Made by a program: the position numbers and the translations under genes | Notes under the pieces: generated by a model | Database searches by the model: none | The model's input: the letters and a program-made list of their open reading frames with translations, nothing else | Told to the model about the DNA's origin: nothing | Virus record (IMG/VR): IMGVR_UViG_2818991472_000001 | Coordinates: 32,001 to 96,000 of that record | DNA length: 64,000 nt | Strand: one strand, 5' to 3' | DNA from: a virus | Taxonomy: Duplodnaviria; Caudoviricetes | Shown here: piece by piece, positions 1 through 64,000 of the stretch | Position numbering within the stretch: the stretch's first letter is position 1 | Layout of the letters: every line of letters begins with the position of its first letter

Positions 1-400
1 GGGCTTCGGCCGGGACCGGCGGGAGCGCCGGTGCCGAGCCCGTTCCGCTGCCGGGGGCGGGCGTGGGAGCGGGCGGCGCGGTCTCCAGCCCGGCGGTCAC
101 CCGCAGCTCCTTGAGGGGCTTCTTGATCGCCGCCACGAGGTCCGGCACCGACGCGGCGACCTCGGCCTGGCTGGGCACGTCCGGCTGAACGGTGTGGGTG
201 GCGACGACGGGCAGCTTCTCCTGGAAGGTCCGCGTCTGGACGCGCGTCTGCAGCGAGACCCCGTCAGCTGCGACCTCCACGTTGGCTACAACGATCAGGT
301 TCGTCACCCAGGGCTCGTCCCCCCACACCTTGGCGATCTCGGTACCCAGCCACGTCTCGATGAGGCGTCCGGCCTCGACACGGTCCAACACGGTCAGCAT
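1..400 (-). CDS. Hypothetical virion-region protein, partial (runs off window)
   Basis: ATG at 400 (MLTVLDRVEAGRLIETWLG...), open to the window edge; follows the motif at 445-476. Confidence 0.7.
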   Translation of the reverse strand, partial: MLTVLDRVEAGRLIETWLGTEIAKVWGDEPWVTNLIVVANVEVAADGVSLQTRVQTRTFQEKLPVVATHTVQPDVPSQAEVAASVPDLVAAIKKPLKELRVTAGLETAPPAPTPAPGSGTGSAPALPPVPAEA

Positions 401-444
401 CTTGTTCCCCTTCTCCGGCCTGGGACAGTCAACGGACTCGTCCA

Positions 445-476
445 CCCCTTGAGCACCGCAGCACGGTCCGGGACAG
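445..476 (-). promoter_or_regulatory. Putative late promoter motif
   Basis: CTGT-N22-AAGGGG. Confidence 0.75.
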
Positions 477-478
477 GA

Positions 479-1339
479 TCAGTAGAAGCGGGTGGAGAAG
501 CGCGGCCTCGCAGCCGCCGACAGCGGGAACCGCGTCGGTCCGAACCGGCCGTACACCCCTCCGCTCGCCAGAACCCGGGGCCTGCCCAGCCCCATGTTCG
601 CGATCTTGAAGGTCTGGAGTTGGCTAGTAAGGACCGGCTCTTCGCCTGCCAGGATGTTCTGCCACCGGTCCATGTAGTCCCGCCGGTCGAACCGAGAGAC
701 GCCGGAGCCGGAGGAGAACTCGGGCTGCTCGACGTAGGAGCGCACCAGGTGGCGCAGGCACTCCACATACAAGGCCGACTCCAGCAGCGATCCCCACTGG
801 GTGACCGGGAAGCCCGCTCCGCCGTCACCGTCGATCGTGTAGGTCTGGTACGGCTGCGCCGTGGTGTTGAGCTTCCCCACCGCGATGCGCAGCAGCTGTG
901 CCACGCGGTTGCGGCCCCAGTTGGCCTGGACGTACGCCTGCAGGTGCGGACCGCCCACCTCGAAGTCGTAGAGGTCGACAAAGCGGATCATGACGCCCTC
1001 GACGATGGCCTTCATCGGATCGGCCAGCTTGTCGTAGTCCGGCGCGGAGGAGCCCACCTCGACGTCCAGGCGGTAGCTGTCGGGAGTGCCCGCCACCGTG
1101 TAGGTCCACAGCAGGTAGTAGTACCCGGGGGCGGCGGTCTCCGCGCTCGTCAGACGCACGGTGTACTCGCCGGGCCCACCGTGGTCAGCGGCCCGGGAGA
1201 AGACCTGGGCATTGGTCGTATCGTCGTGGGCCAGAACGACCGTCACTGGACCGTCTGCGTCACCAGGTTGGCCATCGCGGTGCACCAGGAGGCCGAAGGT
1301 CCCGGCGCCGTAGCGGGAGACGTAGGCGCGGTCGAGCAT
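479..1339 (-). CDS. Head-to-tail adaptor / neck protein (putative)
   Basis: C-terminal part of ORF 479..2500; true start MLDRAYVSRYG at 1339 overlaps the upstream stop (TGATG); SRFDRRDYMDRW motif recalled from Bxz1-like neck proteins; position after capsid genes. Confidence 0.6.
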   Translation of the reverse strand: MLDRAYVSRYGAGTFGLLVHRDGQPGDADGPVTVVLAHDDTTNAQVFSRAADHGGPGEYTVRLTSAETAAPGYYYLLWTYTVAGTPDSYRLDVEVGSSAPDYDKLADPMKAIVEGVMIRFVDLYDFEVGGPHLQAYVQANWGRNRVAQLLRIAVGKLNTTAQPYQTYTIDGDGGAGFPVTQWGSLLESALYVECLRHLVRSYVEQPEFSSGSGVSRFDRRDYMDRWQNILAGEEPVLTSQLQTFKIANMGLGRPRVLASGGVYGRFGPTRFPLSAAARPRFSTRFY

Positions 1340-1992
1340 CAGCTGTCCGTGTAGTTCGTCAGGATGCAGGCAGCCCGCACCGTGGGGAGCATGATCTGGC
1401 CGATCGGGGTCAGGTTGCCCGCGTGGACGCGCAGGCCGTACGTGGCTGTGCCGGGTACGACGTTGGCCGCGCCGATCGCCGCGCTGATCTCGCTGCGGTA
1501 GTACCCGGCGCCCCAGGGCGAGGTGTTGGGCATCACCTGCCAGTTCGTGCCCCCGCCGACGATGCAGTCGTTGCCGTTCACCTGAGGTGCGACCTCGTAA
1601 GTCATCGCCATGTCGCTGTAGCAGGCGACCTCGGTGGTGACGATTATGAAGAGTGTGCCAGGCCGGTTGATCTGGATGCTGCCGACGACGAAGGAGCCGC
1701 CAGCACCGCCGACGAAGGTCGTCCAGGGGCGCAGCCAGCCGATGAACAGCGGGGGCGCGGTCAGCGGCTCGCGCCACGAGGAGCCGTTCCAGATCAGCTC
1801 CCTGCGGGTGTCGCTCTCGATGATCTTCATCCCGGCCTGCGCAGCGCCCCAGCTCGGCCGGGTGCTGGAGGTGCAGATGTACGCGCCGGGGTAGGAGTCG
1901 ATCTTCCTGAAGTTGTCGTTGAAGTCCGACCGGAGGAAGGGATCGCTCCCGTCCCAGGTCTTCAGGCCCGTACGTGGTGTGCTCGCCGACAT
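1339..1992 (-). CDS. Virion structural protein (fibre/whisker-like)
   Basis: N-terminal TPRTGLKTW...FNDNFRKID motif typical of phage fibre N-termini; beta-rich C-terminus; GAGGAGGAG RBS. Confidence 0.55.
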   Translation of the reverse strand: MSASTPRTGLKTWDGSDPFLRSDFNDNFRKIDSYPGAYICTSSTRPSWGAAQAGMKIIESDTRRELIWNGSSWREPLTAPPLFIGWLRPWTTFVGGAGGSFVVGSIQINRPGTLFIIVTTEVACYSDMAMTYEVAPQVNGNDCIVGGGTNWQVMPNTSPWGAGYYRSEISAAIGAANVVPGTATYGLRVHAGNLTPIGQIMLPTVRAACILTNYTDS

Positions 1993-2019
1993 GGCGCTCC
2001 TCCTCGTCCTCCGCTACCA

Positions 2020-2051
2020 CCCCTTCCGGGGCGCTGAGGGAGTCTGGACAG
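2020..2051 (-). promoter_or_regulatory. Putative late promoter motif
   Basis: CTGT-N22-AAGGGG. Confidence 0.75.
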
Positions 2052-2089
2052 CACGGCGCCCCTCCCCCGGCCGGGGGAGGGGCGCCGTG
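2052..2089 (-). terminator. Perfect 38-bp palindrome, probable terminator
   Basis: CACGGCGCCCCTCCCCCGG/CCGGGGGAGGGGCGCCGTG just after the stop of 2101..3192. Confidence 0.7.
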
Positions 2090-2100
2090 GCGCAAGGGCT

Positions 2101-3192
2101 TCACGCCACGGTGTAGGAGGCGGACGGGGCGCTGAGCGCGTTCTGCAGCGCGCCGATCGCCTTGACGGTGAAGGTCACCTGGGCCGCCACCGTCAGGCCG
2201 GGTACGTTGGCCGAGACGACGGCACTGCCCACGTGGATGGTCTGCCCGGAGGACGCGGTGACGTCGTACCCGCCTGCCGGAGCCGGGGTGGAGGGGGCCC
2301 AGGACACTGTGGCCGTGCCCGCAGTCCCCTGGGGCGCGACGGTCGGCTGGCCCGGCAGAGTCGGCGCGCCCCACGATCCGGGGACAACCGTGCCGTCCTG
2401 ACGGTAGATCGGGTTCACGGCGTTGGCCGCTGTCAGCCCCCCCGCTGCCACTTCGTCGGAGTTGGTCGCCACCGCCCCGGACGCGGACCACGGCGACCAC
2501 GGGCCCGTACCGTTGCGGTTCTCCGCCCGTGCCCGGAAGAGGTAGCCCCGGCCGCCGACGACCTGGGTGAACCGAAGGGCCGTGGCGTTCCGACCGGCGT
2601 CAGCGTGGCCCCCGGTGTCGCTCTCGATCTCGTACCGCAGTACCGGGGCGTCGGCCGCTGGGTCTGCGACGGCCACCCACGTCACCACGATCGCCCGGTC
2701 CGCCCCTGCGAGGGTGGGGGCGGCCGGGGCCGCCGGGACCAGAACCGATCCCTTCGGCACGGCGCCGATCGACAGCGTCTCCACCGTCCCCGTCACCGGT
2801 GGGGCGTTCGGGTCCGGGCGCGTCGCGCCCTGGCCGTCCGTGGTCTTCAGATCCGTCCGGGTCGTGTCCAGCACGGACCCGGGCACCCCGGCAGCGTTCG
2901 GCTTCTGGTACTTCTGCTGGACGTCCACCACGGTTCCCAGCGTGGTCTCCCGCTGACCCGTCACAGCGGTGCTGGAGGGCTTCCAGCCGCCAGGCGCAGC
3001 TGCGACCCTCGCCACCCCGGTGGTGTCGACGAAGGACGCGGGGACAGGGCCCGTGGGGGCCTGCCCACGGGTACCGATCGCCCCGTCGGTTTCGACCACG
3101 GCCCCGGACGTGTCCGCCGTGGTCACCCGGGGACCGGTCTTGCCCGCGACGCCCTCGGTGTCGAGCGTGCTGGTCACATCACCGCTTGCCAC
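2101..3192 (-). CDS. Fibronectin type III domain virion protein
   Basis: Two FN3-like units (IVVTW...Y.FRARAENRNGTGPWS; TVSW...FTVKAIG...SAPS). Confidence 0.75.
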   Translation of the reverse strand: MASGDVTSTLDTEGVAGKTGPRVTTADTSGAVVETDGAIGTRGQAPTGPVPASFVDTTGVARVAAAPGGWKPSSTAVTGQRETTLGTVVDVQQKYQKPNAAGVPGSVLDTTRTDLKTTDGQGATRPDPNAPPVTGTVETLSIGAVPKGSVLVPAAPAAPTLAGADRAIVVTWVAVADPAADAPVLRYEIESDTGGHADAGRNATALRFTQVVGGRGYLFRARAENRNGTGPWSPWSASGAVATNSDEVAAGGLTAANAVNPIYRQDGTVVPGSWGAPTLPGQPTVAPQGTAGTATVSWAPSTPAPAGGYDVTASSGQTIHVGSAVVSANVPGLTVAAQVTFTVKAIGALQNALSAPSASYTVA

Positions 3193-3195
3193 CCC

Positions 3196-3543
3196 TTACT
3201 CCTCACCCTGAGCGCCGCGACGGCGAGTCCGCTTGGCCGGTGTCGCGGGGGCCTCGGCCTCGGCAGCCATCGGCGCCTCGGACTCCTCCTCAACGGTCTC
3301 CGGGACCTCCGGGTCGGATTCCGGGCCGTCCTGCTCCACAGCTTCCGGGTTGCCGCCCTCGGAGTCGCCGTTCTCCACGGGATCGAGGGCGCCCTCCAGG
3401 AGGGGCTCCGGCACGGCATCGGGCAGCTGTACCGGACCTGAGAACGCGGTGGACACGGCGGTCAGATCACCGTGCTCCCCCGCTCCCACGCCGCTCGTGT
3501 CGAGCGTGCCGCTGACCAGAAGCATCTGCTCGTAGTTGCTCAC
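3196..3543 (-). CDS. Small acidic protein with basic C-terminal tail
   Basis: Co-oriented and tightly packed; E-rich, ends PAKRTRRRG. Confidence 0.65.
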   Translation of the reverse strand: MSNYEQMLLVSGTLDTSGVGAGEHGDLTAVSTAFSGPVQLPDAVPEPLLEGALDPVENGDSEGGNPEAVEQDGPESDPEVPETVEEESEAPMAAEAEAPATPAKRTRRRGAQGEE

Positions 3544-3546
3544 GGA

Positions 3547-3915
3547 CTACTCCTTGACCAGCGGGCGGATGATGACCGGGATGCTCTGGACGACCGGCTT
3601 GCCCTCCTCGTCGAAGACCACTCGCTGCGCCGTCAGCTCGGCGTTGGCCTTCTTCGGGTTCCCCTGGCACACGAGGACGCGGGCGAGCGGGTCGGCCGGG
3701 TCCAGGTCGTCCGCGATGAGCAGGCCCTTGCGGACGGCGGCGGTCGTGGCCGGGAGGCTCGCGATCTCCCGGGTGACCCAGTGCTGGTCGCCGCCGTTCT
3801 CGTCCCCGGCGCCCTCGAAGCGAAGGAAGAAGTCGGGCCGCTCGGGGTTGGGGGTGAGCACGGTGACCCCGGAGCTGGGGTTGCGGAGCTGGATCTGCTG
3901 CTGGACGAACGACAT
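3547..3915 (-). CDS. Hypothetical head-region protein
   Basis: GGAGGA RBS, late motif upstream, globular-looking sequence. Confidence 0.75.
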   Translation of the reverse strand: MSFVQQQIQLRNPSSGVTVLTPNPERPDFFLRFEGAGDENGGDQHWVTREIASLPATTAAVRKGLLIADDLDPADPLARVLVCQGNPKKANAELTAQRVVFDEEGKPVVQSIPVIIRPLVKE

Positions 3916-3945
3916 CTCGGTCCTCCCAGGTGGTTGTGTCGGTCA

Positions 3946-3977
3946 CCCCTTGCGTGCGGCTGGGTCGGGGAAGACAG
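3946..3977 (-). promoter_or_regulatory. Putative late promoter motif
   Basis: CTGT-N22-AAGGGG. Confidence 0.75.
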
Positions 3978-3978
3978 C

Positions 3979-4015
3979 AGCGGGCCCCCTGGTGGGAGGT
4001 ACCAGGGGGCCCGCT
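3979..4015 (-). terminator. Hairpin downstream of the major capsid gene
   Basis: AGCGGGCCCCCTGGT...ACCAGGGGGCCCGCT inverted repeat. Confidence 0.65.
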
Positions 4016-4123
4016 ATCGGAGGGTTTCCGGCCTTAGTGGCCCGCTCGGGGCCCCACCACAAAGCCCTTTTCCATTCCTCGGATAAATGGGAGCGGATAA
4101 GGCCAGATTCCGTGGCTCATTTA

Positions 4124-5122
4124 CTACTGCTTTACCACCTGGGCCAGGCCGCGCGGGTTCAGGATGGCGAAGCTAACCATCTCGTCGAAAACCCAGCCCT
4201 TCCAGAAGGACTCGACCTTGTGGTTTTCCTCGACGTCCAGGGAGTAGAGGACGGGGAAAACCCCCAGGAAGTTCGGCTCGGGGGTGAGGAACATCTTTCC
4301 CTGGGGAATGACGATGCTCCGCTGGATCTGGAACTCGCCGAAGGAGGTAATGGTCTCCCCGGCCACCACACGGTCCTTGAAAGCCCAGCCCGTTTGGTTG
4401 ATGTCCCACCGGTACATGTCCCGGAAGTCCATCGGGTTGATGAGAATTCGGGAGGACTGCAGCTCGTGCATGTCGGTCATGGAGACCGCGCTGTAGAAGC
4501 TGCCCGGGGTGAGGTAGCCGGATGCCTCGGTGATCGTGTGGTTGGGGGTAACCACGTGGTCAGCGCGACCGGCGTAGTCCGTGATGGCGGCCTGGAGGAT
4601 CGCGATCAGGCGCGAATCCTCCTGCTTGAGAATTGCCTGCTTGGTTTCGTCCTGCGCCTGCTCGACGACGTTGATTCGCAAGTAGAAAAGGTCTTCCTTG
4701 CGAATTGCCGGGCGGGCGGCAATTCGGAAGAACTTCACGTCGACGCGCTTGCCCTCGAAGGGCGTGATCTTGACTTCGCCCTCGGTCCCGGACATCAGGT
4801 AAGCCTGGCCGAGATCATCCCAGACGTCATACTGGACCGGCGTCCCGGGCGTCACCGGGTCCTCCATGAGGACATTCCTGGTGATTCCCTGGTAGCGCAG
4901 CTTGAGCTGAATCGGGCCGATCATGCCGACACCGAGACGCTTGATGCCGTTGTTTTCGTCCTGAACCACCAGAGCGAGGCGCTTTACCTTCGCTTCATGG
5001 GTGATCGGCGCGGCACCGGCCTTCTGGCTGTTCTCCAGCATCTCGGCGACGTAGGAATCCGAACGCCGGGAGGTGGAGCCCTTCTTGTGCAGCGGGCCAC
5101 CGCTGAGCACGGAAGTGGACAT
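4124..5122 (-). CDS. Major capsid protein (Bxz1/cluster C-like)
   Basis: Motifs MIGPIQLKLRYQG, YDVWDDLGQAY, ITPFEGKR, QEDSRL match my recollection of cluster C mycobacteriophage MCP; 332 aa; follows scaffold and decoration genes. Confidence 0.9.
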   Translation of the reverse strand: MSTSVLSGGPLHKKGSTSRRSDSYVAEMLENSQKAGAAPITHEAKVKRLALVVQDENNGIKRLGVGMIGPIQLKLRYQGITRNVLMEDPVTPGTPVQYDVWDDLGQAYLMSGTEGEVKITPFEGKRVDVKFFRIAARPAIRKEDLFYLRINVVEQAQDETKQAILKQEDSRLIAILQAAITDYAGRADHVVTPNHTITEASGYLTPGSFYSAVSMTDMHELQSSRILINPMDFRDMYRWDINQTGWAFKDRVVAGETITSFGEFQIQRSIVIPQGKMFLTPEPNFLGVFPVLYSLDVEENHKVESFWKGWVFDEMVSFAILNPRGLAQVVKQ

Positions 5123-5156
5123 GTTTTTGTGAATTCCTTTCCGCTTGCTCGCGCGG

Positions 5157-5660
5157 TTAGCGCAGGCCGCCGATGGTGATCTTCGAGGGGCTGTTGACCT
5201 TCAGCAGGCGCGCGATCGGCAGCGCCGAGGCACCGGCGGTTCCGGCGGGCACGAGCTTGCCCCGGGTGGCACCGGTGGTCTGGGCGTAGATGAGCTTCTC
5301 CGTGCCGTCACCGACCTCGGTCCAGGTGCCGAGGGAGTCGTCGAACGCGGGGCTGAGGACCTCGAACTCGGCGTCCGGCGCCAGCACCCACACCGCCATG
5401 GCGTTGAGGCCCACTTCGAGCAGCTCGTCGATGCCGTCCCCGCCGATGTAGTGGCCGATGAAGCCGTACGGAGCACCGGTGGCGTTGATGAGGGTGGCCT
5501 GCTCACCGACCGTCTTCATGGCGACCATGCCGGGCCAGATCGGCACGCTGCGGTCCCACGCGGGGTCCAGGAACATGGTCTTGGGGGTGCTCTGCGTGAA
5601 GCCGTAGAGCTGGCGAAACGTCCGCTTCAGGTGGGCCGTGGCGAGACGAGTCCTGATCAT
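5157..5660 (-). CDS. Capsid decoration / minor head protein
   Basis: 167 aa directly upstream of MCP; KRTFRQLY, PGMV, GIDE motifs as in the equivalent Bxz1-like gene. Confidence 0.75.
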   Translation of the reverse strand: MIRTRLATAHLKRTFRQLYGFTQSTPKTMFLDPAWDRSVPIWPGMVAMKTVGEQATLINATGAPYGFIGHYIGGDGIDELLEVGLNAMAVWVLAPDAEFEVLSPAFDDSLGTWTEVGDGTEKLIYAQTTGATRGKLVPAGTAGASALPIARLLKVNSPSKITIGGLR

Positions 5661-5747
5661 CCTGGGGAGTCCTCTCCTTATGACTCGGACATGTACGGCT
5701 CCCCGGGTGGCCGGTGGGCCTGGTGGAGTGGAAGAAGCCGTTCCTCA

Positions 5748-5779
5748 CCCCTTGCGAGAGCCGCAGAGCCCGCAGACAG
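5748..5779 (-). promoter_or_regulatory. Putative late promoter motif (decoration-MCP)
   Basis: CTGT-N22-AAGGGG. Confidence 0.75.
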
Positions 5780-5855
5780 GGACCAGGGCCACGGAATTTC
5801 CCCACGAACGGACGGAGGCCCCCAGCACCTGCTCGCCGGGGGCCTCGTGCGCGGA

Positions 5856-6767
5856 TCAGAGCCCGGCGAGATCCGAGGCGGACAGGAAGAGCATCGAGTC
5901 GTCGACGGACGACCCCTCCGGGCTCAGCGGCATCGGCGCGGACGCCATCGACGGGGCCGTGCGGGTGCTCGCGGAGCGGCGCGGCACCGCCTCGGGGCTC
6001 GGCACCCGGGACGCCGCCTTCACCACACCGTCGAGGGTCCGGATCTCGTGCTCGATCACCTCACCGGTCATCCCGGTGTCCGACTGGATCGACGCCGCCA
6101 GCGAGATGTCGTCGCCCGACGCGAGGCCAGCGTTGATGCGCAGCCGGGCCAGACGCAGCGACGCCGCGAACCGGCCCTCCAGCGCGGCGTGGCGCGCCCC
6201 CTGGCCCATCTCCCCGTCGCTCGGCGGCGCGGAGTTGGAGCGGTTCTCGGAGATCGTCCAGGGGAACGCCACCTCCGGCTGCATCGGGTCACCGACCCGC
6301 ACATCCGTCTCGATCCGGGTCTGCTCCGGGCTCAGCTCCCCGGGCTGGGTGCCCACGGTCGGAGCGGTGACGTCGACCAGGTTGGTGTACGGCTGGGTCG
6401 GCAGCGTGCCACCGGGGTTGATCGCCACGTCGGTGGCCGCTGCCGGAACGCCGCTGGTCGACCCCGGCGTCTGCCCCGGAGAGCGGACGTCGTCGTAGGT
6501 GGCCGGGGTGACCGCCTGCTCGGTGGTCTCCGTGGCGGCCTGCGACGCCGGGTCTGGCCAGGGCTGCGCCGGGTTGTTCACGTCGGCCACCTTGGCGATC
6601 TCGTCGGTGATGCCCGCGAGCCGGGCGATCATCGCGATCTGCTGCCTCTGCGCGGCCAGTTCACGGGCCTGGGCCTGGATCACGGCGCCCTGCTGGCCTA
6701 CCGTGGCGCGCAGCTGGTCCAGGACCGTCTGCTGCGCCGCGACAGCGGTCATGAGCGGTCGGCTCAT
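5856..6767 (-). CDS. Scaffolding protein (putative)
   Basis: Start MSRPLM at 6767; N-terminal coiled coil, low complexity; between protease and decoration/MCP. Confidence 0.65.
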   Translation of the reverse strand: MSRPLMTAVAAQQTVLDQLRATVGQQGAVIQAQARELAAQRQQIAMIARLAGITDEIAKVADVNNPAQPWPDPASQAATETTEQAVTPATYDDVRSPGQTPGSTSGVPAAATDVAINPGGTLPTQPYTNLVDVTAPTVGTQPGELSPEQTRIETDVRVGDPMQPEVAFPWTISENRSNSAPPSDGEMGQGARHAALEGRFAASLRLARLRINAGLASGDDISLAASIQSDTGMTGEVIEHEIRTLDGVVKAASRVPSPEAVPRRSASTRTAPSMASAPMPLSPEGSSVDDSMLFLSASDLAGL

Positions 6768-6830
6768 AGCTACTGGGTCTCCTTCGCTGTGCGGACCGCT
6801 CCCGGCGTCTGCCGTAGCGGTGGTGCCTCG

Positions 6831-6861
6831 CCCCTTCATCGCCGGACGGGCATCGCGACAG
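6831..6861 (-). promoter_or_regulatory. Putative late promoter motif (scaffold)
   Basis: CTGT-N21-AAGGGG. Confidence 0.65.
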
Positions 6862-9226
6862 GAGGCGGGACCGAGTCGGCCCCCTGCAGTTCGGCCGGGG
6901 TGAGCAGCTGGGCCTGGCCGCAGTTGGGGCAGACGTCGCCCGCCACGGTGCCGTCAGCCGCCGCCATCGGATCGCCCATGTTCTGGCTGGTCGGCAGCGT
7001 GGCTGCCGCCTGGAACCCGCAGCTCGGGCACATCAGGTCCGGCACCGAGTCCCCCGGAGTGCCGGGCATCGCCATCTCGGCCTCCGCCCGGTCCTCTTCA
7101 GGGGGCAGCACGTCCGGGCCCTCGGGCTCCTCCGGCCGGTCCGGCATGTCCGGACCCGGGGTGAAGGGATCACCGGTGTGGTCCTGCGCCCTCCACGGAA
7201 GCACCCGGGGCGTTGCCTGCCCCCCGGCCTCGGGCGGGATGACCTCGCCGTCCAGGCCGATCTCGTCGGGCTGGACGATGCCATCGCCGTTCCCGTCGAC
7301 CGCTGTCGGGGCGCCGTTGAGCTGCGTTCCATCCAGGGCCTGGCCCGAGGGCAGTACCTGGCCGTCCGGCCCGATCATCGAGGGGTCGACGGCCTGTCCG
7401 CCGGTCGGATCGGCGAGCGGGTCGCGCGGGTCCAGCGTGCCGTCGCCGTCCGGGCCGCCGACCGGGGTGAGCGTGCCGTCGTCGTCGACCATGCTGGGGT
7501 CGACGACCTGCTTGCGGAGGTCGAGCTGCTTGGCCATGTCGAGGTCGGGATCGCGGAACTGCTGCGGCGGGCTGATGAACCCACAGATGCGGCACATCTC
7601 CCCGTCGTAGGTGACGGAGTCGCCGCACACCGGGCAGGAGTCCTCCCGCAAGGTGTCCACGTCAGCCGGGGCCTTCGTCTCGCCGTACGCCAGGTGCTGT
7701 CGGGCAGTGTGGGAGTTGTCCTCGGCCTTGAGCTGCGGAACGTGCTCGCTCGACAGCCCGCGCCACTTCTCCCGCTGGTTGCGCATGTTGGTCTGGCGGC
7801 CCTTGCCGCCCGGCGAGGATGCGTCCTCATCGGCGTTCAGGCGCTGGCGCACAAGCCAGGTGGTGGCCTGCACCTCGTGCGGGGCGACGGTGCGCCCCTC
7901 GGAGCCGGAGATCTGCGCGGCGGCCGTGCGGTACTGCTGGGCGGCGTGCTCGTAGTAGTGCCGGGAGCCGCTCGGGAACTCGCCGCCCTCCTCTGAGCCG
8001 ACCCGGCGTCCGGCCGCCACGGAGAGCGCGTGCCGGTCGACGACCACCCGGTGCGAGTGGGCGGGCGGCGTGCCGCTGGCCTTCTCCTCGTCGGTCTGGG
8101 GCTCGTAGCCGCCGTGCTCGATCAGGTGGGCGAAGTCCTGCGTCTTCGGGCCCTTGAGGGCCTTCTGGTGGTGCTCGCCGTCCATGATCTTTTGGGCAGC
8201 GTTGGCGTGCGAGCCCATGATCATCAGGCCCTCGCCCTTGCCGAGGGCCCGCTGCTCGACGAAGGACCTCGCGGCGTTGTGCATGTTCGCCCACCAGTTC
8301 TGCTGGGGCGAGTACGCGGAGAGGACGCCCGCGCCCTTGTGGGCGGCCTCGGCGTCGTCGGTGATGTCGGGGTTCAGCTTGGCGATGGCCTTGGCCACGT
8401 GGTGCGCGTCGGGGTACCACCGGGCGCCCTGGGTCTTCTCCTCGTCGGTGGCCTGGTTCCAGTGGTCGACGATGTGGCTGTGGTGCAGCGGCACCTTCTT
8501 GTAGAAGGGGTGGTCCGCCGGGTTCTGGAACTGCGGGGCGGCGGCCTCGGCCTGGAGGCCCGCCGCCTTGCCCAGACCGGAGGCGTCGACCCCGAGGAAG
8601 TGCGCGGTCGGGTCGGCGGGCGGCTCGACCAAGAGGGAGTTCTCGAAGAAGCCCAGCCCGAAGCAGACCTCGCGGATCAGCTCTCCGACCCGCTGCCCGG
8701 AAGCGGTGTGCCGGTAGATCCGCTGGCCCTTGGAGCGAGGGATGTGCTGGCAGTACTCGGCCGGGGTGGTGGCGCGGTTGCCGCACGCGCTGCAGACCGA
8801 GTAGGCGACGTCGCAGCCCATCGAGGTGCGGTCGACGTCGCCGTCCAGGATGGCCTTGGCCAGCTTGGGGAACCTGCGTGCGTCGACTTCCATAAGAACT
8901 TCACACCAGGTGTCCGGTGTGCCGTCGGGGTTGCGGTCCTCGTGGAGCGCCGCGTCGATGACCACCCCTCGGGCTCGGCGGTGGTCGCTGTTCTCGTGGT
9001 TGACGAATACCGGCTTGCCGACGAATGTCTTATAAGCGGCCTTGATCTCTTCTGCGGGGAATTCGTCGAAGTTGTCGTTGCATCGCGAGCTGATGGCCCG
9101 GGACCGGACGTAGAGGTATCCCGGGCGTGCTGTGTACTCGAACGTGTGACGGTGGGCCTGCTTCGGCAGGCGCGCAGTGCCGTCGAGCTGGGCCGCGAGG
9201 ATCGTGGCAGCGGCGTACTTCCGCAC
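6836..9226 (-). CDS. Capsid maturation protease with Zn ribbons and an inserted HhH-glycosylase-like domain
   Basis: GTG start at 9226 with GGAGG RBS; N.D.F, FVGKPVFVNH, TSMGC, CSACG, FFENS..V.PPAD protease motifs; several CPxCG ribbons. Confidence 0.8.
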   Translation of the reverse strand: MRKYAAATILAAQLDGTARLPKQAHRHTFEYTARPGYLYVRSRAISSRCNDNFDEFPAEEIKAAYKTFVGKPVFVNHENSDHRRARGVVIDAALHEDRNPDGTPDTWCEVLMEVDARRFPKLAKAILDGDVDRTSMGCDVAYSVCSACGNRATTPAEYCQHIPRSKGQRIYRHTASGQRVGELIREVCFGLGFFENSLLVEPPADPTAHFLGVDASGLGKAAGLQAEAAAPQFQNPADHPFYKKVPLHHSHIVDHWNQATDEEKTQGARWYPDAHHVAKAIAKLNPDITDDAEAAHKGAGVLSAYSPQQNWWANMHNAARSFVEQRALGKGEGLMIMGSHANAAQKIMDGEHHQKALKGPKTQDFAHLIEHGGYEPQTDEEKASGTPPAHSHRVVVDRHALSVAAGRRVGSEEGGEFPSGSRHYYEHAAQQYRTAAAQISGSEGRTVAPHEVQATTWLVRQRLNADEDASSPGGKGRQTNMRNQREKWRGLSSEHVPQLKAEDNSHTARQHLAYGETKAPADVDTLREDSCPVCGDSVTYDGEMCRICGFISPPQQFRDPDLDMAKQLDLRKQVVDPSMVDDDGTLTPVGGPDGDGTLDPRDPLADPTGGQAVDPSMIGPDGQVLPSGQALDGTQLNGAPTAVDGNGDGIVQPDEIGLDGEVIPPEAGGQATPRVLPWRAQDHTGDPFTPGPDMPDRPEEPEGPDVLPPEEDRAEAEMAMPGTPGDSVPDLMCPSCGFQAAATLPTSQNMGDPMAAADGTVAGDVCPNCGQAQLLTPAELQGADSVPPPVAMPVRR

Positions 9227-9259
9227 GGTGATGGGCCTCCCGGGCTTGTCGGGGTCTCG

Positions 9260-9291
9260 CCCCTTCCGGTCCTGGGAGGCCGTGCAGACAG
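9260..9291 (-). promoter_or_regulatory. Putative late promoter motif (protease)
   Basis: CTGT-N22-AAGGGG. Confidence 0.75.
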
Positions 9292-9490
9292 CGTCCGGCA
9301 ATTTTTAACCCGCGAGATGGCGCGTACACGGGGAGTTCTGCCTTAACCTCTGTATGAGCCAGCCTTAATCCATCTCGCGGTAGAGTGTCTTTTGCGACAT
9401 GTGTACTGCCGTGCCGCCAACGCGATCTGATGCACTGTCAGCTTCTGCGAGAGATAGCCCGCGCCGGTCTGCGGGTAGTTGAAATAGGAA

Positions 9491-9539
9491 GGACCCCGGT
9501 CGACCACCCGGGCAAGGGAATTGAGGTCGACCGGGGTCC
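9491..9539 (-). terminator. Rho-independent terminator
   Basis: 15-bp stem GGACCCCGGTCGACC/GGTCGACCGGGGTCC followed on the minus strand by TTCCTATTTC. Confidence 0.75.
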
Positions 9540-9576
9540 AGGGGCTCCGGAGTTAGCGGGGTGGGTAGTGGCAGGT

Positions 9577-9879
9577 CTACCCGAGGCCCCCCGGAGTCGG
9601 GTCGCCCGACGGCTCGGCAGTCGTCGACGGGCTGGGAGGGGTGGTCTTGGTGTAGGTCGGCTGGGACGTCGATCCGAGGAGCACCGAGAAGGCGGGCCAC
9701 CGGCTCTCCAGCAGGTGGACCAGGGTGTAGTAGGCCGCGATGACCACGCCGGTCAGACCGGTGATCAGGGCGGCCTTGGAAGTCGAGTCCACGTTCACGC
9801 CGATGTCCGCGAGGGCGGTGACGGCAGAGCCGACTGCCACGGGCACGTAGGTACGGATGAGGGCCTGGGGCTGGGGCAT
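9577..9879 (-). CDS. Holin (putative)
   Basis: Start MPQPQALIRTYVP; two hydrophobic segments; IRT.VP...YY....LE.RWP pattern of actinophage holins. Confidence 0.7.
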   Translation of the reverse strand: MPQPQALIRTYVPVAVGSAVTALADIGVNVDSTSKAALITGLTGVVIAAYYTLVHLLESRWPAFSVLLGSTSQPTYTKTTPPSPSTTAEPSGDPTPGGLG

Positions 9880-9907
9880 GCGCTCTCCTGGAAGAGGGGT
9901 GATCTCA

Positions 9908-9939
9908 CCCCTTCCGAGGGCCAGCCCGCCTTGGGACAG
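9908..9939 (-). promoter_or_regulatory. Putative late promoter motif (holin)
   Basis: CTGT-N22-AAGGGG. Confidence 0.75.
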
Positions 9940-10067
9940 GAGCTGAGCGGTGAACCATTTTTGGCCACCACCGCGCGGAGACGCCACCGCGATCGACACC
10001 GCGCCCCCACCCCCCTGTCACAGTTCGCCCGGATGCCGATCATCGTAGGCTTATGCATACAGAGCGT

Positions 10068-10123
10068 GTCAAGGTCACTTTCACGGAAGTTGGCTGGACG
10101 GTCTCTCGTGAAACTGGCTTGAC
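10068..10123. promoter_or_regulatory. Divergent promoter/operator inverted repeat upstream of the XRE gene
   Basis: GTCAAGGTCACTTTCACG ... CGTGAAACTGGCTTGAC; each arm ends in an outward-facing TTGAC. Confidence 0.6.
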
Positions 10124-10212
10124 TGTGTAGCATCTGGCCCCAGTTGCGTACCACTCGTGCGGCGAGACCTCCATGTCGCGTCCCTCGGACCCGGAAAGGC
10201 CCAGGTGGCAAG

Positions 10213-10743
10213 GTGTCAGGAAGTCTGGCAGGCCGACTGGAACGACTGTTTGACCTCAAGCGCAAGACTGACGGCACGCGTTGGCCGTACTCCGAGGTGG
10301 CTGAACAGATCAACCAGCGTCATCACTGTGCGTTGATGACCGAACTCGCCGCAACGCTTAAATCCGAGGGAAGAAGCGCTGAGGAGATTGCGGAGGCTGT
10401 CGCCCAGCAGGCCGTCAAGTCGGTCATCACGGGACAGTACATCGGGCAGCTCGTCAGCGGCGCCGCCGACAACCCGACCAGAATCCGGATGCAGTGCCTC
10501 GCCGAGTTCTTTGACATGGACCCATCCTTCTTCTTTGACGGGGAGAAGGCGGCGATGATGGACCGGGAGTTGGAGATGCTCCAGCTCCTGAAGAACCCGC
10601 ACGTCCGAACGCTCGCGCGCGCCGCCGACAGGCTCGACAAGTCGGGACTGGCGGCGGTGCTCGCCATCATGGGCCACATGAAGGTCGCCCCCCAAGTGTC
10701 CGTCCCCGATGAAGACGATCAAGCTCGCCCCGACGGTTCCTGA
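10213..10743 (+). CDS. XRE-family (EspR-like) transcriptional regulator
   Basis: LAGRLERLF...SEVAEQIN...YIGQLVSGAADNPT...LAEFF...FFFD pattern; likely GTG start 10213. Confidence 0.85.
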   Translation: MSGSLAGRLERLFDLKRKTDGTRWPYSEVAEQINQRHHCALMTELAATLKSEGRSAEEIAEAVAQQAVKSVITGQYIGQLVSGAADNPTRIRMQCLAEFFDMDPSFFFDGEKAAMMDRELEMLQLLKNPHVRTLARAADRLDKSGLAAVLAIMGHMKVAPQVSVPDEDDQARPDGS

Positions 10744-10824
10744 CGTCAGTCATATGCCATACGCTGAGGCGGCCCCGGAACTGACCGGATTTCGGGGGCG
10801 AAATTAGGACGGAATCGGGCGAAT

Positions 10825-11370
10825 ATGCATGGAGTCAGTCGCAGGGTACGTAAACGATGGAATGAGACGCTCCGGACACTCGTCGTTGACGAGCCATTTA
10901 CCACGGAGTCGCTTCGCGCTGCCGTGGAGAGCCACCGTGGCCGTCCGCTGGAGATCGTCCAAGGAGACTTCCGCTCGCTCGGGGACACCCCGTGCGGGCT
11001 CTGGGTGAAGAGCTGCGACCGGGACCTGATCCTCATCGACAGCAGTGTCACCGGACCCCAGTACGACCAGACCGTGGGCCACGAGATCGGCCACATCCTC
11101 ATGGGCCACGAGCCGCTCTCCCCGGCCATGCTCGTCTCCGAGATGGCACAGCTGGTCGACATGTTCCAGATCCTGCCGCCCAGCCTCGTCCGCGACGCCC
11201 TCAGCGGCGTCGCCCTCGGGCGCACCACCTACGAGGACCACAAGGAGCGCGAGGCCGAAGGGTTCGGCACCCTCGTGGCCCTCCACATCAAGCGCGAGGC
11301 CATGCGCCACGCTGACGCCCAGGCGGATGAGGTCCTCTCCGGCCTGCGCGACTCCCTCGGCTTCCGCTAG
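10825..11370 (+). CDS. ImmA/IrrE-like HExxH metallopeptidase-domain protein
   Basis: PCGLW, HEIGH, EREAE motifs; adjacent to XRE. Confidence 0.8.
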   Translation: MHGVSRRVRKRWNETLRTLVVDEPFTTESLRAAVESHRGRPLEIVQGDFRSLGDTPCGLWVKSCDRDLILIDSSVTGPQYDQTVGHEIGHILMGHEPLSPAMLVSEMAQLVDMFQILPPSLVRDALSGVALGRTTYEDHKEREAEGFGTLVALHIKREAMRHADAQADEVLSGLRDSLGFR

Positions 11371-11385
11371 CCCCAGGAACCCCAC

Positions 11386-12663
11386 ATGATCATCTGGCTC
11401 TTCGTCATCCTGCCGCTGTGGGTCGTGGTGATCGCCCGGACCCCGGTGGCGATCCGGCAGCGAAGATCACGGCCCCTCTACGGAAGCTTCCTCTCCCTCT
11501 CGATCTCACTGACCGCCATACGACCCCAGGTCGTCGACCTGCTGTACCGCTGGACCCACATCGCGGGCCTCGCCGACCTGATCAAGCAGGTCAGCGGCAT
11601 GGTGGCGATGGCCTTCATCCTCAGCTGGGTCGTCTCGGTGACACCGCCGCCCAGGCCAGGCCAGGCCAACCGCCTCTACTTCCGCATCGCACGAGGCCGG
11701 ACCCGCCACGTCGTCACCACCATCTGCGTCTCCCTCGCCGTCGGCCTGTTCCCCTTCATGGACACCGCCGACCGGGCGCTGCCGGACAGCCCCGACCTCG
11801 CGCTCACCCAGATCGGCCACCCGCTTGGCGCGGTCAGCATGCAGACCTTCCAGATCTACCTGTGCTTCAGCATGATCAGCTGCGCACTGATGTGCTGGGA
11901 CGCCTGGCACCGGGACCGCCGGAGCATCCTCGGCCTGAGCATGTGGTGCGTCGCCTTCGGCTGTGCCGCCGGGTTCTGCTACGGCTTCCTCCGCCTGACC
12001 TACCTGGTCGGCATCATGGCCGGAGCCAGCCTCCCCAGCTGGGTGCTCTACGTGGGCACCAACGGCTTCGTACTACTCTCGGTCGGCTTCATCCTTGTTG
12101 GCACGTCCCTGCCGGTCCTTGAACGGATCAAGACCGAGCTGTCGTACCGCTCCTCGCTGATCAAGCTCCGGGCACTGTGGGACGAGGTCACCAGCGCGGT
12201 GCCAGCCGTGGTCTACTGCGGTCCCCGCAAGACCACCCGGCTCAACGACCGCTTGAACCTCCGCCACCTCGACGAGCGGCTCCACCGCCGGATCGTCGAG
12301 ATCGAGGACGGCGCGATGGCCCTGCAGACCTGGTGCTCGGCCTCCCTCGGCCACGCCGTCCGCGAGGCCGCCTCCGGTGCGGACCTGCTGTTCGCCCAGG
12401 CCCTCATCATCCGGATCGCGGCGAACCGCAAGCGCCAGGGCAGCCCGGCCGCCGAGGTCCAGGACACCGAACCCCTCCTGCCCACCTCGCCGAGCCCCAG
12501 GGTCCGCCTCGCCTACCTCGAACAGCTCTCCTGGGCGATCGAGCCCCGCCCCGAGATGCCCGACGAAGAGCAGATCAACCAGCTGCTCCCCAACCTCGAC
12601 ACCGAGTTCCTCAACCAGATCCGCTTCTCCCTCGGCCTGCGGACACGCCAGGAGACCCAATGA
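11386..12663 (+). CDS. MAB_1171c-family (DUF6545-like) polytopic membrane protein
   Basis: About 7 hydrophobic segments, then LRALW...LHRRIVEIEDG motif; typical context after XRE and HExxH genes. Confidence 0.8.
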   Translation: MIIWLFVILPLWVVVIARTPVAIRQRRSRPLYGSFLSLSISLTAIRPQVVDLLYRWTHIAGLADLIKQVSGMVAMAFILSWVVSVTPPPRPGQANRLYFRIARGRTRHVVTTICVSLAVGLFPFMDTADRALPDSPDLALTQIGHPLGAVSMQTFQIYLCFSMISCALMCWDAWHRDRRSILGLSMWCVAFGCAAGFCYGFLRLTYLVGIMAGASLPSWVLYVGTNGFVLLSVGFILVGTSLPVLERIKTELSYRSSLIKLRALWDEVTSAVPAVVYCGPRKTTRLNDRLNLRHLDERLHRRIVEIEDGAMALQTWCSASLGHAVREAASGADLLFAQALIIRIAANRKRQGSPAAEVQDTEPLLPTSPSPRVRLAYLEQLSWAIEPRPEMPDEEQINQLLPNLDTEFLNQIRFSLGLRTRQETQ

Positions 12664-13292
12664 CCGCCACAGCCGCCCCCGCCCGCCCGCAGAACAACGA
12701 CGGCACCAGAGCCCGACGTTGGGCACAGATGATCACCGACGGGATGGAGCCCAAGAACATCATCACCGCCGTCTGCGCGATCATCGGGTCCGGCCGCTTC
12801 GGCCTGCCCGGACTCGGCTGGGCGGCGATCTGTGTCGTCTTCGCTGCCGTACTGCCCGTCCTCTTCATCCACCGGGTGGTCAAGCGCGAAGGCGGAGGCT
12901 GGGCGCAGCGCCACCTGACCGAGGTCCAGCTGCGGATCGTCGTCATCCCGATCATCCTGCTGATGGTGACAGCGGGACTCCTTCTCCTGGTCGCCCTGCA
13001 CGCCCCGAAGGCGATCATCGCGATGCAGGCCGCCATGCTGGCCACCCTCGGAGCCGTCTACCTGATCACCGTGTGGTGGACCTGGAAGATCAGCGGGCAC
13101 ACCTCGGTCTACGCGGGGGCCGTGGCGATGGCCGCTGTGGAACTCGGCCCCTGGTGGTGGCTGGCGCTTCCCCTCGTGGTCATCATCGCCTGGGCCCGGG
13201 TCACGCTGCGCGAGCACACCCTGGCCCAGACCGTTGCCGGTGCCGCGCTCGGGGTCACCGTCGCCGGGACGGTCTTCGCCCTGCTGAACTAG
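12660..13292 (+). CDS. PAP2-like membrane protein
   Basis: ATG 12660 overlaps the upstream stop; WKISGH...WARV.LREHT..Q motifs. Confidence 0.75.
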   Translation: MTATAAPARPQNNDGTRARRWAQMITDGMEPKNIITAVCAIIGSGRFGLPGLGWAAICVVFAAVLPVLFIHRVVKREGGGWAQRHLTEVQLRIVVIPIILLMVTAGLLLLVALHAPKAIIAMQAAMLATLGAVYLITVWWTWKISGHTSVYAGAVAMAAVELGPWWWLALPLVVIIAWARVTLREHTLAQTVAGAALGVTVAGTVFALLN

Positions 13293-13310
13293 GGCCGCGA
13301 CATCAGCATG

Positions 13311-13348
13311 GGCTGCGCCCCGGGAGCGAATCGCCCCGGGGCGCAGCC
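13311..13348. terminator. Hairpin between convergent genes
   Basis: GGCTGCGCCCCGGG...CCCGGGGCGCAGCC. Confidence 0.7.
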
Positions 13349-13354
13349 GTGTCC

Positions 13355-14110
13355 TCAGATCTTCGTCGCACACTCCGGGCCGATCAGGCGGTCGAGCGAC
13401 TCCGGCGTGGTCAGCGGGAGCCCGCACCGCCAGCAGCACTGCGATGCCCGTGCCCACGCCTTCCCAGCGGTGATCTGGTCACCGGCGAGTGCGGCCAGGG
13501 CCTGGCGCAGCCGCGTGCTGCCCTGGTGGGCCTTCCAGACGAACAGGGTCTTGTCGGCTTCGTCGGCGTTGGCGAAGTTGGTGTAGTCCGCCGTGTTCTC
13601 CGGCCCGCTGAGGTAGGCCACCAGGAAGCGGCCCGGCATGAACTTCTCGCCCGCCTTCTGCCGCCGGACCCGCAGGGTGACGTGCCCGCCGCCGTCGACG
13701 CCCTCCACGGTGAAGTAGCCCGGGAGGAGAACGGTGCCGCTGGGCAGGCGCACCGGACCCGACTTCGGCGAGCTGGCGGAGGAGGCCGGGGTAGCCGTCT
13801 TCTTGACGGGCGCGGCGGCCTTGGGCTCGGCCGAGGCGGTCGTCAGGCAGCGGCCGTTGTCGTCAGTGCGGTGGCGGACGGTCCAGGCAGTCCCGGTCTT
13901 CTCCCGCAGACCTGCACCGGCGGCCACCGTGGTGCCGCAGACGGTGCAGGTGCCGGGGTAGGCGTTCGCGGCCTCCCGGACGGGCTTGGAGGCGGTCTTC
14001 GGGGCCTCGGGCGCGGGGAGGGGCGCGGTTCGGGGGGTCTCGTACGAGAAGACCGGCCTGCCGTTCTCGATGCCCAGGACCCGGAGGGGCCCCGAAATGA
14101 AATGCGCCAT
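13355..14110 (-). CDS. DUF6011-like Zn-finger protein
   Basis: N-terminal YPGTCTVCG; C-terminal CWRCGLPLTTPES...IGPEC. Confidence 0.75.
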   Translation of the reverse strand: MAHFISGPLRVLGIENGRPVFSYETPRTAPLPAPEAPKTASKPVREAANAYPGTCTVCGTTVAAGAGLREKTGTAWTVRHRTDDNGRCLTTASAEPKAAAPVKKTATPASSASSPKSGPVRLPSGTVLLPGYFTVEGVDGGGHVTLRVRRQKAGEKFMPGRFLVAYLSGPENTADYTNFANADEADKTLFVWKAHQGSTRLRQALAALAGDQITAGKAWARASQCCWRCGLPLTTPESLDRLIGPECATKI

Positions 14111-14142
14111 AACTGCTTCCTCCCGAGCTTGAATAAGAAGAC

Positions 14143-14166
14143 CGTAACCTAGATATCTAGGTTACG
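14143..14166 (-). promoter_or_regulatory. Perfect 24-bp palindromic operator inside a TTGCGT-N17-TACGGT promoter
   Basis: CGTAACCTAGATATCTAGGTTACG. Confidence 0.75.
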
Positions 14167-14253
14167 CAAACACTTTCTGGAAACGCGAAGAGCGGCCGGG
14201 CCCGCAGGCACCGACCGCTCTTCAACCCTCCGCCGCCACTTGGCGGCCCTGGC

Positions 14254-14685
14254 TCACGCCCTCATCAGGACCTTCAGCGCCAACGTCAGCTCCTCCGGCG
14301 TCAACTCCTGCCCGGCCGCGACCTTCTGCCGGACCTGGATGACCAGCCGCTCCTCCGCCGAAGCCCCGTAGTACGGGTCCGGACGGTGGGCCGCCAGCAG
14401 CGACCGCAGCTGCGTCGGGTCCACCGACGACGGCGACACGAACAGCGTCAGCGGGTGGTCCGCGTCCACCGGAATCTCCGCGCCGGGCAAGTTGCCCACC
14501 GGCGCCTCGCGGGGCACGTACACCGCCAGCTGGACTGCATCGCCCAGCGCGTCGCGCAGCTCGTGCTGGAACTGGCCCAGGTTGATCGGCGACGTCCAGG
14601 TCACCATCTGCGAGTTGCCGCCGAACGGGTCCAGGGCTCCGACCCCGGCGTCCTGCGTCATGCCCTCGTCTGCCACAACGATCAC
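14254..14685 (-). CDS. Hypothetical virion-region protein
   Basis: GGAGGAG RBS and late motif upstream. Confidence 0.7.
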   Translation of the reverse strand: MIVVADEGMTQDAGVGALDPFGGNSQMVTWTSPINLGQFQHELRDALGDAVQLAVYVPREAPVGNLPGAEIPVDADHPLTLFVSPSSVDPTQLRSLLAAHRPDPYYGASAEERLVIQVRQKVAAGQELTPEELTLALKVLMRA

Positions 14686-14728
14686 TCCTCCCGTGAACCG
14701 GCACTGCTGGTGGTCCGCAGTGCTTCCG

Positions 14729-14760
14729 CCCCTTCCCCGCTCAGTCCAGCCACGGGACAG
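14729..14760 (-). promoter_or_regulatory. Putative late promoter motif
   Basis: CTGT-N22-AAGGGG. Confidence 0.75.
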
Positions 14761-16279
14761 GGTCGAGGTCGGCGTAGTGCGTGCCCTCGATCTGGAGCGA
14801 GCCGAGGTTCCTGGCCAGCACGTCCTCCCCCTCCTCGATCAGGGCCCGGCGCTCGGCCGGGGTGAAGTCCCGCAGCGCGTGCTTCGCGAACCGGCGCGCC
14901 GTATACGGCGTCAGCGCCTCGTCCTCCGCCGGAATCCCGAGGTCACCGCCGTCGGTCGAGGGCAGCGCACCGTCCGGCTGGTCGTGCAGAACGGCCTGCG
15001 CCCCTGCCTCGTCCGGGGCCAGCGTCCCCAGCCGGTCGTCGAGCGATCCGGGCAGAGCGTGGCTCCAGCCCTCCGGATCGGCTCCGGCCAGCGGCCCGGC
15101 CGACACCGGGTTCTCCCCGGCACGCGGCGGGGACGTCGCCCCCAGCGCCGGGGGCGCCAGCACGCTGCCGCTGCCGGGCTCACCGAACGGTGAACCGACC
15201 GACGCCACGACCCCTGCCGCCGCCAGCGCCAACCGGACCTCCGCCGGGTCCTCTCCCGACTCCACCATGGCCCGCGCGACCAGCCGCAGCGGCGCCTCGG
15301 CCACCGCGAGCGAGGACGCCCGGCCGAACTCGTTCCGGGCCTGGTCGATGTCCCACTTGACCACGACATGCCTGGGCACCCAGTCCGGCCGCTCCTGGTC
15401 CGCCATCACATCCCGGCCGAACATCCCCCGGCTCTGCGCCTCGTACGTCAGCGCGAGAGCGTGGCTGCACATCCGCCCGGCGAAGCGCGAGAAGTCGTCG
15501 CTGGCCCCCCAGTGGTACGCGCCCCACTTGCAGCCGCAGCTCCATGCCTGGATCGAGGACCTGCCCGGCAGCCGCTGCAGGCCCGTCTCGTAGACCTCGT
15601 GGTCACCCCGGACCTCGCCGACGACCAGGCCGTCCGTGGCCAGGGTGACCCGGACGCCGCCCTCGGTCCTGATCCGCTTGGCCTTCGCAACGACGTCCCT
15701 CCACGCGGCGGTGATCTGGAACCGGAAGTCGCCGTCGGTCGCTGCGATGACCAGCATCGAGGTGAAGGGGAAGGAGTCCTTGCCGTCGTCCTTCTTGCCG
15801 TCCTTGTCGTCGTCGCCGTTGCCCTTGTCGTCGTCGGAGTCGTCCTTCTTGCCGTCGTCCGAGTCAGAGTCAGAGTCATCGTCGTCCTGGTCATCCCGAT
15901 CGTCGTCGTCGGAGTCGCCGTCCTGCTTCGCCGCGACGTGGCGCAGCCCGGCCGGATCAGGCCGGGAGACGAGAACCTCGGCCAACTCCGGGTAGTCGTC
16001 GGCCGCCGTCCCCCGGGCCGCCAGCGCGGTCGGAGCAGGACGCAGCTGAGAAGCGGTGTACGACCCGCCGCCAAGACCCCCATGCAGGTCGACCTTGTAC
16101 TCCTCCCAGCCCGGGAACGGGCCGTCGAGCACAGCCCGGACGGTTCCGGGCAGTCCCTCGGGAGTCATCACCACCTGGTCCGGCCGGTACTCCCAGTACT
16201 CCTCCGAGGCCACAGCAAGGCGCTGGGCCGCCAGGGTCTGGTGACCAGCCGTCCGCCGCATCCGCCGCCTGCTCGCCAT
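14741..16279 (-). CDS. Head-associated protein with SWIM Zn finger and D/K-rich linker
   Basis: Start MASRRR; WSCGCKW...RMCSHALA (SWIM-type CxC...CxH); long Asp tract. Confidence 0.7.
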   Translation of the reverse strand: MASRRRMRRTAGHQTLAAQRLAVASEEYWEYRPDQVVMTPEGLPGTVRAVLDGPFPGWEEYKVDLHGGLGGGSYTASQLRPAPTALAARGTAADDYPELAEVLVSRPDPAGLRHVAAKQDGDSDDDDRDDQDDDDSDSDSDDGKKDDSDDDKGNGDDDKDGKKDDGKDSFPFTSMLVIAATDGDFRFQITAAWRDVVAKAKRIRTEGGVRVTLATDGLVVGEVRGDHEVYETGLQRLPGRSSIQAWSCGCKWGAYHWGASDDFSRFAGRMCSHALALTYEAQSRGMFGRDVMADQERPDWVPRHVVVKWDIDQARNEFGRASSLAVAEAPLRLVARAMVESGEDPAEVRLALAAAGVVASVGSPFGEPGSGSVLAPPALGATSPPRAGENPVSAGPLAGADPEGWSHALPGSLDDRLGTLAPDEAGAQAVLHDQPDGALPSTDGGDLGIPAEDEALTPYTARRFAKHALRDFTPAERRALIEEGEDVLARNLGSLQIEGTHYADLDPVPWLD

Positions 16280-16308
16280 GTGCTCTCCTCCGTGGCTCCC
16301 GACTCTCA

Positions 16309-16341
16309 CCCCTTGATCCGGTCGGGAACGCGCCCCGACAG
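16309..16341 (-). promoter_or_regulatory. Putative late promoter motif
   Basis: CTGT-N23-AAGGGG. Confidence 0.65.
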
Positions 16342-16345
16342 CAGA

Positions 16346-16732
16346 TCACTTGCCGAGCGGGCTCCACAGCGCCACCAGGACCGGCACGATGATGGCCGAC
16401 ACCGGGATCACGACCTTGAACCACACGTTCATCCGGCGCTGGTGGGCGACTTCCCGGCGCTGCTCCTCACGCCGCAGCTGCTCGACATGCTCACGCCGAA
16501 CCCGCTCCTCCAAGGCCGCACGCTTGCGGTCCTGCTCGGCCAGCTCCTGCTCAGCTCGCCCCAGCCGCAGTTCCAGCAGCGCCTTCTCCGCCGACCACTG
16601 CTCCCGGGTCAGGAAGGAGTCCAACCGCTCCCGCACATCGGTGAGTACCTCGTGGATCTGACGGCGCGTCTGTTCCGCGTCCTTCTGGATCAGCTCCCAC
16701 AGCGCGCCGGTGCTCATCTGGTCGTCCGACAT
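16346..16732 (-). CDS. Coiled-coil protein with C-terminal TM helix (lysis-associated?)
   Basis: Heptad region plus one hydrophobic C-terminal segment; next to the endolysins. Confidence 0.65.
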   Translation of the reverse strand: MSDDQMSTGALWELIQKDAEQTRRQIHEVLTDVRERLDSFLTREQWSAEKALLELRLGRAEQELAEQDRKRAALEERVRREHVEQLRREEQRREVAHQRRMNVWFKVVIPVSAIIVPVLVALWSPLGK

Positions 16733-16764
16733 CCTGCGCCCCCTGCGGTGTGAGTCCTGATTCA

Positions 16765-16796
16765 CCCCTTCCTTGGGCCGGGCGCAGGCGGAACAG
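16765..16796 (-). promoter_or_regulatory. Putative late promoter motif
   Basis: CTGT-N22-AAGGGG. Confidence 0.75.
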
Positions 16797-16811
16797 GGAA
16801 GGCCAGGAACG

Positions 16812-16846
16812 CCGGAGGGCCCGCCAGCAGCTGGCGGGCCCTCCGG
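16812..16846 (-). terminator. Hairpin after the endolysins
   Basis: CCGGAGGGCCCGCCAGC/GCTGGCGGGCCCTCCGG. Confidence 0.7.
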
Positions 16847-16860
16847 TCAAGCTCTCCCGA

Positions 16861-17637
16861 TCACGTGATCGGCGCGGTCCAGGCGGCGGACCAGGTCTTG
16901 GGCCCGATGATCCCGTCGGTGCCCAGCTGCTTCTCGTCCTGGAACTGCCGGACGACCCGGTCGGTCTGCGGACCGAAGATCCCGTCGACGCCGATCGTCC
17001 AGCCCCGGTGGCTCATCTGCGCCTGCCACTGCCGCACGTCGTCGCCGCTCATGCCCTGCTGCAGGTACCGGCCGGGCCACGCGGGCGCGGACGACGCCGG
17101 GGGCTGCGGCGTCGGGGACGGGGTGGGCTGGCCGCCCGGCCTCGGCGCACCGGCCTGGACCCAGGCGTAGAGCGGCTCACCCGGGCAGTCGGTCGCGTAC
17201 CCGTCGCGGTGGCCCTTGATCTCCGGCCCGGCCCCGTTGGCCTGGAGCAGCTCGATCGCGTCGCGCAGCGCGCCGAGCATCGCGTCGGTCGGCTGCGTCA
17301 TCCCCTCCGAGCCGAGGAGCCCGCACACTGCGTAATCGGCGTGGTTCAGCGGCTGGTTCCCGTTCGCGCCGGTTTCCTTGCGCAGGCCACGGCCCTCGAA
17401 GACCCAACCATGCTGGCAGCAGCCGTAGTTGTACGCGATGTCCACCCAGCCCTGGACCGGGTCGGACATGTGCGCGACGCGGATGTCCTTCCACAGCTGG
17501 ATGCACTGGCTGTGATCGCCAGCCAGGGTCGTGGGGACGTTGCCGCCCTCGTAGTGGACCTTGACGCCCTGGGTGGTCGGCTGATCGGCGGCTGCCGTCG
17601 CGGGCCAGCCCAGCTGGTCGCGGGTGAGAAGCTGCAT
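16861..17637 (-). CDS. Endolysin 2: N-acetylmuramoyl-L-alanine amidase plus PG_binding_1
   Basis: KVHY, DIAYN, FEGRG, GHRD, CPG amidase_2 motifs; G.DV..WQ...VDGIFGP.T...FQ...DGIIGP.TW. Confidence 0.9.
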   Translation of the reverse strand: MQLLTRDQLGWPATAAADQPTTQGVKVHYEGGNVPTTLAGDHSQCIQLWKDIRVAHMSDPVQGWVDIAYNYGCCQHGWVFEGRGLRKETGANGNQPLNHADYAVCGLLGSEGMTQPTDAMLGALRDAIELLQANGAGPEIKGHRDGYATDCPGEPLYAWVQAGAPRPGGQPTPSPTPQPPASSAPAWPGRYLQQGMSGDDVRQWQAQMSHRGWTIGVDGIFGPQTDRVVRQFQDEKQLGTDGIIGPKTWSAAWTAPIT

Positions 17638-17667
17638 TCCTTTACCCCTTTGGTAGTTGAGTTGACG

Positions 17668-18714
17668 TCAGTTCGCCGGAACGCGCAGCTGGGCCCAGCT
17701 GGTGGGGCCCGGGATGCCGTCGGCGGCGTCGCCGGAGTAGCCGAGCGAGCGCTGGAAGGCCGCGTAGGACGCCTGGTCGGCCGGGCCCCAGTCGGGGCCG
17801 GGGCCGACGCGGTACTGGGAGAAGCCAAGGGCGACCAGGCGCTGGCCCATCCGGGTGATCACGTCGGAGTGCTGGCCGTCGTGGAAGAAGTCCTGGCCGG
17901 GGAAGGGCTCCAGGGCGGCGTCGAGGAGCTGGTGCAGGGACTGCTCGCCCGGGACGCCGTCGGCCGCCGCTCCGCTGTAGCCCAGGGAGCGCTGGTAGTC
18001 GGCGTAGTTGAGGGTGTCGGCGTCCGTCCAGTCGGGGCCCGGACCGACCTGGTAGTGGCTGCCGAAGCCGCGTGCCACCAGGGCCTGGCCGACCCGGGTG
18101 ACCTGGTCTCCGTGGGCGCCGTAGCCGTAGACTTGGCCGTCGATCGTGACCTGGTAGCGGGCGATGGCCGGGGTGGGCGGCTGCTCGGGCTGCGGTGCCG
18201 GGGAGGTGCCGCCCGGCCGGGGCGCACCGGCCTGCACCCAGGAGTACAGGGGGTCACCCGGGCACTCGGTCGGGTACCCGTCGCGGTGGCCCTTGATCTC
18301 CGGCCCGGCCCCGTTGGCCTGGAGCAGCTCGATCGCGTCGCGCAGCGCGCCGAGCAGTGCGTCGGTGGGCTGGGTGAGCCCCTCGGAGCCGATCAGGGCG
18401 ACGACGGCGTAGTGGTCCCGGTTGAGCTGCTGGTTCCCGTTGGCCCCGGTGCGCTTGCCGATGCCACGGCCCTCCAGCACGTAACCGTGCTGGCACGAGG
18501 CGTAGTTGTACGCGACGTCTACCCAGTTCTCGGTCTTGTTGGCGAGGTGGCTGGCCCGGATCGACTGCCACTCCTGGATGCACCGGCTGTGGTCGCCGAG
18601 CAGGTCGGTGGAGACCGGAGTGCCCTCGTAGTGAATCTTGACGCCCTGGGTGGTCGGCTGGTCGGCCGCCGCCGAGGCGGGCCAGCCCAGCTGGGCGCGG
18701 GTGATGAGCTGCAT
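17668..18714 (-). CDS. Endolysin 1: amidase plus two PG-binding repeats
   Basis: Same amidase motifs; twice Y.VGPGPDW..AD...YQ/FQRSLGYSG.AADG.PG. Confidence 0.9.
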   Translation of the reverse strand: MQLITRAQLGWPASAAADQPTTQGVKIHYEGTPVSTDLLGDHSRCIQEWQSIRASHLANKTENWVDVAYNYASCQHGYVLEGRGIGKRTGANGNQQLNRDHYAVVALIGSEGLTQPTDALLGALRDAIELLQANGAGPEIKGHRDGYPTECPGDPLYSWVQAGAPRPGGTSPAPQPEQPPTPAIARYQVTIDGQVYGYGAHGDQVTRVGQALVARGFGSHYQVGPGPDWTDADTLNYADYQRSLGYSGAAADGVPGEQSLHQLLDAALEPFPGQDFFHDGQHSDVITRMGQRLVALGFSQYRVGPGPDWGPADQASYAAFQRSLGYSGDAADGIPGPTSWAQLRVPAN

Positions 18715-18744
18715 GCTCTGCTCCTCCAGAGAGGGTGGGTTCCA

Positions 18745-18776
18745 CCCCTTCCGGAGGTCTGCTGCCCCTGGGACAG
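18745..18776 (-). promoter_or_regulatory. Putative late promoter motif (endolysins)
   Basis: CTGT-N22-AAGGGG. Confidence 0.75.
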
Positions 18777-18785
18777 GACCGGAGG

Positions 18786-19382
18786 TCAGCCCAGTCCGGC
18801 CCAGAAGGTCATCACGTTCGCCAGGCTGTTGCTGGACGGAGTGATGCTGGACGGGAGAGCAGTCTGGCCGGTTCCGTTGGTGCAGTACCTGTACTGCGCT
18901 GCCGCGAGGTTGGCATTCGGGGTGCTGGAGAACCCGGAGGCACGGCCGAGCTGCGCTGGCGTGGTCGCGTTGTTGACGAACGCGACCCAGTAGGCACCGG
19001 CAGCCGCAGCGTAGGGGCTGGTGAAAGTGCCCGGGAGCGTTCCGGAGGAGGTGAGGGCCGCGTCGAGGGCGCCCGCTGCGGTGACTGCGACCCGGTTTCC
19101 GCTGGAGTCGTAGAGGCCGATGAAGTTCTGATTGGCGACCACGCCGGATGCTGCGCCAGTCAGGCTGAGGATGGCCTTGCTGACGGTCTGCGGGGTACGG
19201 AGGATCACCTGGGCCAGGTAGACGGTTCCGGATACCGTGGCGGAGGAGTTGCTGGTGCCGCTCGGGTCGTAGTTCCAGGCGAGGAGACCATGGTCGGAGG
19301 GCAGGTACATGCCTGCCGGGGTCTGCACACCGTTGACGGAGAAGACGCCGACTATGTTGTGGATCGGGTTCGGGCCGGACAT
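18786..19382 (-). CDS. Tail-associated beta-rich protein
   Basis: DHGLLAWNYDP...IGLYDSSG...YWVAF; follows the fibre gene. Confidence 0.6.
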   Translation of the reverse strand: MSGPNPIHNIVGVFSVNGVQTPAGMYLPSDHGLLAWNYDPSGTSNSSATVSGTVYLAQVILRTPQTVSKAILSLTGAASGVVANQNFIGLYDSSGNRVAVTAAGALDAALTSSGTLPGTFTSPYAAAAGAYWVAFVNNATTPAQLGRASGFSSTPNANLAAAQYRYCTNGTGQTALPSSITPSSNSLANVMTFWAGLG

Positions 19383-19395
19383 GCGGGGCTCCTAA

Positions 19396-21591
19396 TCAGG
19401 CCGTCAGGATGGACAGGATGGTGTTGGCGGTGAACTGGTGGCCCGCATCCGACATGTGGATGGTGTCGGTACCTGCGTTGCCGACGCTGGCCTCGTTGCC
19501 CCAGTAGCCCAACGAGGCCCAGTAGTTCCAGCTGTTCCTGCCCATGGGCCAGAGGTCGACGAAGGCCGCACCGTAGGCTTCGGCCACCATGCGCCCCCGC
19601 GCGGCGTAGTCCTGGTACCGGTAGTTGGCGTTGTCGTAAGCGCCGATGTGCTGCATCACGATCATCACGTCGGAGGTCCCGGTGACGGCGGTACCGCCGA
19701 CGGTGGTGCCGTCCTTGACCGCCGACAGGTACTGCCTGAGGTTCGATGACCAGGTGTCCGCCGTCATGCCGGTCAGGACATCGTTCGATCCCAACATGTA
19801 GATGACCAGGTCAGCCGGGTAGTCCGGGCCGCCCGACCAGTTCGCGACAGCGGTTCCGACCGTGTTGTACGCGAAGGAAGCGCTACCGGCCCCTGCGAGG
19901 CCGTAGTTGTTCACGACGATGCCACTGGCGTTCTCCGCCGTGACACCGCAGACGGAGAGATAGCTGCCAGCGGCTCCGTTGTGGGTGATCGTGACAGTGT
20001 GGGTTCCGCTGGACAGCCCGGTGATGGTCGTCACCTGGATGCTGGACTGGGCGGTTCCGCTGTCGGCCACCGAGACGGCCGCGTTGCCGTCGATCGAGTA
20101 GGTCCAGTTGACCCGTCCCGCACCGCTGAGGGTGTAGACGCGGACCGTGCTGCCCCGCACGGTGAAGGTCAGGCTGCTGCCGTTGGTGCTGGTGTAGATG
20201 AAGTTCGCGCCGGGCCCGTAGCGGTTTCCGACACCCCAGGTGCCGGACTGGGTGACCAGGTTCCCGGGAGTCCCCTGCCAGGCAGTAACCGAGGCGCCTG
20301 TACCGAGGAATGCCGCGCTGCGGCCGGTGCTGAAGTAGCCACTGCCGCCATCCCCGTAGGTGGCCTGGAGGCTGCTGGCCAGGCGCCCGACCCAGGAAGT
20401 GGAGACCAGGTTGGACGCGTACAGGCCCTGGGTGCTGGAGCTGCCGACGGCCGCGACGGTCGCAAGCCCAGTGCTCGCGGCACTGCGCTTCGCCCGCCAG
20501 AACTGGCCCCACCCGGGCGGGACGTAGATACCCAGGGGGGCACCGAGCGGGGCCTGCGACGCGGGTACGCGGCCGGTGGTGTCCAGGGTCGCGATGCCGC
20601 TCGTGACGCCGACCTGAGCCTGCGTCACGACGTTCGAGGGCAGCTGCGCGGCGGCCAGGTGTCCGGTCGCGTCCAGTGCGGCGACGCCGTTCGCCGCGCC
20701 CACGTCGCTCGCGGGGACCGCCCGGACGTCGCCCGCGCCCAGGACGACCACGCCGGTCTTGCCGTTGACCTGCAGCACGGGAAGCTGGGACGGCTGGACG
20801 TACCGGCCGTCGGCCGCAGCCTGGGTGAGCGCGCCGATGTCGGCGGCCGAGACCACCACGGCGCCCGTGCGGCCGAACACGGAGGTGACCAGCGATGTCG
20901 GCAGCTGCGCGGTGGTGGCGTAGCGGGCGTCGGCGTCGGCCTGGCTGAGCGCGCCGACGTCGCCCGCGCTCAGCACGACCACGCCGATCTTGCCGTTGAC
21001 CGACGTCAGCCCCGACCCCTTGGTGGCGTAGCGGGCGTCGGCGTCGGCCTGGCTGAGCGCCCCCAGGTCGGCGGCCGTCAGCACCACGGCGGCAGTCTTG
21101 CCGTTGACCGAGGTGACGCCCCCAGTTCCGCCCCCGCCGGTTCCGCCGCCGGGCGTCAGCCCGTCCGGCAGCTGCACGGCCAGGATCTTCCCCGAGCCGT
21201 CCAGCTCCGGGTAGCCGCCCGGCAGACCCCGCTGGTTGAGGGACTGCAGCACCACGATCTGCGGCGGCGGGGTCGTCTGCCGCACCACCGCCTGCAGGTC
21301 CACCACCGACCCGTCGGCGGGCACCTTGATGTAGTAGGTGCTCACCGGCTGCCCGGTCAGCGCCTCGTCGACGCGGTACATCACCCCGACGGGAAACGTG
21401 CCGTCGTCCATCGGCGACGGCACGGTGAAGGAGACCTTGCCCTGCGCGTCCAGGGCCTTGGACACCGGCACCGGCTCGGCGATCTGCCCGCCGTTGATCA
21501 CCGGCGCCGTCAGCTGCAGCTGCACCGTCCCCGCGCTCGGCGTCGTCCCCGTCACGTACGTCCCGCGCACGGTCACCTGCGTGATCCCCAC
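19396..21591 (-). CDS. Tail fibre / receptor-binding protein with SGNH esterase domain
   Basis: Repeated VTSVNGKTG.VVL.A.DVGAL shaft units; SGNH blocks GSSST, NYGLAG, LGSND, DTIH. Confidence 0.8.
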   Translation of the reverse strand: MGITQVTVRGTYVTGTTPSAGTVQLQLTAPVINGGQIAEPVPVSKALDAQGKVSFTVPSPMDDGTFPVGVMYRVDEALTGQPVSTYYIKVPADGSVVDLQAVVRQTTPPPQIVVLQSLNQRGLPGGYPELDGSGKILAVQLPDGLTPGGGTGGGGTGGVTSVNGKTAAVVLTAADLGALSQADADARYATKGSGLTSVNGKIGVVVLSAGDVGALSQADADARYATTAQLPTSLVTSVFGRTGAVVVSAADIGALTQAAADGRYVQPSQLPVLQVNGKTGVVVLGAGDVRAVPASDVGAANGVAALDATGHLAAAQLPSNVVTQAQVGVTSGIATLDTTGRVPASQAPLGAPLGIYVPPGWGQFWRAKRSAASTGLATVAAVGSSSTQGLYASNLVSTSWVGRLASSLQATYGDGGSGYFSTGRSAAFLGTGASVTAWQGTPGNLVTQSGTWGVGNRYGPGANFIYTSTNGSSLTFTVRGSTVRVYTLSGAGRVNWTYSIDGNAAVSVADSGTAQSSIQVTTITGLSSGTHTVTITHNGAAGSYLSVCGVTAENASGIVVNNYGLAGAGSASFAYNTVGTAVANWSGGPDYPADLVIYMLGSNDVLTGMTADTWSSNLRQYLSAVKDGTTVGGTAVTGTSDVMIVMQHIGAYDNANYRYQDYAARGRMVAEAYGAAFVDLWPMGRNSWNYWASLGYWGNEASVGNAGTDTIHMSDAGHQFTANTILSILTA

Positions 21592-21594
21592 CTG

Positions 21595-23724
21595 CTACCC
21601 CTTCTCCAGCGGCACAGCCGCGTCGATCTTCAGGAACCTGCGGGCACCGACATGGACCGGGTCGCCGTACCGGCCGTGCGGGCGCCGGTGCTCCGGCGCG
21701 ACCGTGCTATCCGGCCCGTACACCACCGGCGCGTTGTACGCGCGGCCCAACGCCCGCATCCGCGCCGCGCCCTTGAACAGCGCGGCGGGCTTGGGCATCC
21801 CGCCGCGCTGCTCGCTGCTCTCCGGCGGCACCGCCGAGCCCTCCCCGGCCGCCGCCCCGTCGCTCCCGTCGCCCTGGCCCGCGTCGACCGGCTGCGCACC
21901 GAAGCCCGGCACCGGCACTCCCCCGGCGGGCGGCATGCCCGCGATGTCGGTCGTGGTCGGCGCGAGCGTCGGCTGCAGCGCCACCGGGTCGAGGCCCATC
22001 AGCGGCGCCCGGATCATGTCCATCGCCGGGTCCTGGCCCTCGGGCAGAGCACGCGGCTCGAAGTCCGCCCGCAGGTCGGCCGGGATCGGCAGCCCCTCGG
22101 CCCGCAGCCGCTGGTACAGCTCCTTGCGGGTGCGCTGCTCCTCGACGGCCAGCTCGATCTGCTCCTCGCGGGTCTTGTTGACCTCGTCGTCGAAGTCGAT
22201 GGAGACGTTGTGGAGCCGGGTGCGCATGGAGATCGGCACCCCGGCCTCGCGCAGTGCCTCGAAGAACTCGGTCTGCCGGGCCTCGTCCTGCAGGGACATG
22301 GTCCGGAACTCAATCTCGGGGATCAGCAGCTTGGGCTGCTCGACGATCCGCTCCTCGCCGGTCTCCTCGTCGACCTCCAGGACCTCCTCCATACGCACGA
22401 ACCGCTGGCCGCCCCGGGTCTCGTAGTCGTAGTGCTCCTGGGCCTCCGCTACCACCAGGGCGCGCTGCCGGTAGTGGCGGCGCACGAGCTTCTGGTAGTC
22501 CGTCAGGAGCTGGGTGACGAGGTCGCGGTTCAGGGCGTCGGCGGCGTACGTCTCACCGGAGCTGGCGCCGGACAGCATGGTCTGGGACAGGCCGAAGACC
22601 TGGAGAATCCGGCCCTCGATCCGGTCGAAGTCGTCGGTGAAGTCCGGCATGTCCTCTTTCCCGAGGACCGGGGCCATGTCGATGCCGAAGTGATGGGTGA
22701 TCACCCGGAAGTCAGCGGCGAGCGCGGAGTCCAGGGCCTCCTCGAAGTCGGCCAGGTCGTCCTGGGTGGGAATCCACGGGACCTCGGTGCCCAGGTCGGA
22801 GGCGGACGCGCCGAGCTTGGCCAGGATCAGGGGGGTGTAGAGCCGATCGGCGACCGCGTCGACGGCCGCGTTCAGCATCTCCTCCTGCATCAGGCTGCGC
22901 ATCCCCCGGTACAGCAGCGGCACGCCCCGTTTGGCGTTCGGGCCGCCGCCGTGGAATTTCAGCTGCCGCAGGAGGATGTTGCTGACCGGCATGAGGACGT
23001 TGTCGGCGGCGTAGGCGGCCAGCTCCGGGTAGGCGGCCATGAGCTTGTCGTACTCCCAGGCCGGGGTGCGGGTGCGGATCAGCTCCCGCATGGCCTCCGG
23101 CAGCCGGATCGTGTACCTCGGGTCGCGCAGGAACGGGCTCCGCTGGACCTCGATGTTGTCCGGGTCCAGCAGTTCCTCGTCGTCCCAGACCCCGAGCGCC
23201 TCGTTGAAGGTCCCCAGCGGCCACGCCTCGCCGACCAGCCAGTACTCGCGCCCCATCGAGACGAGGAACTCGTCGTAGTTCAGCCCGTGCTCCTCGTCGA
23301 AGAACAAGTCCGAGTAGAACTCCGTGAGGCGCTCGTCCTTGCAGGACAGCTTCATCCCGAGCAGCGGATACTTCGCGTAGATGTCGATGCACGACCCGAC
23401 GATGGGATGGGCCGCGTACACCAGGCGGCAGTACGCCCGAAGGCGCTTCATCTGCTCCGAGTCGTCGAACTCGAACGGGAGGTTGTTCTGCTTCCAGTAG
23501 AAGAGCGGGTCGCGCGGCCGGGAGGTGGCGAACCCGAGGCTCGGCCCGGAGCGCCCGGAGCCGTCGGCCTCCTTGCGCATCCGCACCCGCCGGTTGTGCC
23601 GCATCTCGGAGACCTCGGGCGACTCCGAGTCGCTCCCGGCCGTCCTCGACGCCCGCCGGAAGAGCTTCGACATGCGCGTCAGCGCTGCCTCGCTCGGCCC
23701 TCGGTCCCTCGCCGTGCCCGCCAT
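21595..23724 (-). CDS. Portal protein
   Basis: Start MAGTARD at 23724; HPIVGSCIDIY.KYPL, GREYW.VGE, RGVPLL.R, DAVADRLY.P.IL.KLG motifs of Bxz1-like portals. Confidence 0.85.
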   Translation of the reverse strand: MAGTARDRGPSEAALTRMSKLFRRASRTAGSDSESPEVSEMRHNRRVRMRKEADGSGRSGPSLGFATSRPRDPLFYWKQNNLPFEFDDSEQMKRLRAYCRLVYAAHPIVGSCIDIYAKYPLLGMKLSCKDERLTEFYSDLFFDEEHGLNYDEFLVSMGREYWLVGEAWPLGTFNEALGVWDDEELLDPDNIEVQRSPFLRDPRYTIRLPEAMRELIRTRTPAWEYDKLMAAYPELAAYAADNVLMPVSNILLRQLKFHGGGPNAKRGVPLLYRGMRSLMQEEMLNAAVDAVADRLYTPLILAKLGASASDLGTEVPWIPTQDDLADFEEALDSALAADFRVITHHFGIDMAPVLGKEDMPDFTDDFDRIEGRILQVFGLSQTMLSGASSGETYAADALNRDLVTQLLTDYQKLVRRHYRQRALVVAEAQEHYDYETRGGQRFVRMEEVLEVDEETGEERIVEQPKLLIPEIEFRTMSLQDEARQTEFFEALREAGVPISMRTRLHNVSIDFDDEVNKTREEQIELAVEEQRTRKELYQRLRAEGLPIPADLRADFEPRALPEGQDPAMDMIRAPLMGLDPVALQPTLAPTTTDIAGMPPAGGVPVPGFGAQPVDAGQGDGSDGAAAGEGSAVPPESSEQRGGMPKPAALFKGAARMRALGRAYNAPVVYGPDSTVAPEHRRPHGRYGDPVHVGARRFLKIDAAVPLEKG

Positions 23725-23744
23725 CCCGTCCTCCCTGTCGGTCA

Positions 23745-23776
23745 CCCCTTCCGGGTGGCGGGCAGGCGGCGAACAG
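23745..23776 (-). promoter_or_regulatory. Putative late promoter motif (portal)
   Basis: CTGT-N22-AAGGGG. Confidence 0.75.
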
Positions 23777-23865
23777 GAGACGCAGACCGGTATGACTGAT
23801 CGCGGAGTCTCCCGCAACCAGGCCACGCTCGGTGCCTTGGGGGACGGCCCGTCGTTGAGTAGGGC

Positions 23866-24249
23866 ATGGACCAGTCACCTGTGGCACAGAGCGAGAACGC
23901 GAAGGCGCGGCGGGACCTGCCGGGCGAGTTGTCGGCCCTGATGGACGGCCAGGACGCCCTCCGCAGCGCCCAGTGGTACCCGGCCCAGTCTGGGGACCTG
24001 CTGACGGTCCGCTGGCCCGCCAGCGGTGCCCTGCCCGCAATCGAGGAGATGTACGAGGTTGTCCGCGATGAGTGGGATGAGCTGACTCTGCAGCTCCGCT
24101 CCCACACCTACCCGGAGACGTTCGCCAGCAGTGCTGGGGCGTTCGCACGAGAGTGCACGCCGGACGATCCGTTCTTCGGGCCCTGGATGGAAGCCGGGCC
24201 ACACCGCCTCACGATCGTGCGAGGGGGCATGGTCATCCACGGCGGCTGA
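23866..24249 (+). CDS. Hypothetical protein inserted in the opposite orientation
   Basis: Fills the gap between two minus-strand genes; globular-looking. Confidence 0.6.
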   Translation: MDQSPVAQSENAKARRDLPGELSALMDGQDALRSAQWYPAQSGDLLTVRWPASGALPAIEEMYEVVRDEWDELTLQLRSHTYPETFASSAGAFARECTPDDPFFGPWMEAGPHRLTIVRGGMVIHGG

Positions 24250-24261
24250 CCAAGATCGCGG

Positions 24262-24735
24262 TCAGCCGCGCAGGCTGGAAGCGAGGTAGGCCACGTACGC
24301 CTCCCGCCCCACCGTCGCCCCTGCCGCCGTCCGGTAGGACTCCTTCTTCCCGAACGGTGGCCCGCCGCCGGAGTCATCACCGTCCTCCGACTTGCCGTCA
24401 CCGCCATCAGCGCTGCCGTCATCGAACGGCGGGCCGCCGTCGCCCTGGCTGCCATCCTCCGGGGCACCCGGCTGCGCCCCGGGAGCGCCCGGCGGCACCG
24501 CGCCGGGCGCTGGGGCAGGGGCGGGCATGCCCGGGATCTGCACCGGCATGCCCCCGACACTCTGCGGGAACGCCGAGTACATCGGCTGTACGCGCACGAT
24601 GAAGGCGGTGTTGCAGAACTGGCACTCGATGTTGCCGTCCGACCGTCCGATCACCTGCCCGCTGCCGCACATCGGGCAGTGCATCACCTGGACGCCGTCC
24701 CCGGACTGGTGCGCGTGCCGGACCAGCTGCGTCAT
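24262..24735 (-). CDS. Zn-ribbon head-region protein
   Basis: Start MTQLVRHAH with GGAGG RBS; HCPMCGSGQV.GRSDG..EC.FC. Confidence 0.75.
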   Translation of the reverse strand: MTQLVRHAHQSGDGVQVMHCPMCGSGQVIGRSDGNIECQFCNTAFIVRVQPMYSAFPQSVGGMPVQIPGMPAPAPAPGAVPPGAPGAQPGAPEDGSQGDGGPPFDDGSADGGDGKSEDGDDSGGGPPFGKKESYRTAAGATVGREAYVAYLASSLRG

Positions 24736-24749
24736 CGCTACCTCCATGA

Positions 24750-25472
24750 TCATCCGGTCCAGGCGTCCGGGTGCAGCGAGGACAACTGCTTGACGTTCTG
24801 CGGCCAGTACGAGGGCAGCCCGTCGTACGGGTTGCCCGCCGCGAGGTTCGGGGAGTTGTAGCAGAACACCGTCCGGATGCCCCGCGCGTACGCGCGGGCG
24901 ATGGCCTGCTGAGACGACGCCAGGTCCGGCACGGACTTCAGCACCACCGCGTACCGGCTCGGCGGGAAGTTGCCCAGCCACGTCGGCGGCGTCCAGGCCA
25001 TCCAGTCCTGCACGGTGCCCTCGAAGATCACCGTCTGGTCGGCCATCGCGATGTACGCCGGGTCCGGCACCACCCCGGGGTTGAGCACCACGAAGCGGGC
25101 GCCGTGCTTGCGCAGGCCCAGGACAGTCGTGGCCGTCGACTGGATGTGCCCGGGGTCGGGCGGGCACTGGTCCAGGAAGACCGCACTGAAGCCCCGGCCC
25201 CGCCAGGTGTCCATGTCCTGGAAGACGTTGAAGTCCAGCCGAGTCCCGTAGGTGTACGCGATGTAGGCGGCCACCGTGGTGCCAGCGGCCATCACGGCCT
25301 TGCCCACGTCGGAGAGCACGGTGTCCTCGGTCGTGCCGGGCCCGTTGAACTGGTTGAGCACCACCCAGTCCACCGGCAGCCCCGGGACCGCAAGGTCGGC
25401 CCAGGGCGCCCCGTTGATGCCGGGGTGCACGTACAGCGGCACCCCGGCGCCCATCGTTGACGGTGCGAGCAT
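24750..25472 (-). CDS. Spherulation-specific family 4 (GH135-like) glycoside hydrolase
   Basis: VPLYVHP, VVLN..NGPG, VFLD, VVLNPG, FEG motifs. Confidence 0.75.
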   Translation of the reverse strand: MLAPSTMGAGVPLYVHPGINGAPWADLAVPGLPVDWVVLNQFNGPGTTEDTVLSDVGKAVMAAGTTVAAYIAYTYGTRLDFNVFQDMDTWRGRGFSAVFLDQCPPDPGHIQSTATTVLGLRKHGARFVVLNPGVVPDPAYIAMADQTVIFEGTVQDWMAWTPPTWLGNFPPSRYAVVLKSVPDLASSQQAIARAYARGIRTVFCYNSPNLAAGNPYDGLPSYWPQNVKQLSSLHPDAWTG

Positions 25473-25475
25473 CGC

Positions 25476-25592
25476 TCAGTTCCCCCCGTAGATGACGTAC
25501 GGCACGAACCAGGCGGTCAGCGCGAGCCAGCACAGGGCCGCGCACAGCCCGGCGCAGGCGCTCACCAGGAGCGGCCAGAGCTTCTCCTTCAT
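25476..25592 (-). CDS. Small single-pass membrane protein
   Basis: MKEKLWPLLVSACAG...; GAGGAGG RBS. Confidence 0.6.
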   Translation of the reverse strand: MKEKLWPLLVSACAGLCAALCWLALTAWFVPYVIYGGN

Positions 25593-25602
25593 CGGCCCCT
25601 CC

Positions 25603-26541
25603 TCAGGCTCGGAAGAGCGGCAGTTCAGGCGGACCGGCCGGACGCGGACGCGGAACGTGCGGCGGCGCCTGGTGGCTGAAGCCCGGCCCGGCCGCCGGAG
25701 CGGACGGCGGGGCCACCGGGGACTGCGACTCGGGGTGGCTGAACGTGGCCTCCGGGTCCGTCGGCAGGTGCAGCTGCACCGGCCCGGACGGCTGCGACAT
25801 CCCGTCCTCGAACGACACCTGCGGCGCCGGGCCGGTCGACCTCGGCGCGCTGTCCGCACCGGGAAGGTCCGAGAACGACGGTGCTGAAGCCGGACCGGAC
25901 GGCTGCACCGGGGTGTCCGGCTTCGGCGCGTCCGAGAACACCGCCGGAGACGGCCCGCCACCGCCCGTACCGCCGCCACCGGCCGACGGAGCCGCACTGC
26001 CGCCTCCGGCCGAGGGCGTGCCCGGGAGCTGGTCCATGGACGGCTTCCAGTGCTTCGCCCGGTCAGTGAACGGGCCATCCGCGACGTTGCCGAAGTTCTC
26101 GTACGCGAGCGGGTACGCGGTCGCCATCTTCGCGTGCTGCTCCGCCGCAGCCTCGGCCAGCTCCAGGCAGCGCGCCAGCGGCAGCCCGGGGTTGTCGGCC
26201 GCCGCCCGCGCCGCGAGCTTCGCCACCGCCGCCACCCGGGCACTGTCGTCCTGCCGCACCGGCGGCGGCACGCTGGCGGCGCGGGCCTCGCTCAGCAGCT
26301 TCCAGCGCCGCACCAGGTCCTGCTCCAGGGCCTCCACCGGGTACCCGCGCTGAGCCGCCGCCCGCCGCAGCGGCTCGGCCGCCAGCGCCAGCCGGTGCAG
26401 CGCGTCCCGCTCGTCCACGGCTGCCGACAGCAGCGGCCACACCGACACCTCGACGTCCTGCAGCGCCGCGCTGCGGGCCAGCTGCTCCTGCTCGGCCTCC
26501 AGGTCCCGGGCCGCGTTGTTCCACATCATGTCCGCGAACAT
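25603..26541 (-). CDS. Hypothetical head-region protein
   Basis: Start MFADMMWNN overlaps the upstream stop; helical N-terminus, P-rich C-terminus. Confidence 0.7.
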   Translation of the reverse strand: MFADMMWNNAARDLEAEQEQLARSAALQDVEVSVWPLLSAAVDERDALHRLALAAEPLRRAAAQRGYPVEALEQDLVRRWKLLSEARAASVPPPVRQDDSARVAAVAKLAARAAADNPGLPLARCLELAEAAAEQHAKMATAYPLAYENFGNVADGPFTDRAKHWKPSMDQLPGTPSAGGGSAAPSAGGGGTGGGGPSPAVFSDAPKPDTPVQPSGPASAPSFSDLPGADSAPRSTGPAPQVSFEDGMSQPSGPVQLHLPTDPEATFSHPESQSPVAPPSAPAAGPGFSHQAPPHVPRPRPAGPPELPLFRA

Positions 26542-28517
26542 CAGCTCTGCTCCCCGTTCCGCTCCTGCAGCAGCCCGGCCTGCACCCGACGTCGGAACGC
26601 CGCCGCCGACGCGGGCAGCGCGTACTGAGGCGGCGTCATGCCGCTGTCCGGCAGCGTCTGCACCACACCCGGCGAGTCCACGCCGCGCGAGGCCGGAACC
26701 ACCGGCGCCCCCGTCGGAGCCGCTCCGTTGTACGGCGACGGCCCACCGGCCGCCGCCGCGTCCATCCCGCCTGCCAGCGGCCCCGGCCGTCCGGGCCCGT
26801 TGATCGGCGTCGACCCCGACGGGTCCGCCGACGTCCCCGGCGCGGTCGTGTCCATCTGCAGCGTCGTCGCCGCCTGCGCCTGCAGGTACGTGCCGTCCGT
26901 CGGCAGGCCGTGCTCGGCCGCCACCTGGTGGGTGAACCGGCGGTGCAGCGCGATCCGCTGGCCCAGCGCCGGAGCCCGACCGGCCAGCCGCTGGTGCTCC
27001 TTGATCCACTCCCCGCGCTGCGCCGGGTGGTCGGTCAGCCCGGCGTAGATCCCGGCCTCCATCTCCGCCGTCCCCGCCAGCACCAGCGGAGTCCCCGGCC
27101 GCCACCGCATCGCGTACCGGTACCCCCGCTGGAAGTCCGGGTGCTGCATCTCCTGACGGGTCGCCACGTGCCGCGAGGCGTACACCTGCTGCGGCTTCTT
27201 CGTGCCCTGCCCGTTGTCGCCCCCCAGGCTCACCGGCACGTCCTGGCCCACGGAGGCGGGCTGCGCCGAGGTGTACGCATCCACGTACGACCGCGCCGCG
27301 TGCCCGTCGGAGAACGACGGCGCCTGCCCGGCCGGGTCCTTGCCGTCAGCCGCGCCCTGCGCGGCCGTACCCGGCGCAGCGGGCGGCGTGGACGCCGGGG
27401 TGTTGGCGATGTTCGGCTGCACCGTCTGGTGCGGGTGGCTCCACTGGTCGGCCTGCACCTGCCGACCGGCCGTGGTGTGCTGCGCAGGGCGGGCCGGTAC
27501 GCCGCCGGGGACGGCGTGGCCGCCCTCGTCGTGCTCTTCGCCGCTCATCTCCCACGGGAACATCACCTGCTCCGGCAGCGGGGTCGGGGCGGGGTGGTCA
27601 TGGACGTCGATGGCCTGCTGGATCTGCGGCAGCCCGGAGGCGGCCTGGGCCCGCCGGGGCACGTCCCCGCCGTCCTGGTGGCCGCCGAGCTGCTCGGGAC
27701 TGCCCTGGCCGCCGTCTCCGGCCGGAGCGGGGGACGGCCCGTTACCGCCGCCGGGCGGGTTCCAGCTCAGCTCGTCGGTGGTGGAGTGCCCGCCCGGCTT
27801 CTCCGGGGTGCCCTGGCCGCCGTTGCCGGACATGATCTCCTGCAGCAGCGGGTTCCGCTCGGAGGTCTCGGTGCCGACGGAGCCGGAGTTCAGCTCGTGC
27901 ACGGGCGGAGCGAAGTTGTCGAAGACGTCGGTCGGCAGCTCGGTCGGCTTGTTCGTCACGCCGTCCGGGGCGGTGGTCTGCTGGATCTGGTCCAGGCCCG
28001 AGCCCGCCTGGGCGCGCAGGAACGCGGCGTAGTCGGTGAAGACCTGGACGGCCTCCTCCCGGCCAGCGCCGTACCCGGCGGCCACCCGGTGGGCCAGCCC
28101 CTTGGCCTGCTCGGTGAACTCGGCCTCGTCGGCCCGGACTTCAGGCGACAGCTGGGAGAACCACAGCCCTGCCTGCGCGACGATCGCCGACCGGTCGACC
28201 TCGGGTTCGCCGAGACCGGCCAGCCAGTCGCTGGCGGAGCTGGTGCGCTCGAACGTCGGGGCCGGGGTGAGGGTCTCGGTCACCACGGTGGCCGCCCAGT
28301 CGATCTCGCGTTCCCGGGCGGCGTCCACGGCGGCCGTGCGGTCCATCTCGTCGAGCTGGGCGACCAGCCGGGCCTGCGCCGCCAGGGTCGGGGCGGCGTT
28401 GATGGCCCGCAGGATCGCGCCCCGGTCCTTGGGGGTCGTCACAATCTCCTCCAGTGCGGCTGCGGCAAGGTCGGCGGAGGAGAGGCGACCAAGCCAACGC
28501 GACAGGCGACGCAGCAT
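26541..28517 (-). CDS. Large low-complexity head/internal virion protein
   Basis: Late motif upstream; internal repeat AQA.SGL.QIQQ; alternative GTG start at 28442. Confidence 0.7.
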   Translation of the reverse strand: MLRRLSRWLGRLSSADLAAAALEEIVTTPKDRGAILRAINAAPTLAAQARLVAQLDEMDRTAAVDAAREREIDWAATVVTETLTPAPTFERTSSASDWLAGLGEPEVDRSAIVAQAGLWFSQLSPEVRADEAEFTEQAKGLAHRVAAGYGAGREEAVQVFTDYAAFLRAQAGSGLDQIQQTTAPDGVTNKPTELPTDVFDNFAPPVHELNSGSVGTETSERNPLLQEIMSGNGGQGTPEKPGGHSTTDELSWNPPGGGNGPSPAPAGDGGQGSPEQLGGHQDGGDVPRRAQAASGLPQIQQAIDVHDHPAPTPLPEQVMFPWEMSGEEHDEGGHAVPGGVPARPAQHTTAGRQVQADQWSHPHQTVQPNIANTPASTPPAAPGTAAQGAADGKDPAGQAPSFSDGHAARSYVDAYTSAQPASVGQDVPVSLGGDNGQGTKKPQQVYASRHVATRQEMQHPDFQRGYRYAMRWRPGTPLVLAGTAEMEAGIYAGLTDHPAQRGEWIKEHQRLAGRAPALGQRIALHRRFTHQVAAEHGLPTDGTYLQAQAATTLQMDTTAPGTSADPSGSTPINGPGRPGPLAGGMDAAAAGGPSPYNGAAPTGAPVVPASRGVDSPGVVQTLPDSGMTPPQYALPASAAAFRRRVQAGLLQERNGEQS

Positions 28518-28533
28518 CGTGGACCTCCCTCCG

Positions 28534-28565
28534 CCCCTTCCCACCGGGCAGAGGCGGCCGGACAG
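28534..28565 (-). promoter_or_regulatory. Putative late promoter motif
   Basis: CTGT-N22-AAGGGG. Confidence 0.75.
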
Positions 28566-28625
28566 GACCCGGACTGTCCCCTGAGTGCGCTACCGTTCGG
28601 GGAGACCAGCAGGACGGAGGCAGCG

Positions 28626-29435
28626 GTGCTCAAGATCAGGGGGTTCGACGGCACCCCGGACGTCGTCCCGGGCTGGGAGGCGCGGGAGTCCGCCAGCGAG
28701 GCGGACGCCGACGTCCTGGAGCAGACGGCGCAGAGCACCGCCGACACGGTCGCCAGCGCCTGGCGGCAGCTCACCGACCGCCACGCGAGCAGCGTGACGG
28801 GGGCGCCGTCCCCGCTGCAACAGCTGCTTCTCAACGCCTGGCCGTACCGGGCGGTCGTCGAAGAGACTGACGCATCGTCACCTCATCGGGTGACCCGCGT
28901 GCGCCTGGAGTGCTACCTGGGCAGCGGACGCATCCACGACCTGCTCCACAGCTCCACCGGGCGCCACGTGCTCGCCCTGCTCCAGGCCGAGACTGGCATC
29001 GCCTTCACCCTGCCGATCTGCAGCACCCGCTGGCTCACCCTCGGCATCATCCACTGCACGCCGCGCGCACCCAGGCAGAGCCGTCCGGCCCGAACCGCGC
29101 AGGACGAAGCGGCCTTCAAGGCCAGGGTTGACGCGATCATCAACGGCAGCCTCGTCGAGGACAGCCTGACCTTCCCCGCCGACCGGCTCAACTACGCCCT
29201 GCGCAAGCACCTCGGGGTGAGCGCGACCACCTTGAGCTGGGCAGCAGCCCCCGAAGGACACTGCGCCGTCTACTTCGAGCGCAAGGCCGCCGCACGGCTG
29301 GCCGACTTCGGGATGCCGGTCGAAGGCGTACCGGGCCCCCACAACCCCAGCATGGTGCAGTACCTGCTCACAGACGCCCAGTGCCACGAGATCGCGGACC
29401 GCGCGGCCGGACGGCAGTCTGCCCTTACGGCGTAG
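28626..29435 (+). CDS. Hypothetical protein
   Basis: GTG 28626 with GGAGG RBS; C-terminal part of ORF 26910..29435. Confidence 0.7.
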   Translation: MLKIRGFDGTPDVVPGWEARESASEADADVLEQTAQSTADTVASAWRQLTDRHASSVTGAPSPLQQLLLNAWPYRAVVEETDASSPHRVTRVRLECYLGSGRIHDLLHSSTGRHVLALLQAETGIAFTLPICSTRWLTLGIIHCTPRAPRQSRPARTAQDEAAFKARVDAIINGSLVEDSLTFPADRLNYALRKHLGVSATTLSWAAAPEGHCAVYFERKAAARLADFGMPVEGVPGPHNPSMVQYLLTDAQCHEIADRAAGRQSALTA

Positions 29436-29862
29436 CTTCGCCCTGCTCCGGCTTGGTGTTGATCGTGCCGCCCGCCGCCAGCAGCTCCTTCTTCGGCACC
29501 GGCCTCATCGTGAGCCGTACGCTCGCACCCCCGAGTCCGGGGGAGTTGGAGATGTAGGCGGCCTTGTCCACGTTGCCTTCGTCCAGGAGGGCGTAGGTGT
29601 AGTCCTTGTCGTCGTGCTCGACGTCCCCGGCCAGGTGCATGAGCCAGCGGGTGTACAGCGCCAGCTCCTTGCCGATGTCCCGCTTGGCGTCCATGCCGTA
29701 GACGGCGTGCACTTCGCCGATGAGCACGCCGCCGTGGCTGATGGTCCAGTTGATCGGCTCCATGTCGGCCTTGGCAGCCCTGCTGAACAGCTTGCCCAGC
29801 GCCCGGTAGCCAGCACGCTGGTACTCGATGCTGTACGTGTGCTGCGGTGGGGAGAAGGCCAT
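29425..29862 (-). CDS. Hypothetical protein
   Basis: Globular composition, co-oriented with 29911..31827. Confidence 0.7.
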   Translation of the reverse strand: MAFSPPQHTYSIEYQRAGYRALGKLFSRAAKADMEPINWTISHGGVLIGEVHAVYGMDAKRDIGKELALYTRWLMHLAGDVEHDDKDYTYALLDEGNVDKAAYISNSPGLGGASVRLTMRPVPKKELLAAGGTINTKPEQGEATP

Positions 29863-29910
29863 GGCCGGAGTCTAGAGGACTCTGGCCATGGCTATGGTCA
29901 CTTTCTGTTG

Positions 29911-31827
29911 TCACATCTTCGCTGTCAGGGTGTTCGGGAGGTGGGGTCCGATGTACCCGATGTGGATCTTTCCGTCAGCCCGGGTCGAGTCGAACAGGTG
30001 CAGCCGGGGGTAGGGGACCTGGGCTCCGAGCCGGATGTGCGCGCCCATGTACGCCCGCTCCGACGGGTGGGCGGACCTCGGCACCGGGAACACCCGGGCG
30101 TTGAACCACTCGTCGCGGGCCTTGACGGCCGCCGACTCGTCCGGGACGAACGCGCTGGCGGAGATCGGGTTCAGGGCACCGGGCCAGCGCAGGTACTGGT
30201 AGATCGACGACAGCTCGGGCCGGTCGCTTCCGGCGGTCGCGCGGGCCTGCCCGTAGGACTCCAGCATCTCCAGCGCGCCCCAGGCGCGATTGATCCACAA
30301 CGCGCTGTGCGGTGAGTCCAGCTCGGCGATGCTGTCGGGCACCCGGTCCCCGAGCACCACGTACTCCAGCAGCTCGTGGCCCATTTCGAGGAACTCGTCC
30401 CACGAGGCGGCCACCGGCCGGGCGGCGGGCACGGCCTCGTCGAAGGGGGCCTTCTGCAGGTCGGCGAGCTTGCGGCGCAGGAAGGCGATCTCCCGGACCT
30501 GGTCGTCGCCTTCGGCTTCCAGCTCCACCACCCGCTGGTTGGCCGCGTCGCGGTCGCGTACGGCGGCCACCGCGACTTGCCGCAGCGCCGCCGTGTCCGG
30601 GCGGGCCCGCAGCTCCTCGACCTCGGCCCTGGCCGCCGTCAGCTGGATCTTGGTGTCCTCAAGCTCCTCCAGGGTGCCGTTCAGCTCGCCGAGGATCTCC
30701 TCCCGGCCTTCGGCGAGCATGGCGATCTCCTCCTGTGGAGAGGGCCCGGTGACCTCCTGGACGGTGATGCCCTCGGGCCCGACGTCGACGCGGGTGAGGG
30801 AGCCGAACAGCTCGACCAGGTCCCCCAGCATGAAGCCGCTGCGCTCTTCCTCGTGCTCCTCGATGGTCTCGGCGATCCCGACGGTGTTGCGGACGTTGTT
30901 CTCCACCCACTGGGTCATGTCGCACGGCATCTGGTGGTAGACCTGCAGACCCCGGGCGGCGCGGCCGGAGACGACATCGTCGTGGGTGAACATCACGTTC
31001 GAGGAGCGCAGGCCCTCACGCAGGGTGGGCAGGATGAACGCGCCACCGGGATGCAGGCGCATGTCGTACTGGTGGGCGAGGGCCTCGTTGAGCTGGTCGT
31101 ACTCAGGGCCGGAGACGGTCCACAGGACCGTGTTGCCGTGCATGGAGGGAGTGAAGTCCTCCACCAGGGCCTTCGCGTTGGTGGCCTTGACCAGGTCGTC
31201 GTCGTGGACGAAGACGGTGGTCGTGTCGGCGTACCTGCCCAACTCCTGCAGCTGGACCTGGAGGCTCTTGGTGTTCCCGAAGCTGCTCTTCGTCAGGCGG
31301 TTGATCTTCAGCATGCGCCCGCCGAGACCACCGTGGGCCCGGTCCCAGCCGACGTTCTTGTTCTCCGGCATCAGCCTGACCGCTGGGGAGAGCCAGTGGC
31401 TCTGCCAGGTCGGCTCGCCCGGGGCGTAGGCGACGATCGTCCAGGCGCCTCGCTTGTCCGCGCCCTTGGCCTTGCTCACTGGGAGGCCAGGCCCTGGGGA
31501 GAACGACTCGTCGGAGGCGCGGATGTCGGCGATGTTGCAGTGGCTGGTGTCGAGGACGGTGAGGGTGGCGTAGATCCGCACCGGGGTGGGGTCGTTCGTC
31601 CTGCGGGGCTCGGTCCACCGGGCGGCGAAGCCGTACCCGTTGGCCTTGCTGACGTCGGCGGCCCGGATGTCGAGCAGCTCGAACCTCGGCTCGGGGTGGT
31701 CCTCCTGCCGCTCGGCGTGGGTCAGGATCTCGTGGAGCTGCGCGGGTGCGTCGCGCAGCAGTCCCCTACCGAGCCAGGAGTTGAGAGGGCGGCAGCGGAT
31801 CGTCAGCGTCTTGGGCCGGATGGCCAT
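29911..31827 (-). CDS. Coiled-coil protein with C-terminal RelE-like (putative nuclease) domain
   Basis: Start MAIRPK; central coiled coil; AHIRLG...PRLH....KIHIGYIGPHLPN.LT tail. Confidence 0.6.
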   Translation of the reverse strand: MAIRPKTLTIRCRPLNSWLGRGLLRDAPAQLHEILTHAERQEDHPEPRFELLDIRAADVSKANGYGFAARWTEPRRTNDPTPVRIYATLTVLDTSHCNIADIRASDESFSPGPGLPVSKAKGADKRGAWTIVAYAPGEPTWQSHWLSPAVRLMPENKNVGWDRAHGGLGGRMLKINRLTKSSFGNTKSLQVQLQELGRYADTTTVFVHDDDLVKATNAKALVEDFTPSMHGNTVLWTVSGPEYDQLNEALAHQYDMRLHPGGAFILPTLREGLRSSNVMFTHDDVVSGRAARGLQVYHQMPCDMTQWVENNVRNTVGIAETIEEHEEERSGFMLGDLVELFGSLTRVDVGPEGITVQEVTGPSPQEEIAMLAEGREEILGELNGTLEELEDTKIQLTAARAEVEELRARPDTAALRQVAVAAVRDRDAANQRVVELEAEGDDQVREIAFLRRKLADLQKAPFDEAVPAARPVAASWDEFLEMGHELLEYVVLGDRVPDSIAELDSPHSALWINRAWGALEMLESYGQARATAGSDRPELSSIYQYLRWPGALNPISASAFVPDESAAVKARDEWFNARVFPVPRSAHPSERAYMGAHIRLGAQVPYPRLHLFDSTRADGKIHIGYIGPHLPNTLTAKM

Positions 31828-31924
31828 GCGGTACTTCCTCTGTACTTGGGGCGCGGCAGCGGTTCCATCATCGCGCGCGGCGCCGACATCGGTCGGTCGA
31901 GTCCTAGTTAAGCAACTGAGCAGG

Positions 31925-32308
31925 TCATCCGGTGCGACGTTCCCGGAACTGCCCAACTCCCCCGTGGAGTAGGGCTACCATCCTGCGCAACATTTTTCTA
32001 TAACAAGCCCAGGCGGCCTTCTTCCTCGGTCCGAACCGGCCTGGCTCCTGGGGGGTGGGGGCCGCCGCCGTTGGGGCTGGGCAGCAGTACGCGAGGGTCT
32101 CCAGGTCGAGCATCCGGTAGTCGCGGAACATGGCGAGGGCCTCGGGGGCGTTGGGCCAGCGGACGGTGCTGGTCCGGCCGTCGTCGGCCTGCACGGTGAC
32201 GTGGGCCTGGGCGTGGTCGATGGCGGTGACGGTGGTGCACAGGCCCAGCAGGCCCTGCTGCGGGGCGTGGTGGATGCGGTCGCCGACGGCCAGCGGCGGG
32301 TGGATCAC
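31925..32308 (-). CDS. Hypothetical (SH3-like N-terminus)
   Basis: LAVGDRI...VTAID...VTV; start overlaps the upstream stop. Confidence 0.55.
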   Translation of the reverse strand: MIHPPLAVGDRIHHAPQQGLLGLCTTVTAIDHAQAHVTVQADDGRTSTVRWPNAPEALAMFRDYRMLDLETLAYCCPAPTAAAPTPQEPGRFGPRKKAAWACYRKMLRRMVALLHGGVGQFRERRTG

Positions 32309-32790
32309 TTGTCGGTCCCGGGGTTGTAGGCGTTCTTGAGGCGGGGGTTCTCGGCGACCAGGTCGGAGGCGGTCAGGTGGAGCTGCTCGCTGGCGTAGTC
32401 GCGCTCGCTGGCCTTGCTGATCTGGTCGAAGTAGAGGGCGGCGGCGACCACCACGGTGTCGGTGAGCATCGCGTTCTGCGCCTCCAGGGTGGTCAGGCGT
32501 GGGGTGAGGGCCTTGACGACCGCCCTGGTGATGGCGGCGGCGCTGGCGGCCGGGGAACTGCTCAGGGCGGCGGTGACGACCTCGCTGACGACGGCTTCCA
32601 GGCCGGTGGGGTCGAGGCGGACGCGCTCGCGGGGCGGTTCGCCGACTCCGGCGCAGGCGGCGCCCATGAGCCAGGAGAGGTGGTACGGGTTCGGGGCTCC
32701 GTGGTGGCGGATCATCCCGGCCTTGGTGAGGTTCGCCTTCCGGCCGCAGCTGGCGCAGGTGCCTTGCGGTGGCAGCGTGGTGGGAGTCAT
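32305..32790 (-). CDS. Zn-finger hypothetical protein
   Basis: GTCASCGR...IRHHG...CAG. Confidence 0.65.
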   Translation of the reverse strand: MTPTTLPPQGTCASCGRKANLTKAGMIRHHGAPNPYHLSWLMGAACAGVGEPPRERVRLDPTGLEAVVSEVVTAALSSSPAASAAAITRAVVKALTPRLTTLEAQNAMLTDTVVVAAALYFDQISKASERDYASEQLHLTASDLVAENPRLKNAYNPGTDK

Positions 32791-33100
32791 GGGGTGGGTC
32801 CTGTTTCGGCAGTTCAGGCGGCAGGCGGTGGCAGTATGTAGAAGGTTAGTCGCTGGTTGTGACAATCCGGGTCAGGGGTCGGGGTGGTCGGCTCCCCCGG
32901 TGACGGTCAGCGTGATCCAGGTGAAGATCCCGGCCGCCGCCGCGCTCGCCAGCGTGACCACGCCGAGGTGGAAGGCGCCTTCGGCGGCAGCGGCGACGGT
33001 GGTGGAGCAGGCCAGGGTGACGGGGGCGGTACGGCGCACATCAGATCCACGGGAGTCGGTTCGGGCATGAAGTAGACGGAGGGCAGCGGGCCGGGGACGA

Positions 33101-33664
33101 TCACCGGCCCTGGCTCACCTTCCACTGGTGGAGGTCCGTGATGTGGCGCGGGAGGCCCTCGTGGCGGCGCCGCTCGGTGAGGACTTCGTCCATCAGCTCG
33201 GTCAGCTCGCCGATTCCGGCGGCGGTGCACAGCACCCGCTCGGCGCGGCTGGTGACGTCCGGGTCGATGACGGCGCGCTCGGTGGCGGCCCAGTCCAGGG
33301 CCCAGGACAGCAGCTGCGGTTCGAGCGTGAGGGCGGCGGTGAGCGGGGTGCGGCGCTGGACGACGCGGTTGTCCAGGTCCAGCACCTCCAGCACGCGGCC
33401 GGTCAGGCGGACCTTCTGGTAGATCGCGGCCACCCCGGTGTGCTGGTAGTTGCTGTAGGACTCCCACAGCTCGGTCAGCCAGGTGTTGACGCCGAGGATG
33501 TCGGCGAGCAGCGGGTGGATCTGCTCGTGGGCGTGGCGGTTGTTGCGGAGGTCGGAGATCGCGGCGACCAGGACGGTGCGGTTGCGCTGCTGCAGGGTCA
33601 GTCCGTAGAGGACGGCCGGGGGCGTGGGGCCGGTGCTGTTGGTGGAGATGGTGGCGATGGTCAT
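33101..33664 (-). CDS. Hypothetical protein
   Basis: Part of a tightly packed minus-strand run. Confidence 0.7.
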   Translation of the reverse strand: MTIATISTNSTGPTPPAVLYGLTLQQRNRTVLVAAISDLRNNRHAHEQIHPLLADILGVNTWLTELWESYSNYQHTGVAAIYQKVRLTGRVLEVLDLDNRVVQRRTPLTAALTLEPQLLSWALDWAATERAVIDPDVTSRAERVLCTAAGIGELTELMDEVLTERRRHEGLPRHITDLHQWKVSQGR

Positions 33665-33678
33665 CGTGGCTCGCTTCG

Positions 33679-34047
33679 TCAGGCGTTGCGGACGCGCCAG
33701 TAGGTCCGGCACCGGGAGCAGCGGTAGGTGGTCCAGCGCTTGTCGTCCGGGTGGGTGCCGTGGTTCCAGGTGCGGCGGTGGTCGGTGGGCCGGGCGCAGG
33801 CGCGGCCGGTGAAGCCGGGGCGGCCGAGGGTGGTGGTCCTCGGCGGGTGGATGCGGCGGTTGTAGGCGTGGACGGCCGACAGGAGCAGGCGCGGGGCGCG
33901 CAGTCCGTCGACGGGGACGACCGGGAGCGTCTGGTACTCCACGAGGAGGCGGACCTGGTCCTCGGTCTTGCCGAGGAGAGCGGCGGCGTCGTGGAGGGAG
34001 CAGGTGCTGAAGTCGACCGGGACGGCTGTCTTCTTGCTGCTGCTCAT
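33679..34047 (-). CDS. Excisionase-like HTH plus Zn-ribbon protein
   Basis: SLHDAAALLGKTEDQVRLLV....LP; C-terminal C..H...YRCSRC. Confidence 0.6.
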   Translation of the reverse strand: MSSSKKTAVPVDFSTCSLHDAAALLGKTEDQVRLLVEYQTLPVVPVDGLRAPRLLLSAVHAYNRRIHPPRTTTLGRPGFTGRACARPTDHRRTWNHGTHPDDKRWTTYRCSRCRTYWRVRNA

Positions 34048-34589
34048 CGGGGCTGGCGGGCCTCGGAGTTGAGCATCAGGGCGGCGATGAGGGCGCGCAT
34101 GCCGTGCACGGTGAAGGTCTTCTTCTCGCCGAGGTCGCCGGGGACGCCCGCCTCCAGGAAGCCGTCGACGATGCTCCGGTAGTCCGGCAGCTCGGGTTCG
34201 CCGACCAGCCTGGTGTAGTCCGGGCCTTCCAGGCGGGCGGCGACGACGTCGGCGGCGCGGGTGAGCGGCCGGGCGTAGAGCAGCGGTTCCTCCGGCTCCC
34301 AGCCGGAGACCAGCAGCACCGTGGCGGCGCCGTCGTGGGTGGCCCAGACGGCGCGCAGCTTGTCGGTGCGGGAGGACTTCACCAGCAGGGCCGGGTGGAG
34401 GTTCTCGGCGTCGATGCTCGCGGGCGAGATCGGGACGATGCCCAGGGCGGCGAGGGCGGCCTTCAGGGCCTTGAGGCGGTCGCGGGTGCTGACGAGGTAC
34501 GGCGCCGGAGCGAGGAAGGGAAGGGTGGTCTCGTACTCAGCTGCGGCGAGTTCGTACCACCCGGGCGTGGCAGTGCCCGAGGACGGCAT
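34044..34589 (-). CDS. Hypothetical protein
   Basis: AGGAG RBS, ATGA coupling. Confidence 0.65.
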   Translation of the reverse strand: MPSSGTATPGWYELAAAEYETTLPFLAPAPYLVSTRDRLKALKAALAALGIVPISPASIDAENLHPALLVKSSRTDKLRAVWATHDGAATVLLVSGWEPEEPLLYARPLTRAADVVAARLEGPDYTRLVGEPELPDYRSIVDGFLEAGVPGDLGEKKTFTVHGMRALIAALMLNSEARQPR

Positions 34590-34738
34590 GGCGGATTCTC
34601 CTGGCAGGAGGAGTGGTGGAGCATTGGCAGGTCCGGCCAGCCTACATGCCGTCTTCGCAGGCCGTCGAGGTCTGAAACGATCTCACGACAGCGCTGCTGG
34701 CCCCGGTCGTCGCTCCAGGGCCAGCAGCGCCAAGCATG

Positions 34739-35746
34739 TCAGAACGCGGGTTCGGCCGGGCTGTCCTGGTTGAACAACCACGCCTCTTCGTCCTGGACAC
34801 AGGTGTCCTCCGGGGAGGGCTCCTGCTCCTCCTCCTGGTCGGCGCCCGCCAGACCGGGGAACAGCTTGGCCACGTGCCGGGCCACCGCGAGGCCGGAGCC
34901 TGCTCCCCGCAGACCGGACGGCGGCTGGTGGCCCAGCTGCCCGGCGGCATCGGTGTAGACCGGCTCCGGGAGCTTCACGTCGAGGTCGAACGAGTCGATC
35001 TCGTCGTCGACCACCTGCTGCGCCTGCAGCAGCTGCCCGTTGGCGTCCCAGGTCACGCGGACCAGCTCACCGGTGACGACCAGCCATCCGATCATGCGGA
35101 CCGCGAGGAGCTGCGGAACCTGGTGGGGGCGAAGACCACGGTCGACCCGGGCCTGCTGCAGCGTCGGGATCAGGTCGCCCGCCAGTTCCGACAGCCGGTG
35201 GATGCCCGATGCGGATTCGAGGTACGCGCGCACGCTGGGGCGGGCGTTGGGGAGGTTGTAGAACATGACGCCGACGCCGTGGTCGAGGAGGATGCGCTGC
35301 AGCGGCTCCTCGCCGCCTTCGGTGACGTACTTGGCCAGGACCGCGCCCTCCTCGGCGGCCACCTTCTCCGGTGAGGGCGAGGCTTCGGGCGTGGGCCTCG
35401 GGGGCACCAGCGCTGCCGTGGCCTCCACGGAGCCCACCTCGGGGCGCTTCGGCCATGCGAGGCGCAGCCGCTGCTCCTCGGCGTGAAGGGCCCGCTCCAG
35501 TTCTTCGGTTTCCACGGACTGCCGCCAGACCGTCAGCGTGCCGCCCTGCGGGTACGCGTACTCCATGGCCTTGGCCGGTGCCGAGCGGTGCTCCGGGTCG
35601 CCGGGATGGTCCTCGGACAGCCACTGGGGCGCGGCGTCATCGGGCAGGAGGCAGGAGGCGGCGTTCCGGGCGTCGACCAGGGACAGTTCCAGATTGGGTG
35701 TCCCGTCCGGCAGGACGAGCGTGTAGACGAACACGGTGTACTCCAA
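34739..35746 (-). CDS. Hypothetical protein (start uncertain)
   Basis: 335 aa ORF with acidic C-terminus. Confidence 0.6.
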   Translation of the reverse strand: MEYTVFVYTLVLPDGTPNLELSLVDARNAASCLLPDDAAPQWLSEDHPGDPEHRSAPAKAMEYAYPQGGTLTVWRQSVETEELERALHAEEQRLRLAWPKRPEVGSVEATAALVPPRPTPEASPSPEKVAAEEGAVLAKYVTEGGEEPLQRILLDHGVGVMFYNLPNARPSVRAYLESASGIHRLSELAGDLIPTLQQARVDRGLRPHQVPQLLAVRMIGWLVVTGELVRVTWDANGQLLQAQQVVDDEIDSFDLDVKLPEPVYTDAAGQLGHQPPSGLRGAGSGLAVARHVAKLFPGLAGADQEEEQEPSPEDTCVQDEEAWLFNQDSPAEPAF

Positions 35747-35759
35747 AGGGGGCGGCAGG

Positions 35760-36086
35760 TCAGGCAGTGAGGGCCTGGGCGGAAGGCGGCGGTGAGGTGA
35801 TGCTGAGGTGGGGCAGCTGGTTCATGCCGAGTGCGATGTCCACCGTCAGTCCCGCTTTCTCCAGCACCTGGGCGCAGGTCTCGGTGATGTTGAAGACGAG
35901 CCGGGCGTTGGGCGGAAGGCTGGTGGCGACGTAGGTGACCCGGACGGTGCCGTCGGACAGGTCCTCGACCAAGTACCCGGCGTGGGTGACGACTCCGGTC
36001 CTGGAGAGGGAGGCGGCCACCAACCCGGCGTCCCGCAGTGCGTCCGCGCTGCGCTGGGCGAGGCCGGAGAGGGAACGCCGGGTCAT
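35760..36086 (-). CDS. Stand-alone copy of the recurrent alpha/beta module
   Basis: ADALRDAG...AGYLVE...VRVTY...AQVLEKAGLTV. Confidence 0.65.
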   Translation of the reverse strand: MTRRSLSGLAQRSADALRDAGLVAASLSRTGVVTHAGYLVEDLSDGTVRVTYVATSLPPNARLVFNITETCAQVLEKAGLTVDIALGMNQLPHLSITSPPPSAQALTA

Positions 36087-36535
36087 CTGGCACCGTCCAG
36101 CAGCCACGGCGGGACGGTCAGGGGCAGCTCGGCGATCTGGGCGGTGGCGATCCAGAACTGCCCGGACTCCGCCAGGCTGGCCAGACGGGCGGACCCGGTC
36201 ACTCCGGGCTCGTCCTGGTCCAGCAGCGCCTTGATCCCCAGCTCGAACTCTTCCTCGCGCTGTTCCCGGACGGCGGCCACCAGCTCCTCGTCGGTCAGTT
36301 CGTCCAGGTGGCGTACGCCCGCGTGCTTCCTGACCCGGCGCCAGATCGCTTCCCTCTCCTGCGCGCGGACGTAGGTGCCGACCTGGCCGTGGGGGGCGTG
36401 CTTGCGCAGGATCAGCAGGGAGTTGAACCTGCGGCGCTCGCTCTCGTAGTCCTCGCCGTGCCGCTCGGCGCTGGCCCGTATCCGCTGGGCGGCAAAGGCG
36501 ACCTGCTGTGCGGTGCGGACGGTGGAGTCGGACAA
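36083..36535 (-). CDS. Hypothetical helical protein
   Basis: Probable TTG start 36535 with GGGAG RBS. Confidence 0.6.
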   Translation of the reverse strand: MSDSTVRTAQQVAFAAQRIRASAERHGEDYESERRRFNSLLILRKHAPHGQVGTYVRAQEREAIWRRVRKHAGVRHLDELTDEELVAAVREQREEEFELGIKALLDQDEPGVTGSARLASLAESGQFWIATAQIAELPLTVPPWLLDGAR

Positions 36536-36747
36536 CGCTTCTCCCAGGTCAAAGAGCTGAGCTGCACGAGCACGGCGTGCGGAGTGACGTCCCGTCAGGG
36601 CATGCGCCAAAGAGCGCAGATGACAGACCGGGTGATCCGCACAATGCAATAATGTCAGCCTCTTGCGGGCGCTGCACAGGAACTGGCCAAAACCGAACGA
36701 GCCGATCCTGTGGCCCCCCACCAACAACCGCCGGAGAGCACCGCTGC

Positions 36748-37041
36748 ATGACCAAGAACCAGCCACCACCCCGACCCGACAACACCACCCCATCGAGTGA
36801 ACGCCGCCGGACCCTCACCCTCTATCTCTCGCTCATCGCCCTGGCCATCCTCGCCACCGGCGCGGTCTTCGTCTTCCTCTCCCCCGAGAAGCACACCCCC
36901 GCCGCAGCCGCGCTGTACGTCCTCACCGTCGGCGTCTGCGTGATCGTCATCATCGCGGTTCCCGACCTCCTGGCCTCCCGGGAGCGCCAGGACCGCACCC
37001 TCCCCCCGCCCAGGCCCTCCAAGGGCCGTACCGAGAAATGA
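36748..37041 (+). CDS. Two-TM membrane protein
   Basis: ATG 36748; two hydrophobic segments; hairpin at about 37043-37078 follows. Confidence 0.7.
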   Translation: MTKNQPPPRPDNTTPSSERRRTLTLYLSLIALAILATGAVFVFLSPEKHTPAAAALYVLTVGVCVIVIIAVPDLLASRERQDRTLPPPRPSKGRTEK

Positions 37042-37089
37042 ACGGTGCCCCGGCCGGGCGGACTCGGCCGGGGCACCGCGTGTTCATGA

Positions 37090-37521
37090 TCAGTAGACCG
37101 GGCAGGACGGGCAGAACGCGGCGCTGACGGCGAGCGGGCCCAGGAAGATCGTGCGGCTGCGCCCACCGGTCTCCCGCAGCGACTTCTTGCAGGAGTAGCA
37201 CTTGCGGGCCGTGATCGACAGGCGCTTGACGTCGCAGGGGACGCAGGCGACGGTGTCGGGCATCTCGGCCCAGGCGACGAGCGGCACGGTGAGTTCGCCG
37301 TTGCTCGGGAAGTGCGGGCAGTAGTAGCGCTTCTTGCGCGGATTGCTGTGCGTGGCGAGGACGTTCCGGAACCAGTCGGGCCGCTCCTCCGGGCGGATCG
37401 TGGACTCGATCGCCTCTCCCCCGGCAAGCTCCCCGAGCACTTCGACGTGCTCCTGGATGTCACGGACGGCGGCCTGCTCCTGGTCGGAGACAGCGATCTC
37501 TGAGGGGTGTCGCTTCATCAT
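37090..37521 (-). CDS. Cys-rich Zn-binding protein
   Basis: CPH, CVPC, CYSC, CPSC. Confidence 0.65.
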   Translation of the reverse strand: MMKRHPSEIAVSDQEQAAVRDIQEHVEVLGELAGGEAIESTIRPEERPDWFRNVLATHSNPRKKRYYCPHFPSNGELTVPLVAWAEMPDTVACVPCDVKRLSITARKCYSCKKSLRETGGRSRTIFLGPLAVSAAFCPSCPVY

Positions 37522-37691
37522 GCGAAAGACGCTATTCCCCCAACTACCAAATGTAGAGCCAAAGTTGGGCCCGCGCAATTTCCCGTCTCCAACCGGCCCA
37601 TTGTGTCCGAAACCCCGGCCTCCGGCTGGCCAGATGCCGCCGGTGCCGGGGTTTCAGGTCGCTCCTGCGTACGACTTCTCGCTCCGATGTT

Positions 37692-38489
37692 CTACTGGCG
37701 GCGGTACGCGGCGAGACGGCAGCGGATACCCCACCAGTTGACGTGCGCGGGGGACGCCGACACCTCCACCCACTCCTCGTCCAGCAGCTCGTAGAACCCG
37801 TCATCGGCGTTCGCCCCGCCCCAGCCCTCCCCCGCGTACAGCAGCAGGTCGCCCTGGTACACCGACAGGGCGTGGCGGGCGTGCTCGCCCTGGTGGGGCG
37901 GCCAGACCATCAGCAGCACACGGTCCGGGTGCGCGGCAGCAGCCTCGGCGCCCTCGACCAGCACCGTGGTGTACGGACCGCCGGAGCACCACCGGTTCTC
38001 CCAGCCGGGCGGCAGCGGGTCGTAGGCGGCGACGTCCACCCCGGCCTGCTCCAGCTGCCACGCCCAGTACCCCGTACCGGCGCCGACCTCGACCACGGCC
38101 CGGCCGCCGAGCTGCTCCACCATCCAGGTGATGTCGCCAGGGGACGGGATCGACCAGGCGTACTGCGTGCACAGCTGCTGCCGGGAGGCACCGAGGAGCG
38201 CGAGGCGCATGCTCAGCTCCGGCGCGAAGTACATCGGCTCCATTTGCACCTCGGGCATCGTCCCGAAGACCGGCGGCGTCGACGGCATCCACCGCACCAC
38301 CTCCCAGTACGGGTTCTGCACCCCGTCAGGAACGAGCTGGTCGTGCGGGCCGCCCGCGAGCGGCGCAGCGCCCTCCGAGAAGAAGAACGGCTTCTCCGGC
38401 AGCTCCGGGTTCTTCCAGGCGGCCTGCAGCGCTTCCACGGCCCGCGCGGGGTCGATCAGCGGGCCGTGCCCCTCAAGGATGTCGGTCAT
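37692..38489 (-). CDS. Class I SAM-dependent methyltransferase-like protein
   Basis: VVEVGAGTGYWA, AYD, LLMVWPP, LLYAGE. Confidence 0.75.
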   Translation of the reverse strand: MTDILEGHGPLIDPARAVEALQAAWKNPELPEKPFFFSEGAAPLAGGPHDQLVPDGVQNPYWEVVRWMPSTPPVFGTMPEVQMEPMYFAPELSMRLALLGASRQQLCTQYAWSIPSPGDITWMVEQLGGRAVVEVGAGTGYWAWQLEQAGVDVAAYDPLPPGWENRWCSGGPYTTVLVEGAEAAAAHPDRVLLMVWPPHQGEHARHALSVYQGDLLLYAGEGWGGANADDGFYELLDEEWVEVSASPAHVNWWGIRCRLAAYRRQ

Positions 38490-38686
38490 GCCCTCTTTTT
38501 CCTGAACTCCAGTACGGTGCCCGGCGGTTGGTCCTCCGGGGTCTTGCAGTCCTGCTGGTGCACGGCGTACCAGGCGGCGGCCTGGGTGTGGGAGCGGTCG
38601 AACCCCGAGACCGAGCACCGGCGGCAGGTCGCGATGCCGGTCTCGGGGTCGTACCGGTACGGGAGCCGGGTCACCCGTCGGGTCAC
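38486..38686 (-). CDS. Small Zn-finger protein
   Basis: ATCRRC...WYAVHQQDC; coupled to both neighbours. Confidence 0.6.
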   Translation of the reverse strand: MTRRVTRLPYRYDPETGIATCRRCSVSGFDRSHTQAAAWYAVHQQDCKTPEDQPPGTVLEFRKKRA

Positions 38687-39081
38687 CCGTCGACCGCGCC
38701 CTGCCGCTCGGCCATCTCTTCGAAGGTGTCGAACAGCTCGGGCCACCCCTCGCCGGGGCGCAGCGCCTGGGCCGGGATGCGGCCGGTGGCTACCGCGAGC
38801 CGGATGCCGATGTGCTGGTGGCCCTCGACGGCGAGCCAGCCCGCGCATGCCTCCTCGTCGCCTTCGGGGGATTTGTGGCAGGCGAACATCGGCTGGGAGA
38901 CGATGTCCTCCATGCTGGTCACCTCGATCTGCTCGCTGGTGTTGCGGAGCAGCTCGTACCGCTCGGCGGTGAACTGGCCGGGCTCGGTCTCGCGCTTCCA
39001 CGGGCACTCGTTGCACGGGTAGCGGCGGTGCGGCGTGCCCGTGCTGCAGGAGCCGCGCTCCGGGGTCTGGGCGTCGGTCAC
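38683..39081 (-). CDS. DUF6283-like protein
   Basis: PCNECPW, FACHKS, CAGWL, LFDTFEEM. Confidence 0.7.
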   Translation of the reverse strand: MTDAQTPERGSCSTGTPHRRYPCNECPWKRETEPGQFTAERYELLRNTSEQIEVTSMEDIVSQPMFACHKSPEGDEEACAGWLAVEGHQHIGIRLAVATGRIPAQALRPGEGWPELFDTFEEMAERQGAVDG

Positions 39082-39839
39082 TGCTGGCTGCCCTGGGTCA
39101 GGGCGAGCAGGCGCAGCGCACCGTCGACGAGGTCGACCAGCTCCTTGGGGATGTCGTCGTCGTACTCGGCGAGGGAGCCGGAGAAGCTGGTGGTAGCGCG
39201 GCTGCGGCCGGGCTTGTTCTTCTCGTTGACGACCAGGCCCGCCGCGACGACGGTGCCGACAGCCCACTGGTTGGGCTCGGTCAGGTCGAAGGTGACGAAG
39301 ACGTTGTCGACCAGGATGCGCTCCTCCGGCTTCTCATAGCGGGCCATGATCAGGTCCTTCGGGGGCTCCAGGTGGAGCTTGACGCGGCCGTCGATGGTCT
39401 TGACGGTGGGGACCGGGATGTCGTCCTCGTCGTCAAGGAGTTCGACGATGCTGGTCTTGGAGAGGAAGCGGGAGACCGCGTTGTGCATGGCGGTGTCGAT
39501 CTCCTGGGCCAGGCCCGCGCGCTGGTTGCGGCGCTGCCCCAGCCAGGTGTTGACGTCGTCGCGGACGGCCATGGTGGCGTCGAAGACGACCTGGTCGGAG
39601 AAGCCGTCCAGGTCGGCGGGCTGCTCGAAGGTGTTGGAGACGATCGTCTGGGCCTTGGCTGCGACGTCCTGCCACTGCTTGAAGTGGGCGTTGGCCTGGA
39701 TCAGCTCCTCCATGCTCCGCTCGCTGAAGCGGGAGATGTCTCCGAGCCACGCGCCGGTGGCCTCGCGGGCGGCGGTCTGGTCCTTGATCACCTCCTTGTA
39801 GGCGGAGCGGATCGACTTGGCGACGGACTTGAGCTGCAC
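39078..39839 (-). CDS. Hypothetical protein
   Basis: GTG start with AGGAG RBS. Confidence 0.7.
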   Translation of the reverse strand: MQLKSVAKSIRSAYKEVIKDQTAAREATGAWLGDISRFSERSMEELIQANAHFKQWQDVAAKAQTIVSNTFEQPADLDGFSDQVVFDATMAVRDDVNTWLGQRRNQRAGLAQEIDTAMHNAVSRFLSKTSIVELLDDEDDIPVPTVKTIDGRVKLHLEPPKDLIMARYEKPEERILVDNVFVTFDLTEPNQWAVGTVVAAGLVVNEKNKPGRSRATTSFSGSLAEYDDDIPKELVDLVDGALRLLALTQGSQQ

Positions 39840-39853
39840 GGAGTGGCTCCTGG

Positions 39854-40375
39854 TCAGACGAGATCGGTGGGCAGGGTGGGCAGGATGTTCAGGCTCGCGC
39901 CGTCGTGGTCGCACTCCAGGGTGCCGACGTGGTGGCGGGAGTCGTTCGGGGTGACCGGGTGGACGGACTCGAAGCCGACGGTCCAGGGGTCGAGGCGGCC
40001 GGTGTAGTCGACGCTGGTGACCTTGGCGAAGTACCGCTCCCCGTACTGGCGGTCGTAGACCTTGATGGTGTCGCCCTCGGCGTAGGGCGGCTGCCGGTCG
40101 GTGTGCGGGTCCTTCTTGGCGGCGGGGCCGACACAGGCGATCTCGGCCAGCCGGTCCGGTCCGTCCTCGTGGTTCATCGCGAGGTCGACGGCAGCGGCCT
40201 CGACGGGGTACGCCTCGGTGAGGATGGCGCGGTTGCGGCGGTCGGCGGCGGCGAGGGCGGCGATCAGCGGCCGGGTGAAGGAGCCGACCTTGTGGCCGGG
40301 CAGGTAGCCGAAGTGGTGGAGGGTGTCGCGGGCGAGGGTGACGGGGATCTGGGGGGCCGGGTCGGCGGGGGTCAT
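39854..40375 (-). CDS. Hypothetical two-domain protein
   Basis: GSFT..LI.A...AD..NR..L...YP domain plus SH3-like C-terminus. Confidence 0.7.
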   Translation of the reverse strand: MTPADPAPQIPVTLARDTLHHFGYLPGHKVGSFTRPLIAALAAADRRNRAILTEAYPVEAAAVDLAMNHEDGPDRLAEIACVGPAAKKDPHTDRQPPYAEGDTIKVYDRQYGERYFAKVTSVDYTGRLDPWTVGFESVHPVTPNDSRHHVGTLECDHDGASLNILPTLPTDLV

Positions 40376-40441
40376 GGGTTCCTCAAGGGGGTTGGTTGGG
40401 CCGGGGTCCGGCAGGTTCATCCTGCCGGACCCCGGTGGGGT

Positions 40442-41023
40442 TCAGGGCTGGAAGGGCCGGTTGCAGTCGTCGGCCCGCTCGGTGGCGCAGATCGGGTCGT
40501 CGGTCAGGGTGTGCTCCCAGTGGCGGCCTTCGTCGTGGGTGCGGTAGGTGACGGGCTGGGAGCAGTAGTCGCAGGGGCGCGGCCGGGGGCCGCCCGGGAC
40601 GGCGCGCTCGTCGGGGGCCCAGGGGGCGAGCAGGTTGGAGTTGTTGACCAGCTCGGGGCGCAGCCGGGGCAGGAGCAGGTTGGCGCCGACCAGGGCCCGC
40701 CAGGCGCGCAGGCCCTCCAGGGTGCGGGCGTCGTCGGTGAGCGGGGGCAGCATGGCCAGGCGGGCGGCGGCCTCGGTGGCGGCCTTGTCGGTGAGCGGGA
40801 TGATCGAGGGCAGCATCACCAGCAGGCCGCTGCGCCCGGAGCGCGGGGTGTTGATCATGGGGCGGTGGGTTCCGGGGGCCGGGTGCAGGGTGTCGTCCCA
40901 GGCGATGTTCCGGTACGCCCACAGGTCGGTGGCGTCCAGGAGCCGCGCGGGGACGGGGACCGGGGTCTCCTTGGTCAGGCGCAGCTGGTAGGTCTGGTTG
41001 GCGGCCAGGGCGGAGCGCTTCAT
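40442..41023 (-). CDS. Hypothetical protein, first gene of a promoter cassette
   Basis: Start MKRSALAANQTY downstream of repeat 41093. Confidence 0.7.
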   Translation of the reverse strand: MKRSALAANQTYQLRLTKETPVPVPARLLDATDLWAYRNIAWDDTLHPAPGTHRPMINTPRSGRSGLLVMLPSIIPLTDKAATEAAARLAMLPPLTDDARTLEGLRAWRALVGANLLLPRLRPELVNNSNLLAPWAPDERAVPGGPRPRPCDYCSQPVTYRTHDEGRHWEHTLTDDPICATERADDCNRPFQP

Positions 41024-41092
41024 GGCAGGTGGTCTCCTGGTGGGGCGGCAGGGTCGGCGGGCCTGGCAGTGGCCCGCCTTCTGCACCCCAAT

Positions 41093-41132
41093 CTAGTGCA
41101 CCGCTATGCGCATAGGCAAGAGGGTTCACTAG
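41093..41132 (-). promoter_or_regulatory. Palindromic early-promoter repeat A
   Basis: CTAGTGCACCGCTATGCGCATAGGCAAGAGGGTTCACTAG. Confidence 0.85.
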
Positions 41133-41449
41133 GATTGGCGGCGCCCCCTCACCCGGTCCACCGCCCGCTGCGCCGCGCCCTGCCCGTGCTCGCGGTCGAA
41201 CAGCCAGCCGTCGAACTCCGTCGCCCCGGGCCGCAGGTCCACCTTCAGCGGCCGAGCGGCCACGTACTCGAACTGGCCGTCCGGGACCTGCTCAAGCCAC
41301 CGGCGAGCCTGCTCGACCGGCACGTCCTCGGGCACGGCGCCCATTGCCGCGTAGACCAGCGCCACCTGGCCACCGCCCCCGCCCAGCCCCGCCTCGTTGA
41401 ACAGCGCGGCCAGGACCTCGGCCCGGTCCAGCCCCGTGATGTCGATCAT
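41129..41449 (-). CDS. Hypothetical conserved phage protein
   Basis: MIDITGLDRAEVLAALFN...FEYV..RPLKVDL...FDR.HG.GAA. Confidence 0.75.
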   Translation of the reverse strand: MIDITGLDRAEVLAALFNEAGLGGGGGQVALVYAAMGAVPEDVPVEQARRWLEQVPDGQFEYVAARPLKVDLRPGATEFDGWLFDREHGQGAAQRAVDRVRGRRQS

Positions 41450-42024
41450 GAACGGTCCATCTCCGTCTCGGTGCGGTGGCTGGCCCAGGCGGCCAGCGTC
41501 TCGAAGTCGTCGTCGGTCAACCCGGTGGCCGGGTCGACCAGGCGCAGCAGCGCCGGGGCCGCGTGCCGGTCGGCGACGAAGGCGCGGTCGGCGTCGGTCA
41601 CCTCGTCGTCCACCCAGGCGAACGGCCGCCCGGCGGCGTACTCCAGGAGCGCGGCCAGCTTCCAGTGCACCCCGCCCGGCCGGTCCTCCTCCGGCGCGTC
41701 ACCGACCGGCACGAGCGGCAGGTCCGGCAGCTGCTCCTCGCCGCCGACCAGGCCGACCGCCGGTCCGATGTAGCGGTTGGCCAGCTCGTTCCAGCTGGTG
41801 CACCACACCAGGTCGTACGGCAGTGCGCGCAGCCGGGCGCCGTGGCCGGGGTGCAGCCACACCTTCGGCAGCCGCACGTAGTAGGAGGGCTTGCCCGGGG
41901 TGCCGCCGCTGCGCAGGTGGGTCCAGCGGTGCGGCGTGTACCCGGCCGGGCGGCCCTCGGGCCGGGTGCCGTAGGCGTTCAGCGGGCCGTCGACGTCCAG
42001 GAAGAGCAGCGGGCGGTCAGCCAC
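41446..42024 (-). CDS. HAD-superfamily (Swiss-Army-Knife RNA-repair type) phosphatase
   Basis: LLFLDVDGPLN, LVWCTSW, WK, FAWVDD. Confidence 0.85.
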   Translation of the reverse strand: MADRPLLFLDVDGPLNAYGTRPEGRPAGYTPHRWTHLRSGGTPGKPSYYVRLPKVWLHPGHGARLRALPYDLVWCTSWNELANRYIGPAVGLVGGEEQLPDLPLVPVGDAPEEDRPGGVHWKLAALLEYAAGRPFAWVDDEVTDADRAFVADRHAAPALLRLVDPATGLTDDDFETLAAWASHRTETEMDRS

Positions 42025-42361
42025 GGCCAGCCTCCCGGGCGCCGTGCACGGCGGGCGGGGCAGCGGAGAGCAGCACGTTGTACCGCAGGTGGCTGCTCCG
42101 CTCGGCGAGCAGGCCGTTCAGCCTGGCGGCGGCTCCCTGGGCGACCTCCAGCAGGCCGCGCTCGCGGTCGGTCAGGCCGTCCGGGCCGATGGCGGGCTCC
42201 CGGGGCTCGAAGCCCTCGGCGCCGCAGTGGACGCAGCGCCAGCCCTCGCCGTCCGGCCCGGAGTGGGTGGTCTCGGTGTCGTGGTCGTAGGTGTCCCCGC
42301 AGACCACCCCCGCCCGGTCGTCGGCCAGGGCCTGTTCCAGGCCCTTCGGCGGGTATGTCAC
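42017..42361 (-). CDS. Small Zn-ribbon hypothetical protein
   Basis: AGGAGGAG RBS; WRCVHCGAE. Confidence 0.65.
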   Translation of the reverse strand: MTYPPKGLEQALADDRAGVVCGDTYDHDTETTHSGPDGEGWRCVHCGAEGFEPREPAIGPDGLTDRERGLLEVAQGAAARLNGLLAERSSHLRYNVLLSAAPPAVHGAREAGRG

Positions 42362-42410
42362 GGTGCTCCTCCTTCGAAGTGCTGTGTTGCTGAGTTAAGC
42401 ATCTCTGCGG

Positions 42411-42785
42411 TCAGCGCGGCTGCGCCTCGGTGATCGACCAGTCGGCGGCGGCCCAGGTGGTGGCGCCGGTGTCGGGGTCGGTGCTCGGTTTCCAGGCCAG
42501 CGGGCCGCCGTGGGCCTCAGCCTCGTGCCGGGCGCCGCTCAGGTCCCCGTGCCGGGTGTGCTCGGCGCCGCGCAGCAGCAGCACCCGGGGGCGCCGGTCG
42601 GCGGGGACGGCCACCACGGTGTGGGCGGAGCGCTCCTCCCAGCCCCAGGCGCCCGTCGTGAGCAGCTGCGCGCCGGGGGCCAGGGAGGCGGCCATCAGCG
42701 CGCTCTCGATGTCGGTCCCCTTCCACAGCTCGGTGCGGTCGGGTGCCAGGACGGCCATCATCCGGTCCGTCACTCGGTGAGTCAT
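42411..42785 (-). CDS. Hypothetical protein
   Basis: GAGGAG RBS upstream. Confidence 0.55.
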   Translation of the reverse strand: MTHRVTDRMMAVLAPDRTELWKGTDIESALMAASLAPGAQLLTTGAWGWEERSAHTVVAVPADRRPRVLLLRGAEHTRHGDLSGARHEAEAHGGPLAWKPSTDPDTGATTWAAADWSITEAQPR

Positions 42786-43041
42786 GATCGTTTCATCTCC
42801 TCGTGTCCGGCCACCGTAGTCGGCGGCCGGGTAGCGGGCGCGGGGTTTGTCCGGGCCCATGATGGGCGGGGCGGCCGACACTCCCCCTGGCGCCGGGTGG
42901 TGGCGGCGCAGCGGCTGGCCATACTGGCCCGACCGCCGCCGGGCCGGGCGTGAAGGCGGCGCAGCGGGCCCAGGCGGGCCCCGGGAACCTCCGCCGGGGT
43001 CCTGGGCCCGCCCACGCCCGTTGAGCGCCTAGCCTGGTGGC

Positions 43042-43209
43042 ATGACACCTACGCGCTTCTTGATGTGCCCCGAGTGCGGCGGACCGGCTCCGGTAGACCC
43101 GTTCAACCAGATGGGCCCGCACGACCAGCCCGACGGCAAGCCCTGCGTGATGTCGTGGGATGACGGGGGCCGGGCGTTCCTGGCCAAGGCGGACGCGGAC
43201 TCCGCCTGA
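43042..43209 (+). CDS. 55-aa Zn-ribbon protein, probably leaderless (not in ORF track)
   Basis: MTPTRFLMCPECGG...H....PC; TAGCCT -10 six bases before the ATG. Confidence 0.55.
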   Translation: MTPTRFLMCPECGGPAPVDPFNQMGPHDQPDGKPCVMSWDDGGRAFLAKADADSA

Positions 43210-43230
43210 GCCCTACGGAGGGCAGGGCCC

Positions 43231-43959
43231 TCACCGGCGCAGCGCCGCGAGCAGCTCGGTGTACTTCTCCGGCTGCTCCTCGGGCCAGACGCCGTAGCCG
43301 TTGCGGGCCTCGTTCAGGTCGTGGGTGATCGCGGAGTACAGGGCCAGGACGGCCGGGTTGTTGCTGATCTCGGAGCGGTCGGCGGTCCAGTCGAAGCCGG
43401 TGTCCTCCAGCCACCCGGCGATGATCATGGCGCGGGTCTTGGTCCGGCAGTCCATCGCCACGATGACGCCCGGGGTGGCGTCGGCGGTCGGCAGGGCGAC
43501 GGTCCAGGCCATCGGGGAGTGGTTCGAGGGCTTGCGGCGGGCGACGACCAGAGTGGCCGGGGCGGCCGGGCGCGGCGGCTTGGCGGCGGGCTGCTCCGGT
43601 GCGGGGTGCTCGGCGAGCAGGGCCTTCACCTCGTCCAGGGTGTCGTACGCCTTGAACAGGCTGCTCCCGCCCCAGGTGCGGGCGGCGGCGGCCTTGAGCA
43701 CGGCGTCCGTGGCGCAGCGGCCGGACTCGACGAGCAGGATCTTGTGGTCCTTGGGCAGCACGGCGGCCGTGGCGAAGGTGCGGCCGTCCGGTCCGCGCAT
43801 CGCCTTCACCGTGCCGTCGCGGCGCACCGAGGTGACCAGCGCCGGAGTGAAGGTGACGGCCTCGGAGGGCTGCTCCTGGTTGATGTAGAAGGCGCGGTGG
43901 ACCTCGCGGTAGACCGCGAGCTGTCCCCGGGTAGCGCGCAGCGGGGCGGTGGTGGTCAT
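43231..43959 (-). CDS. Hypothetical cassette protein
   Basis: Follows repeat 44002. Confidence 0.75.
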   Translation of the reverse strand: MTTTAPLRATRGQLAVYREVHRAFYINQEQPSEAVTFTPALVTSVRRDGTVKAMRGPDGRTFATAAVLPKDHKILLVESGRCATDAVLKAAAARTWGGSSLFKAYDTLDEVKALLAEHPAPEQPAAKPPRPAAPATLVVARRKPSNHSPMAWTVALPTADATPGVIVAMDCRTKTRAMIIAGWLEDTGFDWTADRSEISNNPAVLALYSAITHDLNEARNGYGVWPEEQPEKYTELLAALRR

Positions 43960-44001
43960 CGGTGTCTCCGGTTCTTGGCAGGGTTGGTGACAGGCAGGAA
44001 C

Positions 44002-44040
44002 CTAGTGCAACGCTGTGAGTATGCGCAAGGTGTTCACGAG
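44002..44040 (-). promoter_or_regulatory. Palindromic early-promoter repeat B
   Basis: CTAGTGCAACGCTGTGAGTATGCGCAAGGTGTTCACGAG. Confidence 0.85.
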
Positions 44041-44498
44041 AACGTGATGGCCGCGACCGCCTCCAGCGTCATCGGCCCGCGCTGCGCCACCGGCCGGGGA
44101 GCGGCCGACCGCCGGACCTCCCCCCGGTCCACGGACACCGCGTACGGCGGCTCCGGCAGGGCCCCGACGTCCCCCTGCACCCTGACGCGCCCGGCGCGCC
44201 ACTCCCCCTGGACCGCCCCCATCACCTGCGCCCAGTGCGCCCGCGCCTGCGGCAGTTGCCCCGGCCCGTACGGGTGCGCCATCACCCGGGCCGCCCGCGT
44301 CTCCCCCACCCGGGCGGAGATCCTGGTGATCCACTCCCGCCGCTCCCAGGCCGGGGCTCCGCCGGTCGTGGTGCGCACGTCGGCGGCCCAGTGCTGAACC
44401 AGGGTGCGCCACCCGTTCTCGTGCACCACGTCCACGGTGCGCAGCAGCGCGGCGGCGGGGTCGGGGCGGGCGGCGGTCTCGATCGGGTGGGGGCTCAT
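44034..44498 (-). CDS. Hypothetical protein
   Basis: Start MSPHPIE with GGAGG RBS. Confidence 0.6.
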   Translation of the reverse strand: MSPHPIETAARPDPAAALLRTVDVVHENGWRTLVQHWAADVRTTTGGAPAWERREWITRISARVGETRAARVMAHPYGPGQLPQARAHWAQVMGAVQGEWRAGRVRVQGDVGALPEPPYAVSVDRGEVRRSAAPRPVAQRGPMTLEAVAAITFS

Positions 44499-44671
44499 GG
44501 CAGGTCGTCCCTCCGTGGCAGGCGGCAGGCAGGCGGTGGGTGATGCGGATTCCGTCGCCGACTGGCAGTGATCGTGCGGAATCCGTGGCTCGGCCCTAGG
44601 GGGCGAGACGACGGAATCCGTAGATTGGGCTACGGATTCCGTCGTCGGGGGTGGCGGCCCGGACGGGGGGC

Positions 44672-44911
44672 TCAGCCGGTGTGGACGGTCTCGCCGTCGA
44701 CGGTGACCTTGATCGGGATGGTGCCGTCCGGCCGGGTCGCGGTGCAGTCGTCGTCCTTGGAGGCGACGCCGATGAGCAGGGTGCCGTCCGGCTCGAAGGA
44801 GACGAACACCCACGTCCCCCCGATCTCCAGGGTGGGGCCCGCGTACATGTCGGCGGGGTGGAACTGGGCGTCGTCGTTGGCGCGCTCGGCGTCGGCGGCG
44901 GAAGAGATCAT
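44672..44911 (-). CDS. Small beta-rich protein (paralog of 45539..45772)
   Basis: F.PAD...EIGG..V....DGTL...V...R.D.T.P...TV....V.TG shared. Confidence 0.75.
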   Translation of the reverse strand: MISSAADAERANDDAQFHPADMYAGPTLEIGGTWVFVSFEPDGTLLIGVASKDDDCTATRPDGTIPIKVTVDGETVHTG

Positions 44912-45059
44912 GGCGAGTTCTCCAACTGGCTTGGCAGGGTTGTGAGTTGGCCGGACCGTGGCAGTGGTCGGCCGGTCCGCCCGGCGCTGCTCCGTGGCAG
45001 GGTGGCGCAGCGCCGGGGCGTGAACTGGCTTGCAGGGCTTGGCAGTTGCCCGGGTTGGG

Positions 45060-45449
45060 TCAGGCGGTGTGGTGCAGGTCGAGCACGCGGCCGACGTTGC
45101 CGCTGCCCGCCCCGGGGGTGCGGTGCGCGGCGCACCGGGGGTCGAAGTCCACGACGCTGCCCAGGGGGCTGGAGGTGACGAACACGACGGCCGACGCCTC
45201 CCCGCACACGTCCCCGGCGCTGCTGGTGAGCACGCGGCACGGGCGGGCGGCCCAATACCGGAGGATGGCGTCCCGGCCGTCAGGGGTGAGCTGGGCGTCC
45301 CACCCGGTGGGGGTGTCGGCGACCAGGCCGAGCCGGGCGGCCCGGTGGCGGGCGGTGCGGTGCTCGTCGCCGGTGACGGAGTGCTGAGTCAGCAGGCGCT
45401 CCAGGACGGTGCGCACGGGGCGGGACAGCGGGGCGGCGGTGGCGGGCAT
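45060..45449 (-). CDS. wHTH-like plus Cys domain hypothetical protein
   Basis: RLGLV...LTPDGR; C...C...C..H. Confidence 0.6.
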   Translation of the reverse strand: MPATAAPLSRPVRTVLERLLTQHSVTGDEHRTARHRAARLGLVADTPTGWDAQLTPDGRDAILRYWAARPCRVLTSSAGDVCGEASAVVFVTSSPLGSVVDFDPRCAAHRTPGAGSGNVGRVLDLHHTA

Positions 45450-45538
45450 GGCGGCCTCTCTGGCGGTCTGGGCGGGGTGCTGGAGGGAGCGGGGCGCAGC
45501 GGGCGGTGCTGCGCCCCGTGGGGGCGGCGTGGGCGGCT

Positions 45539-45772
45539 TCAGCCGGTGAACACCTCGCGGTCGCCCACGGTGATCCGCAGGGGGACGGTGTCGTCGGCCC
45601 GGACGAGGCCCGGGGCGGCGGTCTCCAGGTTGACGGACACGCACAGGGTGCCGTCGTCGTCCAGGTAGGCGTACACCTGGGCGCCGCCGATCTCGATGCA
45701 CGGCAGCGTGCCGGGCTCGGCCGGGTCGGCGGGCAGGAAGGTGGCGGCGGCGTTGGCGGTCTTCGGGTTCAC
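45539..45772 (-). CDS. Small beta-rich protein (paralog of 44672..44911)
   Basis: Same shared pattern; GAGGAG RBS. Confidence 0.75.
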   Translation of the reverse strand: MNPKTANAAATFLPADPAEPGTLPCIEIGGAQVYAYLDDDGTLCVSVNLETAAPGLVRADDTVPLRITVGDREVFTG

Positions 45773-45819
45773 GGCGGTCTCTCCTCGCGGTCGTCTGGCC
45801 AACTGGCTTGCGGTGGTGG

Positions 45820-46068
45820 CTAGTTGCTCTGTCCGGGGCGCCAGGCGGGCGGCTGGGCCAGGGTGGCGATGCCTTCCAGCTCCGGGAACAGGCGCAGCAG
45901 GTCATCGGTGGTGCTCGGGGTGAGCCGCTCCATCAGGTCGACGATGACCATGCCCCGGCTCGGCTCGACCCCGAAGCGCTCGGCGTAGGCCGCGACGTCC
46001 ACGGCCACCATGAAGTTGAGCGGGATCGTGACGGGCTCGGGCTGGGCCGGGGTGCGGTCGGTGCTCAC
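45820..46068 (-). CDS. Hypothetical protein
   Basis: GGAGG RBS. Confidence 0.65.
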   Translation of the reverse strand: MSTDRTPAQPEPVTIPLNFMVAVDVAAYAERFGVEPSRGMVIVDLMERLTPSTTDDLLRLFPELEGIATLAQPPAWRPGQSN

Positions 46069-46134
46069 GAGGGCCTCCAGGGGGCCTACAGCGGCCGCTG
46101 CGCCCCGGTGTGGGGCGCAGCAGCGGCGCGGGTG

Positions 46135-46662
46135 TCAGGCGGTCGGCTCGGTGGCGCTGGTGGCGTCGGGGGTGGCGTCCGGGTCGGTGTCGGCAACGCC
46201 CGGGTACGTCCACTGGTTGGCGTTCTCGGGGAAGGGCCAGCGCAGCGCGGTCAGCTGGGCGCGGGTCTGGGGCGACAGGTAGAACATGCTGGAGAGGGTG
46301 TGCCCGGCGAACAGGTTGACCCAGGCCGGGGGGTCGACGGGCATCCGGCGCTTGCAGGAGCAGTAACCCTGCTCCTCGGGGTCGCACTCGGCGTCGTGCA
46401 GGGTGCGGTACTGCTGCGGGGCGGGGTTGACCAGGGTGACCAGGCGCCAATCCTGCACGGTGCCGCCCATGATGCTGGGCTTGCCGGTGTCGATGATCTC
46501 CCAGAGGCACAGGGTGCGGTTCTTCAGGTCGGCGTCGTCGGCGGCGGCGTCCAGGGCGTCCCGGACGGGGCCGAAGTTCATGTTGTCGGTGAGGGTGTCG
46601 CGGCTGAGGGTGGTGAGACGGAAGCCGGTGCGGATTCCGGCGGCGGGGGTGGTGGCGTTCAC
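46135..46662 (-). CDS. Hypothetical protein
   Basis: AGGAG RBS; H...C......CSC. Confidence 0.7.
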   Translation of the reverse strand: MNATTPAAGIRTGFRLTTLSRDTLTDNMNFGPVRDALDAAADDADLKNRTLCLWEIIDTGKPSIMGGTVQDWRLVTLVNPAPQQYRTLHDAECDPEEQGYCSCKRRMPVDPPAWVNLFAGHTLSSMFYLSPQTRAQLTALRWPFPENANQWTYPGVADTDPDATPDATSATEPTA

Positions 46663-46750
46663 GGTGGGCTCCTGAGGGGCTGTAGGGGGTGCTGGGCGGT
46701 CTGCGGGCCCCCGCTGCGCCGCGCGGGGCGCAGCGGGGGCTGTGGGGCTG

Positions 46751-47845
46751 TCAGGCGGCGTGCTGGGCGGCGTCGGTCTGGTCGTACGGGAGGGGGATGG
46801 GGGCGGGCAGGGTGCGGGTGGTCTCGGGCCACCCCTTGCGCCACTCCTCGACCACGGTCAGCACGATGGGGCCGGTGACGCCGTAGTAGGCGGCGAGCAC
46901 GCGCACGGCGTCGTCCTTGGTGGTCTGGGCGGTGCCGACGACGCACCCGGCGGTGCCCTCCTCGGCGTACCACTTGCCGTCTTCGGTGATCACGCAGCCG
47001 CCGAAGTTGGCGGAGGTGACCAGGCCCTTGCCGCGTTCGACCATGTCGACGGCGACGGCGGTGGTGGTCATGATCGCGGTGAGCGCGTCGGCGGCGGCCC
47101 GGTGGGTGGCGACGGTCTTGGCGCAGTCGGCGGCGGACTTCTCGGCCTTGGTGGCCACGGTGGTCCAGTGGTGGGCGCGGTCGTCGCCGGGGCGCTCGGC
47201 GAGGGCCCGGCGGTGGCGCTCGGCTTCGGCGGTCTCGCGGCGCTCCTGGTCGGCCCAGTGGGCGGCGCTGCGCTCGTGCTCGGTGCGGAAGCGCTCCAGG
47301 GTGGGGGTGTCGGTGACCACCATGATCACGCCCACCTCGTCCCGGGTCTTGCCCGCGTACAGGGTGATGGTGCCGCCGTTGTTGATCATGACCTCCCCGT
47401 GCTCGGCGCGGACGCGCTCCACCGCCTCCCAGACCTCGGCCGGGGTCTGGTGGGTGAGGGGGCGGGAGGTGCCGCCCCAGGTGTCGGCGTAGCCGTAGGC
47501 GGGGGCGGTGAGGTGCTCGCGGGTGACGGGGATGCCCTTGACGGGGCGCAGCGGGGTGCCGGGGGTCACGCGCAGCATGGGCACGTGGTAGGTGCTCTGG
47601 GCGCCCCGGTGCTGGGAGGTGCGTTCGACGTCGTAGCCGCGCTGCTCCAGGGCGGTGGCGATGTCGTCGAGGGCGGTGGCGTCGGTGCCCTCCCAGGTGA
47701 CGGCGACTTCCCCGGGGGCGGTCTGAGAGACCTGGTAGCCGGTGTGGGGGTTGCGCCGGATGCCCTTGTCCGTGAGTGCGGTGGTGGTGGCGAGTTGGCG
47801 GGAGATGGTGGCGGCGTGGGCGGTGGTGGCGGGCTTCGCGGTCAT
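46751..47845 (-). CDS. Multi-module cassette protein
   Basis: Start MTAKPATT after repeat 47893. Confidence 0.75.
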   Translation of the reverse strand: MTAKPATTAHAATISRQLATTTALTDKGIRRNPHTGYQVSQTAPGEVAVTWEGTDATALDDIATALEQRGYDVERTSQHRGAQSTYHVPMLRVTPGTPLRPVKGIPVTREHLTAPAYGYADTWGGTSRPLTHQTPAEVWEAVERVRAEHGEVMINNGGTITLYAGKTRDEVGVIMVVTDTPTLERFRTEHERSAAHWADQERRETAEAERHRRALAERPGDDRAHHWTTVATKAEKSAADCAKTVATHRAAADALTAIMTTTAVAVDMVERGKGLVTSANFGGCVITEDGKWYAEEGTAGCVVGTAQTTKDDAVRVLAAYYGVTGPIVLTVVEEWRKGWPETTRTLPAPIPLPYDQTDAAQHAA

Positions 47846-47892
47846 CTCGGTGGCTCCCTGGGCGGTGGTCGGTCGAACGCAACAAGGCCAAG

Positions 47893-47932
47893 CTAGTGCA
47901 CAGCGATGAGTATGCGCAAGCTGTGTCACTAG
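47893..47932 (-). promoter_or_regulatory. Palindromic early-promoter repeat C
   Basis: CTAGTGCACAGCGATGAGTATGCGCAAGCTGTGTCACTAG. Confidence 0.85.
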
Positions 47933-48012
47933 ATTGGCTGGCCGGGCCGGACAACAGGCCGCCCCGCTGCTCCCGTCACCAGGGGCGCAGCGGGGCGGCC
48001 ACCGCCACGGGC

Positions 48013-48624
48013 TCACTGCTCGCTCGGGTCTCCTGCTTCCTGCTCGAACACGTACGCCCGCCCGCCCACCTCGAAGATCAGCACGTCCTCACGGCTGAGG
48101 TAGTACCACTCCCCCGCCGACCGCCAGTCCACGAAGTCCGCCAGGCCCGTCAGGATGCCCATGCGGTCACGCCCCTCGTACTCGCTGCGGGCCCACGCCG
48201 CCACCGAGTCGAACACCCCCTGGTAGGCGTCCTCCGCGATCTCCTCCAGCTCCAGGGCCGTCACCTCGTGCTCGCCGTTGCGCTGCTCCACGAACAGGCC
48301 CATGGCGTTCACCGCGTGCTCCCCGTGCGCGTCCACCAGCTGCGCGACGGTCTCAAGCCACTGGTGCCCCTCCTCGGCAAGCACCTCGAACCCGTCCCGG
48401 CCCACCTCGGCCACGGCCGCGATGATCTCCCGCTCCCCCCGGGCCGCCCGGTCCGCCAGGGCGTAGCCGACCACCCCGAGGGAGTCCAGTTCCGCCAGCC
48501 GCTCCGTGTCGCCCGCCTCGGCCGCCTCGATGCGCTGCTCCGCGAACGCCCCGTGCACCAGCGGGTCACCCTCGAACTCGGCCAGCAGGCCCTGGATACG
48601 CGCGTCGCAGTCGAACTTGCCCAT
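48013..48624 (-). CDS. ardA: ArdA-like antirestriction protein
   Basis: Very acidic; C-terminal EDAYQGVFDS...WA...LADFVDW...GGRAYVF resembles the ArdA C-terminal domain. Confidence 0.65.
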   Translation of the reverse strand: MGKFDCDARIQGLLAEFEGDPLVHGAFAEQRIEAAEAGDTERLAELDSLGVVGYALADRAARGEREIIAAVAEVGRDGFEVLAEEGHQWLETVAQLVDAHGEHAVNAMGLFVEQRNGEHEVTALELEEIAEDAYQGVFDSVAAWARSEYEGRDRMGILTGLADFVDWRSAGEWYYLSREDVLIFEVGGRAYVFEQEAGDPSEQ

Positions 48625-48729
48625 GGTGATCTTGAACCCTCTCAGTACCGTCCAACGCCCCGGGACCACCCCGGACCGCCCCACCCAAGGGGGCGCAGCA
48701 CCACCGCCACGCCCCCGCCCACCGCAACG

Positions 48730-49698
48730 CTAGGCCACCTCGGCCACCGGCTTGACCACCGCGACCATCAGCCGCTGCCACTTCGCCAGGATGCCGCCCG
48801 GGGGCACGTCCTCCAGGGTGATCACGCTCTCACCGCGCCCCTGCTCCCGGTACCCGGCCACCACCGCCGAGCGCACCAGCGCCACCGCCCACGCCCGGTC
48901 ACCGTGCTTGCTCCGGGTCGCGTGGGTGGGGAACTCCTCCCACACCCCCTCGAACAGCTCGCCCTGGGGCACCAGCGCCTCAGCGATGGCATCCGCGTCC
49001 GCCCGGCGCCGCTCCCCCTCCCGGTGCCAGTCCAGAATGGTCTGGTCCACCACGCGCAGCGCTGCGCCGTCGCGCCCCTCGATCAGCAGCACGCCGAACC
49101 CGGCCGCCTCCAGCGCCGCCTTAGCCTTGCCCACGGTGTCCGCGTGCCCCTCCGGCGCAGCGATGCGCGCCCCCTTGTCGTCGGAGAACGCCCGCTGGAA
49201 CGCCGCCTGGTTCTGGGCGCGGTAGTACCAGGACACCGTCACGGACGTGCCCCCGCCCTCACCCCGGCCGGGCGCGTCCTGCCGGAAGCCGTCGCTGTGC
49301 ACGCCGAAGAACCCTCCGGACTTGACGCTCTGCTCCAGCCCGGCCCCCTTCAGCACCCGGGTGATGGACCCCTTGACCGGCTCACGCACCGGCGCGGGCG
49401 CGGCCACCTCCACCACCGCCTGCTGCTCCCCGCCCTCACGCTGCTCCCGCTCGGCGCGGACCTCGGCAAGGGTGGCGTCCAGGGCTGCCTGGCGGTCGGA
49501 CTCGATGCCGGTGGCCGTGGTGAACCCGGTGTCGGTGAGGACGTAGCCGCCGTCCCCGGCGGCGCTCAGGTAGCCGTCGGCCGCGAGCGACACCAGGGTG
49601 CGCAGGTTGCCGGTGACGCGGCGCAGCGGGTTGTCGAGGGGGCTTTCGATCCCGGTGAGCAGGGCCTTGGACTTGGCGGGGCTGAGCTTGCGGGCCAT
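48730..49698 (-). CDS. Multi-module cassette protein (N-terminal wHTH-like)
   Basis: MARKLSPA...RTLVSL...GYL...VLTDTG. Confidence 0.75.
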   Translation of the reverse strand: MARKLSPAKSKALLTGIESPLDNPLRRVTGNLRTLVSLAADGYLSAAGDGGYVLTDTGFTTATGIESDRQAALDATLAEVRAEREQREGGEQQAVVEVAAPAPVREPVKGSITRVLKGAGLEQSVKSGGFFGVHSDGFRQDAPGRGEGGGTSVTVSWYYRAQNQAAFQRAFSDDKGARIAAPEGHADTVGKAKAALEAAGFGVLLIEGRDGAALRVVDQTILDWHREGERRRADADAIAEALVPQGELFEGVWEEFPTHATRSKHGDRAWAVALVRSAVVAGYREQGRGESVITLEDVPPGGILAKWQRLMVAVVKPVAEVA

Positions 49699-49742
49699 GG
49701 GGTCCTCCGGTGCTTGGCAGGGCGTTGGTGACAGGAAGAAAG

Positions 49743-49782
49743 CTAGTGCACCGCTGCGCGTATACGCAAGTGGGTTCACGAG
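49743..49782 (-). promoter_or_regulatory. Palindromic early-promoter repeat D
   Basis: CTAGTGCACCGCTGCGCGTATACGCAAGTGGGTTCACGAG. Confidence 0.85.
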
Positions 49783-49940
49783 ACTTCCCGGCGGGCCAGG
49801 GTGACAACCGGCGCCCCATCACGGCCGGTAACACGAGGTGGAGTCACCACCACGAACTATGACAATCAGTGACCAAAGGGGAAGGGCGCGCTACCCGGTC
49901 TCCCAGGTGCGCGCCCCGCTGTTGTGCCCCCGCTTCTGCC

Positions 49941-50444
49941 CTACTCCTCGGACCACCAGTCGGTGAGGGCCGGGTCGAGGAACGCGGCGTACTGCTCCTC
50001 TCCCAGGAACTCCCGCAGGCGCGGAGTCACCACCTGGGCCGTGGTGAACTCCTCCCACTCCGCGTCCACGTCCGCGCGGGCGGTCTCGTTGCGGTCCAGC
50101 CACACGGTGAAGTCCCCGGCGCTGCGGTCGAAGTCCCGAGCGTTCTCGACCAGGTGGTGCAGCAGGTCCTGAAGGATGGGGGTGCTACCGAAGGGCCCCC
50201 GGGTGCCGTACTCGCCCGGGGTCTCGTACTCAACCAGGAGGTAGCGGCCGTGGTGCCCGGACAGGGCGCCGTCTTCCTTGTCGTCCCCGAGCGCGATCCC
50301 CGTGCCGTCCAGCAGGGCGCGGAACAGGATGACGGCCCAACGCTGAATCTGAACGGTCCCCGGGTCGGCGGTACCGATGTGATGGAAACGGGCGGTGATG
50401 GCGTTGACCTTGATGCGGCCGGACGCGGCGATCTGCTGGGCCAT
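49941..50444 (-). CDS. Hypothetical acidic protein
   Basis: GGGAGA RBS. Confidence 0.7.
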   Translation of the reverse strand: MAQQIAASGRIKVNAITARFHHIGTADPGTVQIQRWAVILFRALLDGTGIALGDDKEDGALSGHHGRYLLVEYETPGEYGTRGPFGSTPILQDLLHHLVENARDFDRSAGDFTVWLDRNETARADVDAEWEEFTTAQVVTPRLREFLGEEQYAAFLDPALTDWWSEE

Positions 50445-50471
50445 GGTCGTGGGGTCTCCCTCTGGGGTAGG

Positions 50472-50681
50472 TCAGTTGGTCGGAACGTCGGCGGGGCCAG
50501 CGATGTACCAGCGATCACGATGGGGGCCACCACCGAAGCGGAAGACGAGCGGGCCGACGTGGATGTCTTGGTCGGTGGGGACGTCCACGTAGCTCGCCCA
50601 GTGGAGATTGCCGTTGAGCGCCTCAACGATCTTGATGGCGAGTTCGCTCCGGCTGGGGTCGGAACTGGGATTCCGGGCCAT
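50472..50681 (-). CDS. Small hypothetical protein
   Basis: MARNPSSDPS; GGAG RBS. Confidence 0.6.
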   Translation of the reverse strand: MARNPSSDPSRSELAIKIVEALNGNLHWASYVDVPTDQDIHVGPLVFRFGGGPHRDRWYIAGPADVPTN

Positions 50682-50736
50682 GGTTCTCCAATCGGGCCGG
50701 GCCCGCCCGGCAGTGGTACCGGGCGGGCGGGGGCGG

Positions 50737-51903
50737 TCAGCGCATGGTGAGGATGTTGTCCCGGGAGGACATGATGGCGGGCTGGTCGGTGTCGGCGTTC
50801 TGAACGAGCCAGGCCCGGCGGCCGTGCAGGGTGGTGGTGTCCCGCAGGATGGCCGGGAACGAGCCGCCGCCCTGGAGCGAGACGACGTTGACCAGGGTGC
50901 CGCTGGGGAAGTCGGAGACCACCGGGGAGCACTCGGTGGCCAGCCACTCCGCGCCGCCGTCGTCGGTGACCTTGACGCGGGTGGGCTCGCCGTCGCGGTA
51001 GACCATGCGGGCCACCCTGCGGACGGTGCCATCGGCAACAGCGACCCGGGCATCCCGGGGGTAGTCGAAGTGAGCCGGGGTGGGGGTGGTGGGGTAGACG
51101 GCGAGCCCGGCCGGGCCGGAGACGGCGGCGCGCACGTACTCGTTGCGGGTGACCAGGTTGGTCTCGATGCTGGCCCGCCACTCCCGGTACGGGTCGTTGG
51201 TGAAGGCGTCGACGATGGCGCTCAGCTTGGGGCCGGTGACGCGGACGACGCCGGGGCCGCCGCTCTCGACGGTGCAGCCGGTCAGCCCGGCGGCGTCGAG
51301 CAGGTCGAGGGCGGGGCCGATGGGCGAGTGGCTGCGGTGGCCGACGCGGTCGGCGATGGGGCCGCTGTTGGGGGCGTCGGGCGCGGGGGTGGTGTCGGTC
51401 ATCTTGGTCACGGTGCCGGAGAGTTCGCGGATCACGATCACGTCGCGGCCGTCGTCGCTCTTCTGGCGGGTGACGGCGGCGCCGCGCCACACGGCGGCCA
51501 CGATCCGGGCGCGGACCAGGGGCGGGGTGATGATGCGGCCGGGCTCGGGGATGCCGTTGGCGGTGACGCTGGTGTTGTACCGGTTGGGGTAGGTGCCGGT
51601 GGCGGGGTTGCAGGCCATGGCGTCCGCGATGGTGCGCACGTGGTCCCTACGGGCCTTGCTCGCCTGGGCGTCGTCGTCACCGGTGGGGGGCTCCTCGGCG
51701 TGGCGGACGGCTTCGGCGCGCCCGGCGGCGGTGAGCAGCACGCGGCGGTTGGTGCCGGTGCCGTGCTCGAAGGCCAGGTCACGGCGGATGAGGGCGTTGG
51801 CGGTGCCCTTGGGGGCGTGGACCTCGTGGCCGAAGGCGGTGAGGGCGTCGAGGAGGGCGGTGATCATGGTCGGGGTGAGCTTGGCGGGCTTGTCCGTGGC
51901 CAT
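50737..51903 (-). CDS. Multi-module cassette protein (wHTH-like plus SH3-like modules)
   Basis: KLTPTM...TANALIRRDLA...LLTAAGR; after repeat 51950. Confidence 0.75.
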   Translation of the reverse strand: MATDKPAKLTPTMITALLDALTAFGHEVHAPKGTANALIRRDLAFEHGTGTNRRVLLTAAGRAEAVRHAEEPPTGDDDAQASKARRDHVRTIADAMACNPATGTYPNRYNTSVTANGIPEPGRIITPPLVRARIVAAVWRGAAVTRQKSDDGRDVIVIRELSGTVTKMTDTTPAPDAPNSGPIADRVGHRSHSPIGPALDLLDAAGLTGCTVESGGPGVVRVTGPKLSAIVDAFTNDPYREWRASIETNLVTRNEYVRAAVSGPAGLAVYPTTPTPAHFDYPRDARVAVADGTVRRVARMVYRDGEPTRVKVTDDGGAEWLATECSPVVSDFPSGTLVNVVSLQGGGSFPAILRDTTTLHGRRAWLVQNADTDQPAIMSSRDNILTMR

Positions 51904-51949
51904 GGTGGTCTCCAGTCCTTGGCAGGGTTGGGTGGTGACAGGAAGAAAG

Positions 51950-51989
51950 CTAGTGCACCACTTCGCGTATACGCAAGTGGTTTCACGAG
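51950..51989 (-). promoter_or_regulatory. Palindromic early-promoter repeat E
   Basis: CTAGTGCACCACTTCGCGTATACGCAAGTGGTTTCACGAG. Confidence 0.85.
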
Positions 51990-52035
51990 AGTGGGGCCGG
52001 GCGGCCCGGGGTGACGGGGCCGCCCGGCTGTCTAG

Positions 52036-52905
52036 TCAGTAGTCCAGGCCCCACGCGGTCATGCGCTCGGACCACTCGCCCAGCACGGTGTGCACGGCCG
52101 TCAGGTCGTCGTACGTGGCGGTGCCGTCGTCCACCAGGCCGAGCACGCTCATGCCCGCCATGTTGGCGTCGGCGATCTCCTCGCGGGTTTGCGCCCGGTG
52201 CTGGCGGAAGCCGGGCAGGTACTCGCCGTAGACGGTGAGAGCCACGTCGGCGACCGCGAACACCCACGACGTGTAGGTGCCCCACGGGCTGTGTTCGATG
52301 TCGTCCCGCATCATCTCGGCCATGATCGCGTCGTAGCCCGGGGTGCGGCCGGTCTCGGGGTGCTCGGGCAGGCGGGCCGCCGCCTTGTGCCACTGGGCGT
52401 AGCGGGCCATGGTGCGGAACGCGGCGGCGACGTCGTCGGTGGTCACCTCGGTGTCGGTGACGTCGTCGGTGTCGATCATGTCGAACACCATCGCGGCCGG
52501 GTAGGTGTCACGGTAGGCGTTGGCCACGACTGCCGGGGTGGCGTGCGCGGTGGTGTCGTCGAGCGCGGTCCCGGTCCGGGCGTAGTGCACGGCGCTCAGC
52601 GCGATGATCCAGTCGACGATGGTGTCGTGGTCCAGGTCGTTGGTGCGGATCTCGTCGATGAGCTCGCGGTAGCCCTCGGTGTTCCAGCCGACGCGGATGC
52701 CCTGGGGGGTGCGGTTGACGGTGGTCCCCAGGATCTCCCACCCGTCGGTTTCGATGCCGGGCCAGTCGGCGGCGGTGGGCTCGCTCGCGCCGCCGAAGTA
52801 CAGGTGGGTGTCGGTGGTCTCGCCGGGGCGGCCGATGACCAGTTCGACGTGCCAGCGGGCCTCGGACGGGGCGACCTGCGGGCGGGGGGAGGGCATGGCG
52901 GGCAT
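52036..52905 (-). CDS. Acidic cassette protein
   Basis: After repeat 52950. Confidence 0.75.
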   Translation of the reverse strand: MPAMPSPRPQVAPSEARWHVELVIGRPGETTDTHLYFGGASEPTAADWPGIETDGWEILGTTVNRTPQGIRVGWNTEGYRELIDEIRTNDLDHDTIVDWIIALSAVHYARTGTALDDTTAHATPAVVANAYRDTYPAAMVFDMIDTDDVTDTEVTTDDVAAAFRTMARYAQWHKAAARLPEHPETGRTPGYDAIMAEMMRDDIEHSPWGTYTSWVFAVADVALTVYGEYLPGFRQHRAQTREEIADANMAGMSVLGLVDDGTATYDDLTAVHTVLGEWSERMTAWGLDY

Positions 52906-52949
52906 GAGGGCTCCAGGGGCGTTCGGGTGCGGTGGTGACAGGAAGAAAT

Positions 52950-52989
52950 CTAGTGCACTGTCATGAGTATGCGCAAGACAGTGCACAAG
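52950..52989 (-). promoter_or_regulatory. Palindromic early-promoter repeat F
   Basis: CTAGTGCACTGTCATGAGTATGCGCAAGACAGTGCACAAG. Confidence 0.85.
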
Positions 52990-53041
52990 AATGGGTGCCG
53001 CCCCGTCGTCTCCCGGGGCGGCACCCTCTCTCTCCGCAGCG

Positions 53042-55879
53042 TCAGGCGGGGAGCACGGTCACCGTGATCTCGTCCTCCCGTTCGACCGCCCACCCAGCGG
53101 CCCGGAAGGCGGCCTCATGGGCCCCGGAGAGGGCGCGGGCGAGCTGCTCCCCCTCGCCGTCCGCCCAGACGTTGCACGGGGCGGTGACGCTCACCCGGTC
53201 GTGCAGCCTGGTCAGCTCGTCGGCCGGGGTGTTGTCCACGTTCACCGAGCCGTCGCGCAGGTGGGCGGGGAGCTGGGGGTAGACGCGGTGGCCGATGGTG
53301 CCAAGCTCGGTGTTCTCCCGGCTGAACCCGGCCCGCCACAGCACCTTGCGCGCCTCCACCACGGCCGGGGTGTCCGGGCGCAGGCCGTCCCGGGGATCGG
53401 TGAGGCTGCCGTCCGCCTCCACCGTGAGCCCGTAGCCGTAGCCGACCTGGGGCGCCAGGGTGCTGCTCTCCCGGGCGTTGAGGCCCTCGGCGCGCAGCGC
53501 GGCGACGGCCGCCCGGACCTTCTCCACCGGGGTGGCGTGGGAGAAGTTGACCAGGCAGTAGACGGCGGCGGTGGCGTGGTCGGGGATCGTGTACCGGGCC
53601 GGGTCGGAGCAGTGGCCGGGCATCCTGTCCGCCTTGACCAGGCCGAGGGTGGACAGGATGGAAGTCACCTTCCCTGCAAGGGAGTTGGGGCCGTCGCCGG
53701 GGATGATGTGCCAGACCATGTGGACGGTGCCGGTGCCCAGGGCGGCGGTGGCGGCGATCATGTCCGGCCTGCTGGCCACGGCGAGGAGCGAGCGGTTCCC
53801 GTAACGGGTCTTCAGCCACTGGTCGACCTGGGCGCCGGTGACGGTCAGCTCAGAGCGCTGCTTGCCGTCCAGGTAGGCGGTCTGGCGGTACATGGCGGCC
53901 GGGTCGGTCTTGACGGCCAGCCACTGGGCGCGGATGCGCTCGCTGTCGTCGGCCGCCGGGCGGCTCCACTCCCCCGTGCTGTTCTCGCCACGCTGCCAGC
54001 CGGTGCGGGTGAGGGCCTCGGCGTAGCGGGCGCGGCGCTCGGCCGGGTCGTGGTCGGTCTCCCAGCCCCTCGGGTGCTCGTGCAGGACCAGGAGGCCGGT
54101 GTAGGCGCCGCGCAGGTCGAAACTGGTCATGACGGTGAAGCCCTCGTGCTGCTCGCCCATGGGGGCGAAGCCCGCGCGGCTCAGCGCCTGGGCGGCGGCG
54201 TCGCGGTCGGCCTCGGCGCGGGCCTGCTGCTGGGGCAGGTCGCGCAGGGCGGCGAGCAGCTCGGCGGCGGTGGCCGCGTTGGCGGCCTGGCGGTGGGGAG
54301 CGGGGTGGCTGCGGTCGGTCAGCGCGTGCCAGCGCAGGCTGTCAGGGTTGCTGCTCTGTCGCCAACTCACCTCGTAGGAACGGCCGTTGGCGGTAGTGAA
54401 CAGCCACCAGTTCGACTCAGGGAACTTCGGGTTCATGGGGCGGATGGACTCGCCGTCGCCGACCAGGGGCATGGTGCGGACGATGCGCGGCACCTCGGGC
54501 AGAGCGCGGACGGCGGCGCGGTAGCAGACGTGGGGGAACTCGGCGCCCTCCTCGTGGGCGGTCCACCCGCCGGTGATCTCGTAGCCCTCCCGGCGGATGT
54601 GCTCGGCGACCTCGTTCAGCGTCACGGCCTCGGGGGTGGCGACGCCGTGACCGCCCACCTGCCAGTGGTTGCAGCGGCACACGCAGTCGAGGGCGATGGA
54701 GACGCCGACGAACGGGGACGCCTTGAACACGCGGACCTGCCGGGCGACGTGGTCGCAGGCGGGGGCGGCCGGACGGTGGGCGCGCGGCAGCGGGCGCGGC
54801 TGCACGGGGCCGGTGACGGCCTCACCCACGGTGGCGAAGGCGCCGAACGGCGGCTGCGGGACCACGGCGAAGGCGGGCTCAGGGTCGGCCACGGCCACGG
54901 GCGCGGGGGCAGCGTCGGGGGCCGAGGCGGGCTGCTCGAAGACGTCGACACCTTCGGTGACGCGGACGGCGGCCAGCGGCGCGCGGTCGAGGAGCTTGGC
55001 CACCTCGTCCAGGGCGGCCTGGCCGCGCTCGGCGGAGGCCCGGTAGGCGTCGCCGTCGCTCCGGCCGCAGGTCCAGGCGACCCGGACGCGGTTGCTGCCG
55101 CGCAGGCGGCGCAGGTACAGGCCGTCGGTGTCGAAGCCGCCGAGCTTGTCGGACTGGGCGAGCGTCAGGCTGGCCCGCTTCAGCGCGGCGCGGACGGCGG
55201 GGACGCTGAGCGCCGGGGCGGCGGGCGCGGTCTCGGGGGCGGGGGCGACGTCGGGCAGGTTCTGGGCGAGGGCCTCGGCGCGGTGGTAGACGGCGAGGTA
55301 CCCGTTCGGCAGGACGTGGACGACGTGCAGGCCCCTGGCGCGCAGGGCCTCGGCCATCGGCTCCAGGTCGATCCCGTAGCCGTGGACGGTGACGCAGCGG
55401 CGCTTGGTGTCGCTGGAGGCGGAGAAGCCGTGGCGCTTGGTGTCGCTGTAGCGGGGGAACTCGGCGGTGTCGAGCATGGCGGAGATGCTGGCGCCGGTGA
55501 TGCCGAACGAGCGGGCCTTGCGGCGGGCGGCCTTGGTGGCGCGCTCGACGCAGCGGGAGTCGGTGCAGGGCTGACCCTTGCGCAGGGCGTGGTGGTCGAG
55601 GTGGCCGTTGATCTTGCCCGCGTTCTTGACGGAGAGGGGGCAGGCGTCGAGGGCGGTCTGGTCGTAGAGCCAGGGGCGGTCGTACGGGTCGCGGGCCTTC
55701 AGCGGGGCGGCGTCGACGTCGTCGATCAGCGTCTTGGCCCAGGTGATGGCCTCCTTGGGCGTCATGGTGCGGTTGGGGGCGGGCACGAGGTGGTCGTTGA
55801 TCTTGATGATCGTCGGGTTGTACTGGTTGCCCTGGGGACGGGTGGCCTCGATGGTGCGGCCCTTGTGGGTGGTCTTCAC
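53042..55879 (-). CDS. Large multi-module cassette protein (about 945 aa)
   Basis: True start GTG 55879 (VKTTHKGR) after repeat 55929; several copies of the recurrent module. Confidence 0.8.
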   Translation of the reverse strand: MKTTHKGRTIEATRPQGNQYNPTIIKINDHLVPAPNRTMTPKEAITWAKTLIDDVDAAPLKARDPYDRPWLYDQTALDACPLSVKNAGKINGHLDHHALRKGQPCTDSRCVERATKAARRKARSFGITGASISAMLDTAEFPRYSDTKRHGFSASSDTKRRCVTVHGYGIDLEPMAEALRARGLHVVHVLPNGYLAVYHRAEALAQNLPDVAPAPETAPAAPALSVPAVRAALKRASLTLAQSDKLGGFDTDGLYLRRLRGSNRVRVAWTCGRSDGDAYRASAERGQAALDEVAKLLDRAPLAAVRVTEGVDVFEQPASAPDAAPAPVAVADPEPAFAVVPQPPFGAFATVGEAVTGPVQPRPLPRAHRPAAPACDHVARQVRVFKASPFVGVSIALDCVCRCNHWQVGGHGVATPEAVTLNEVAEHIRREGYEITGGWTAHEEGAEFPHVCYRAAVRALPEVPRIVRTMPLVGDGESIRPMNPKFPESNWWLFTTANGRSYEVSWRQSSNPDSLRWHALTDRSHPAPHRQAANAATAAELLAALRDLPQQQARAEADRDAAAQALSRAGFAPMGEQHEGFTVMTSFDLRGAYTGLLVLHEHPRGWETDHDPAERRARYAEALTRTGWQRGENSTGEWSRPAADDSERIRAQWLAVKTDPAAMYRQTAYLDGKQRSELTVTGAQVDQWLKTRYGNRSLLAVASRPDMIAATAALGTGTVHMVWHIIPGDGPNSLAGKVTSILSTLGLVKADRMPGHCSDPARYTIPDHATAAVYCLVNFSHATPVEKVRAAVAALRAEGLNARESSTLAPQVGYGYGLTVEADGSLTDPRDGLRPDTPAVVEARKVLWRAGFSRENTELGTIGHRVYPQLPAHLRDGSVNVDNTPADELTRLHDRVSVTAPCNVWADGEGEQLARALSGAHEAAFRAAGWAVEREDEITVTVLPA

Positions 55880-55928
55880 GGCAGGTCTCCCGGTTGCTCG
55901 GGGGCGGTCTTCCTTGGCACCGCTGAAT

Positions 55929-55968
55929 CTAGTGCAACATAATGAGTATGCGCAAGATGGTTCACTAG
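55929..55968 (-). promoter_or_regulatory. Palindromic early-promoter repeat G
   Basis: CTAGTGCAACATAATGAGTATGCGCAAGATGGTTCACTAG. Confidence 0.85.
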
Positions 55969-56043
55969 ATTCGTTCTGGAGACGCCTCGGCGGCCGGGCC
56001 CGGTAAAGGGGCTCCGGCCGCCGAGGGCAGGAAGAACCGCAGG

Positions 56044-58722
56044 TCAGGAGGTCTCCTCCACGGCCTCCACCGCGCCCCGGTTCTGGGTGAACGAGACGAT
56101 CCGCACCAGGCCGACCGCCTCCAGGTACTCGACGTCGGCCGCGTGGACGCTCGCGGGCTCGTAGGCCCGGCGCTTGCCGCCCTTGCCCGGCTTGTCGACC
56201 CAGTGGACGGCCCGGCGGTTGGCCCGGATCGTCTCCAGCAGGGTCTCCTGTGCCTTGGTCAGGTGCTGGGGCAGCTCGGCAGCCAGGTCGGCCGCCAGCG
56301 CGGCGACCTCGTCGGGGGTGGCGACCCAGACCCGGCGAGCGGCGTTCGGGGCGATGTCGCCCCGGGACAGCGTGGGGCGGCCAGTGACGCCGTCGACCCA
56401 CACCCGCCGGGGCAGCTCCGCCAGCGGGTTCGTGAACCGGTCCCGCTCGACCTTGCCGTACTCGTCCGTGTCGACCCAGGTGAGCAGCTTGGCCGCCGCC
56501 GCGTCCCGCACGTGCAGGTACGCGCCGTACTTGCTGGTGTTCAGGGCGATGGCGACCGCCGTCGCGACGTTGATCAGCGGCCGGAGCCCGGTGCCCTCGT
56601 CGACCTTGCTGCCGGTCACCGCCGCCACCACGGCGGACAGCTCGACATCCTCGGGCTTGTAGCGGTGCACGACCTGGTCGGCGGTCAGGTCGCCCCCGGC
56701 GACCAGCTCGGCGAGGTAGCGCAGGCCGTTCGGCTTGTCGTGGCCGGGCACCTCCAGGGCGTCCAGCCACACCTCGAACTGCGCGCGGATACGGGTGATG
56801 CCCAGGCCCAGCATCACGCGCTGTTCCTCGGTCTGCGCGTCCAGCACGGCCCGGGTGAGCTGGCGCAGCCGGTCGCCGCAGGCGACGGCCTTGGCCTCCC
56901 AGTCCGTTTCGAACGGGCGCTGCTCGGGGCGGGGCGGGTCGAAGCTCTCCGGGGCGGGCGGCATGGCGCGGCCGTCCGGGGCAGCCATGATCACCACGTG
57001 CTCGGCGCCGCCGCCGCGCAGCTCCTCGGCGCGCACCTGGGCGTCGTCCCACACGTAGTCGTCGGCGCCGGTGTGGCGCTCGCCGCCGCTGGTCCAGGCG
57101 AGCACGTAGCGCTTACCGGCGGGCAGCGCCGAGGCCGGGGCCGTCGCCCACACCACGGCACTGCTGGCGACGACGTCCCGCCAGCCGTAGCCGCGCAGGG
57201 CCTGGGCGTAGGCGTTCAGCTTGTGGTCAACGCTGTTCGGCTCCTCGCCCGGCTGGGCGCCCATGACCCGGGTGCCGTCGAGGAACTCAAAGACGCGGAC
57301 GTCGTACTCGCTGCCCTCGACGTAGAAGCCGCTGGCGGCGGGGTTGCCGGTGCGGATGTCGTCGCCCACCACGCGCACCGCGCGCTGACCGTCGTCCGTG
57401 AGCACGTGGACGGCGGCGCGCACAGTGGCCAGGCGGTCGAAGCGCGGGGAGGTGCCCTCGGTGATGTTGGTGTCGGTGGGCGGGGTCACCCACAGCAGCT
57501 GCGACGAGGCCATCTCGTCGAAGGTCCACCCGGCGGCGGCCAGGGCCTGGCCGTACTCCCTGAGCTTGGTCAGGGCCTTGCGGTCCTTGGTGTCCCGGAC
57601 CCAGGTCAGCTCACCGGCGGCGTAGTCGTAGACGGCGATCCGGTCGTCGCGGCGCTGGACGACGAACCCGGAGGTCTGCTCGAAGTCCTCGGGGTCATCC
57701 GTGACGGGGGCGGGGTGGTGCCCAGCGGCGGCCAGCACGCGGACGGCGGCCTGCACCACGGCGTCGTCGGCCTGGTCCGGGTAGCAGCCGTGGGCGGTGC
57801 CGCCGTGGACGACGACCGTCCCTTCGATGGGCTCGGCCACGCGGACGGCCAGGACGGTGGCGGGCTGCTGGGGCACGGCGGTGTTCTCCTCGGTGGTGTC
57901 GGGCTTGGTGGTGGCGCTGGCGATCCAGAACTTCTTGCTGGGGTGGTGGAGAGTGTCGGACATGTGCTCGGTGTAGGTGGCCAGGCCCTTCTCCACCAGG
58001 GACTGGACGGTGCGCAGGCTGATGCCGTAGCCCGCGTGAAGCTCGCCCTCCTGGAGGCGCTTCCACGCGTCGGCCTGGGCCGGGGTGAGCGTGATGCCGT
58101 CGGGGGTGGTGAACGTCTCCGGCTTGGCCTTGACGGGCTCGGGACGGGTGCTCGTGCCGGTGACCTTGATGATGTGCTGGTCGGTGCGGTCGTAGACCTC
58201 GGCCGTCCAGCCGTCGGCCCGCAGGGCCTGCACGAACTCGCCGATGTCGTCCTGCAGGGCCTCGCTGACGCCGACGTCGACGCTGTCCAGGCGCTCGAAC
58301 GCGAAGTACGCCTTCGGGCCCTTCCCGGCGGCCTCCAGGGTCTGAACGACCCGGGCGACGACGGGGGCGCCCTCCACGCGGGGGCGCGGCTCGGCGAGCG
58401 CGGTGACCTCCAGCGCCCCTTCGCGCGGGGACTTCTCGTTGTGCTCGACGTCGAAGAAGTCGGAGAGGTACGCGGCGTAGTCGGCCGCGAACTCCCGTGC
58501 GATCCGCTCGCTGCTGCCCAGCCCGACCTTGTCCAGGTGAGGGCCCCAGTAGAGGGAGACGTAGGAGCGGGCCCCCGCGCCACCGCTGCTCAGGCGGGCG
58601 CCGGGCTTGACGGAGGGGTGGGTGTAGCTGGACTCCACCTTCACGGAGACCTGGAACCCGGCCCGCTTCAGGCGGGTCTGGACGAGGGCGACGGTGATCG
58701 TGGGCTTCGTGGTCTCGGGCAT
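56044..58722 (-). CDS. Large multi-module cassette protein (about 890 aa)
   Basis: Start MPETTK after repeat 58766; tandem internal module duplication and two wHTH-like units. Confidence 0.8.
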   Translation of the reverse strand: MPETTKPTITVALVQTRLKRAGFQVSVKVESSYTHPSVKPGARLSSGGAGARSYVSLYWGPHLDKVGLGSSERIAREFAADYAAYLSDFFDVEHNEKSPREGALEVTALAEPRPRVEGAPVVARVVQTLEAAGKGPKAYFAFERLDSVDVGVSEALQDDIGEFVQALRADGWTAEVYDRTDQHIIKVTGTSTRPEPVKAKPETFTTPDGITLTPAQADAWKRLQEGELHAGYGISLRTVQSLVEKGLATYTEHMSDTLHHPSKKFWIASATTKPDTTEENTAVPQQPATVLAVRVAEPIEGTVVVHGGTAHGCYPDQADDAVVQAAVRVLAAAGHHPAPVTDDPEDFEQTSGFVVQRRDDRIAVYDYAAGELTWVRDTKDRKALTKLREYGQALAAAGWTFDEMASSQLLWVTPPTDTNITEGTSPRFDRLATVRAAVHVLTDDGQRAVRVVGDDIRTGNPAASGFYVEGSEYDVRVFEFLDGTRVMGAQPGEEPNSVDHKLNAYAQALRGYGWRDVVASSAVVWATAPASALPAGKRYVLAWTSGGERHTGADDYVWDDAQVRAEELRGGGAEHVVIMAAPDGRAMPPAPESFDPPRPEQRPFETDWEAKAVACGDRLRQLTRAVLDAQTEEQRVMLGLGITRIRAQFEVWLDALEVPGHDKPNGLRYLAELVAGGDLTADQVVHRYKPEDVELSAVVAAVTGSKVDEGTGLRPLINVATAVAIALNTSKYGAYLHVRDAAAAKLLTWVDTDEYGKVERDRFTNPLAELPRRVWVDGVTGRPTLSRGDIAPNAARRVWVATPDEVAALAADLAAELPQHLTKAQETLLETIRANRRAVHWVDKPGKGGKRRAYEPASVHAADVEYLEAVGLVRIVSFTQNRGAVEAVEETS

Positions 58723-58765
58723 CAGGGGCTCTCCGGTGGTAGCGCAGGTGGCGACACCGGTGAAT

Positions 58766-58805
58766 CTAGTGCACACCAATGCCCATACGCAAGTTGTTTC
58801 ATTAA
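58766..58805 (-). promoter_or_regulatory. Palindromic early-promoter repeat H (degenerate right arm)
   Basis: CTAGTGCACACCAATGCCCATACGCAAGTTGTTTCATTAA. Confidence 0.75.
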
Positions 58806-59115
58806 AGTTGTCATGACCTGGGCAGCTCCTGCCTTGTCACACCGGTCACGCTAGGACCCTGAGCCGACATCCCCGAGCGACGCTCCCAGTCCCCCACCGC
58901 CTCCGCCGCCGACCCGGTCCGGACCGCCGCAGCGGTACGGCGGGCCAGCCGCGCCAGCGCCCGGCGGCCGGTCACCGGGGTCTGCGGCAGCGGCTGGCCG
59001 GGCCAGCGCAGCCGGTGGGCCCGGTTCAGGTGCTCGACGCCGGGTCCGCACTCCCCCTCCCGCTCGCACCGCACCTCCGGCCGGTCCGGATGGGCCTGGC
59101 CGCACTCCCCGGCGC

Positions 59116-59556
59116 TCACGCGGAACCGGCCGGGGCGAGCGCGGCCAGGTGGACGGCGAGCAGCTCGGCGTACTCCTCGTCGTGGCGCGCGGCCAGCTCG
59201 GCCCAGGCGCCGTGCTGGGCCTTGGCCATGAGAGCCGCCTGCCGCTGCTCGTCCTCGGCCTGCATCCGGGCGGCGTGGGCCTCCCGCGACTCCCAGACGG
59301 GGCGGTTCTGGCCCCGGCGGAACGCGCTGGTCCTGACGGCGAGCCCGTTGACGGTCATGGCGGCGAGGAGGTTCTTCAGGGTGTAGTGGGAGACGGCCTT
59401 CTGTATCTGGTCCGACGTCACCAAGTCGCCCGGGTCGACGCCCTGGAGCAATGCGACCCGGTAGGCGATCTCGGTCATGGACAGCGGCCCGGCGTCGGGC
59501 GCCGTCAGGACGGCCTCGACCTCGGCCTGAGTGGGCTTGATGATCATGCGGAGCAT
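59116..59556 (-). CDS. wHTH-like hypothetical protein
   Basis: PLSMTEIA...TLKNLLAAM...GLA; coupled start. Confidence 0.65.
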   Translation of the reverse strand: MLRMIIKPTQAEVEAVLTAPDAGPLSMTEIAYRVALLQGVDPGDLVTSDQIQKAVSHYTLKNLLAAMTVNGLAVRTSAFRRGQNRPVWESREAHAARMQAEDEQRQAALMAKAQHGAWAELAARHDEEYAELLAVHLAALAPAGSA

Positions 59557-60140
59557 CAGTTCTCCTCGTTCCAGGCCCGGCCGCGCGGGCCCTCCTCGTG
59601 AGGGTCGTCGGGGTAGGGGTAGAAGGGCTCCTGCTCGGCGTCGAAGCCGTGCAGGTGGGCGTGGTCGGCACGCATGATGTAGACGTCGGTGCCGCCGTCC
59701 TCGCCGGGGTGGTTGAAGCGGTAGTCCCAGCACGTCGAACCCTCGAAGTGGCTGCGGGAGGCCAGCGGGGCGCAGGCGAAGTCCTCGGCCCAGTCGCGGG
59801 CGGCCTTGCGGCTGGCGGCCACGTGCAGGATGCCCTGGTCCATGTCGCCGACCACCCAGGGCATCTCCCTGGTGCGGGTGCAGAGCAAGTGGCGGACGGT
59901 GTCGAGGTCGCCGTAGAAGCGGTTCTCGGCCTTGGGGTTCTTCAGGTCCTCGACGCGCCACTGCTCGATCGTGATGGTCAGGCCGCCGCGCGGGCGGTGG
60001 GCGTACATGGGAGTGATCTCGTACCGGCCGTCGCTGGTGCGGTAGTAGGTGAAGCCGAGGCTGTCCTTGCGCCGCTTGAGGGCCCGGGGCTTGATCCGGG
60101 GCGGGAGCTTGCGGGGGGTCTCGATGGTCTCGGTGCTCAC
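59556..60140 (-). CDS. Hypothetical protein
   Basis: GTG start with AAGGAG RBS. Confidence 0.7.
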   Translation of the reverse strand: MSTETIETPRKLPPRIKPRALKRRKDSLGFTYYRTSDGRYEITPMYAHRPRGGLTITIEQWRVEDLKNPKAENRFYGDLDTVRHLLCTRTREMPWVVGDMDQGILHVAASRKAARDWAEDFACAPLASRSHFEGSTCWDYRFNHPGEDGGTDVYIMRADHAHLHGFDAEQEPFYPYPDDPHEEGPRGRAWNEEN

Positions 60141-60415
60141 CGGGAGGTCTCCTTCTCGTTCGGCTCGGCGCAGTCCTCGCACTGCTCGCCCTCGGGGTAG
60201 CCGGGGTGCTGGTGGCACTGGGGCTCGACGCGGACCTGCTCGCCCTCGGCGCGGTAGTACTCGGCGATGCCCTCGGCGGCATCCGCGCTGGGGAAGCCGC
60301 CTTCGATGAGGCGGCCGTCGTCGGCGTCGTCGAAGACGCCGTAGGTCGGTCTGGTGGCGTCCGCCGTCTGAAGGTCGCGGACGGCTCGGTGCAGGCGGTC
60401 GTCGATGTCGTTCAC
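60137..60415 (-). CDS. Small acidic Zn-binding protein
   Basis: C..H......CEDC. Confidence 0.65.
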   Translation of the reverse strand: MNDIDDRLHRAVRDLQTADATRPTYGVFDDADDGRLIEGGFPSADAAEGIAEYYRAEGEQVRVEPQCHQHPGYPEGEQCEDCAEPNEKETSR

Positions 60416-60987
60416 GGTCTGTCCTTGTTCGTCAACTCGCCCATGGTGGCGATGAGTTGCTGGATGGAGTCGTTGAGTTCGAGCATCGCGAGGGTCTGGG
60501 CCTCGCAGCGGAGCCCGTCCGCCACGGGGTTGGTCTCGTCGAAGCGGGCCGGTATCGCGGCGGCCTCCCGGAGCAGCTCGCGGGCCCTGTCCGCGCCGCT
60601 GCGCACCTGGTCGGGCTCCGGCCTGCTCGGCGTTCCGGTGCGGGAGCGCCACTGGGGGTCGGTCTCCTGGGCCAGCCACAGCCCACGCACCGGGGCGAAG
60701 GCGTCGGTCGTGGTGAACTCCCTGAGCCTGTCGAGCAGTTGGTTCGGCGTGGGGGCCGTCCAGCGGCCGGGCTCGCCGCTGTGGCGGGTCATCCAGGCGG
60801 CCAGTCCGGGGATGGTGAAGTGCTGGGTGCTGATCTCCGCCGCCCACGCCTGCTCGGGGTGGTGGGCGGGCGGGTGGACGGAGAAGACCACGTCGGCAAC
60901 GACGGCGTAGAGGACCTGGAACCGGGCGTCGGGCAGGCTGCTCTGGCCGGTGATCGGGTGCTGCTGCAGCAGGACCGGGGTACTCAT
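60412..60987 (-). CDS. Hypothetical protein (N-terminus paralogous to 60984..61610)
   Basis: HP.TG..S......YA....VVF....P...I.T.H.T..G...W.......W..PT......RL..F. Confidence 0.7.
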   Translation of the reverse strand: MSTPVLLQQHPITGQSSLPDARFQVLYAVVADVVFSVHPPAHHPEQAWAAEISTQHFTIPGLAAWMTRHSGEPGRWTAPTPNQLLDRLREFTTTDAFAPVRGLWLAQETDPQWRSRTGTPSRPEPDQVRSGADRARELLREAAAIPARFDETNPVADGLRCEAQTLAMLELNDSIQQLIATMGELTNKDRP

Positions 60988-61610
60988 GCCAGCCGCTCCC
61001 GGGCGATCTCCTTGAGCTGGGCGAGCATGTCGGCGTGCTTGCGGACCGGGCCGACCTCGTCCAGGCCCGCGCGGATCGTCCAGCCGTTGTCGAGGTCGCG
61101 GCCGGAGCGGTAGCCGGACTGGCTGCGGGCCTCGGCGACCACGTGGTGGGCCTCGGGGGTGCCGTCGGTGTCGAGGCCGGAGTAGGGCCGGGGGTCGTTG
61201 GCGACGGCCTGGTAGTGGTGCGCGTCGACGCGCACGACGCGCAGCGGCTCGGGCACCTTGGCCGGGTCGATCTCCAGGCGCTGCCAGCGGTAGCGCACGG
61301 CGGGGAAGGCGGCGGAGTCGCAGAAGAGCAGGAGGCGCCCGACGACGCTGTCCACGGTCGGGCCGGACCACGTCGGCGGCCGGTCGTCGGTGTCCCGCAG
61401 CCACTGCCTGCGCCCGATCTCGGTCAGGTGCTCGGTGGCGATCACGGCGGTGCGGGACTTCCCGGGGTTCCTCGGGGCGGAGATGGTGAAGACCACGCCG
61501 TCCAGGTCGGCGTACACGAGGGGCTCGGCGTGCCGGGAGCGGCTGGTCTCGCCGGTGAGCGGGTGTCTGCGGCTGAGGTGGAGGCCGGTGGCGGTGGTGA
61601 TCATGGGCAT
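60984..61610 (-). CDS. Hypothetical protein (N-terminus paralogous to 60412..60987)
   Basis: Same shared pattern. Confidence 0.7.
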   Translation of the reverse strand: MPMITTATGLHLSRRHPLTGETSRSRHAEPLVYADLDGVVFTISAPRNPGKSRTAVIATEHLTEIGRRQWLRDTDDRPPTWSGPTVDSVVGRLLLFCDSAAFPAVRYRWQRLEIDPAKVPEPLRVVRVDAHHYQAVANDPRPYSGLDTDGTPEAHHVVAEARSQSGYRSGRDLDNGWTIRAGLDEVGPVRKHADMLAQLKEIARERLA

Positions 61611-61654
61611 GGGGTGGTCCTTGTCCGGGGCCCGCCCGGCGCGGCGGGCGGGGA

Positions 61655-61987
61655 TCAGATGGGCAGCGTCGGGGCGGAGTCGTCGGTCGGCGGGGCGGGG
61701 TCCGGGGGGAGGCTGCCGCGTGCGATCCGGGCCTGGTGGCGCACCCTGCGCAGGTGGTTGACCAGCACAGGGGCGTAGGCCAGGGCGGCTTGCTCGTCGA
61801 GCAGGTGGTTCAGGATCTGCGCGTACCGGGAGGCGGAGATGCCGAGCTGCTCCCGGATCTGGCTCTCCTTGGTCCCCCGGTTGTGCGGCCCCCAGCTGCC
61901 GCTGCGCTCGAAGTCGAGCACCGCGCGCTGGAAGTCGAACAGGCCGTCGGGGCCGCGTACGGGCAGGTCCTCATCGGCCGGGGTCAC
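61655..61987 (-). CDS. DUF3263 protein
   Basis: VLDFER..W....G.KE..IRE.LGIS..RY.Q.LN.L.D...AL...P.LV..LRR.R. Confidence 0.85.
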   Translation of the reverse strand: MTPADEDLPVRGPDGLFDFQRAVLDFERSGSWGPHNRGTKESQIREQLGISASRYAQILNHLLDEQAALAYAPVLVNHLRRVRHQARIARGSLPPDPAPPTDDSAPTLPI

Positions 61988-63015
61988 CGCCTGCTCAGGC
62001 GCAGCAGCGCCGGGGCGGAGGAGTCAGTGAGGGAGTGCTGGAGCAGCGGGCCGGGGCTGTGGCGGCGCATCGGGGTGACGGCCGTGTAGGCGTCGGTGTC
62101 GAAGCGCAGCAGCGTGAGGTGTCGGCCATCGGTGTCTATGGCGCGCTGGCCGGTCCGGAACGCGGAGGGCTGCTCGAAGTCGGCGGTGCGGGCGAGGACC
62201 GGCATGGTCAGGTGCTGGTGGTGCCAGTCCGAGAAGCGCTCTCCGAGGACCCGGGAGTGGTGCGCCCAGGGGTAGACGGAGGGGGCGGCGATCCGGCCGA
62301 AGACCCCCGAGTAGCCGGGCTGGCCCGGGACGTCATGGACGACGTCGTCCAGGGCCAGCAGGCCGCCGCCGGGCAGCGGGATCACGTCGCCGGGCTGCAG
62401 GTCGGCGACCGGCTTGGCCGGGTAGGCCCGGCCGTCGACGTACAGGTGCGGCCGGTCGGCGGCCGGGGAGTAGACGTACCAGTGGTCGCGCAGGTGCTCG
62501 GTGGCGGTGACCGCCTTGTCGACGGCCAGGGTGCTGGTGGGGCGGTTCAGCGAGTTGACCCAGGCGGTGCCGTCGAAGGTGAACTCGGTCCGGGCCCAGG
62601 AGGCGGTGCTGGTGGCCCACTGCGACAGGATGCGGTCGCCGGTGGCCGGGTTCTTGGGCACGCGGGCCTCGGGAACGTCCGGGACCAGGTCCGGGGCGAG
62701 GAGCAGCGGGATGCCGTTCGTGGCCCGGACCTGGACGGGACGGTCTCCGGGAAGGATGAGCAAGGTGTCGTTGCCGCCCATGACCGGGCGCTGACGGATG
62801 GCCACGGAGTGGGCGTTCGACAGGGAGGTGGTGTCGACGACGACCATCGCGCAGATGATCGACGGGGTAGCGGAGGCGACGATGACCTGACCGGCGGTCA
62901 GCTCCTTGGCGAGGAGCTGAGCAGCGGTGCTCCAGCGGAGGGCTTCGATGGTGGCAGTGCAGAAGCCGTGCTGGTGCCGGGTGTGCGTCGCGTCCGCCTG
63001 CTGGGCAGGCAGCAT
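61984..63015 (-). CDS. Hypothetical protein with SH3-like repeats
   Basis: AKELTAGQVI and VADLQPGDVI motifs; after palindrome 63063. Confidence 0.7.
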   Translation of the reverse strand: MLPAQQADATHTRHQHGFCTATIEALRWSTAAQLLAKELTAGQVIVASATPSIICAMVVVDTTSLSNAHSVAIRQRPVMGGNDTLLILPGDRPVQVRATNGIPLLLAPDLVPDVPEARVPKNPATGDRILSQWATSTASWARTEFTFDGTAWVNSLNRPTSTLAVDKAVTATEHLRDHWYVYSPAADRPHLYVDGRAYPAKPVADLQPGDVIPLPGGGLLALDDVVHDVPGQPGYSGVFGRIAAPSVYPWAHHSRVLGERFSDWHHQHLTMPVLARTADFEQPSAFRTGQRAIDTDGRHLTLLRFDTDAYTAVTPMRRHSPGPLLQHSLTDSSAPALLRLSRR

Positions 63016-63062
63016 GGCGTTGTCCCTTTGGCAGAGGGGTGAACTTCCTTGGCAAGAACACC

Positions 63063-63084
63063 GTAACCCAGATATCTGGGTGAC
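63063..63084 (-). promoter_or_regulatory. Palindromic operator inside a TTGCGG-N18-TACGGT promoter
   Basis: GTAACCCAGATATCTGGGTGAC, sister of 14143-14166. Confidence 0.7.
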
Positions 63085-63149
63085 CGCAATGCCAATTCGG
63101 GGAATTCTGTCTTCTGGGCCGGGACGTGCGCCAGCCAGCTGCGCAGCTC

Positions 63150-63650
63150 TCACCAGTCCAGGGAGAACCAGACGACCTTGGTGTCGCCGCGCTTCACGAC
63201 GCCCCACTCCTCCGCCATGGCCTCGACCAGGAGCAGCCCCCGGCCACCCACCAGCCCCTCACCGTCGGCGCCGTCGATGTCCTCGAAGCTGACCGGCTCG
63301 GACGCCTGCGCGGGCACCGCGACCTTGTCGGCGGACTCGGGGTCGCCGTCGATGACCTCGATCAGCACCCGGGCGTCGGCGCGCAGTTCGGCGCGCACCA
63401 CGACCTTCGCTTCGTCGCCTTCCGGGTCGTCGGCGTGGCGGACGCTGTTGGTGATGATCTCGGACAGCAGGAGCACTGCCGTCTCGATGACCCGCGTGAT
63501 CCCGTGCCACTGCGTCAGGCGCTGGCGCAGGTCGTCGCGGGCGACACCGACGCTCTCGGGATGGGCGGGGTAGGGGCGCCGGTACGGCTGGAATCCGTCG
63601 GGGTTGGCGCGCGCCAGTCTGTTGCTGGCGGCCTTCGCGGTCTGGCTCAC
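63150..63650 (-). CDS. HATPase_c ATP-binding protein (anti-sigma/AbaA-like)
   Basis: LLLSEIITNSVRHA, IEVID, GRGLLLVEAMA..WG, KVVWF. Confidence 0.9.
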   Translation of the reverse strand: MSQTAKAASNRLARANPDGFQPYRRPYPAHPESVGVARDDLRQRLTQWHGITRVIETAVLLLSEIITNSVRHADDPEGDEAKVVVRAELRADARVLIEVIDGDPESADKVAVPAQASEPVSFEDIDGADGEGLVGGRGLLLVEAMAEEWGVVKRGDTKVVWFSLDW

Positions 63651-63866
63651 AAGTCTCACGCTCCAGGGGCGTACGAGTGGAACCGGGCATCACCCACCCT
63701 GGCCCGACGTGCGCACAGCGTGAGCGTCTCCAATACCCACGGTCCCGCAAGATCCGCGAAACTGCAACAATGTCAGCTGAACGAATGTCATTTCGATAGT
63801 GGAGTTTGACGCTTCGACACGTCAGACTGATCCTTGGACACCGGACGAGACCAGGGAGACAACGGG

Positions 63867-64000
63867 ATGGCGTACGAGGGCGTTCCAACGGTTCGCAAGC
63901 GCCTGCTCGGCTACCACCTGCGGCAACTCCGCGAAGCGGAGGGTCTGAAGTGGGAGGACACCGCTGCTCGACTGCAGGTCGCCAAGCCGACCGTCATGCG
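63867..64000 (+). CDS. XRE-family (WhiJ-like) regulator, partial
   Basis: MAYEGVPTVRKRLLGYHLRQLREAEGL...AARL; divergent from the HATPase gene. Confidence 0.85.
   Translation, partial: MAYEGVPTVRKRLLGYHLRQLREAEGLKWEDTAARLQVAKPTVM

What the first reader, a model, noticed from the sequence alone, without database searches (positions are those of the whole stretch)
35760..58722. Cassette proteins are mosaics of two recurring small modules
Seen, module 1 (about 70-80 aa): helix ending L..AG, then (S/D/E/T)GF/Y.V, a strand, and helix Y/A..AL...G(W/F/Y).V. It is tandem in 56044..58722 (about 57520-57770 and 57180-57435), appears several times in 53042..55879 (e.g. about 53995-54205), once each in 48730..49698 and 46751..47845, and alone in 35760..36086. 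Module 2: wHTH-like LT/SPA...T...L...GL...LT..G, in 48730, 50737, 45060 and twice in 56044. Inference: a diversified bead-on-string effector family under the hairpin promoters, possibly anti-defence decoys or host-takeover factors. Similarity is judged by eye and is low.
Basis: partly seen in the sequence, partly recalled or inferred. Interest (0 to 1): 0.7.

Follow-up and report, generated by a model that had tools for sequence, protein, structure and literature searches.

The report
Two shared domains build phage early proteins
Several early proteins of a new ~155-kb actinomycete phage are built from two small domains: a winged helix and an undescribed 90-100-residue alpha/beta domain. The same two domains make up an unannotated protein found in nearly all Streptomyces genomes searched, but what they do is unknown.

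Summary

**Module 1** (order alpha-beta-beta-beta-alpha-beta-beta, about 90-100 aa) is statistically supported in:
- the stand-alone protein S (35763-36086);
- the 46751 protein (one copy);
- the 53042 protein (two copies, plus a half-match);
- the 56044 protein (a tandem pair, plus a probable third copy).

It is not supported in the 48730 protein or in the other stretches proposed in 53042.

**Module 2** (winged helix) is supported in the 48730 and 50737 proteins and once in 56044. It is not supported in the 45060 protein or at the C-terminus of 56044.

The key new result is that both modules are the two domains of one conserved cellular family. This family has no Pfam or NCBIfam match. It was found in 328 of 362 genomes of one genus, whose proteins the databases label Streptomyces. 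It was not found in this genome's chromosome.

The window lies on a 155-kb phage contig with portal, tail and endolysin genes. Five of the six module-bearing genes sit directly behind a copy of a repeated ~50-nt promoter-like element.

Only hydrophobic-core and glycine positions are conserved across the module-1 copies, so these look like non-enzymatic binding scaffolds. No solved structure identifies the module-1 fold convincingly. Function is inferred: early DNA- or protein-binding takeover factors. The anti-defence reading is untested.

The parts
35763..36086 (-). S: stand-alone module 1 protein (108 aa)
   Evidence: Scores 29.6 and 27.4 bits against two HMMs of the chromosomal family, and 37.4 bits against an HMM built without S. 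AF2 model: pLDDT 83.8, order a-b-b-b-a-b-b. Pfam PGM1_C 27 bits over residues 15-57.
46751..47845 (-). Protein D (364 aa), first gene after repeat copy 47890-47940
   Evidence: GC3 gene call; repeat position.
47555..47827 (-). Module 1 in D
   Evidence: hhalign 33.5, P 1e-5 against the chromosomal profile. 17.6 bits, E 1.5e-5 with the HMM built without D.
48730..49698 (-). Protein E (322 aa), first gene after repeat copy 49740-49790
49519..49692 (-). Module 2 (winged helix) in E
   Evidence: hhalign 18.6, P 4.6e-3, 53 columns in register. This is above all 420 controls.
49015..49389 (-).
   Evidence: hhalign 15.1 (P 0.066) and 16.0 (P 0.039); HMM about 4 bits.
50737..51903 (-). Protein F (388 aa), first gene after repeat copy 51947-51997
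51715..51882 (-). Module 2 (winged helix) in F
   Evidence: HMM 10.4 bits, E 0.002, against a shuffle maximum of 4.8. hhalign 23.1, P 5e-4, 53 columns.
53042..55879 (-). Protein B (945 aa), first gene after repeat copy 55926-55976
54959..55207 (-). Module 1 copy in B (B_m2)
   Evidence: hhalign 25.1, P 5e-4, 72 columns. 8.5 bits with the HMM built without B.
53951..54202 (-).
   Evidence: hhalign 24.2, P 8e-4. 15.4 bits, E 8e-5 with the HMM built without B.
53420..53521 (-). Half-module match in B (first helix and strands only)
   Evidence: hhalign 18.2, and 21.8 (P 0.001) over 34 columns. HMM 5.8 bits.
56044..58722 (-). Protein A (892 aa), first gene after repeat copy 58763-58813
58150..58377 (-). 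Probable module 1 copy in A (A_m1)
   Evidence: hhalign 18.6, P 0.008, 56 columns. Its second helix falls in DNA repeat family D5 together with A_m2 and A_m3. Not recovered by the HMM built without A.
57976..58104 (-). Module 2 (winged-helix N-terminal part) in A
   Evidence: hhalign 24.3, P 2.7e-4, 39 columns.
57472..57765 (-). Module 1 copy in A (A_m2)
   Evidence: BLASTP E 3e-8 against A_m3. 23.0 bits, E 3e-7 with the HMM built without A. Weak DUF5768 match, 18.4 bits.
57133..57444 (-). Module 1 copy in A (A_m3)
   Evidence: hhalign 18.6 over 76 columns. 10.8 bits with the HMM built without A.
45060..45449 (-).
   Evidence: GC3 call. hhalign 12.1 and 14.6, not significant.
41090..58813 (.). 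Span holding eight copies of a ~50-nt palindromic, promoter-like repeat (41090, 43999, 47890, 49740, 51947, 52947, 55926, 58763). Each lies just upstream of a minus-strand gene start.
   Evidence: the repeat finder family D2.

Best explanation
The stretch is the early, non-structural arm of a ~155-kb tailed phage of a Streptomycetaceae host. Five genes that each open a cassette behind a repeated promoter-like element, plus one small gene, encode non-enzymatic proteins assembled from two domains.

Module 1 is a two-layer alpha/beta sandwich of about 90-100 aa, with the order helix, three strands, helix, two strands. It occurs two or three times in protein A, at least twice in B, once in D, and on its own as S. 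Module 2 is a winged helix of about 55 aa. It occurs in A, E and F.

These are the same two domains that together form a conserved but unannotated Streptomycetaceae protein (winged helix, long helix, module 1). The phage domains and the cellular family therefore share ancestry; the direction of transfer is not shown.

Across phage and cellular copies only core hydrophobic and glycine positions are kept, while surfaces and charge differ. The most likely working is this. Made early in infection, these proteins bind DNA through the winged helix, where present. The varied module-1 units bind partner proteins or form oligomers. Together they would redirect host processes.

Shown: the homology of the modules, the folds, the phage context, and the position behind the repeats. 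Inferred: early expression, binding activity, and a takeover role.
For: Phage context:
- Portal match phrog_2833 at E 5e-146, plus tail, endolysin and head-maturation-protease matches.
- The portal is ~40% identical to those of Rhodococcus phages Finch and E3 and of Bixzunavirus mycobacteriophages.
- Contig C8 is 155 kb at 69.6% GC; the other contigs are 71.6-73.9%, the main chromosome 73.0%.

Module 1 homology:
- Tandem pair in A, E 3e-8.
- Independent chromosomal profile against 400 controls.
- Leave-one-protein-out HMMs.
- A DNA-level repeat family lies over the module's helices in A and B (family D5).
- Atlas structure searches with S and with A residues 320-530 return the same three actinobacterial clusters.

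Module 2 homology.

Cellular family:
- Found through S. The long forms carry both modules.
- 328 of 362 genomes of one genus have it, mostly as one match per genome.
- 748 protein clusters, those listed all named 'hypothetical protein', mostly from Streptomyces, with no Pfam domain. No Pfam or NCBIfam match.

Folds:
- AF2 model of a long-form cellular member, pLDDT 91.4, and of S, pLDDT 83.8, show the same module-1 topology.

Non-enzymatic character: nearly invariant positions across 30 module-1 sequences are A, L, G, G, G, V, L, A, L, G, W only.

Linkers and charge.
Against: - No functional evidence of any kind. No expression data were examined.
- Several confirmed copies (A_m1, A_m3) score only just above the best controls.
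- The folds of the phage copies in A, B and D were not modelled. Only S and a cellular homologue were.
- The host genome and most genomes of its genus lack the cellular family, so there is no obvious host counterpart to mimic.
- No module-1 match was found in four related large actinophages, nor any close relative of A, B or D in viral contigs. The arrangement may be peculiar to this phage.
Confidence: 0.6

Rival explanations
1. Anti-defence decoys: the module arrays act as mimics or sponges that neutralise host immune proteins.
For: The genes sit in an early region behind repeated promoter-like elements. The module-1 copies in A are acidic, pI 4.5-5.2, and A as a whole carries a net charge of -29.
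Against: No match to known phage families in PHROGs. The PADLOC library was not scanned. B and F are not acidic. The host lacks the cellular homologue that a decoy might imitate.
Confidence: 0.15
2. Module 1 is a member of the T3SS-chaperone/YbjN (TY-chaperone) superfamily and binds extended peptides, so the proteins would be chaperone-like adaptors.
For: The published description of that fold is a five-stranded meander with two helices on one side of the sheet (PMC9503650). The order of elements in the models agrees with it. Weak Pfam matches: YbjN E 0.03 for D, TY-Chap3 E 0.11 for B_m4. Weak Foldseek rows to YbjN, AmyR, ExsC and SigE.
Confidence: 0.12
3. MotA-like transcription factors: a winged helix or other N-terminal domain plus a 'double-wing'-type alpha/beta DNA-binding domain redirect the host RNA polymerase to phage promoters.
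For: Foldseek rows for the T4 MotA C-terminal domain (E 0.04), for MotA of Acinetobacter phage 133 (E 0.046), and for the sigma appropriation complex. The cellular winged helix is very basic, pI 10.8. The repeated promoter-like elements could be targets.
Against: TM is only about 0.3 with rmsd of 7 A. MotA is absent from the structural-alignment top lists. The module-1 copies in A are acidic.
Confidence: 0.1
4. The recurring pattern is a compositional artefact: amphipathic Ala/Leu helices ending in Gly plus an aromatic residue are common in high-GC proteomes.
For: Short helix-Gly-strand matches occur in unrelated proteins of the window, for example the 37692 protein, with hhalign scores up to 18.1.
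Against: Controls drawn from the same phage proteome never gave long in-register alignments. The leave-one-out HMMs beat all shuffles for A_m2, B_m4, D and S. The motif [AVFL]L...G[WFY] occurs 9 times against 0.66 expected in the six proteins, but 3 against 3.4 expected in the rest of the window (a post hoc test).
Confidence: 0.05

Closest known systems
Unannotated Streptomycetaceae protein family (about 163 aa short form; about 230 aa long form, e.g. in Peterkaempfera and Streptacidiphilus; proteins P0009, P0012, P0017)
   Same: It contains both modules in one chain: winged helix, long helix, module 1. S aligns over its full length at 30-33% identity. Profiles of the family detect the phage copies.
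   Different: It is cellular, mostly one match per genome, and basic (pI 8.6 and 10.8), with one copy of each domain. The phage proteins carry up to three module-1 copies, extra unique regions and varied charge. Its function is unknown, its gene neighbourhood is not conserved across three genomes, and it was not found in the phage's own host genome.
MarR/HxlR/ArsR-type winged-helix DNA-binding domains
   Different: No Pfam HTH family matches any phage or cellular copy. The phage copies themselves were not modelled. DNA binding was not tested.
Pfam PF18105 (PGM1_C), the C-terminal domain of the ATP-grasp peptide ligase PGM1 of pheganomycin biosynthesis (function from my own knowledge)
   Same: S scores 27.0 bits, above the gathering cut-off of 22.5, over the first helix and three strands.
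   Different: The match covers 41 of 54 profile positions. No other module copy matches. There is no ATP-grasp domain here. The module-1 HMM does not list the genome's own second PF18105 match on C1 among its top hits.
Phage tail terminator proteins (lambda gpU and relatives)
TY-chaperone superfamily (CesT/YopN-type T3SS chaperones, YbjN, TY-Chap1-3; PMC9503650)
   Same: The same order of secondary-structure elements, and sub-threshold Pfam matches.
   Different: Not supported by structural alignment. Membership is not established.

Membership tests
Winged-helix (MarR-like) DNA-binding domain | Helix-turn-helix followed by a beta-hairpin wing | tested here: met
   The AF2 model of the cellular long form (pLDDT 91.4) has helices 14-22 and 34-42, hairpin 46-49/54-57, and helix 59-74. 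Most of the 50 listed structural matches are winged-helix regulators. For the phage copies this rests on profile alignment only.
Winged-helix (MarR-like) DNA-binding domain | Match to a curated HTH sequence family | tested here: not met
   No Pfam or NCBIfam match for A, E, F or the cellular proteins.
Winged-helix (MarR-like) DNA-binding domain | Binds DNA | not testable with these tools
   Only indirect evidence: the cellular copies have pI 10.8, F 10.2, E 8.1, A 6.4.
TY-chaperone / YbjN superfamily | Five-stranded meander sheet with two helices on one face | tested here: inconclusive
   The order of elements agrees. However, the Foldseek rows are weak (E about 0.05, TM 0.24), and the family does not reach the lists of the structural aligner.
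TY-chaperone / YbjN superfamily | Profile match to PF10722 or PF22552 above the cut-off | tested here: not met
   15.1 bits against a cut-off of 22, and 13.6 bits against 27.
Pfam PF18105 PGM1_C | Score above the gathering threshold | tested here: met
   S only: 27.0 bits against 22.5. The ten module segments scanned separately gave no such match.
Pfam PF18105 PGM1_C | Located at the C-terminus of an ATP-grasp ligase | tested here: not met
   S is a 108-aa stand-alone protein, and no ATP-grasp match was found in any cassette protein.
Pfam PF19072 DUF5768 | Score above the gathering threshold | tested here: not met
   A_m2 scores 18.4 bits against 27.2.
Tail terminator (gpU-like) | Structural similarity clearly above background | tested here: inconclusive
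Unannotated Streptomycetaceae wHTH + module-1 family | Full-length profile match of module 1 | tested here: met
   S scores 27-30 bits, E about 1e-8 to 1e-9 among the window's proteins, and E 6.7e-5 against all six-frame ORFs of the 10-Mb genome. D scores 12-14 bits, and hhalign gives P 1e-5.

The most novel reading that the evidence does not exclude
Module 1 is an undescribed, phage-diversified target-recognition domain. The multi-copy proteins A and B would be polyvalent early hubs. Each differently charged copy would capture a different host protein or nucleic acid, and the winged helix would tether the hub to DNA. The near-universal Streptomyces protein would be the cellular prototype of this binding domain.
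Probability: 0.2. Interest if true: 0.7.

Novelty: new variant of a known kind. Interest (0 to 1): 0.5.

Why it matters
- It defines a domain family absent from Pfam and NCBIfam. The family links a very widespread Streptomyces protein of unknown function to the early genes of a large, previously unseen actinophage.
- It gives a concrete domain map for five otherwise orphan proteins.
- Modular early proteins are where phages keep host-takeover and counter-defence functions. A new reusable binding domain with a cellular prototype offers an experimental handle on both the phage proteins and the cellular family.
- The result also shows that by-eye motif calls in high-GC proteomes over-count. About half of the proposed copies did not survive controls.

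Tried and rejected
- All-against-all BLASTP of the window's proteins at E 0.01 found no cross-protein module similarity. It found only three unrelated paralogue pairs.
- A two-sequence HMM from the tandem pair in A found nothing else in the window or the genome.
- A word-indexed homologue search with A found only itself.
- phmmer of S against 1.8 billion representative proteins returned only spurious long repeat proteins.
- blastn and tblastn of A and B against the plasmid collection, and blastn of the A-B stretch against the phage collection. The only results were one homologue of B's C-terminus, present three times in a Kitasatospora plasmid, and a short match of B's N-terminus in a Streptomyces plasmid.
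- Viral-contig scans with A, B and D found no relatives. The module-1 alignment was too variable for that tool.
- PHROGs gave nothing for ten cassette proteins.
- A profile search of PDB sequences gave nothing meaningful.
- Foldseek against the PDB gave no match at E 0.001 or better for either model.
- YbjN, T3SS chaperones and MotA do not appear in the structural-aligner lists.
- The module-1 profile found no match in four related large actinophages. The tool warns that an empty answer there proves little.
- The neighbourhood of the cellular gene is not conserved in three genomes.
- Earlier-findings look-ups by sequence and by relatives returned nothing.

Full report
**1. Context**

The window is bases 32001-96000 of contig C8 of a 10.1-Mb, nine-contig actinomycete assembly. 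C8 is 155 kb at 69.6% GC. The other contigs are at 71.6-73.9% GC, and the main chromosome is at 73.0%. Proteins in the first half of the window match phage families:
- portal (phrog_2833, E 5e-146);
- tail proteins;
- endolysin;
- head-maturation protease.

The portal is about 40% identical to those of Rhodococcus phages Finch and E3, Gordonia phage RedWattleHog and Bixzunavirus mycobacteriophages. C8 is therefore the genome of a large tailed phage with no close relative in the phage collection. The finding lies in its non-structural arm. Nearly all genes there are on the minus strand.

**2. Genes**

- A = 56044-58722 (892 aa);
- B = 53042-55879 (945 aa);
- D = 46751-47845 (364 aa);
- E = 48730-49698 (322 aa);
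- F = 50737-51903 (388 aa);
- S = 35760-36086 (108 aa).

The coding signal supports 45060-45449.

None of ten cassette proteins matched PHROGs. Pfam gave only S to PGM1_C (27 bits, cut-off 22.5) and a sub-threshold DUF5768 match on one A module.

**3. First tests inside the window**

The tandem pair in A is significantly self-similar: 31% identity over 99 residues, E 3e-8. However, BLASTP all-against-all and a two-sequence HMM found no similarity between different proteins. A, B, D and S have almost no sequence relatives in very large databases. The apparent hits of S in the representative library are long repeat proteins and are spurious.

**4. The bridge: a cellular family**

Searching 400 Streptomycetaceae genomes with S gave weak matches that nevertheless cover the full length (about 22 bits, 30-33% identity).

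Their full open reading frames form a conserved family. A short form has a helix followed by module 1. KGLA ... YLT..G).

Further facts about the family:
- It has no Pfam or NCBIfam match.
- It was found in 328 of 362 genomes of one genus, mostly as one match per genome.
- It comprises 748 protein clusters. Those listed are all named 'hypothetical protein', and most come from Streptomyces.
- It was not found in the chromosome of this assembly. The only match in all six-frame ORFs is S on C8.
- It occurs in only 3 of 60 other genomes sampled from the assembly's own genus.
- Its gene neighbourhood is not conserved in three genomes.

**5. Tests with profiles that are independent of the phage proteins**

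| Segment | hhalign score | P |
|---|---|---|
| S | 45.8 | 6e-8 |
| D | 33.5 | 1e-5 |
| B_m2 | 25.1 | 5e-4 |
| B_m4 | 24.2 | 8e-4 |
| A_m1 | 18.6 | 0.008 |
| A_m3 | 18.6 | 0.012 |
| B_m5 | 18.2 | 0.008 |
| F (mid) | 16.8 | 0.011 |
| E (mid) | 15.1 | 0.066 |
| A_m2 | 14.0 | 0.088 |
| other three | 14.3 or less | 0.05 or more |

Four hundred random 95-aa segments from other proteins of the same window had a maximum of 18.1 and a median of 9.75. Their top scores came from two short helix-Gly-strand matches. No control combined a score of 14 or more with 55 or more aligned columns, whereas six candidates did.

Leave-one-protein-out HMMs were built from the cellular representatives plus the other phage modules. 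Each recovered the omitted protein:
- A_m2 at 23.0 bits (E 3e-7) and A_m3 at 10.8 bits;
- B_m4 at 15.4 bits (E 8e-5) and B_m2 at 8.5 bits;
- D at 17.6 bits (E 1.5e-5);
- S at 37.4 bits.

The best of 860 shuffled sequences scored 9.7-11.5 bits.

The repeat finder independently reported a DNA family (D5) over the helices of A_m1, A_m2, A_m3 and B_m4. Across the whole 10-Mb genome the combined module-1 HMM finds only these phage proteins.

*Module 2.* The profile from the cellular long forms scored A (residues 226-268 of the 911-aa reading) 24.3, the F N-terminus 23.1 and the E N-terminus 18.6. The latter two align over 53 columns. The maximum of 420 controls was 17.5, over 12 columns. The 45060 protein and A's C-terminus are not significant.

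**6. Folds**

AlphaFold2 on a cellular long form with a 44-row alignment gave pLDDT 91.4. It shows:
- a winged-helix-like N-terminal domain (helices 14-22 and 34-42, hairpin 46-57, helix 59-74);
- a long helix (101-119);
- module 1 as helix 137-147, strands 161-170 and 176-182, helix 189-206, strands 210-215 and 221-226.

S, modelled with a 30-row alignment, gave pLDDT 83.8 and the same order of elements.

In the viral model library the nearest matches are small uncharacterised phage proteins, several of them from mycobacteriophages: three at E 0.001 or better, with TM about 0.63 for two of them. The Atlas structure searches with S and with A residues 320-530 returned the same three actinobacterial clusters. 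This is the only structural check on a copy in A.

**7. Anatomy and inference**

Eight copies of a ~50-nt palindromic element lie immediately upstream of minus-strand gene starts at 41086, 43959, 47845 (D), 49698 (E), 51903 (F), 52905, 55879 (B) and 58722 (A). Every large module-bearing gene therefore opens a cassette.

Modules are separated by Pro/Ala/Thr-rich linkers. Across 30 module-1 sequences only A, L, G, V and W positions are nearly invariant. No catalytic site is conserved, which fits a binding scaffold.

Charge differs widely. The cellular winged helix has pI 10.8 and cellular module 1 has pI 8.6. The copies in A have pI 4.5-5.2, B_m2 has 9.5, and the F winged helix has 10.2.

I infer that these are early, non-enzymatic DNA- or protein-binding factors. 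Expression timing and binding were not tested. Because the host lacks the cellular homologue, a simple 'decoy of the host copy' model is unlikely.

**8. Verdict**

About half of the individual copies are not verifiable with these tools. The functional reading remains a hypothesis.

Noticed in passing
window 16861-17637 and 17668-18714 (minus strand): Two adjacent genes share an N-terminal domain of about 170-215 aa at 64-75% identity. The longer one matches endolysin/amidase families, so this looks like a duplicated lysis-gene module.
   Followed up: partly
window 44672-44911 and 45539-45802 (minus strand): Two small paralogous proteins (79 and 87 aa, 35% identity, E 4e-10) flank the 45060 gene. 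No family match was sought.
   Followed up: no
window 60412-60987 and 60984-61610 (minus strand): Adjacent, overlapping paralogues, 33% identical over 106 aa (E 7e-14). The 60984 protein had no Pfam match; the 60412 protein was not scanned.
   Followed up: no
window 53042-53700 (C-terminal 218 aa of protein B): This part has a 54% identical homologue inside a 427-aa ORF. That ORF is present three times, with identical scores, in the 1.7-Mb linear plasmid of Kitasatospora sp. NBC_01519, so it probably lies in a repeated element there.
   Followed up: partly
window 6836-9301 (minus strand): An 821-aa protein combines a match to a head-maturation-protease family with DUF7178 (E 5e-32) and a large phage family of unknown function (phrog_2774, E 3e-69).
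   Followed up: no
loci L011, L018, L022 and others (Streptomyces chromosomes): The short form of the cellular family begins with a conserved motif, GFE.ATGDGP, followed by a long helix ahead of module 1. In the long forms the winged helix precedes this motif. Which form is ancestral is open.
   Followed up: partly
window 37692-38489 (minus strand): The 265-aa protein contains a Rossmann-like GxGxG stretch (VGAGTGYW...LEQAGVDV). This stretch produced the best false-positive scores against the module-1 profile. It may be a methyltransferase-like enzyme, although Pfam found nothing.
   Followed up: no

Follow-up and report, generated by a model that had tools for sequence, protein, structure and literature searches.

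In the PeSLs (promoter-early stem-loops) of T4-type myoviruses, a sigma70-like early promoter is combined with a stem-loop, which can overlap the -35 and -10 elements or sit between them, and PeSLs occur in ORFan-rich hyperplastic regions (Arbiol et al. 2010, PMC2839356; Comeau et al. 2014, PMC4122927). We analyzed an array of eight repeats of ~40 bp each, at positions 41093, 44002, 47893, 49743, 51950, 52950, 55929, and 58766 of a 64,000-nucleotide stretch of phage DNA (hereafter the window). The PeSL analogy made in the original prediction proved apt, as sigma70-like promoters, stem-loops, and an ORFan-rich setting were found in common. In particular, many near-identical housekeeping-sigma-type promoters are each joined to a stem-loop; the repeated block takes in the stop codon of one gene as well as the SD and start codon of the gene that follows; the blocks are clustered in hyperplastic ORFan regions that vary among related phages; and the consensus varies from phage to phage. 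The present array differs in that its host is actinobacterial and its phage is not T4-like, the nearest named phages by large terminase (TerL) being Cluster C mycobacteriophages and Rhodococcus phage E3 (~33% identity). It also differs in that the putative effective terminator is usually a separate upstream GC-rich hairpin, that the embedded dyad has conserved arms and a conserved mismatch, which give it an operator-like look, and that mini-circles and repeat-located breakpoints are hypothetical in this phage. We consider that the element would resemble a PeSL in its working but is not a member of that group by descent. With so close a parallel, the array does not amount to an entirely new type of system, and the initial description of it as undescribed was too strong.

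The stoperators of Cluster A mycobacteriophages are 13-14-bp asymmetric, monomer-bound sites that are mostly not promoters (PMC9283540, PMC6550527), and the SAS/ESAS elements of Cluster K mycobacteriophages coincide with the ribosome-binding region and have a presumed role in translation (PMC3203893). SAS/ESAS elements resemble the array as repeated conserved elements shortly before many actinophage start codons, some with inverted-repeat partners; however, the repeats of the window are 43-70 nt away from the start codon and are arranged like promoters. The C1 operators of P1 are multi-copy repressor sites of an extrachromosomal phage. With these operators and the stoperators, the array shares a short phage-specific sequence in 10-30 copies, a single orientation relative to transcription, location in short intergenic gaps by stop and start codons, and a specificity that varies among related phages; unlike a stoperator, every copy here is a complete predicted promoter with a split dyad, whose operator role is putative. 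In N4, hairpin promoters with 5-7-bp stems and 3-nt loops serve a giant virion RNA polymerase. They share with our repeats the link of a promoter to an inverted repeat with a stem that differs in sequence from copy to copy, but the defining features of N4 promoters failed here, as the present element has a standard -35/-10 arrangement and loops of ~13 nt. The T7-like RNA polymerase family PF00940 was not matched in the genome, although control genomes also gave no match.

Predicted promoter geometry and transcription units

All eight predicted copies were recovered. Repeat-finding returned 8/8 as one family (D2), nhmmer gave the array copies E-values of 1e-14 to 1e-18, and a strict pattern search yielded six exact matches where shuffles expect none. 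The window belongs to contig C8, a ~155-kb myovirus-like Streptomyces phage with baseplate wedge, minor tail, and TerL matches; this phage is probably an extrachromosomal phage-plasmid. Besides copies A-H of the window, profile search detected three further copies on this contig, namely I (99014-99059, minus strand), J (116734-116779, plus strand), and K (123909-123954, minus strand), for a total of 11, and no match was found on the other eight contigs of the 10-Mb genome. All 11 copies face the same way as their downstream gene, and J, the sole plus-strand copy, heads a plus-strand gene. The single orientation claimed for A-H, and their placement 43-70 nt upstream of a start codon, which is preceded by an SD, were both confirmed. 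In copies I and J, the -10 hexamer lies 7 and 5 nt before the ATG, and no SD is present, as would be expected from the geometry of leaderless mRNAs.

On the gene strand, the consensus reads CTAGTGAAC-N4-TTGCGY-ATACKC-N6-GTGCAC-TAGNTT. TTGCGY-N18-TAGNTT was present in 11/11 copies, its spacer being close to the ~17 nt expected of a PeSL-type promoter, and the minus-strand form given originally, TTGC(G/C)(T/C)-N18-TAG(A/C/G)TT, is correct. The invariant positions comprise T17, T18, and G19 in the -35 element and T41, A42, and T46 in the -10 element. Promoter motifs derived from transcription start sites of S. coelicolor are TANNNT and NTGACC with conserved TTG (PMC4895711), and the invariant repeat bases agree with them; the TTGCGY -35 agrees with TTGACA at just three of six bases. 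This fit to consensus suggests that the element is a Streptomyces housekeeping-type promoter (TTGnnn-N18-TAnnnT).

The repeats are most likely phage-specific host-type promoters with an operator-like inverted repeat, each at the head of one transcription unit in a hypervariable region of unknown genes. We propose that host RNA polymerase with the housekeeping (HrdB-type) sigma factor would read the repeats, and that each of the 11 copies would start its own transcription unit, giving 11 units in this hypervariable and ORFan-rich region. The dyad, formed by CTAGTGAAC upstream of the -35 element and GTGCAC at the -10 element, may be the site of a phage-encoded regulator that would switch the whole promoter set on or off jointly. 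A separate GC-rich terminator hairpin would shield most units from upstream transcription, so that a unit would run from terminator through promoter/operator, leader, and SD to the gene. That the repeats act as promoters, which sigma factor serves them, that a protein binds the dyad and which one it is, and that the region is early are all inferred. Taken as a whole, the reading of a HrdB-type promoter family with an operator dyad for a phage regulator and a PeSL-like layout is probable, and the original proposal that promoter-like elements split the region into units is supported.

The eight units of the window, all on the minus strand, follow this layout to different degrees. Copies A, B, and H lack a terminator of their own, and their element overlaps or abuts the upstream stop codon. 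Copy A (41090..41135; -35 TTGCCT, -10 TAGATT) precedes a 193-aa gene (40442-41023), and the gene upstream of it ends with the TAG inside the 5' CTAG of this copy. Copy B (43999..44043; 39-nt core; -35 TTGCGC, -10 TAGGTT) precedes a 242-aa gene (43231-43959), and the gene upstream of it ends with the TGA inside its GTGAAC. Copy H (58763..58808), with a degenerate left arm (TTAATGAAA), heads an 892-aa orphan gene (56044-58722). For C, E, F, and G, the upstream stop codon is followed by a separate, strong GC-rich, terminator-like hairpin (z -2.2 to -6.4). Copy C (47890..47935; -10 TAGCTT; gene 46751-47845) is separated from that stop codon by a hairpin at 47957..48000 with a 14-bp stem followed by UGUUGU. 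The hairpin of E (51947..51992; 388-aa gene, 50737-51903) lies at 51996..52028 (z -4.9), that of F (52947..52992; 289-aa gene, 52036-52905) at 52993..53026 (13 pairs, z -6.4, then ATTCTT), and that of G (55926..55971; 945-aa orphan gene, 53042-55879) at 55985..56028 (z -5.6), all three on the minus strand like that of C. For D (49740..49785; 322-aa gene, 48730-49698), a separate upstream hairpin is probable, which brings the number of such units to four or five.

The shared leader described earlier was found in B, D, and E and in part in F. In D, it spans 49693..49739 (minus strand) and consists of conserved TTCTTCCTGTCACC...CCCTGCCAAG...SD...ATG; B has the same leader module at 43954-43998 and E has it at 51896-51946, and F has part of it. 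Copies B and D are homologous over 92 nt at 83% identity, from the 5' end of the element to just beyond the ATG. A promoter-leader-ATG module recurs ahead of unrelated genes.

Gene content and predicted dyad promoters of related phages

The array encodes mostly unfamiliar proteins: 19/20 had no Pfam family, 10/10 had no PHROG and 10/10 no NCBIfam match, the 892-aa protein downstream of H was an orphan among 5.8 billion proteins, and g79 and g81 were the sole paralogues within the array. We compared two relatives, G318:C2 (TerL 72% identical) and a second phage (TerL 80% identical). Genes g58-g92 of C8, which include the whole A-H array, had almost no homologue in G318:C2, and their flanks were collinear with it at 40-87% amino-acid identity. 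With the 80% relative, only gene fragments were common, in a different order. The sole other assembly with the same phage was identical across the 16 kb compared. As neither relative has adjacent cassettes in common with this phage, these comparisons allowed no indel breakpoint to be mapped to a repeat.

At the syntenic place, G318:C2 carries 10 copies of T(A/T)GACA-GCGCACTG-NN-CAGTACGC-TAGGTT, with half-sites adjacent to each other, and the 80% relative carries copies of TAGCGYAAnnCTG-TGTACGCATC-CAGnAnTGCGCTA-YnGT. Cross-searches among the repeat models of the three phages gave zero matches. The three phages therefore have three dyad-promoter families, with the -35/-10 geometry in common and arms peculiar to each phage, the pattern that a regulator and its operator would be expected to show.

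The embedded dyad and its rival readings

The dyad arms (columns 4-12 and 35-43) are conserved in sequence, the left one just upstream of the -35 element and the right one abutting the -10 element, with half-sites ~31 bp apart, centre to centre. An A10/G37 mismatch was kept in 9/11 copies, which, together with the conserved arm sequence, points to reading of the sequence rather than pairing. The in-register covariation score was 0.162, compared with 0.117 +/- 0.021 in shuffles, of which 12/500 reached 0.162. When gaps were tolerated, cognate arms in the 11 copies paired better than non-cognate arms (p 0.002-0.005), and this effect fell to p 0.024 without F and p 0.046 without E and F. In single-stranded DNA (ssDNA) folding, the embedded dyad exceeded shuffles in 6/11 copies: clearly in C, E, F, and K (z -3.3 to -4.5) and to a modest extent in A and J (z about -2.1). 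Among these, C has paired CACAGC/GCTGTG arms with one bulge (z -3.3), E has paired ACCACTT/AAGTGGT arms (z -4.3), and F has perfect 10-bp arms, GTGCACTGTC/GACAGTGCAC (z -4.5). Copies B, D, G, H, and I were not better than shuffles (z +1.0 to -0.65); the hairpin is absent in B (z +1.0) and H (z 0), does not rise above shuffles in G (z 0), and is weak in D (z -0.65). Over 58 nt, D and E have three differences, and all three increase pairing in E. The element loops measure ~13 nt, and ssDNA energies range from -2 to -12 kcal/mol.

Extra copy-specific complementarity of the arms is real in about half of the copies; it may have arisen because a hairpin is selected or by template-switch mutation that perfects palindromes. 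The claim of an imperfect palindrome with co-varying arms stood for cognate pairing, but it did not extend to the five unfolded copies and sits poorly with the retained mismatch. The same two observations indicate that a hairpin is not universal in the family.

The preferred reading leaves some points unexplained. Simple dimeric repressors do not usually have half-sites ~31 bp apart, and a plain operator does not explain why inner variable arm positions pair better within than between copies, nor why a 20-bp perfect, copy-specific palindrome surrounds one promoter of the 80% relative.

We regard as unlikely a full dual element of the PeSL type, in which the stem-loop would attenuate or terminate read-through RNA and the ~45-90-bp block would provide homology for gain, loss, and copying of cassettes. 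Its architecture and setting agree with PeSLs, A, B, and H touch the upstream stop codon and lack their own terminator, and the module shared by unrelated genes has, in B and D, homology that ends at the element 5' end and the ATG. The restriction of paralogues to g79 and g81, and an array content wholly unlike that of G318 and fragmentary and reordered in the 80% relative, also agree with it. However, B and H, which would need a hairpin terminator, fold weakest, whereas the best folders C, E, and F are already preceded by a strong dedicated hairpin; moreover, no U-tract follows the element, and no indel breakpoint could be assigned to a repeat, with the other assembly identical over the 16 kb compared. 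The idea of a recombination joint would fit the mosaic gene content and the copied promoter-leader module.

Quite unlikely, in our estimation, is a structure-gated promoter whose activity needs extrusion of a hairpin or cruciform, or its avoidance; for example, supercoiling of the plasmid-prophage DNA could keep such a promoter silent, and it could open once DNA is freshly injected. This reading draws on the cognate pairing, the three D-to-E differences, the perfect arms of F, and some copies of the 80% relative with 15-20-bp stems and copy-specific inner arms (z -4.9 to -9.5). It is opposed by the copies that fold no better than shuffles (5/11 here, 4 of the 8 folded in the 80% relative, and 9/10 in G318), the conserved mismatch, and the weakening of the covariation to p 0.046 without E and F. 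Loops of ~13 nt, bulged stems, and low energies disfavor cruciform extrusion. In addition, correction of quasi-palindromes by template switching could yield the same pattern without selection.

A non-promoter RNA signal transcribed from farther upstream, for instance one for processing, antitermination, or translational control as an operator, is very unlikely. Some family members could fold as RNA into a hairpin (-13 to -19 kcal/mol), and the elements of A, B, and H are contiguous with the upstream gene, but in C, E, F, and G a terminator-like hairpin separates the upstream gene from the element, and I and J have only 5-7 nt to the ATG and no SD. The invariant bases are those of the -35 and -10 positions, and the families of the relatives retain this geometry with altered arms.

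The attC sites of integrons lie 3' of promoterless cassettes, all fold, and need IntI. An integron-like array with folded attC-like recombination sites, as suggested by the co-oriented cassettes of unknown genes with bulged imperfect palindromes between them, is hardly credible here, since the elements lie 5' of genes and include a complete promoter, 5/11 are unfolded, RYYYAAC/GTTRRRY cores are absent, and no integron-type integrase is adjacent, the scan of C8 giving one weak Phage_integrase match (E 3e-5, under the cut-off) ~10-36 kb from copies A-I.

A candidate regulator and a possible second promoter class

With respect to the promoter/operator reading, a WhiJ-like regulatory module adjoins the array and starts within 63150..64000 of the window. 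It comprises an HATPase_c_2 gene (63150-63650, minus strand) and a divergent XRE-HTH/DUF5753 gene (from ~63868, plus strand, extending past the window), with a DUF397 gene next. This module is among the few HPR modules common to both relatives, and the XRE-HTH/DUF5753 protein is about 33-35% identical between phages. By its position, the XRE-HTH/DUF5753 gene is a candidate regulator of the array; the dyad is absent upstream of this gene itself.

The structural and lysis genes bear another motif, CTGTY-N20-23-AAGRGGYG, in 18 copies, none of them inside the dyad-promoter array. These copies all lie within 16-61 kb of C8, plus one ahead of the terminase gene, which suggests that the genome is divided into promoter classes.

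The repeated element and its replicon

The eight-copy repeat put forward in the original prediction was recovered independently: six exact pattern matches were obtained against none in 100 shuffles, and a repeat search returned all eight copies (A-H) at the predicted places. A profile built from these copies recovered A-H at E values of 1e-14 to 1e-18, together with additional copies on C8, the 155-kb Streptomyces phage contig that holds the array (the A-H region). By profile and motif scans the family comprised 11 members: A-H inside the window, copy I (C8 99014-99059, minus strand), copy J (C8 116734-116779, plus strand), and copy K (C8 123909-123954, minus strand). The profile found no convincing match on any of the eight contigs that make up the rest of the 10.09-Mb assembly, and exact-motif scans of viral_contigs, genome_contigs, and metagenome_contigs yielded single chance matches only, in unrelated and mostly low-GC DNA. 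The 46-column alignment gave the coding-strand consensus nnT-CTAGTGAAC-N4-TTGCGY-ATACKC-N6-GTGCAC-TAGNTT, with T8, G9, T17, T18, G19, C20, A23, T24, T36, A39, C40, T41, A42, and T46 invariant. The hexamers TTGCGY and TAG(A/C/G)TT are separated by 18 nt and agree with the motifs at mapped start sites of S. coelicolor, which are -10 TANNNT and -35 NTGACC, including TTG (PMC4895711).

C8 (155,259 bp; 69.6% GC compared with 73% for the chromosome) encodes a baseplate wedge protein, minor tail proteins, a virion protein, and a large terminase (TerL), for which the closest named phages are the Cluster C mycobacteriophages, Rhodococcus phage E3, and Phrappuccino, at ~31-33% identity. A second public assembly, GCA_039529535.1 (L041), contains a 155,356-bp contig that was 100% identical over the compared 14.8 kb (C8 79136-93903); that contig breaks off within the array, so one is a permutation of the other, which suits a molecule that is circular or circularly permuted. 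At least a dozen Streptomyces assemblies (S. yangpuensis, S. albidoflavus, S. cellulosae, and others) contain a TerL relative at 67-80% identity, located on contigs of 151-158 kb. These look like a widespread family of large extrachromosomal phage-plasmids, only distantly related to the Cluster C mycobacteriophages. TerL had no match among 166 same-genus genomes and was present in one of 400 family genomes (G318).

The G318 contig, G318:C2, is 151,251 bp long, with a TerL 72% identical to that of C8. The two contigs are collinear over genes g1-g57 and g132-g157, at 40-87% identity, and essentially no homologue of g58-g92, which include all of A-H, was found in G318:C2. The second phage used for comparison, with a TerL 80% identical (R80), was compared over 50.7 kb of its contig; it shares with the array only the N-terminal 300 aa of a 945-aa gene and two short fragments, in a different order.

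Gene context and predicted promoter classes

According to the GC3 frame plot, the region from 39 to 64 kb is coded wholly on the minus strand, and a start codon with a GGAG-type Shine-Dalgarno (SD) sequence lies 43-70 nt downstream of each of copies A-H. At copies I and J, the -10 hexamer is located 7 and 5 nt before the ATG, without an SD, a spacing typical of leaderless mRNAs. Copy J is the sole plus-strand copy and precedes a plus-strand gene; therefore, the orientation of the element follows the gene, as expected of a promoter. At C, E, F, and G, the gap that follows the upstream stop codon and precedes the element holds a perfect GC-rich hairpin of 12-15 bp (-30 to -52 kcal/mol; z of -4.9 to -6.4 for those at E, F, and G), and copy D has a probable one. 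These hairpins would insulate the units from upstream transcription; the predicted layout is therefore terminator, promoter, leader, SD, and gene. No separate upstream hairpin was found at A, B, and H, and at A and B the upstream gene ends within the element, its stop codon falling in the 5' arm. An E. coli-consensus promoter/terminator scanner was uninformative on this GC-rich DNA, although it did pick up the hairpin upstream of F.

Copies B, D, and E share the whole block from the 5' end of the element to the start codon (B/D, 92 nt at 83% identity; D/E, 163 nt at 79% identity), and F shares it in part. The genes behind the B, D, and E blocks are unrelated. Thus, we concluded that the promoter-leader unit was copied between cassettes, as has been proposed for PeSLs, the promoter/stem-loop cassettes of T4-type phages. 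A leader box, CCCTGCCAAG / CCCGCCA(A/G)G, was observed 10-20 nt upstream of the SD (window 43960-43990, 49699-49730, 51904-51935, and 55880-55920); it is common to C8, G318:C2, and R80 (L037/L038) despite their differing promoters, and may be a translational or RNA-binding signal.

A motif scan for CTGTY-N20-23-AAGRGGYG returned 18 copies on C8, all on the minus strand, against a single copy in the remaining ~9.9 Mb of the assembly. Seventeen of the 18 lie at 16-61 kb, in the structural/lysis region (C8 16293-60565; 13 in window 445-28565), one is directly before the TerL gene (C8 130459-130493), and none was found within the array. This motif is a candidate late-promoter class; its absence from the array indicates that the 40-bp element marks a separate, non-structural class, for which "early" seems a reasonable label.

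With respect to regulators, no match to Sigma70_r4 was found on C8 at E <= 0.01, and a PF00940 search for a phage RNA polymerase gave no match, its control being likewise silent. In the replication block, a small conserved protein (C8 133289-133681), whose homologue in a relative (L027:5198-5581) weakly matches Sigma70_r4_2, may be a phage transcription factor. Adjoining the array is a WhiJ-like trio (window 63150-64000 onward; L040:5150-7420) of HATPase_c_2, divergent XRE-HTH/DUF5753 (true start at ~L040:5868), and DUF397 genes. The trio, a candidate for master regulator of the array, is kept in both relatives at 33-37% identity.

Arm pairing and folding

The co-varying hairpins claimed for the element were borne out in part: the covariation is real, but it is carried by a minority of the copies. 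In register, the arms paired in 69.7% of cells, with a covariation score of 0.162 compared with 0.117 ± 0.021 for shuffles (12 of 500 reached 0.162), and slid-register controls scored much lower. In a bulge-tolerant test, in which each left arm was scored with its own right arm and with those of the other copies, p was 0.0004-0.001 for 10 copies and 0.002-0.005 for 11, rising to 0.024 without F and to 0.046 without both E and F; chimeric-fold energies gave p of 0.006 with RNA parameters and 0.025 with DNA parameters. Over 58 nt, copies D and E differ at three positions (95% identity), and each of these changes strengthens the pairing in E. With single-stranded DNA, good folds were obtained for C, E, F, and K (z of -3.3 to -4.5) and modest ones for A and J, but B, D, G, H, and I, 5 of the 11 copies, folded no better than shuffles; in addition, A and G are mismatched at position 10/37 in 9 of the 11. 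The relatives were equally heterogeneous: among eight R80 copies, four folded at z of -2.8 to -9.5 and four at -0.75 to -1.5, and in G318 the K-equivalent was the sole copy that folds. Therefore, the hairpin cannot be required for the basic function of the element. The notions of a structure-gated promoter and a recombination joint may hold, but they are unsupported as general properties.

The copy-specific palindromes are nevertheless made or kept by some process, which could be selection for structure or template-switch quasi-palindrome correction seeded by the conserved arms. A more far-reaching proposal is that the hypervariable-region promoters of these ~150-kb Streptomyces phage-plasmids are copy-specific palindromes, enclosing the -35 and including the -10, that would be silent on supercoiled prophage DNA, where they are extruded or structure-bound, and open on freshly injected DNA, with the conserved cores acting as cassette-exchange joints. 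Such a scheme would account for covariation within copies, for the perfect 20-bp palindrome of the relative, and for the mix of perfect and chimeric-looking copies; we consider it improbable overall.

The palindrome in R80, one of the four copies there at z of -2.8 to -9.5, is a perfect ~18-20-bp inverted repeat with an 8-nt loop and copy-specific inner arms (L026:21389-21487; merged R80 coordinates 21390-21440, minus strand). It surrounds a predicted promoter, TAGACA-N17-CATAGT, 6 nt before the ATG of a leaderless gene on the minority strand, at the position of copy J. Complementarity between arms of next neighbours, considered as a signature of cassette integration, was suggestive at two adjacent R80 elements, where it is inseparable from low arm diversity, and none was seen by eye in the C8 phage. 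Elsewhere on C8, two TACTCATGAGTA palindromes flank a TGGAGG spacer (C8 109480-109531; L024:1480-1531) immediately before a gene with weak similarity to integrases (Phage_integrase, E 3e-5), and the palindrome was found nowhere else in the genome. A link between the element and these palindromes before the Cre-like gene was rejected, the common ATACTCAT core being short and nothing further having been found.

Related element families and array genes

Both relatives bear element families of their own, at the position that corresponds to the array. G318:C2 has 10 copies of T(A/T)GACA-(G/A)CGCACTG-NN-CAGTACGC-TAGGTT, most of them behind a terminator-like hairpin, downstream of the shared XRE-HTH/DUF5753, DUF397, HATPase_c_2 module. 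In R80, strong copies of TAGCGYAAnnCTG-TGTACGCATC-CAGnAnTGCGCTA-(T/C)nGT number at least five and weaker ones three or four, with the left arm before the -35 and the right arm into the -10, the same as in the C8 phage. Cross-searches among the three element profiles gave no match. All three families have in common the geometry of the promoter and the sequence immediately preceding the -10 (RGTRCRC before TA), whereas the arms differ, and even the arm spacing, the G318 arms being adjacent and within the spacer. Kept geometry with changed arms fits what would be a promoter plus a phage-specific recognition site. With architecture and genomic position kept and arms changed, the three phages provide a natural system for the co-divergence of promoter/operators and their regulators.

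Among the known systems invoked in the original prediction, N4 hairpin promoters and attC sites were set aside, as the element lacks the defining features of either. The likeness to PeSLs stood. PeSLs are sigma70-like early promoters with stem-loops between or overlapping the boxes; they occupy hyperplastic ORFan regions, differ in consensus between phage pairs, and have shown promoter and terminator activity and recombination into mini-circles (PMC2839356; PMC4122927). The element family matches them in architecture and setting; however, it belongs to another lineage, and recombination has been demonstrated for PeSLs only. It also resembles multi-copy repressor sites, among them stoperators (PMC9283540, PMC6550527). 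The likeliest reading of the element is a family of promoter/operators under joint control, a PeSL-like variant from an actinophage lineage, which extends to large actinobacterial phages the mobile regulatory cassette layout (a conserved promoter and hairpin before fast-changing ORFans) described for T4-type phages. The elements are compact predicted Streptomyces promoters, probably strong and likely with a built-in control site, so they could possibly be used as genetic parts.

As a regulon, the elements delimit ~30 unknown genes, which make good candidates for a role in host takeover or anti-defence. No family was found for 19 of 20 array proteins in Pfam, 10 of 10 in PHROGs, and 10 of 10 in NCBIfam, and an ArdA-like identity considered for the gene at 48013-48624 was supported by none of the three. 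Searches with cassette proteins found no relatives in 40 related genomes, a 5.8-billion-protein set, or viral_contigs, and g79 and g81 are the only paralogues within the array. Two large orphans without a family, of 945 aa (window 53042-55879) and 892 aa (56044-58722), each have their own promoter copy; both gave no usable match and low-confidence models in the ESM Atlas, and the 892-aa protein matched only itself among 5.8 billion clusters and nothing among phages by tblastn. In R80, the N-terminal 300 aa of the 945-aa protein are encoded by a gene of their own. Megablast of the array returned nothing among phages and, among plasmids, one 645-bp gene match: the gene at 46135-46662 (175 aa; match at window 46116-46760) has 84% DNA identity with a hypothetical gene of the S. 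viridifaciens plasmid pKVP1, an apparent single-gene exchange between phage and plasmid. On pKVP1, a 1.7-Mb linear plasmid, the homologue stands beside a transposase.
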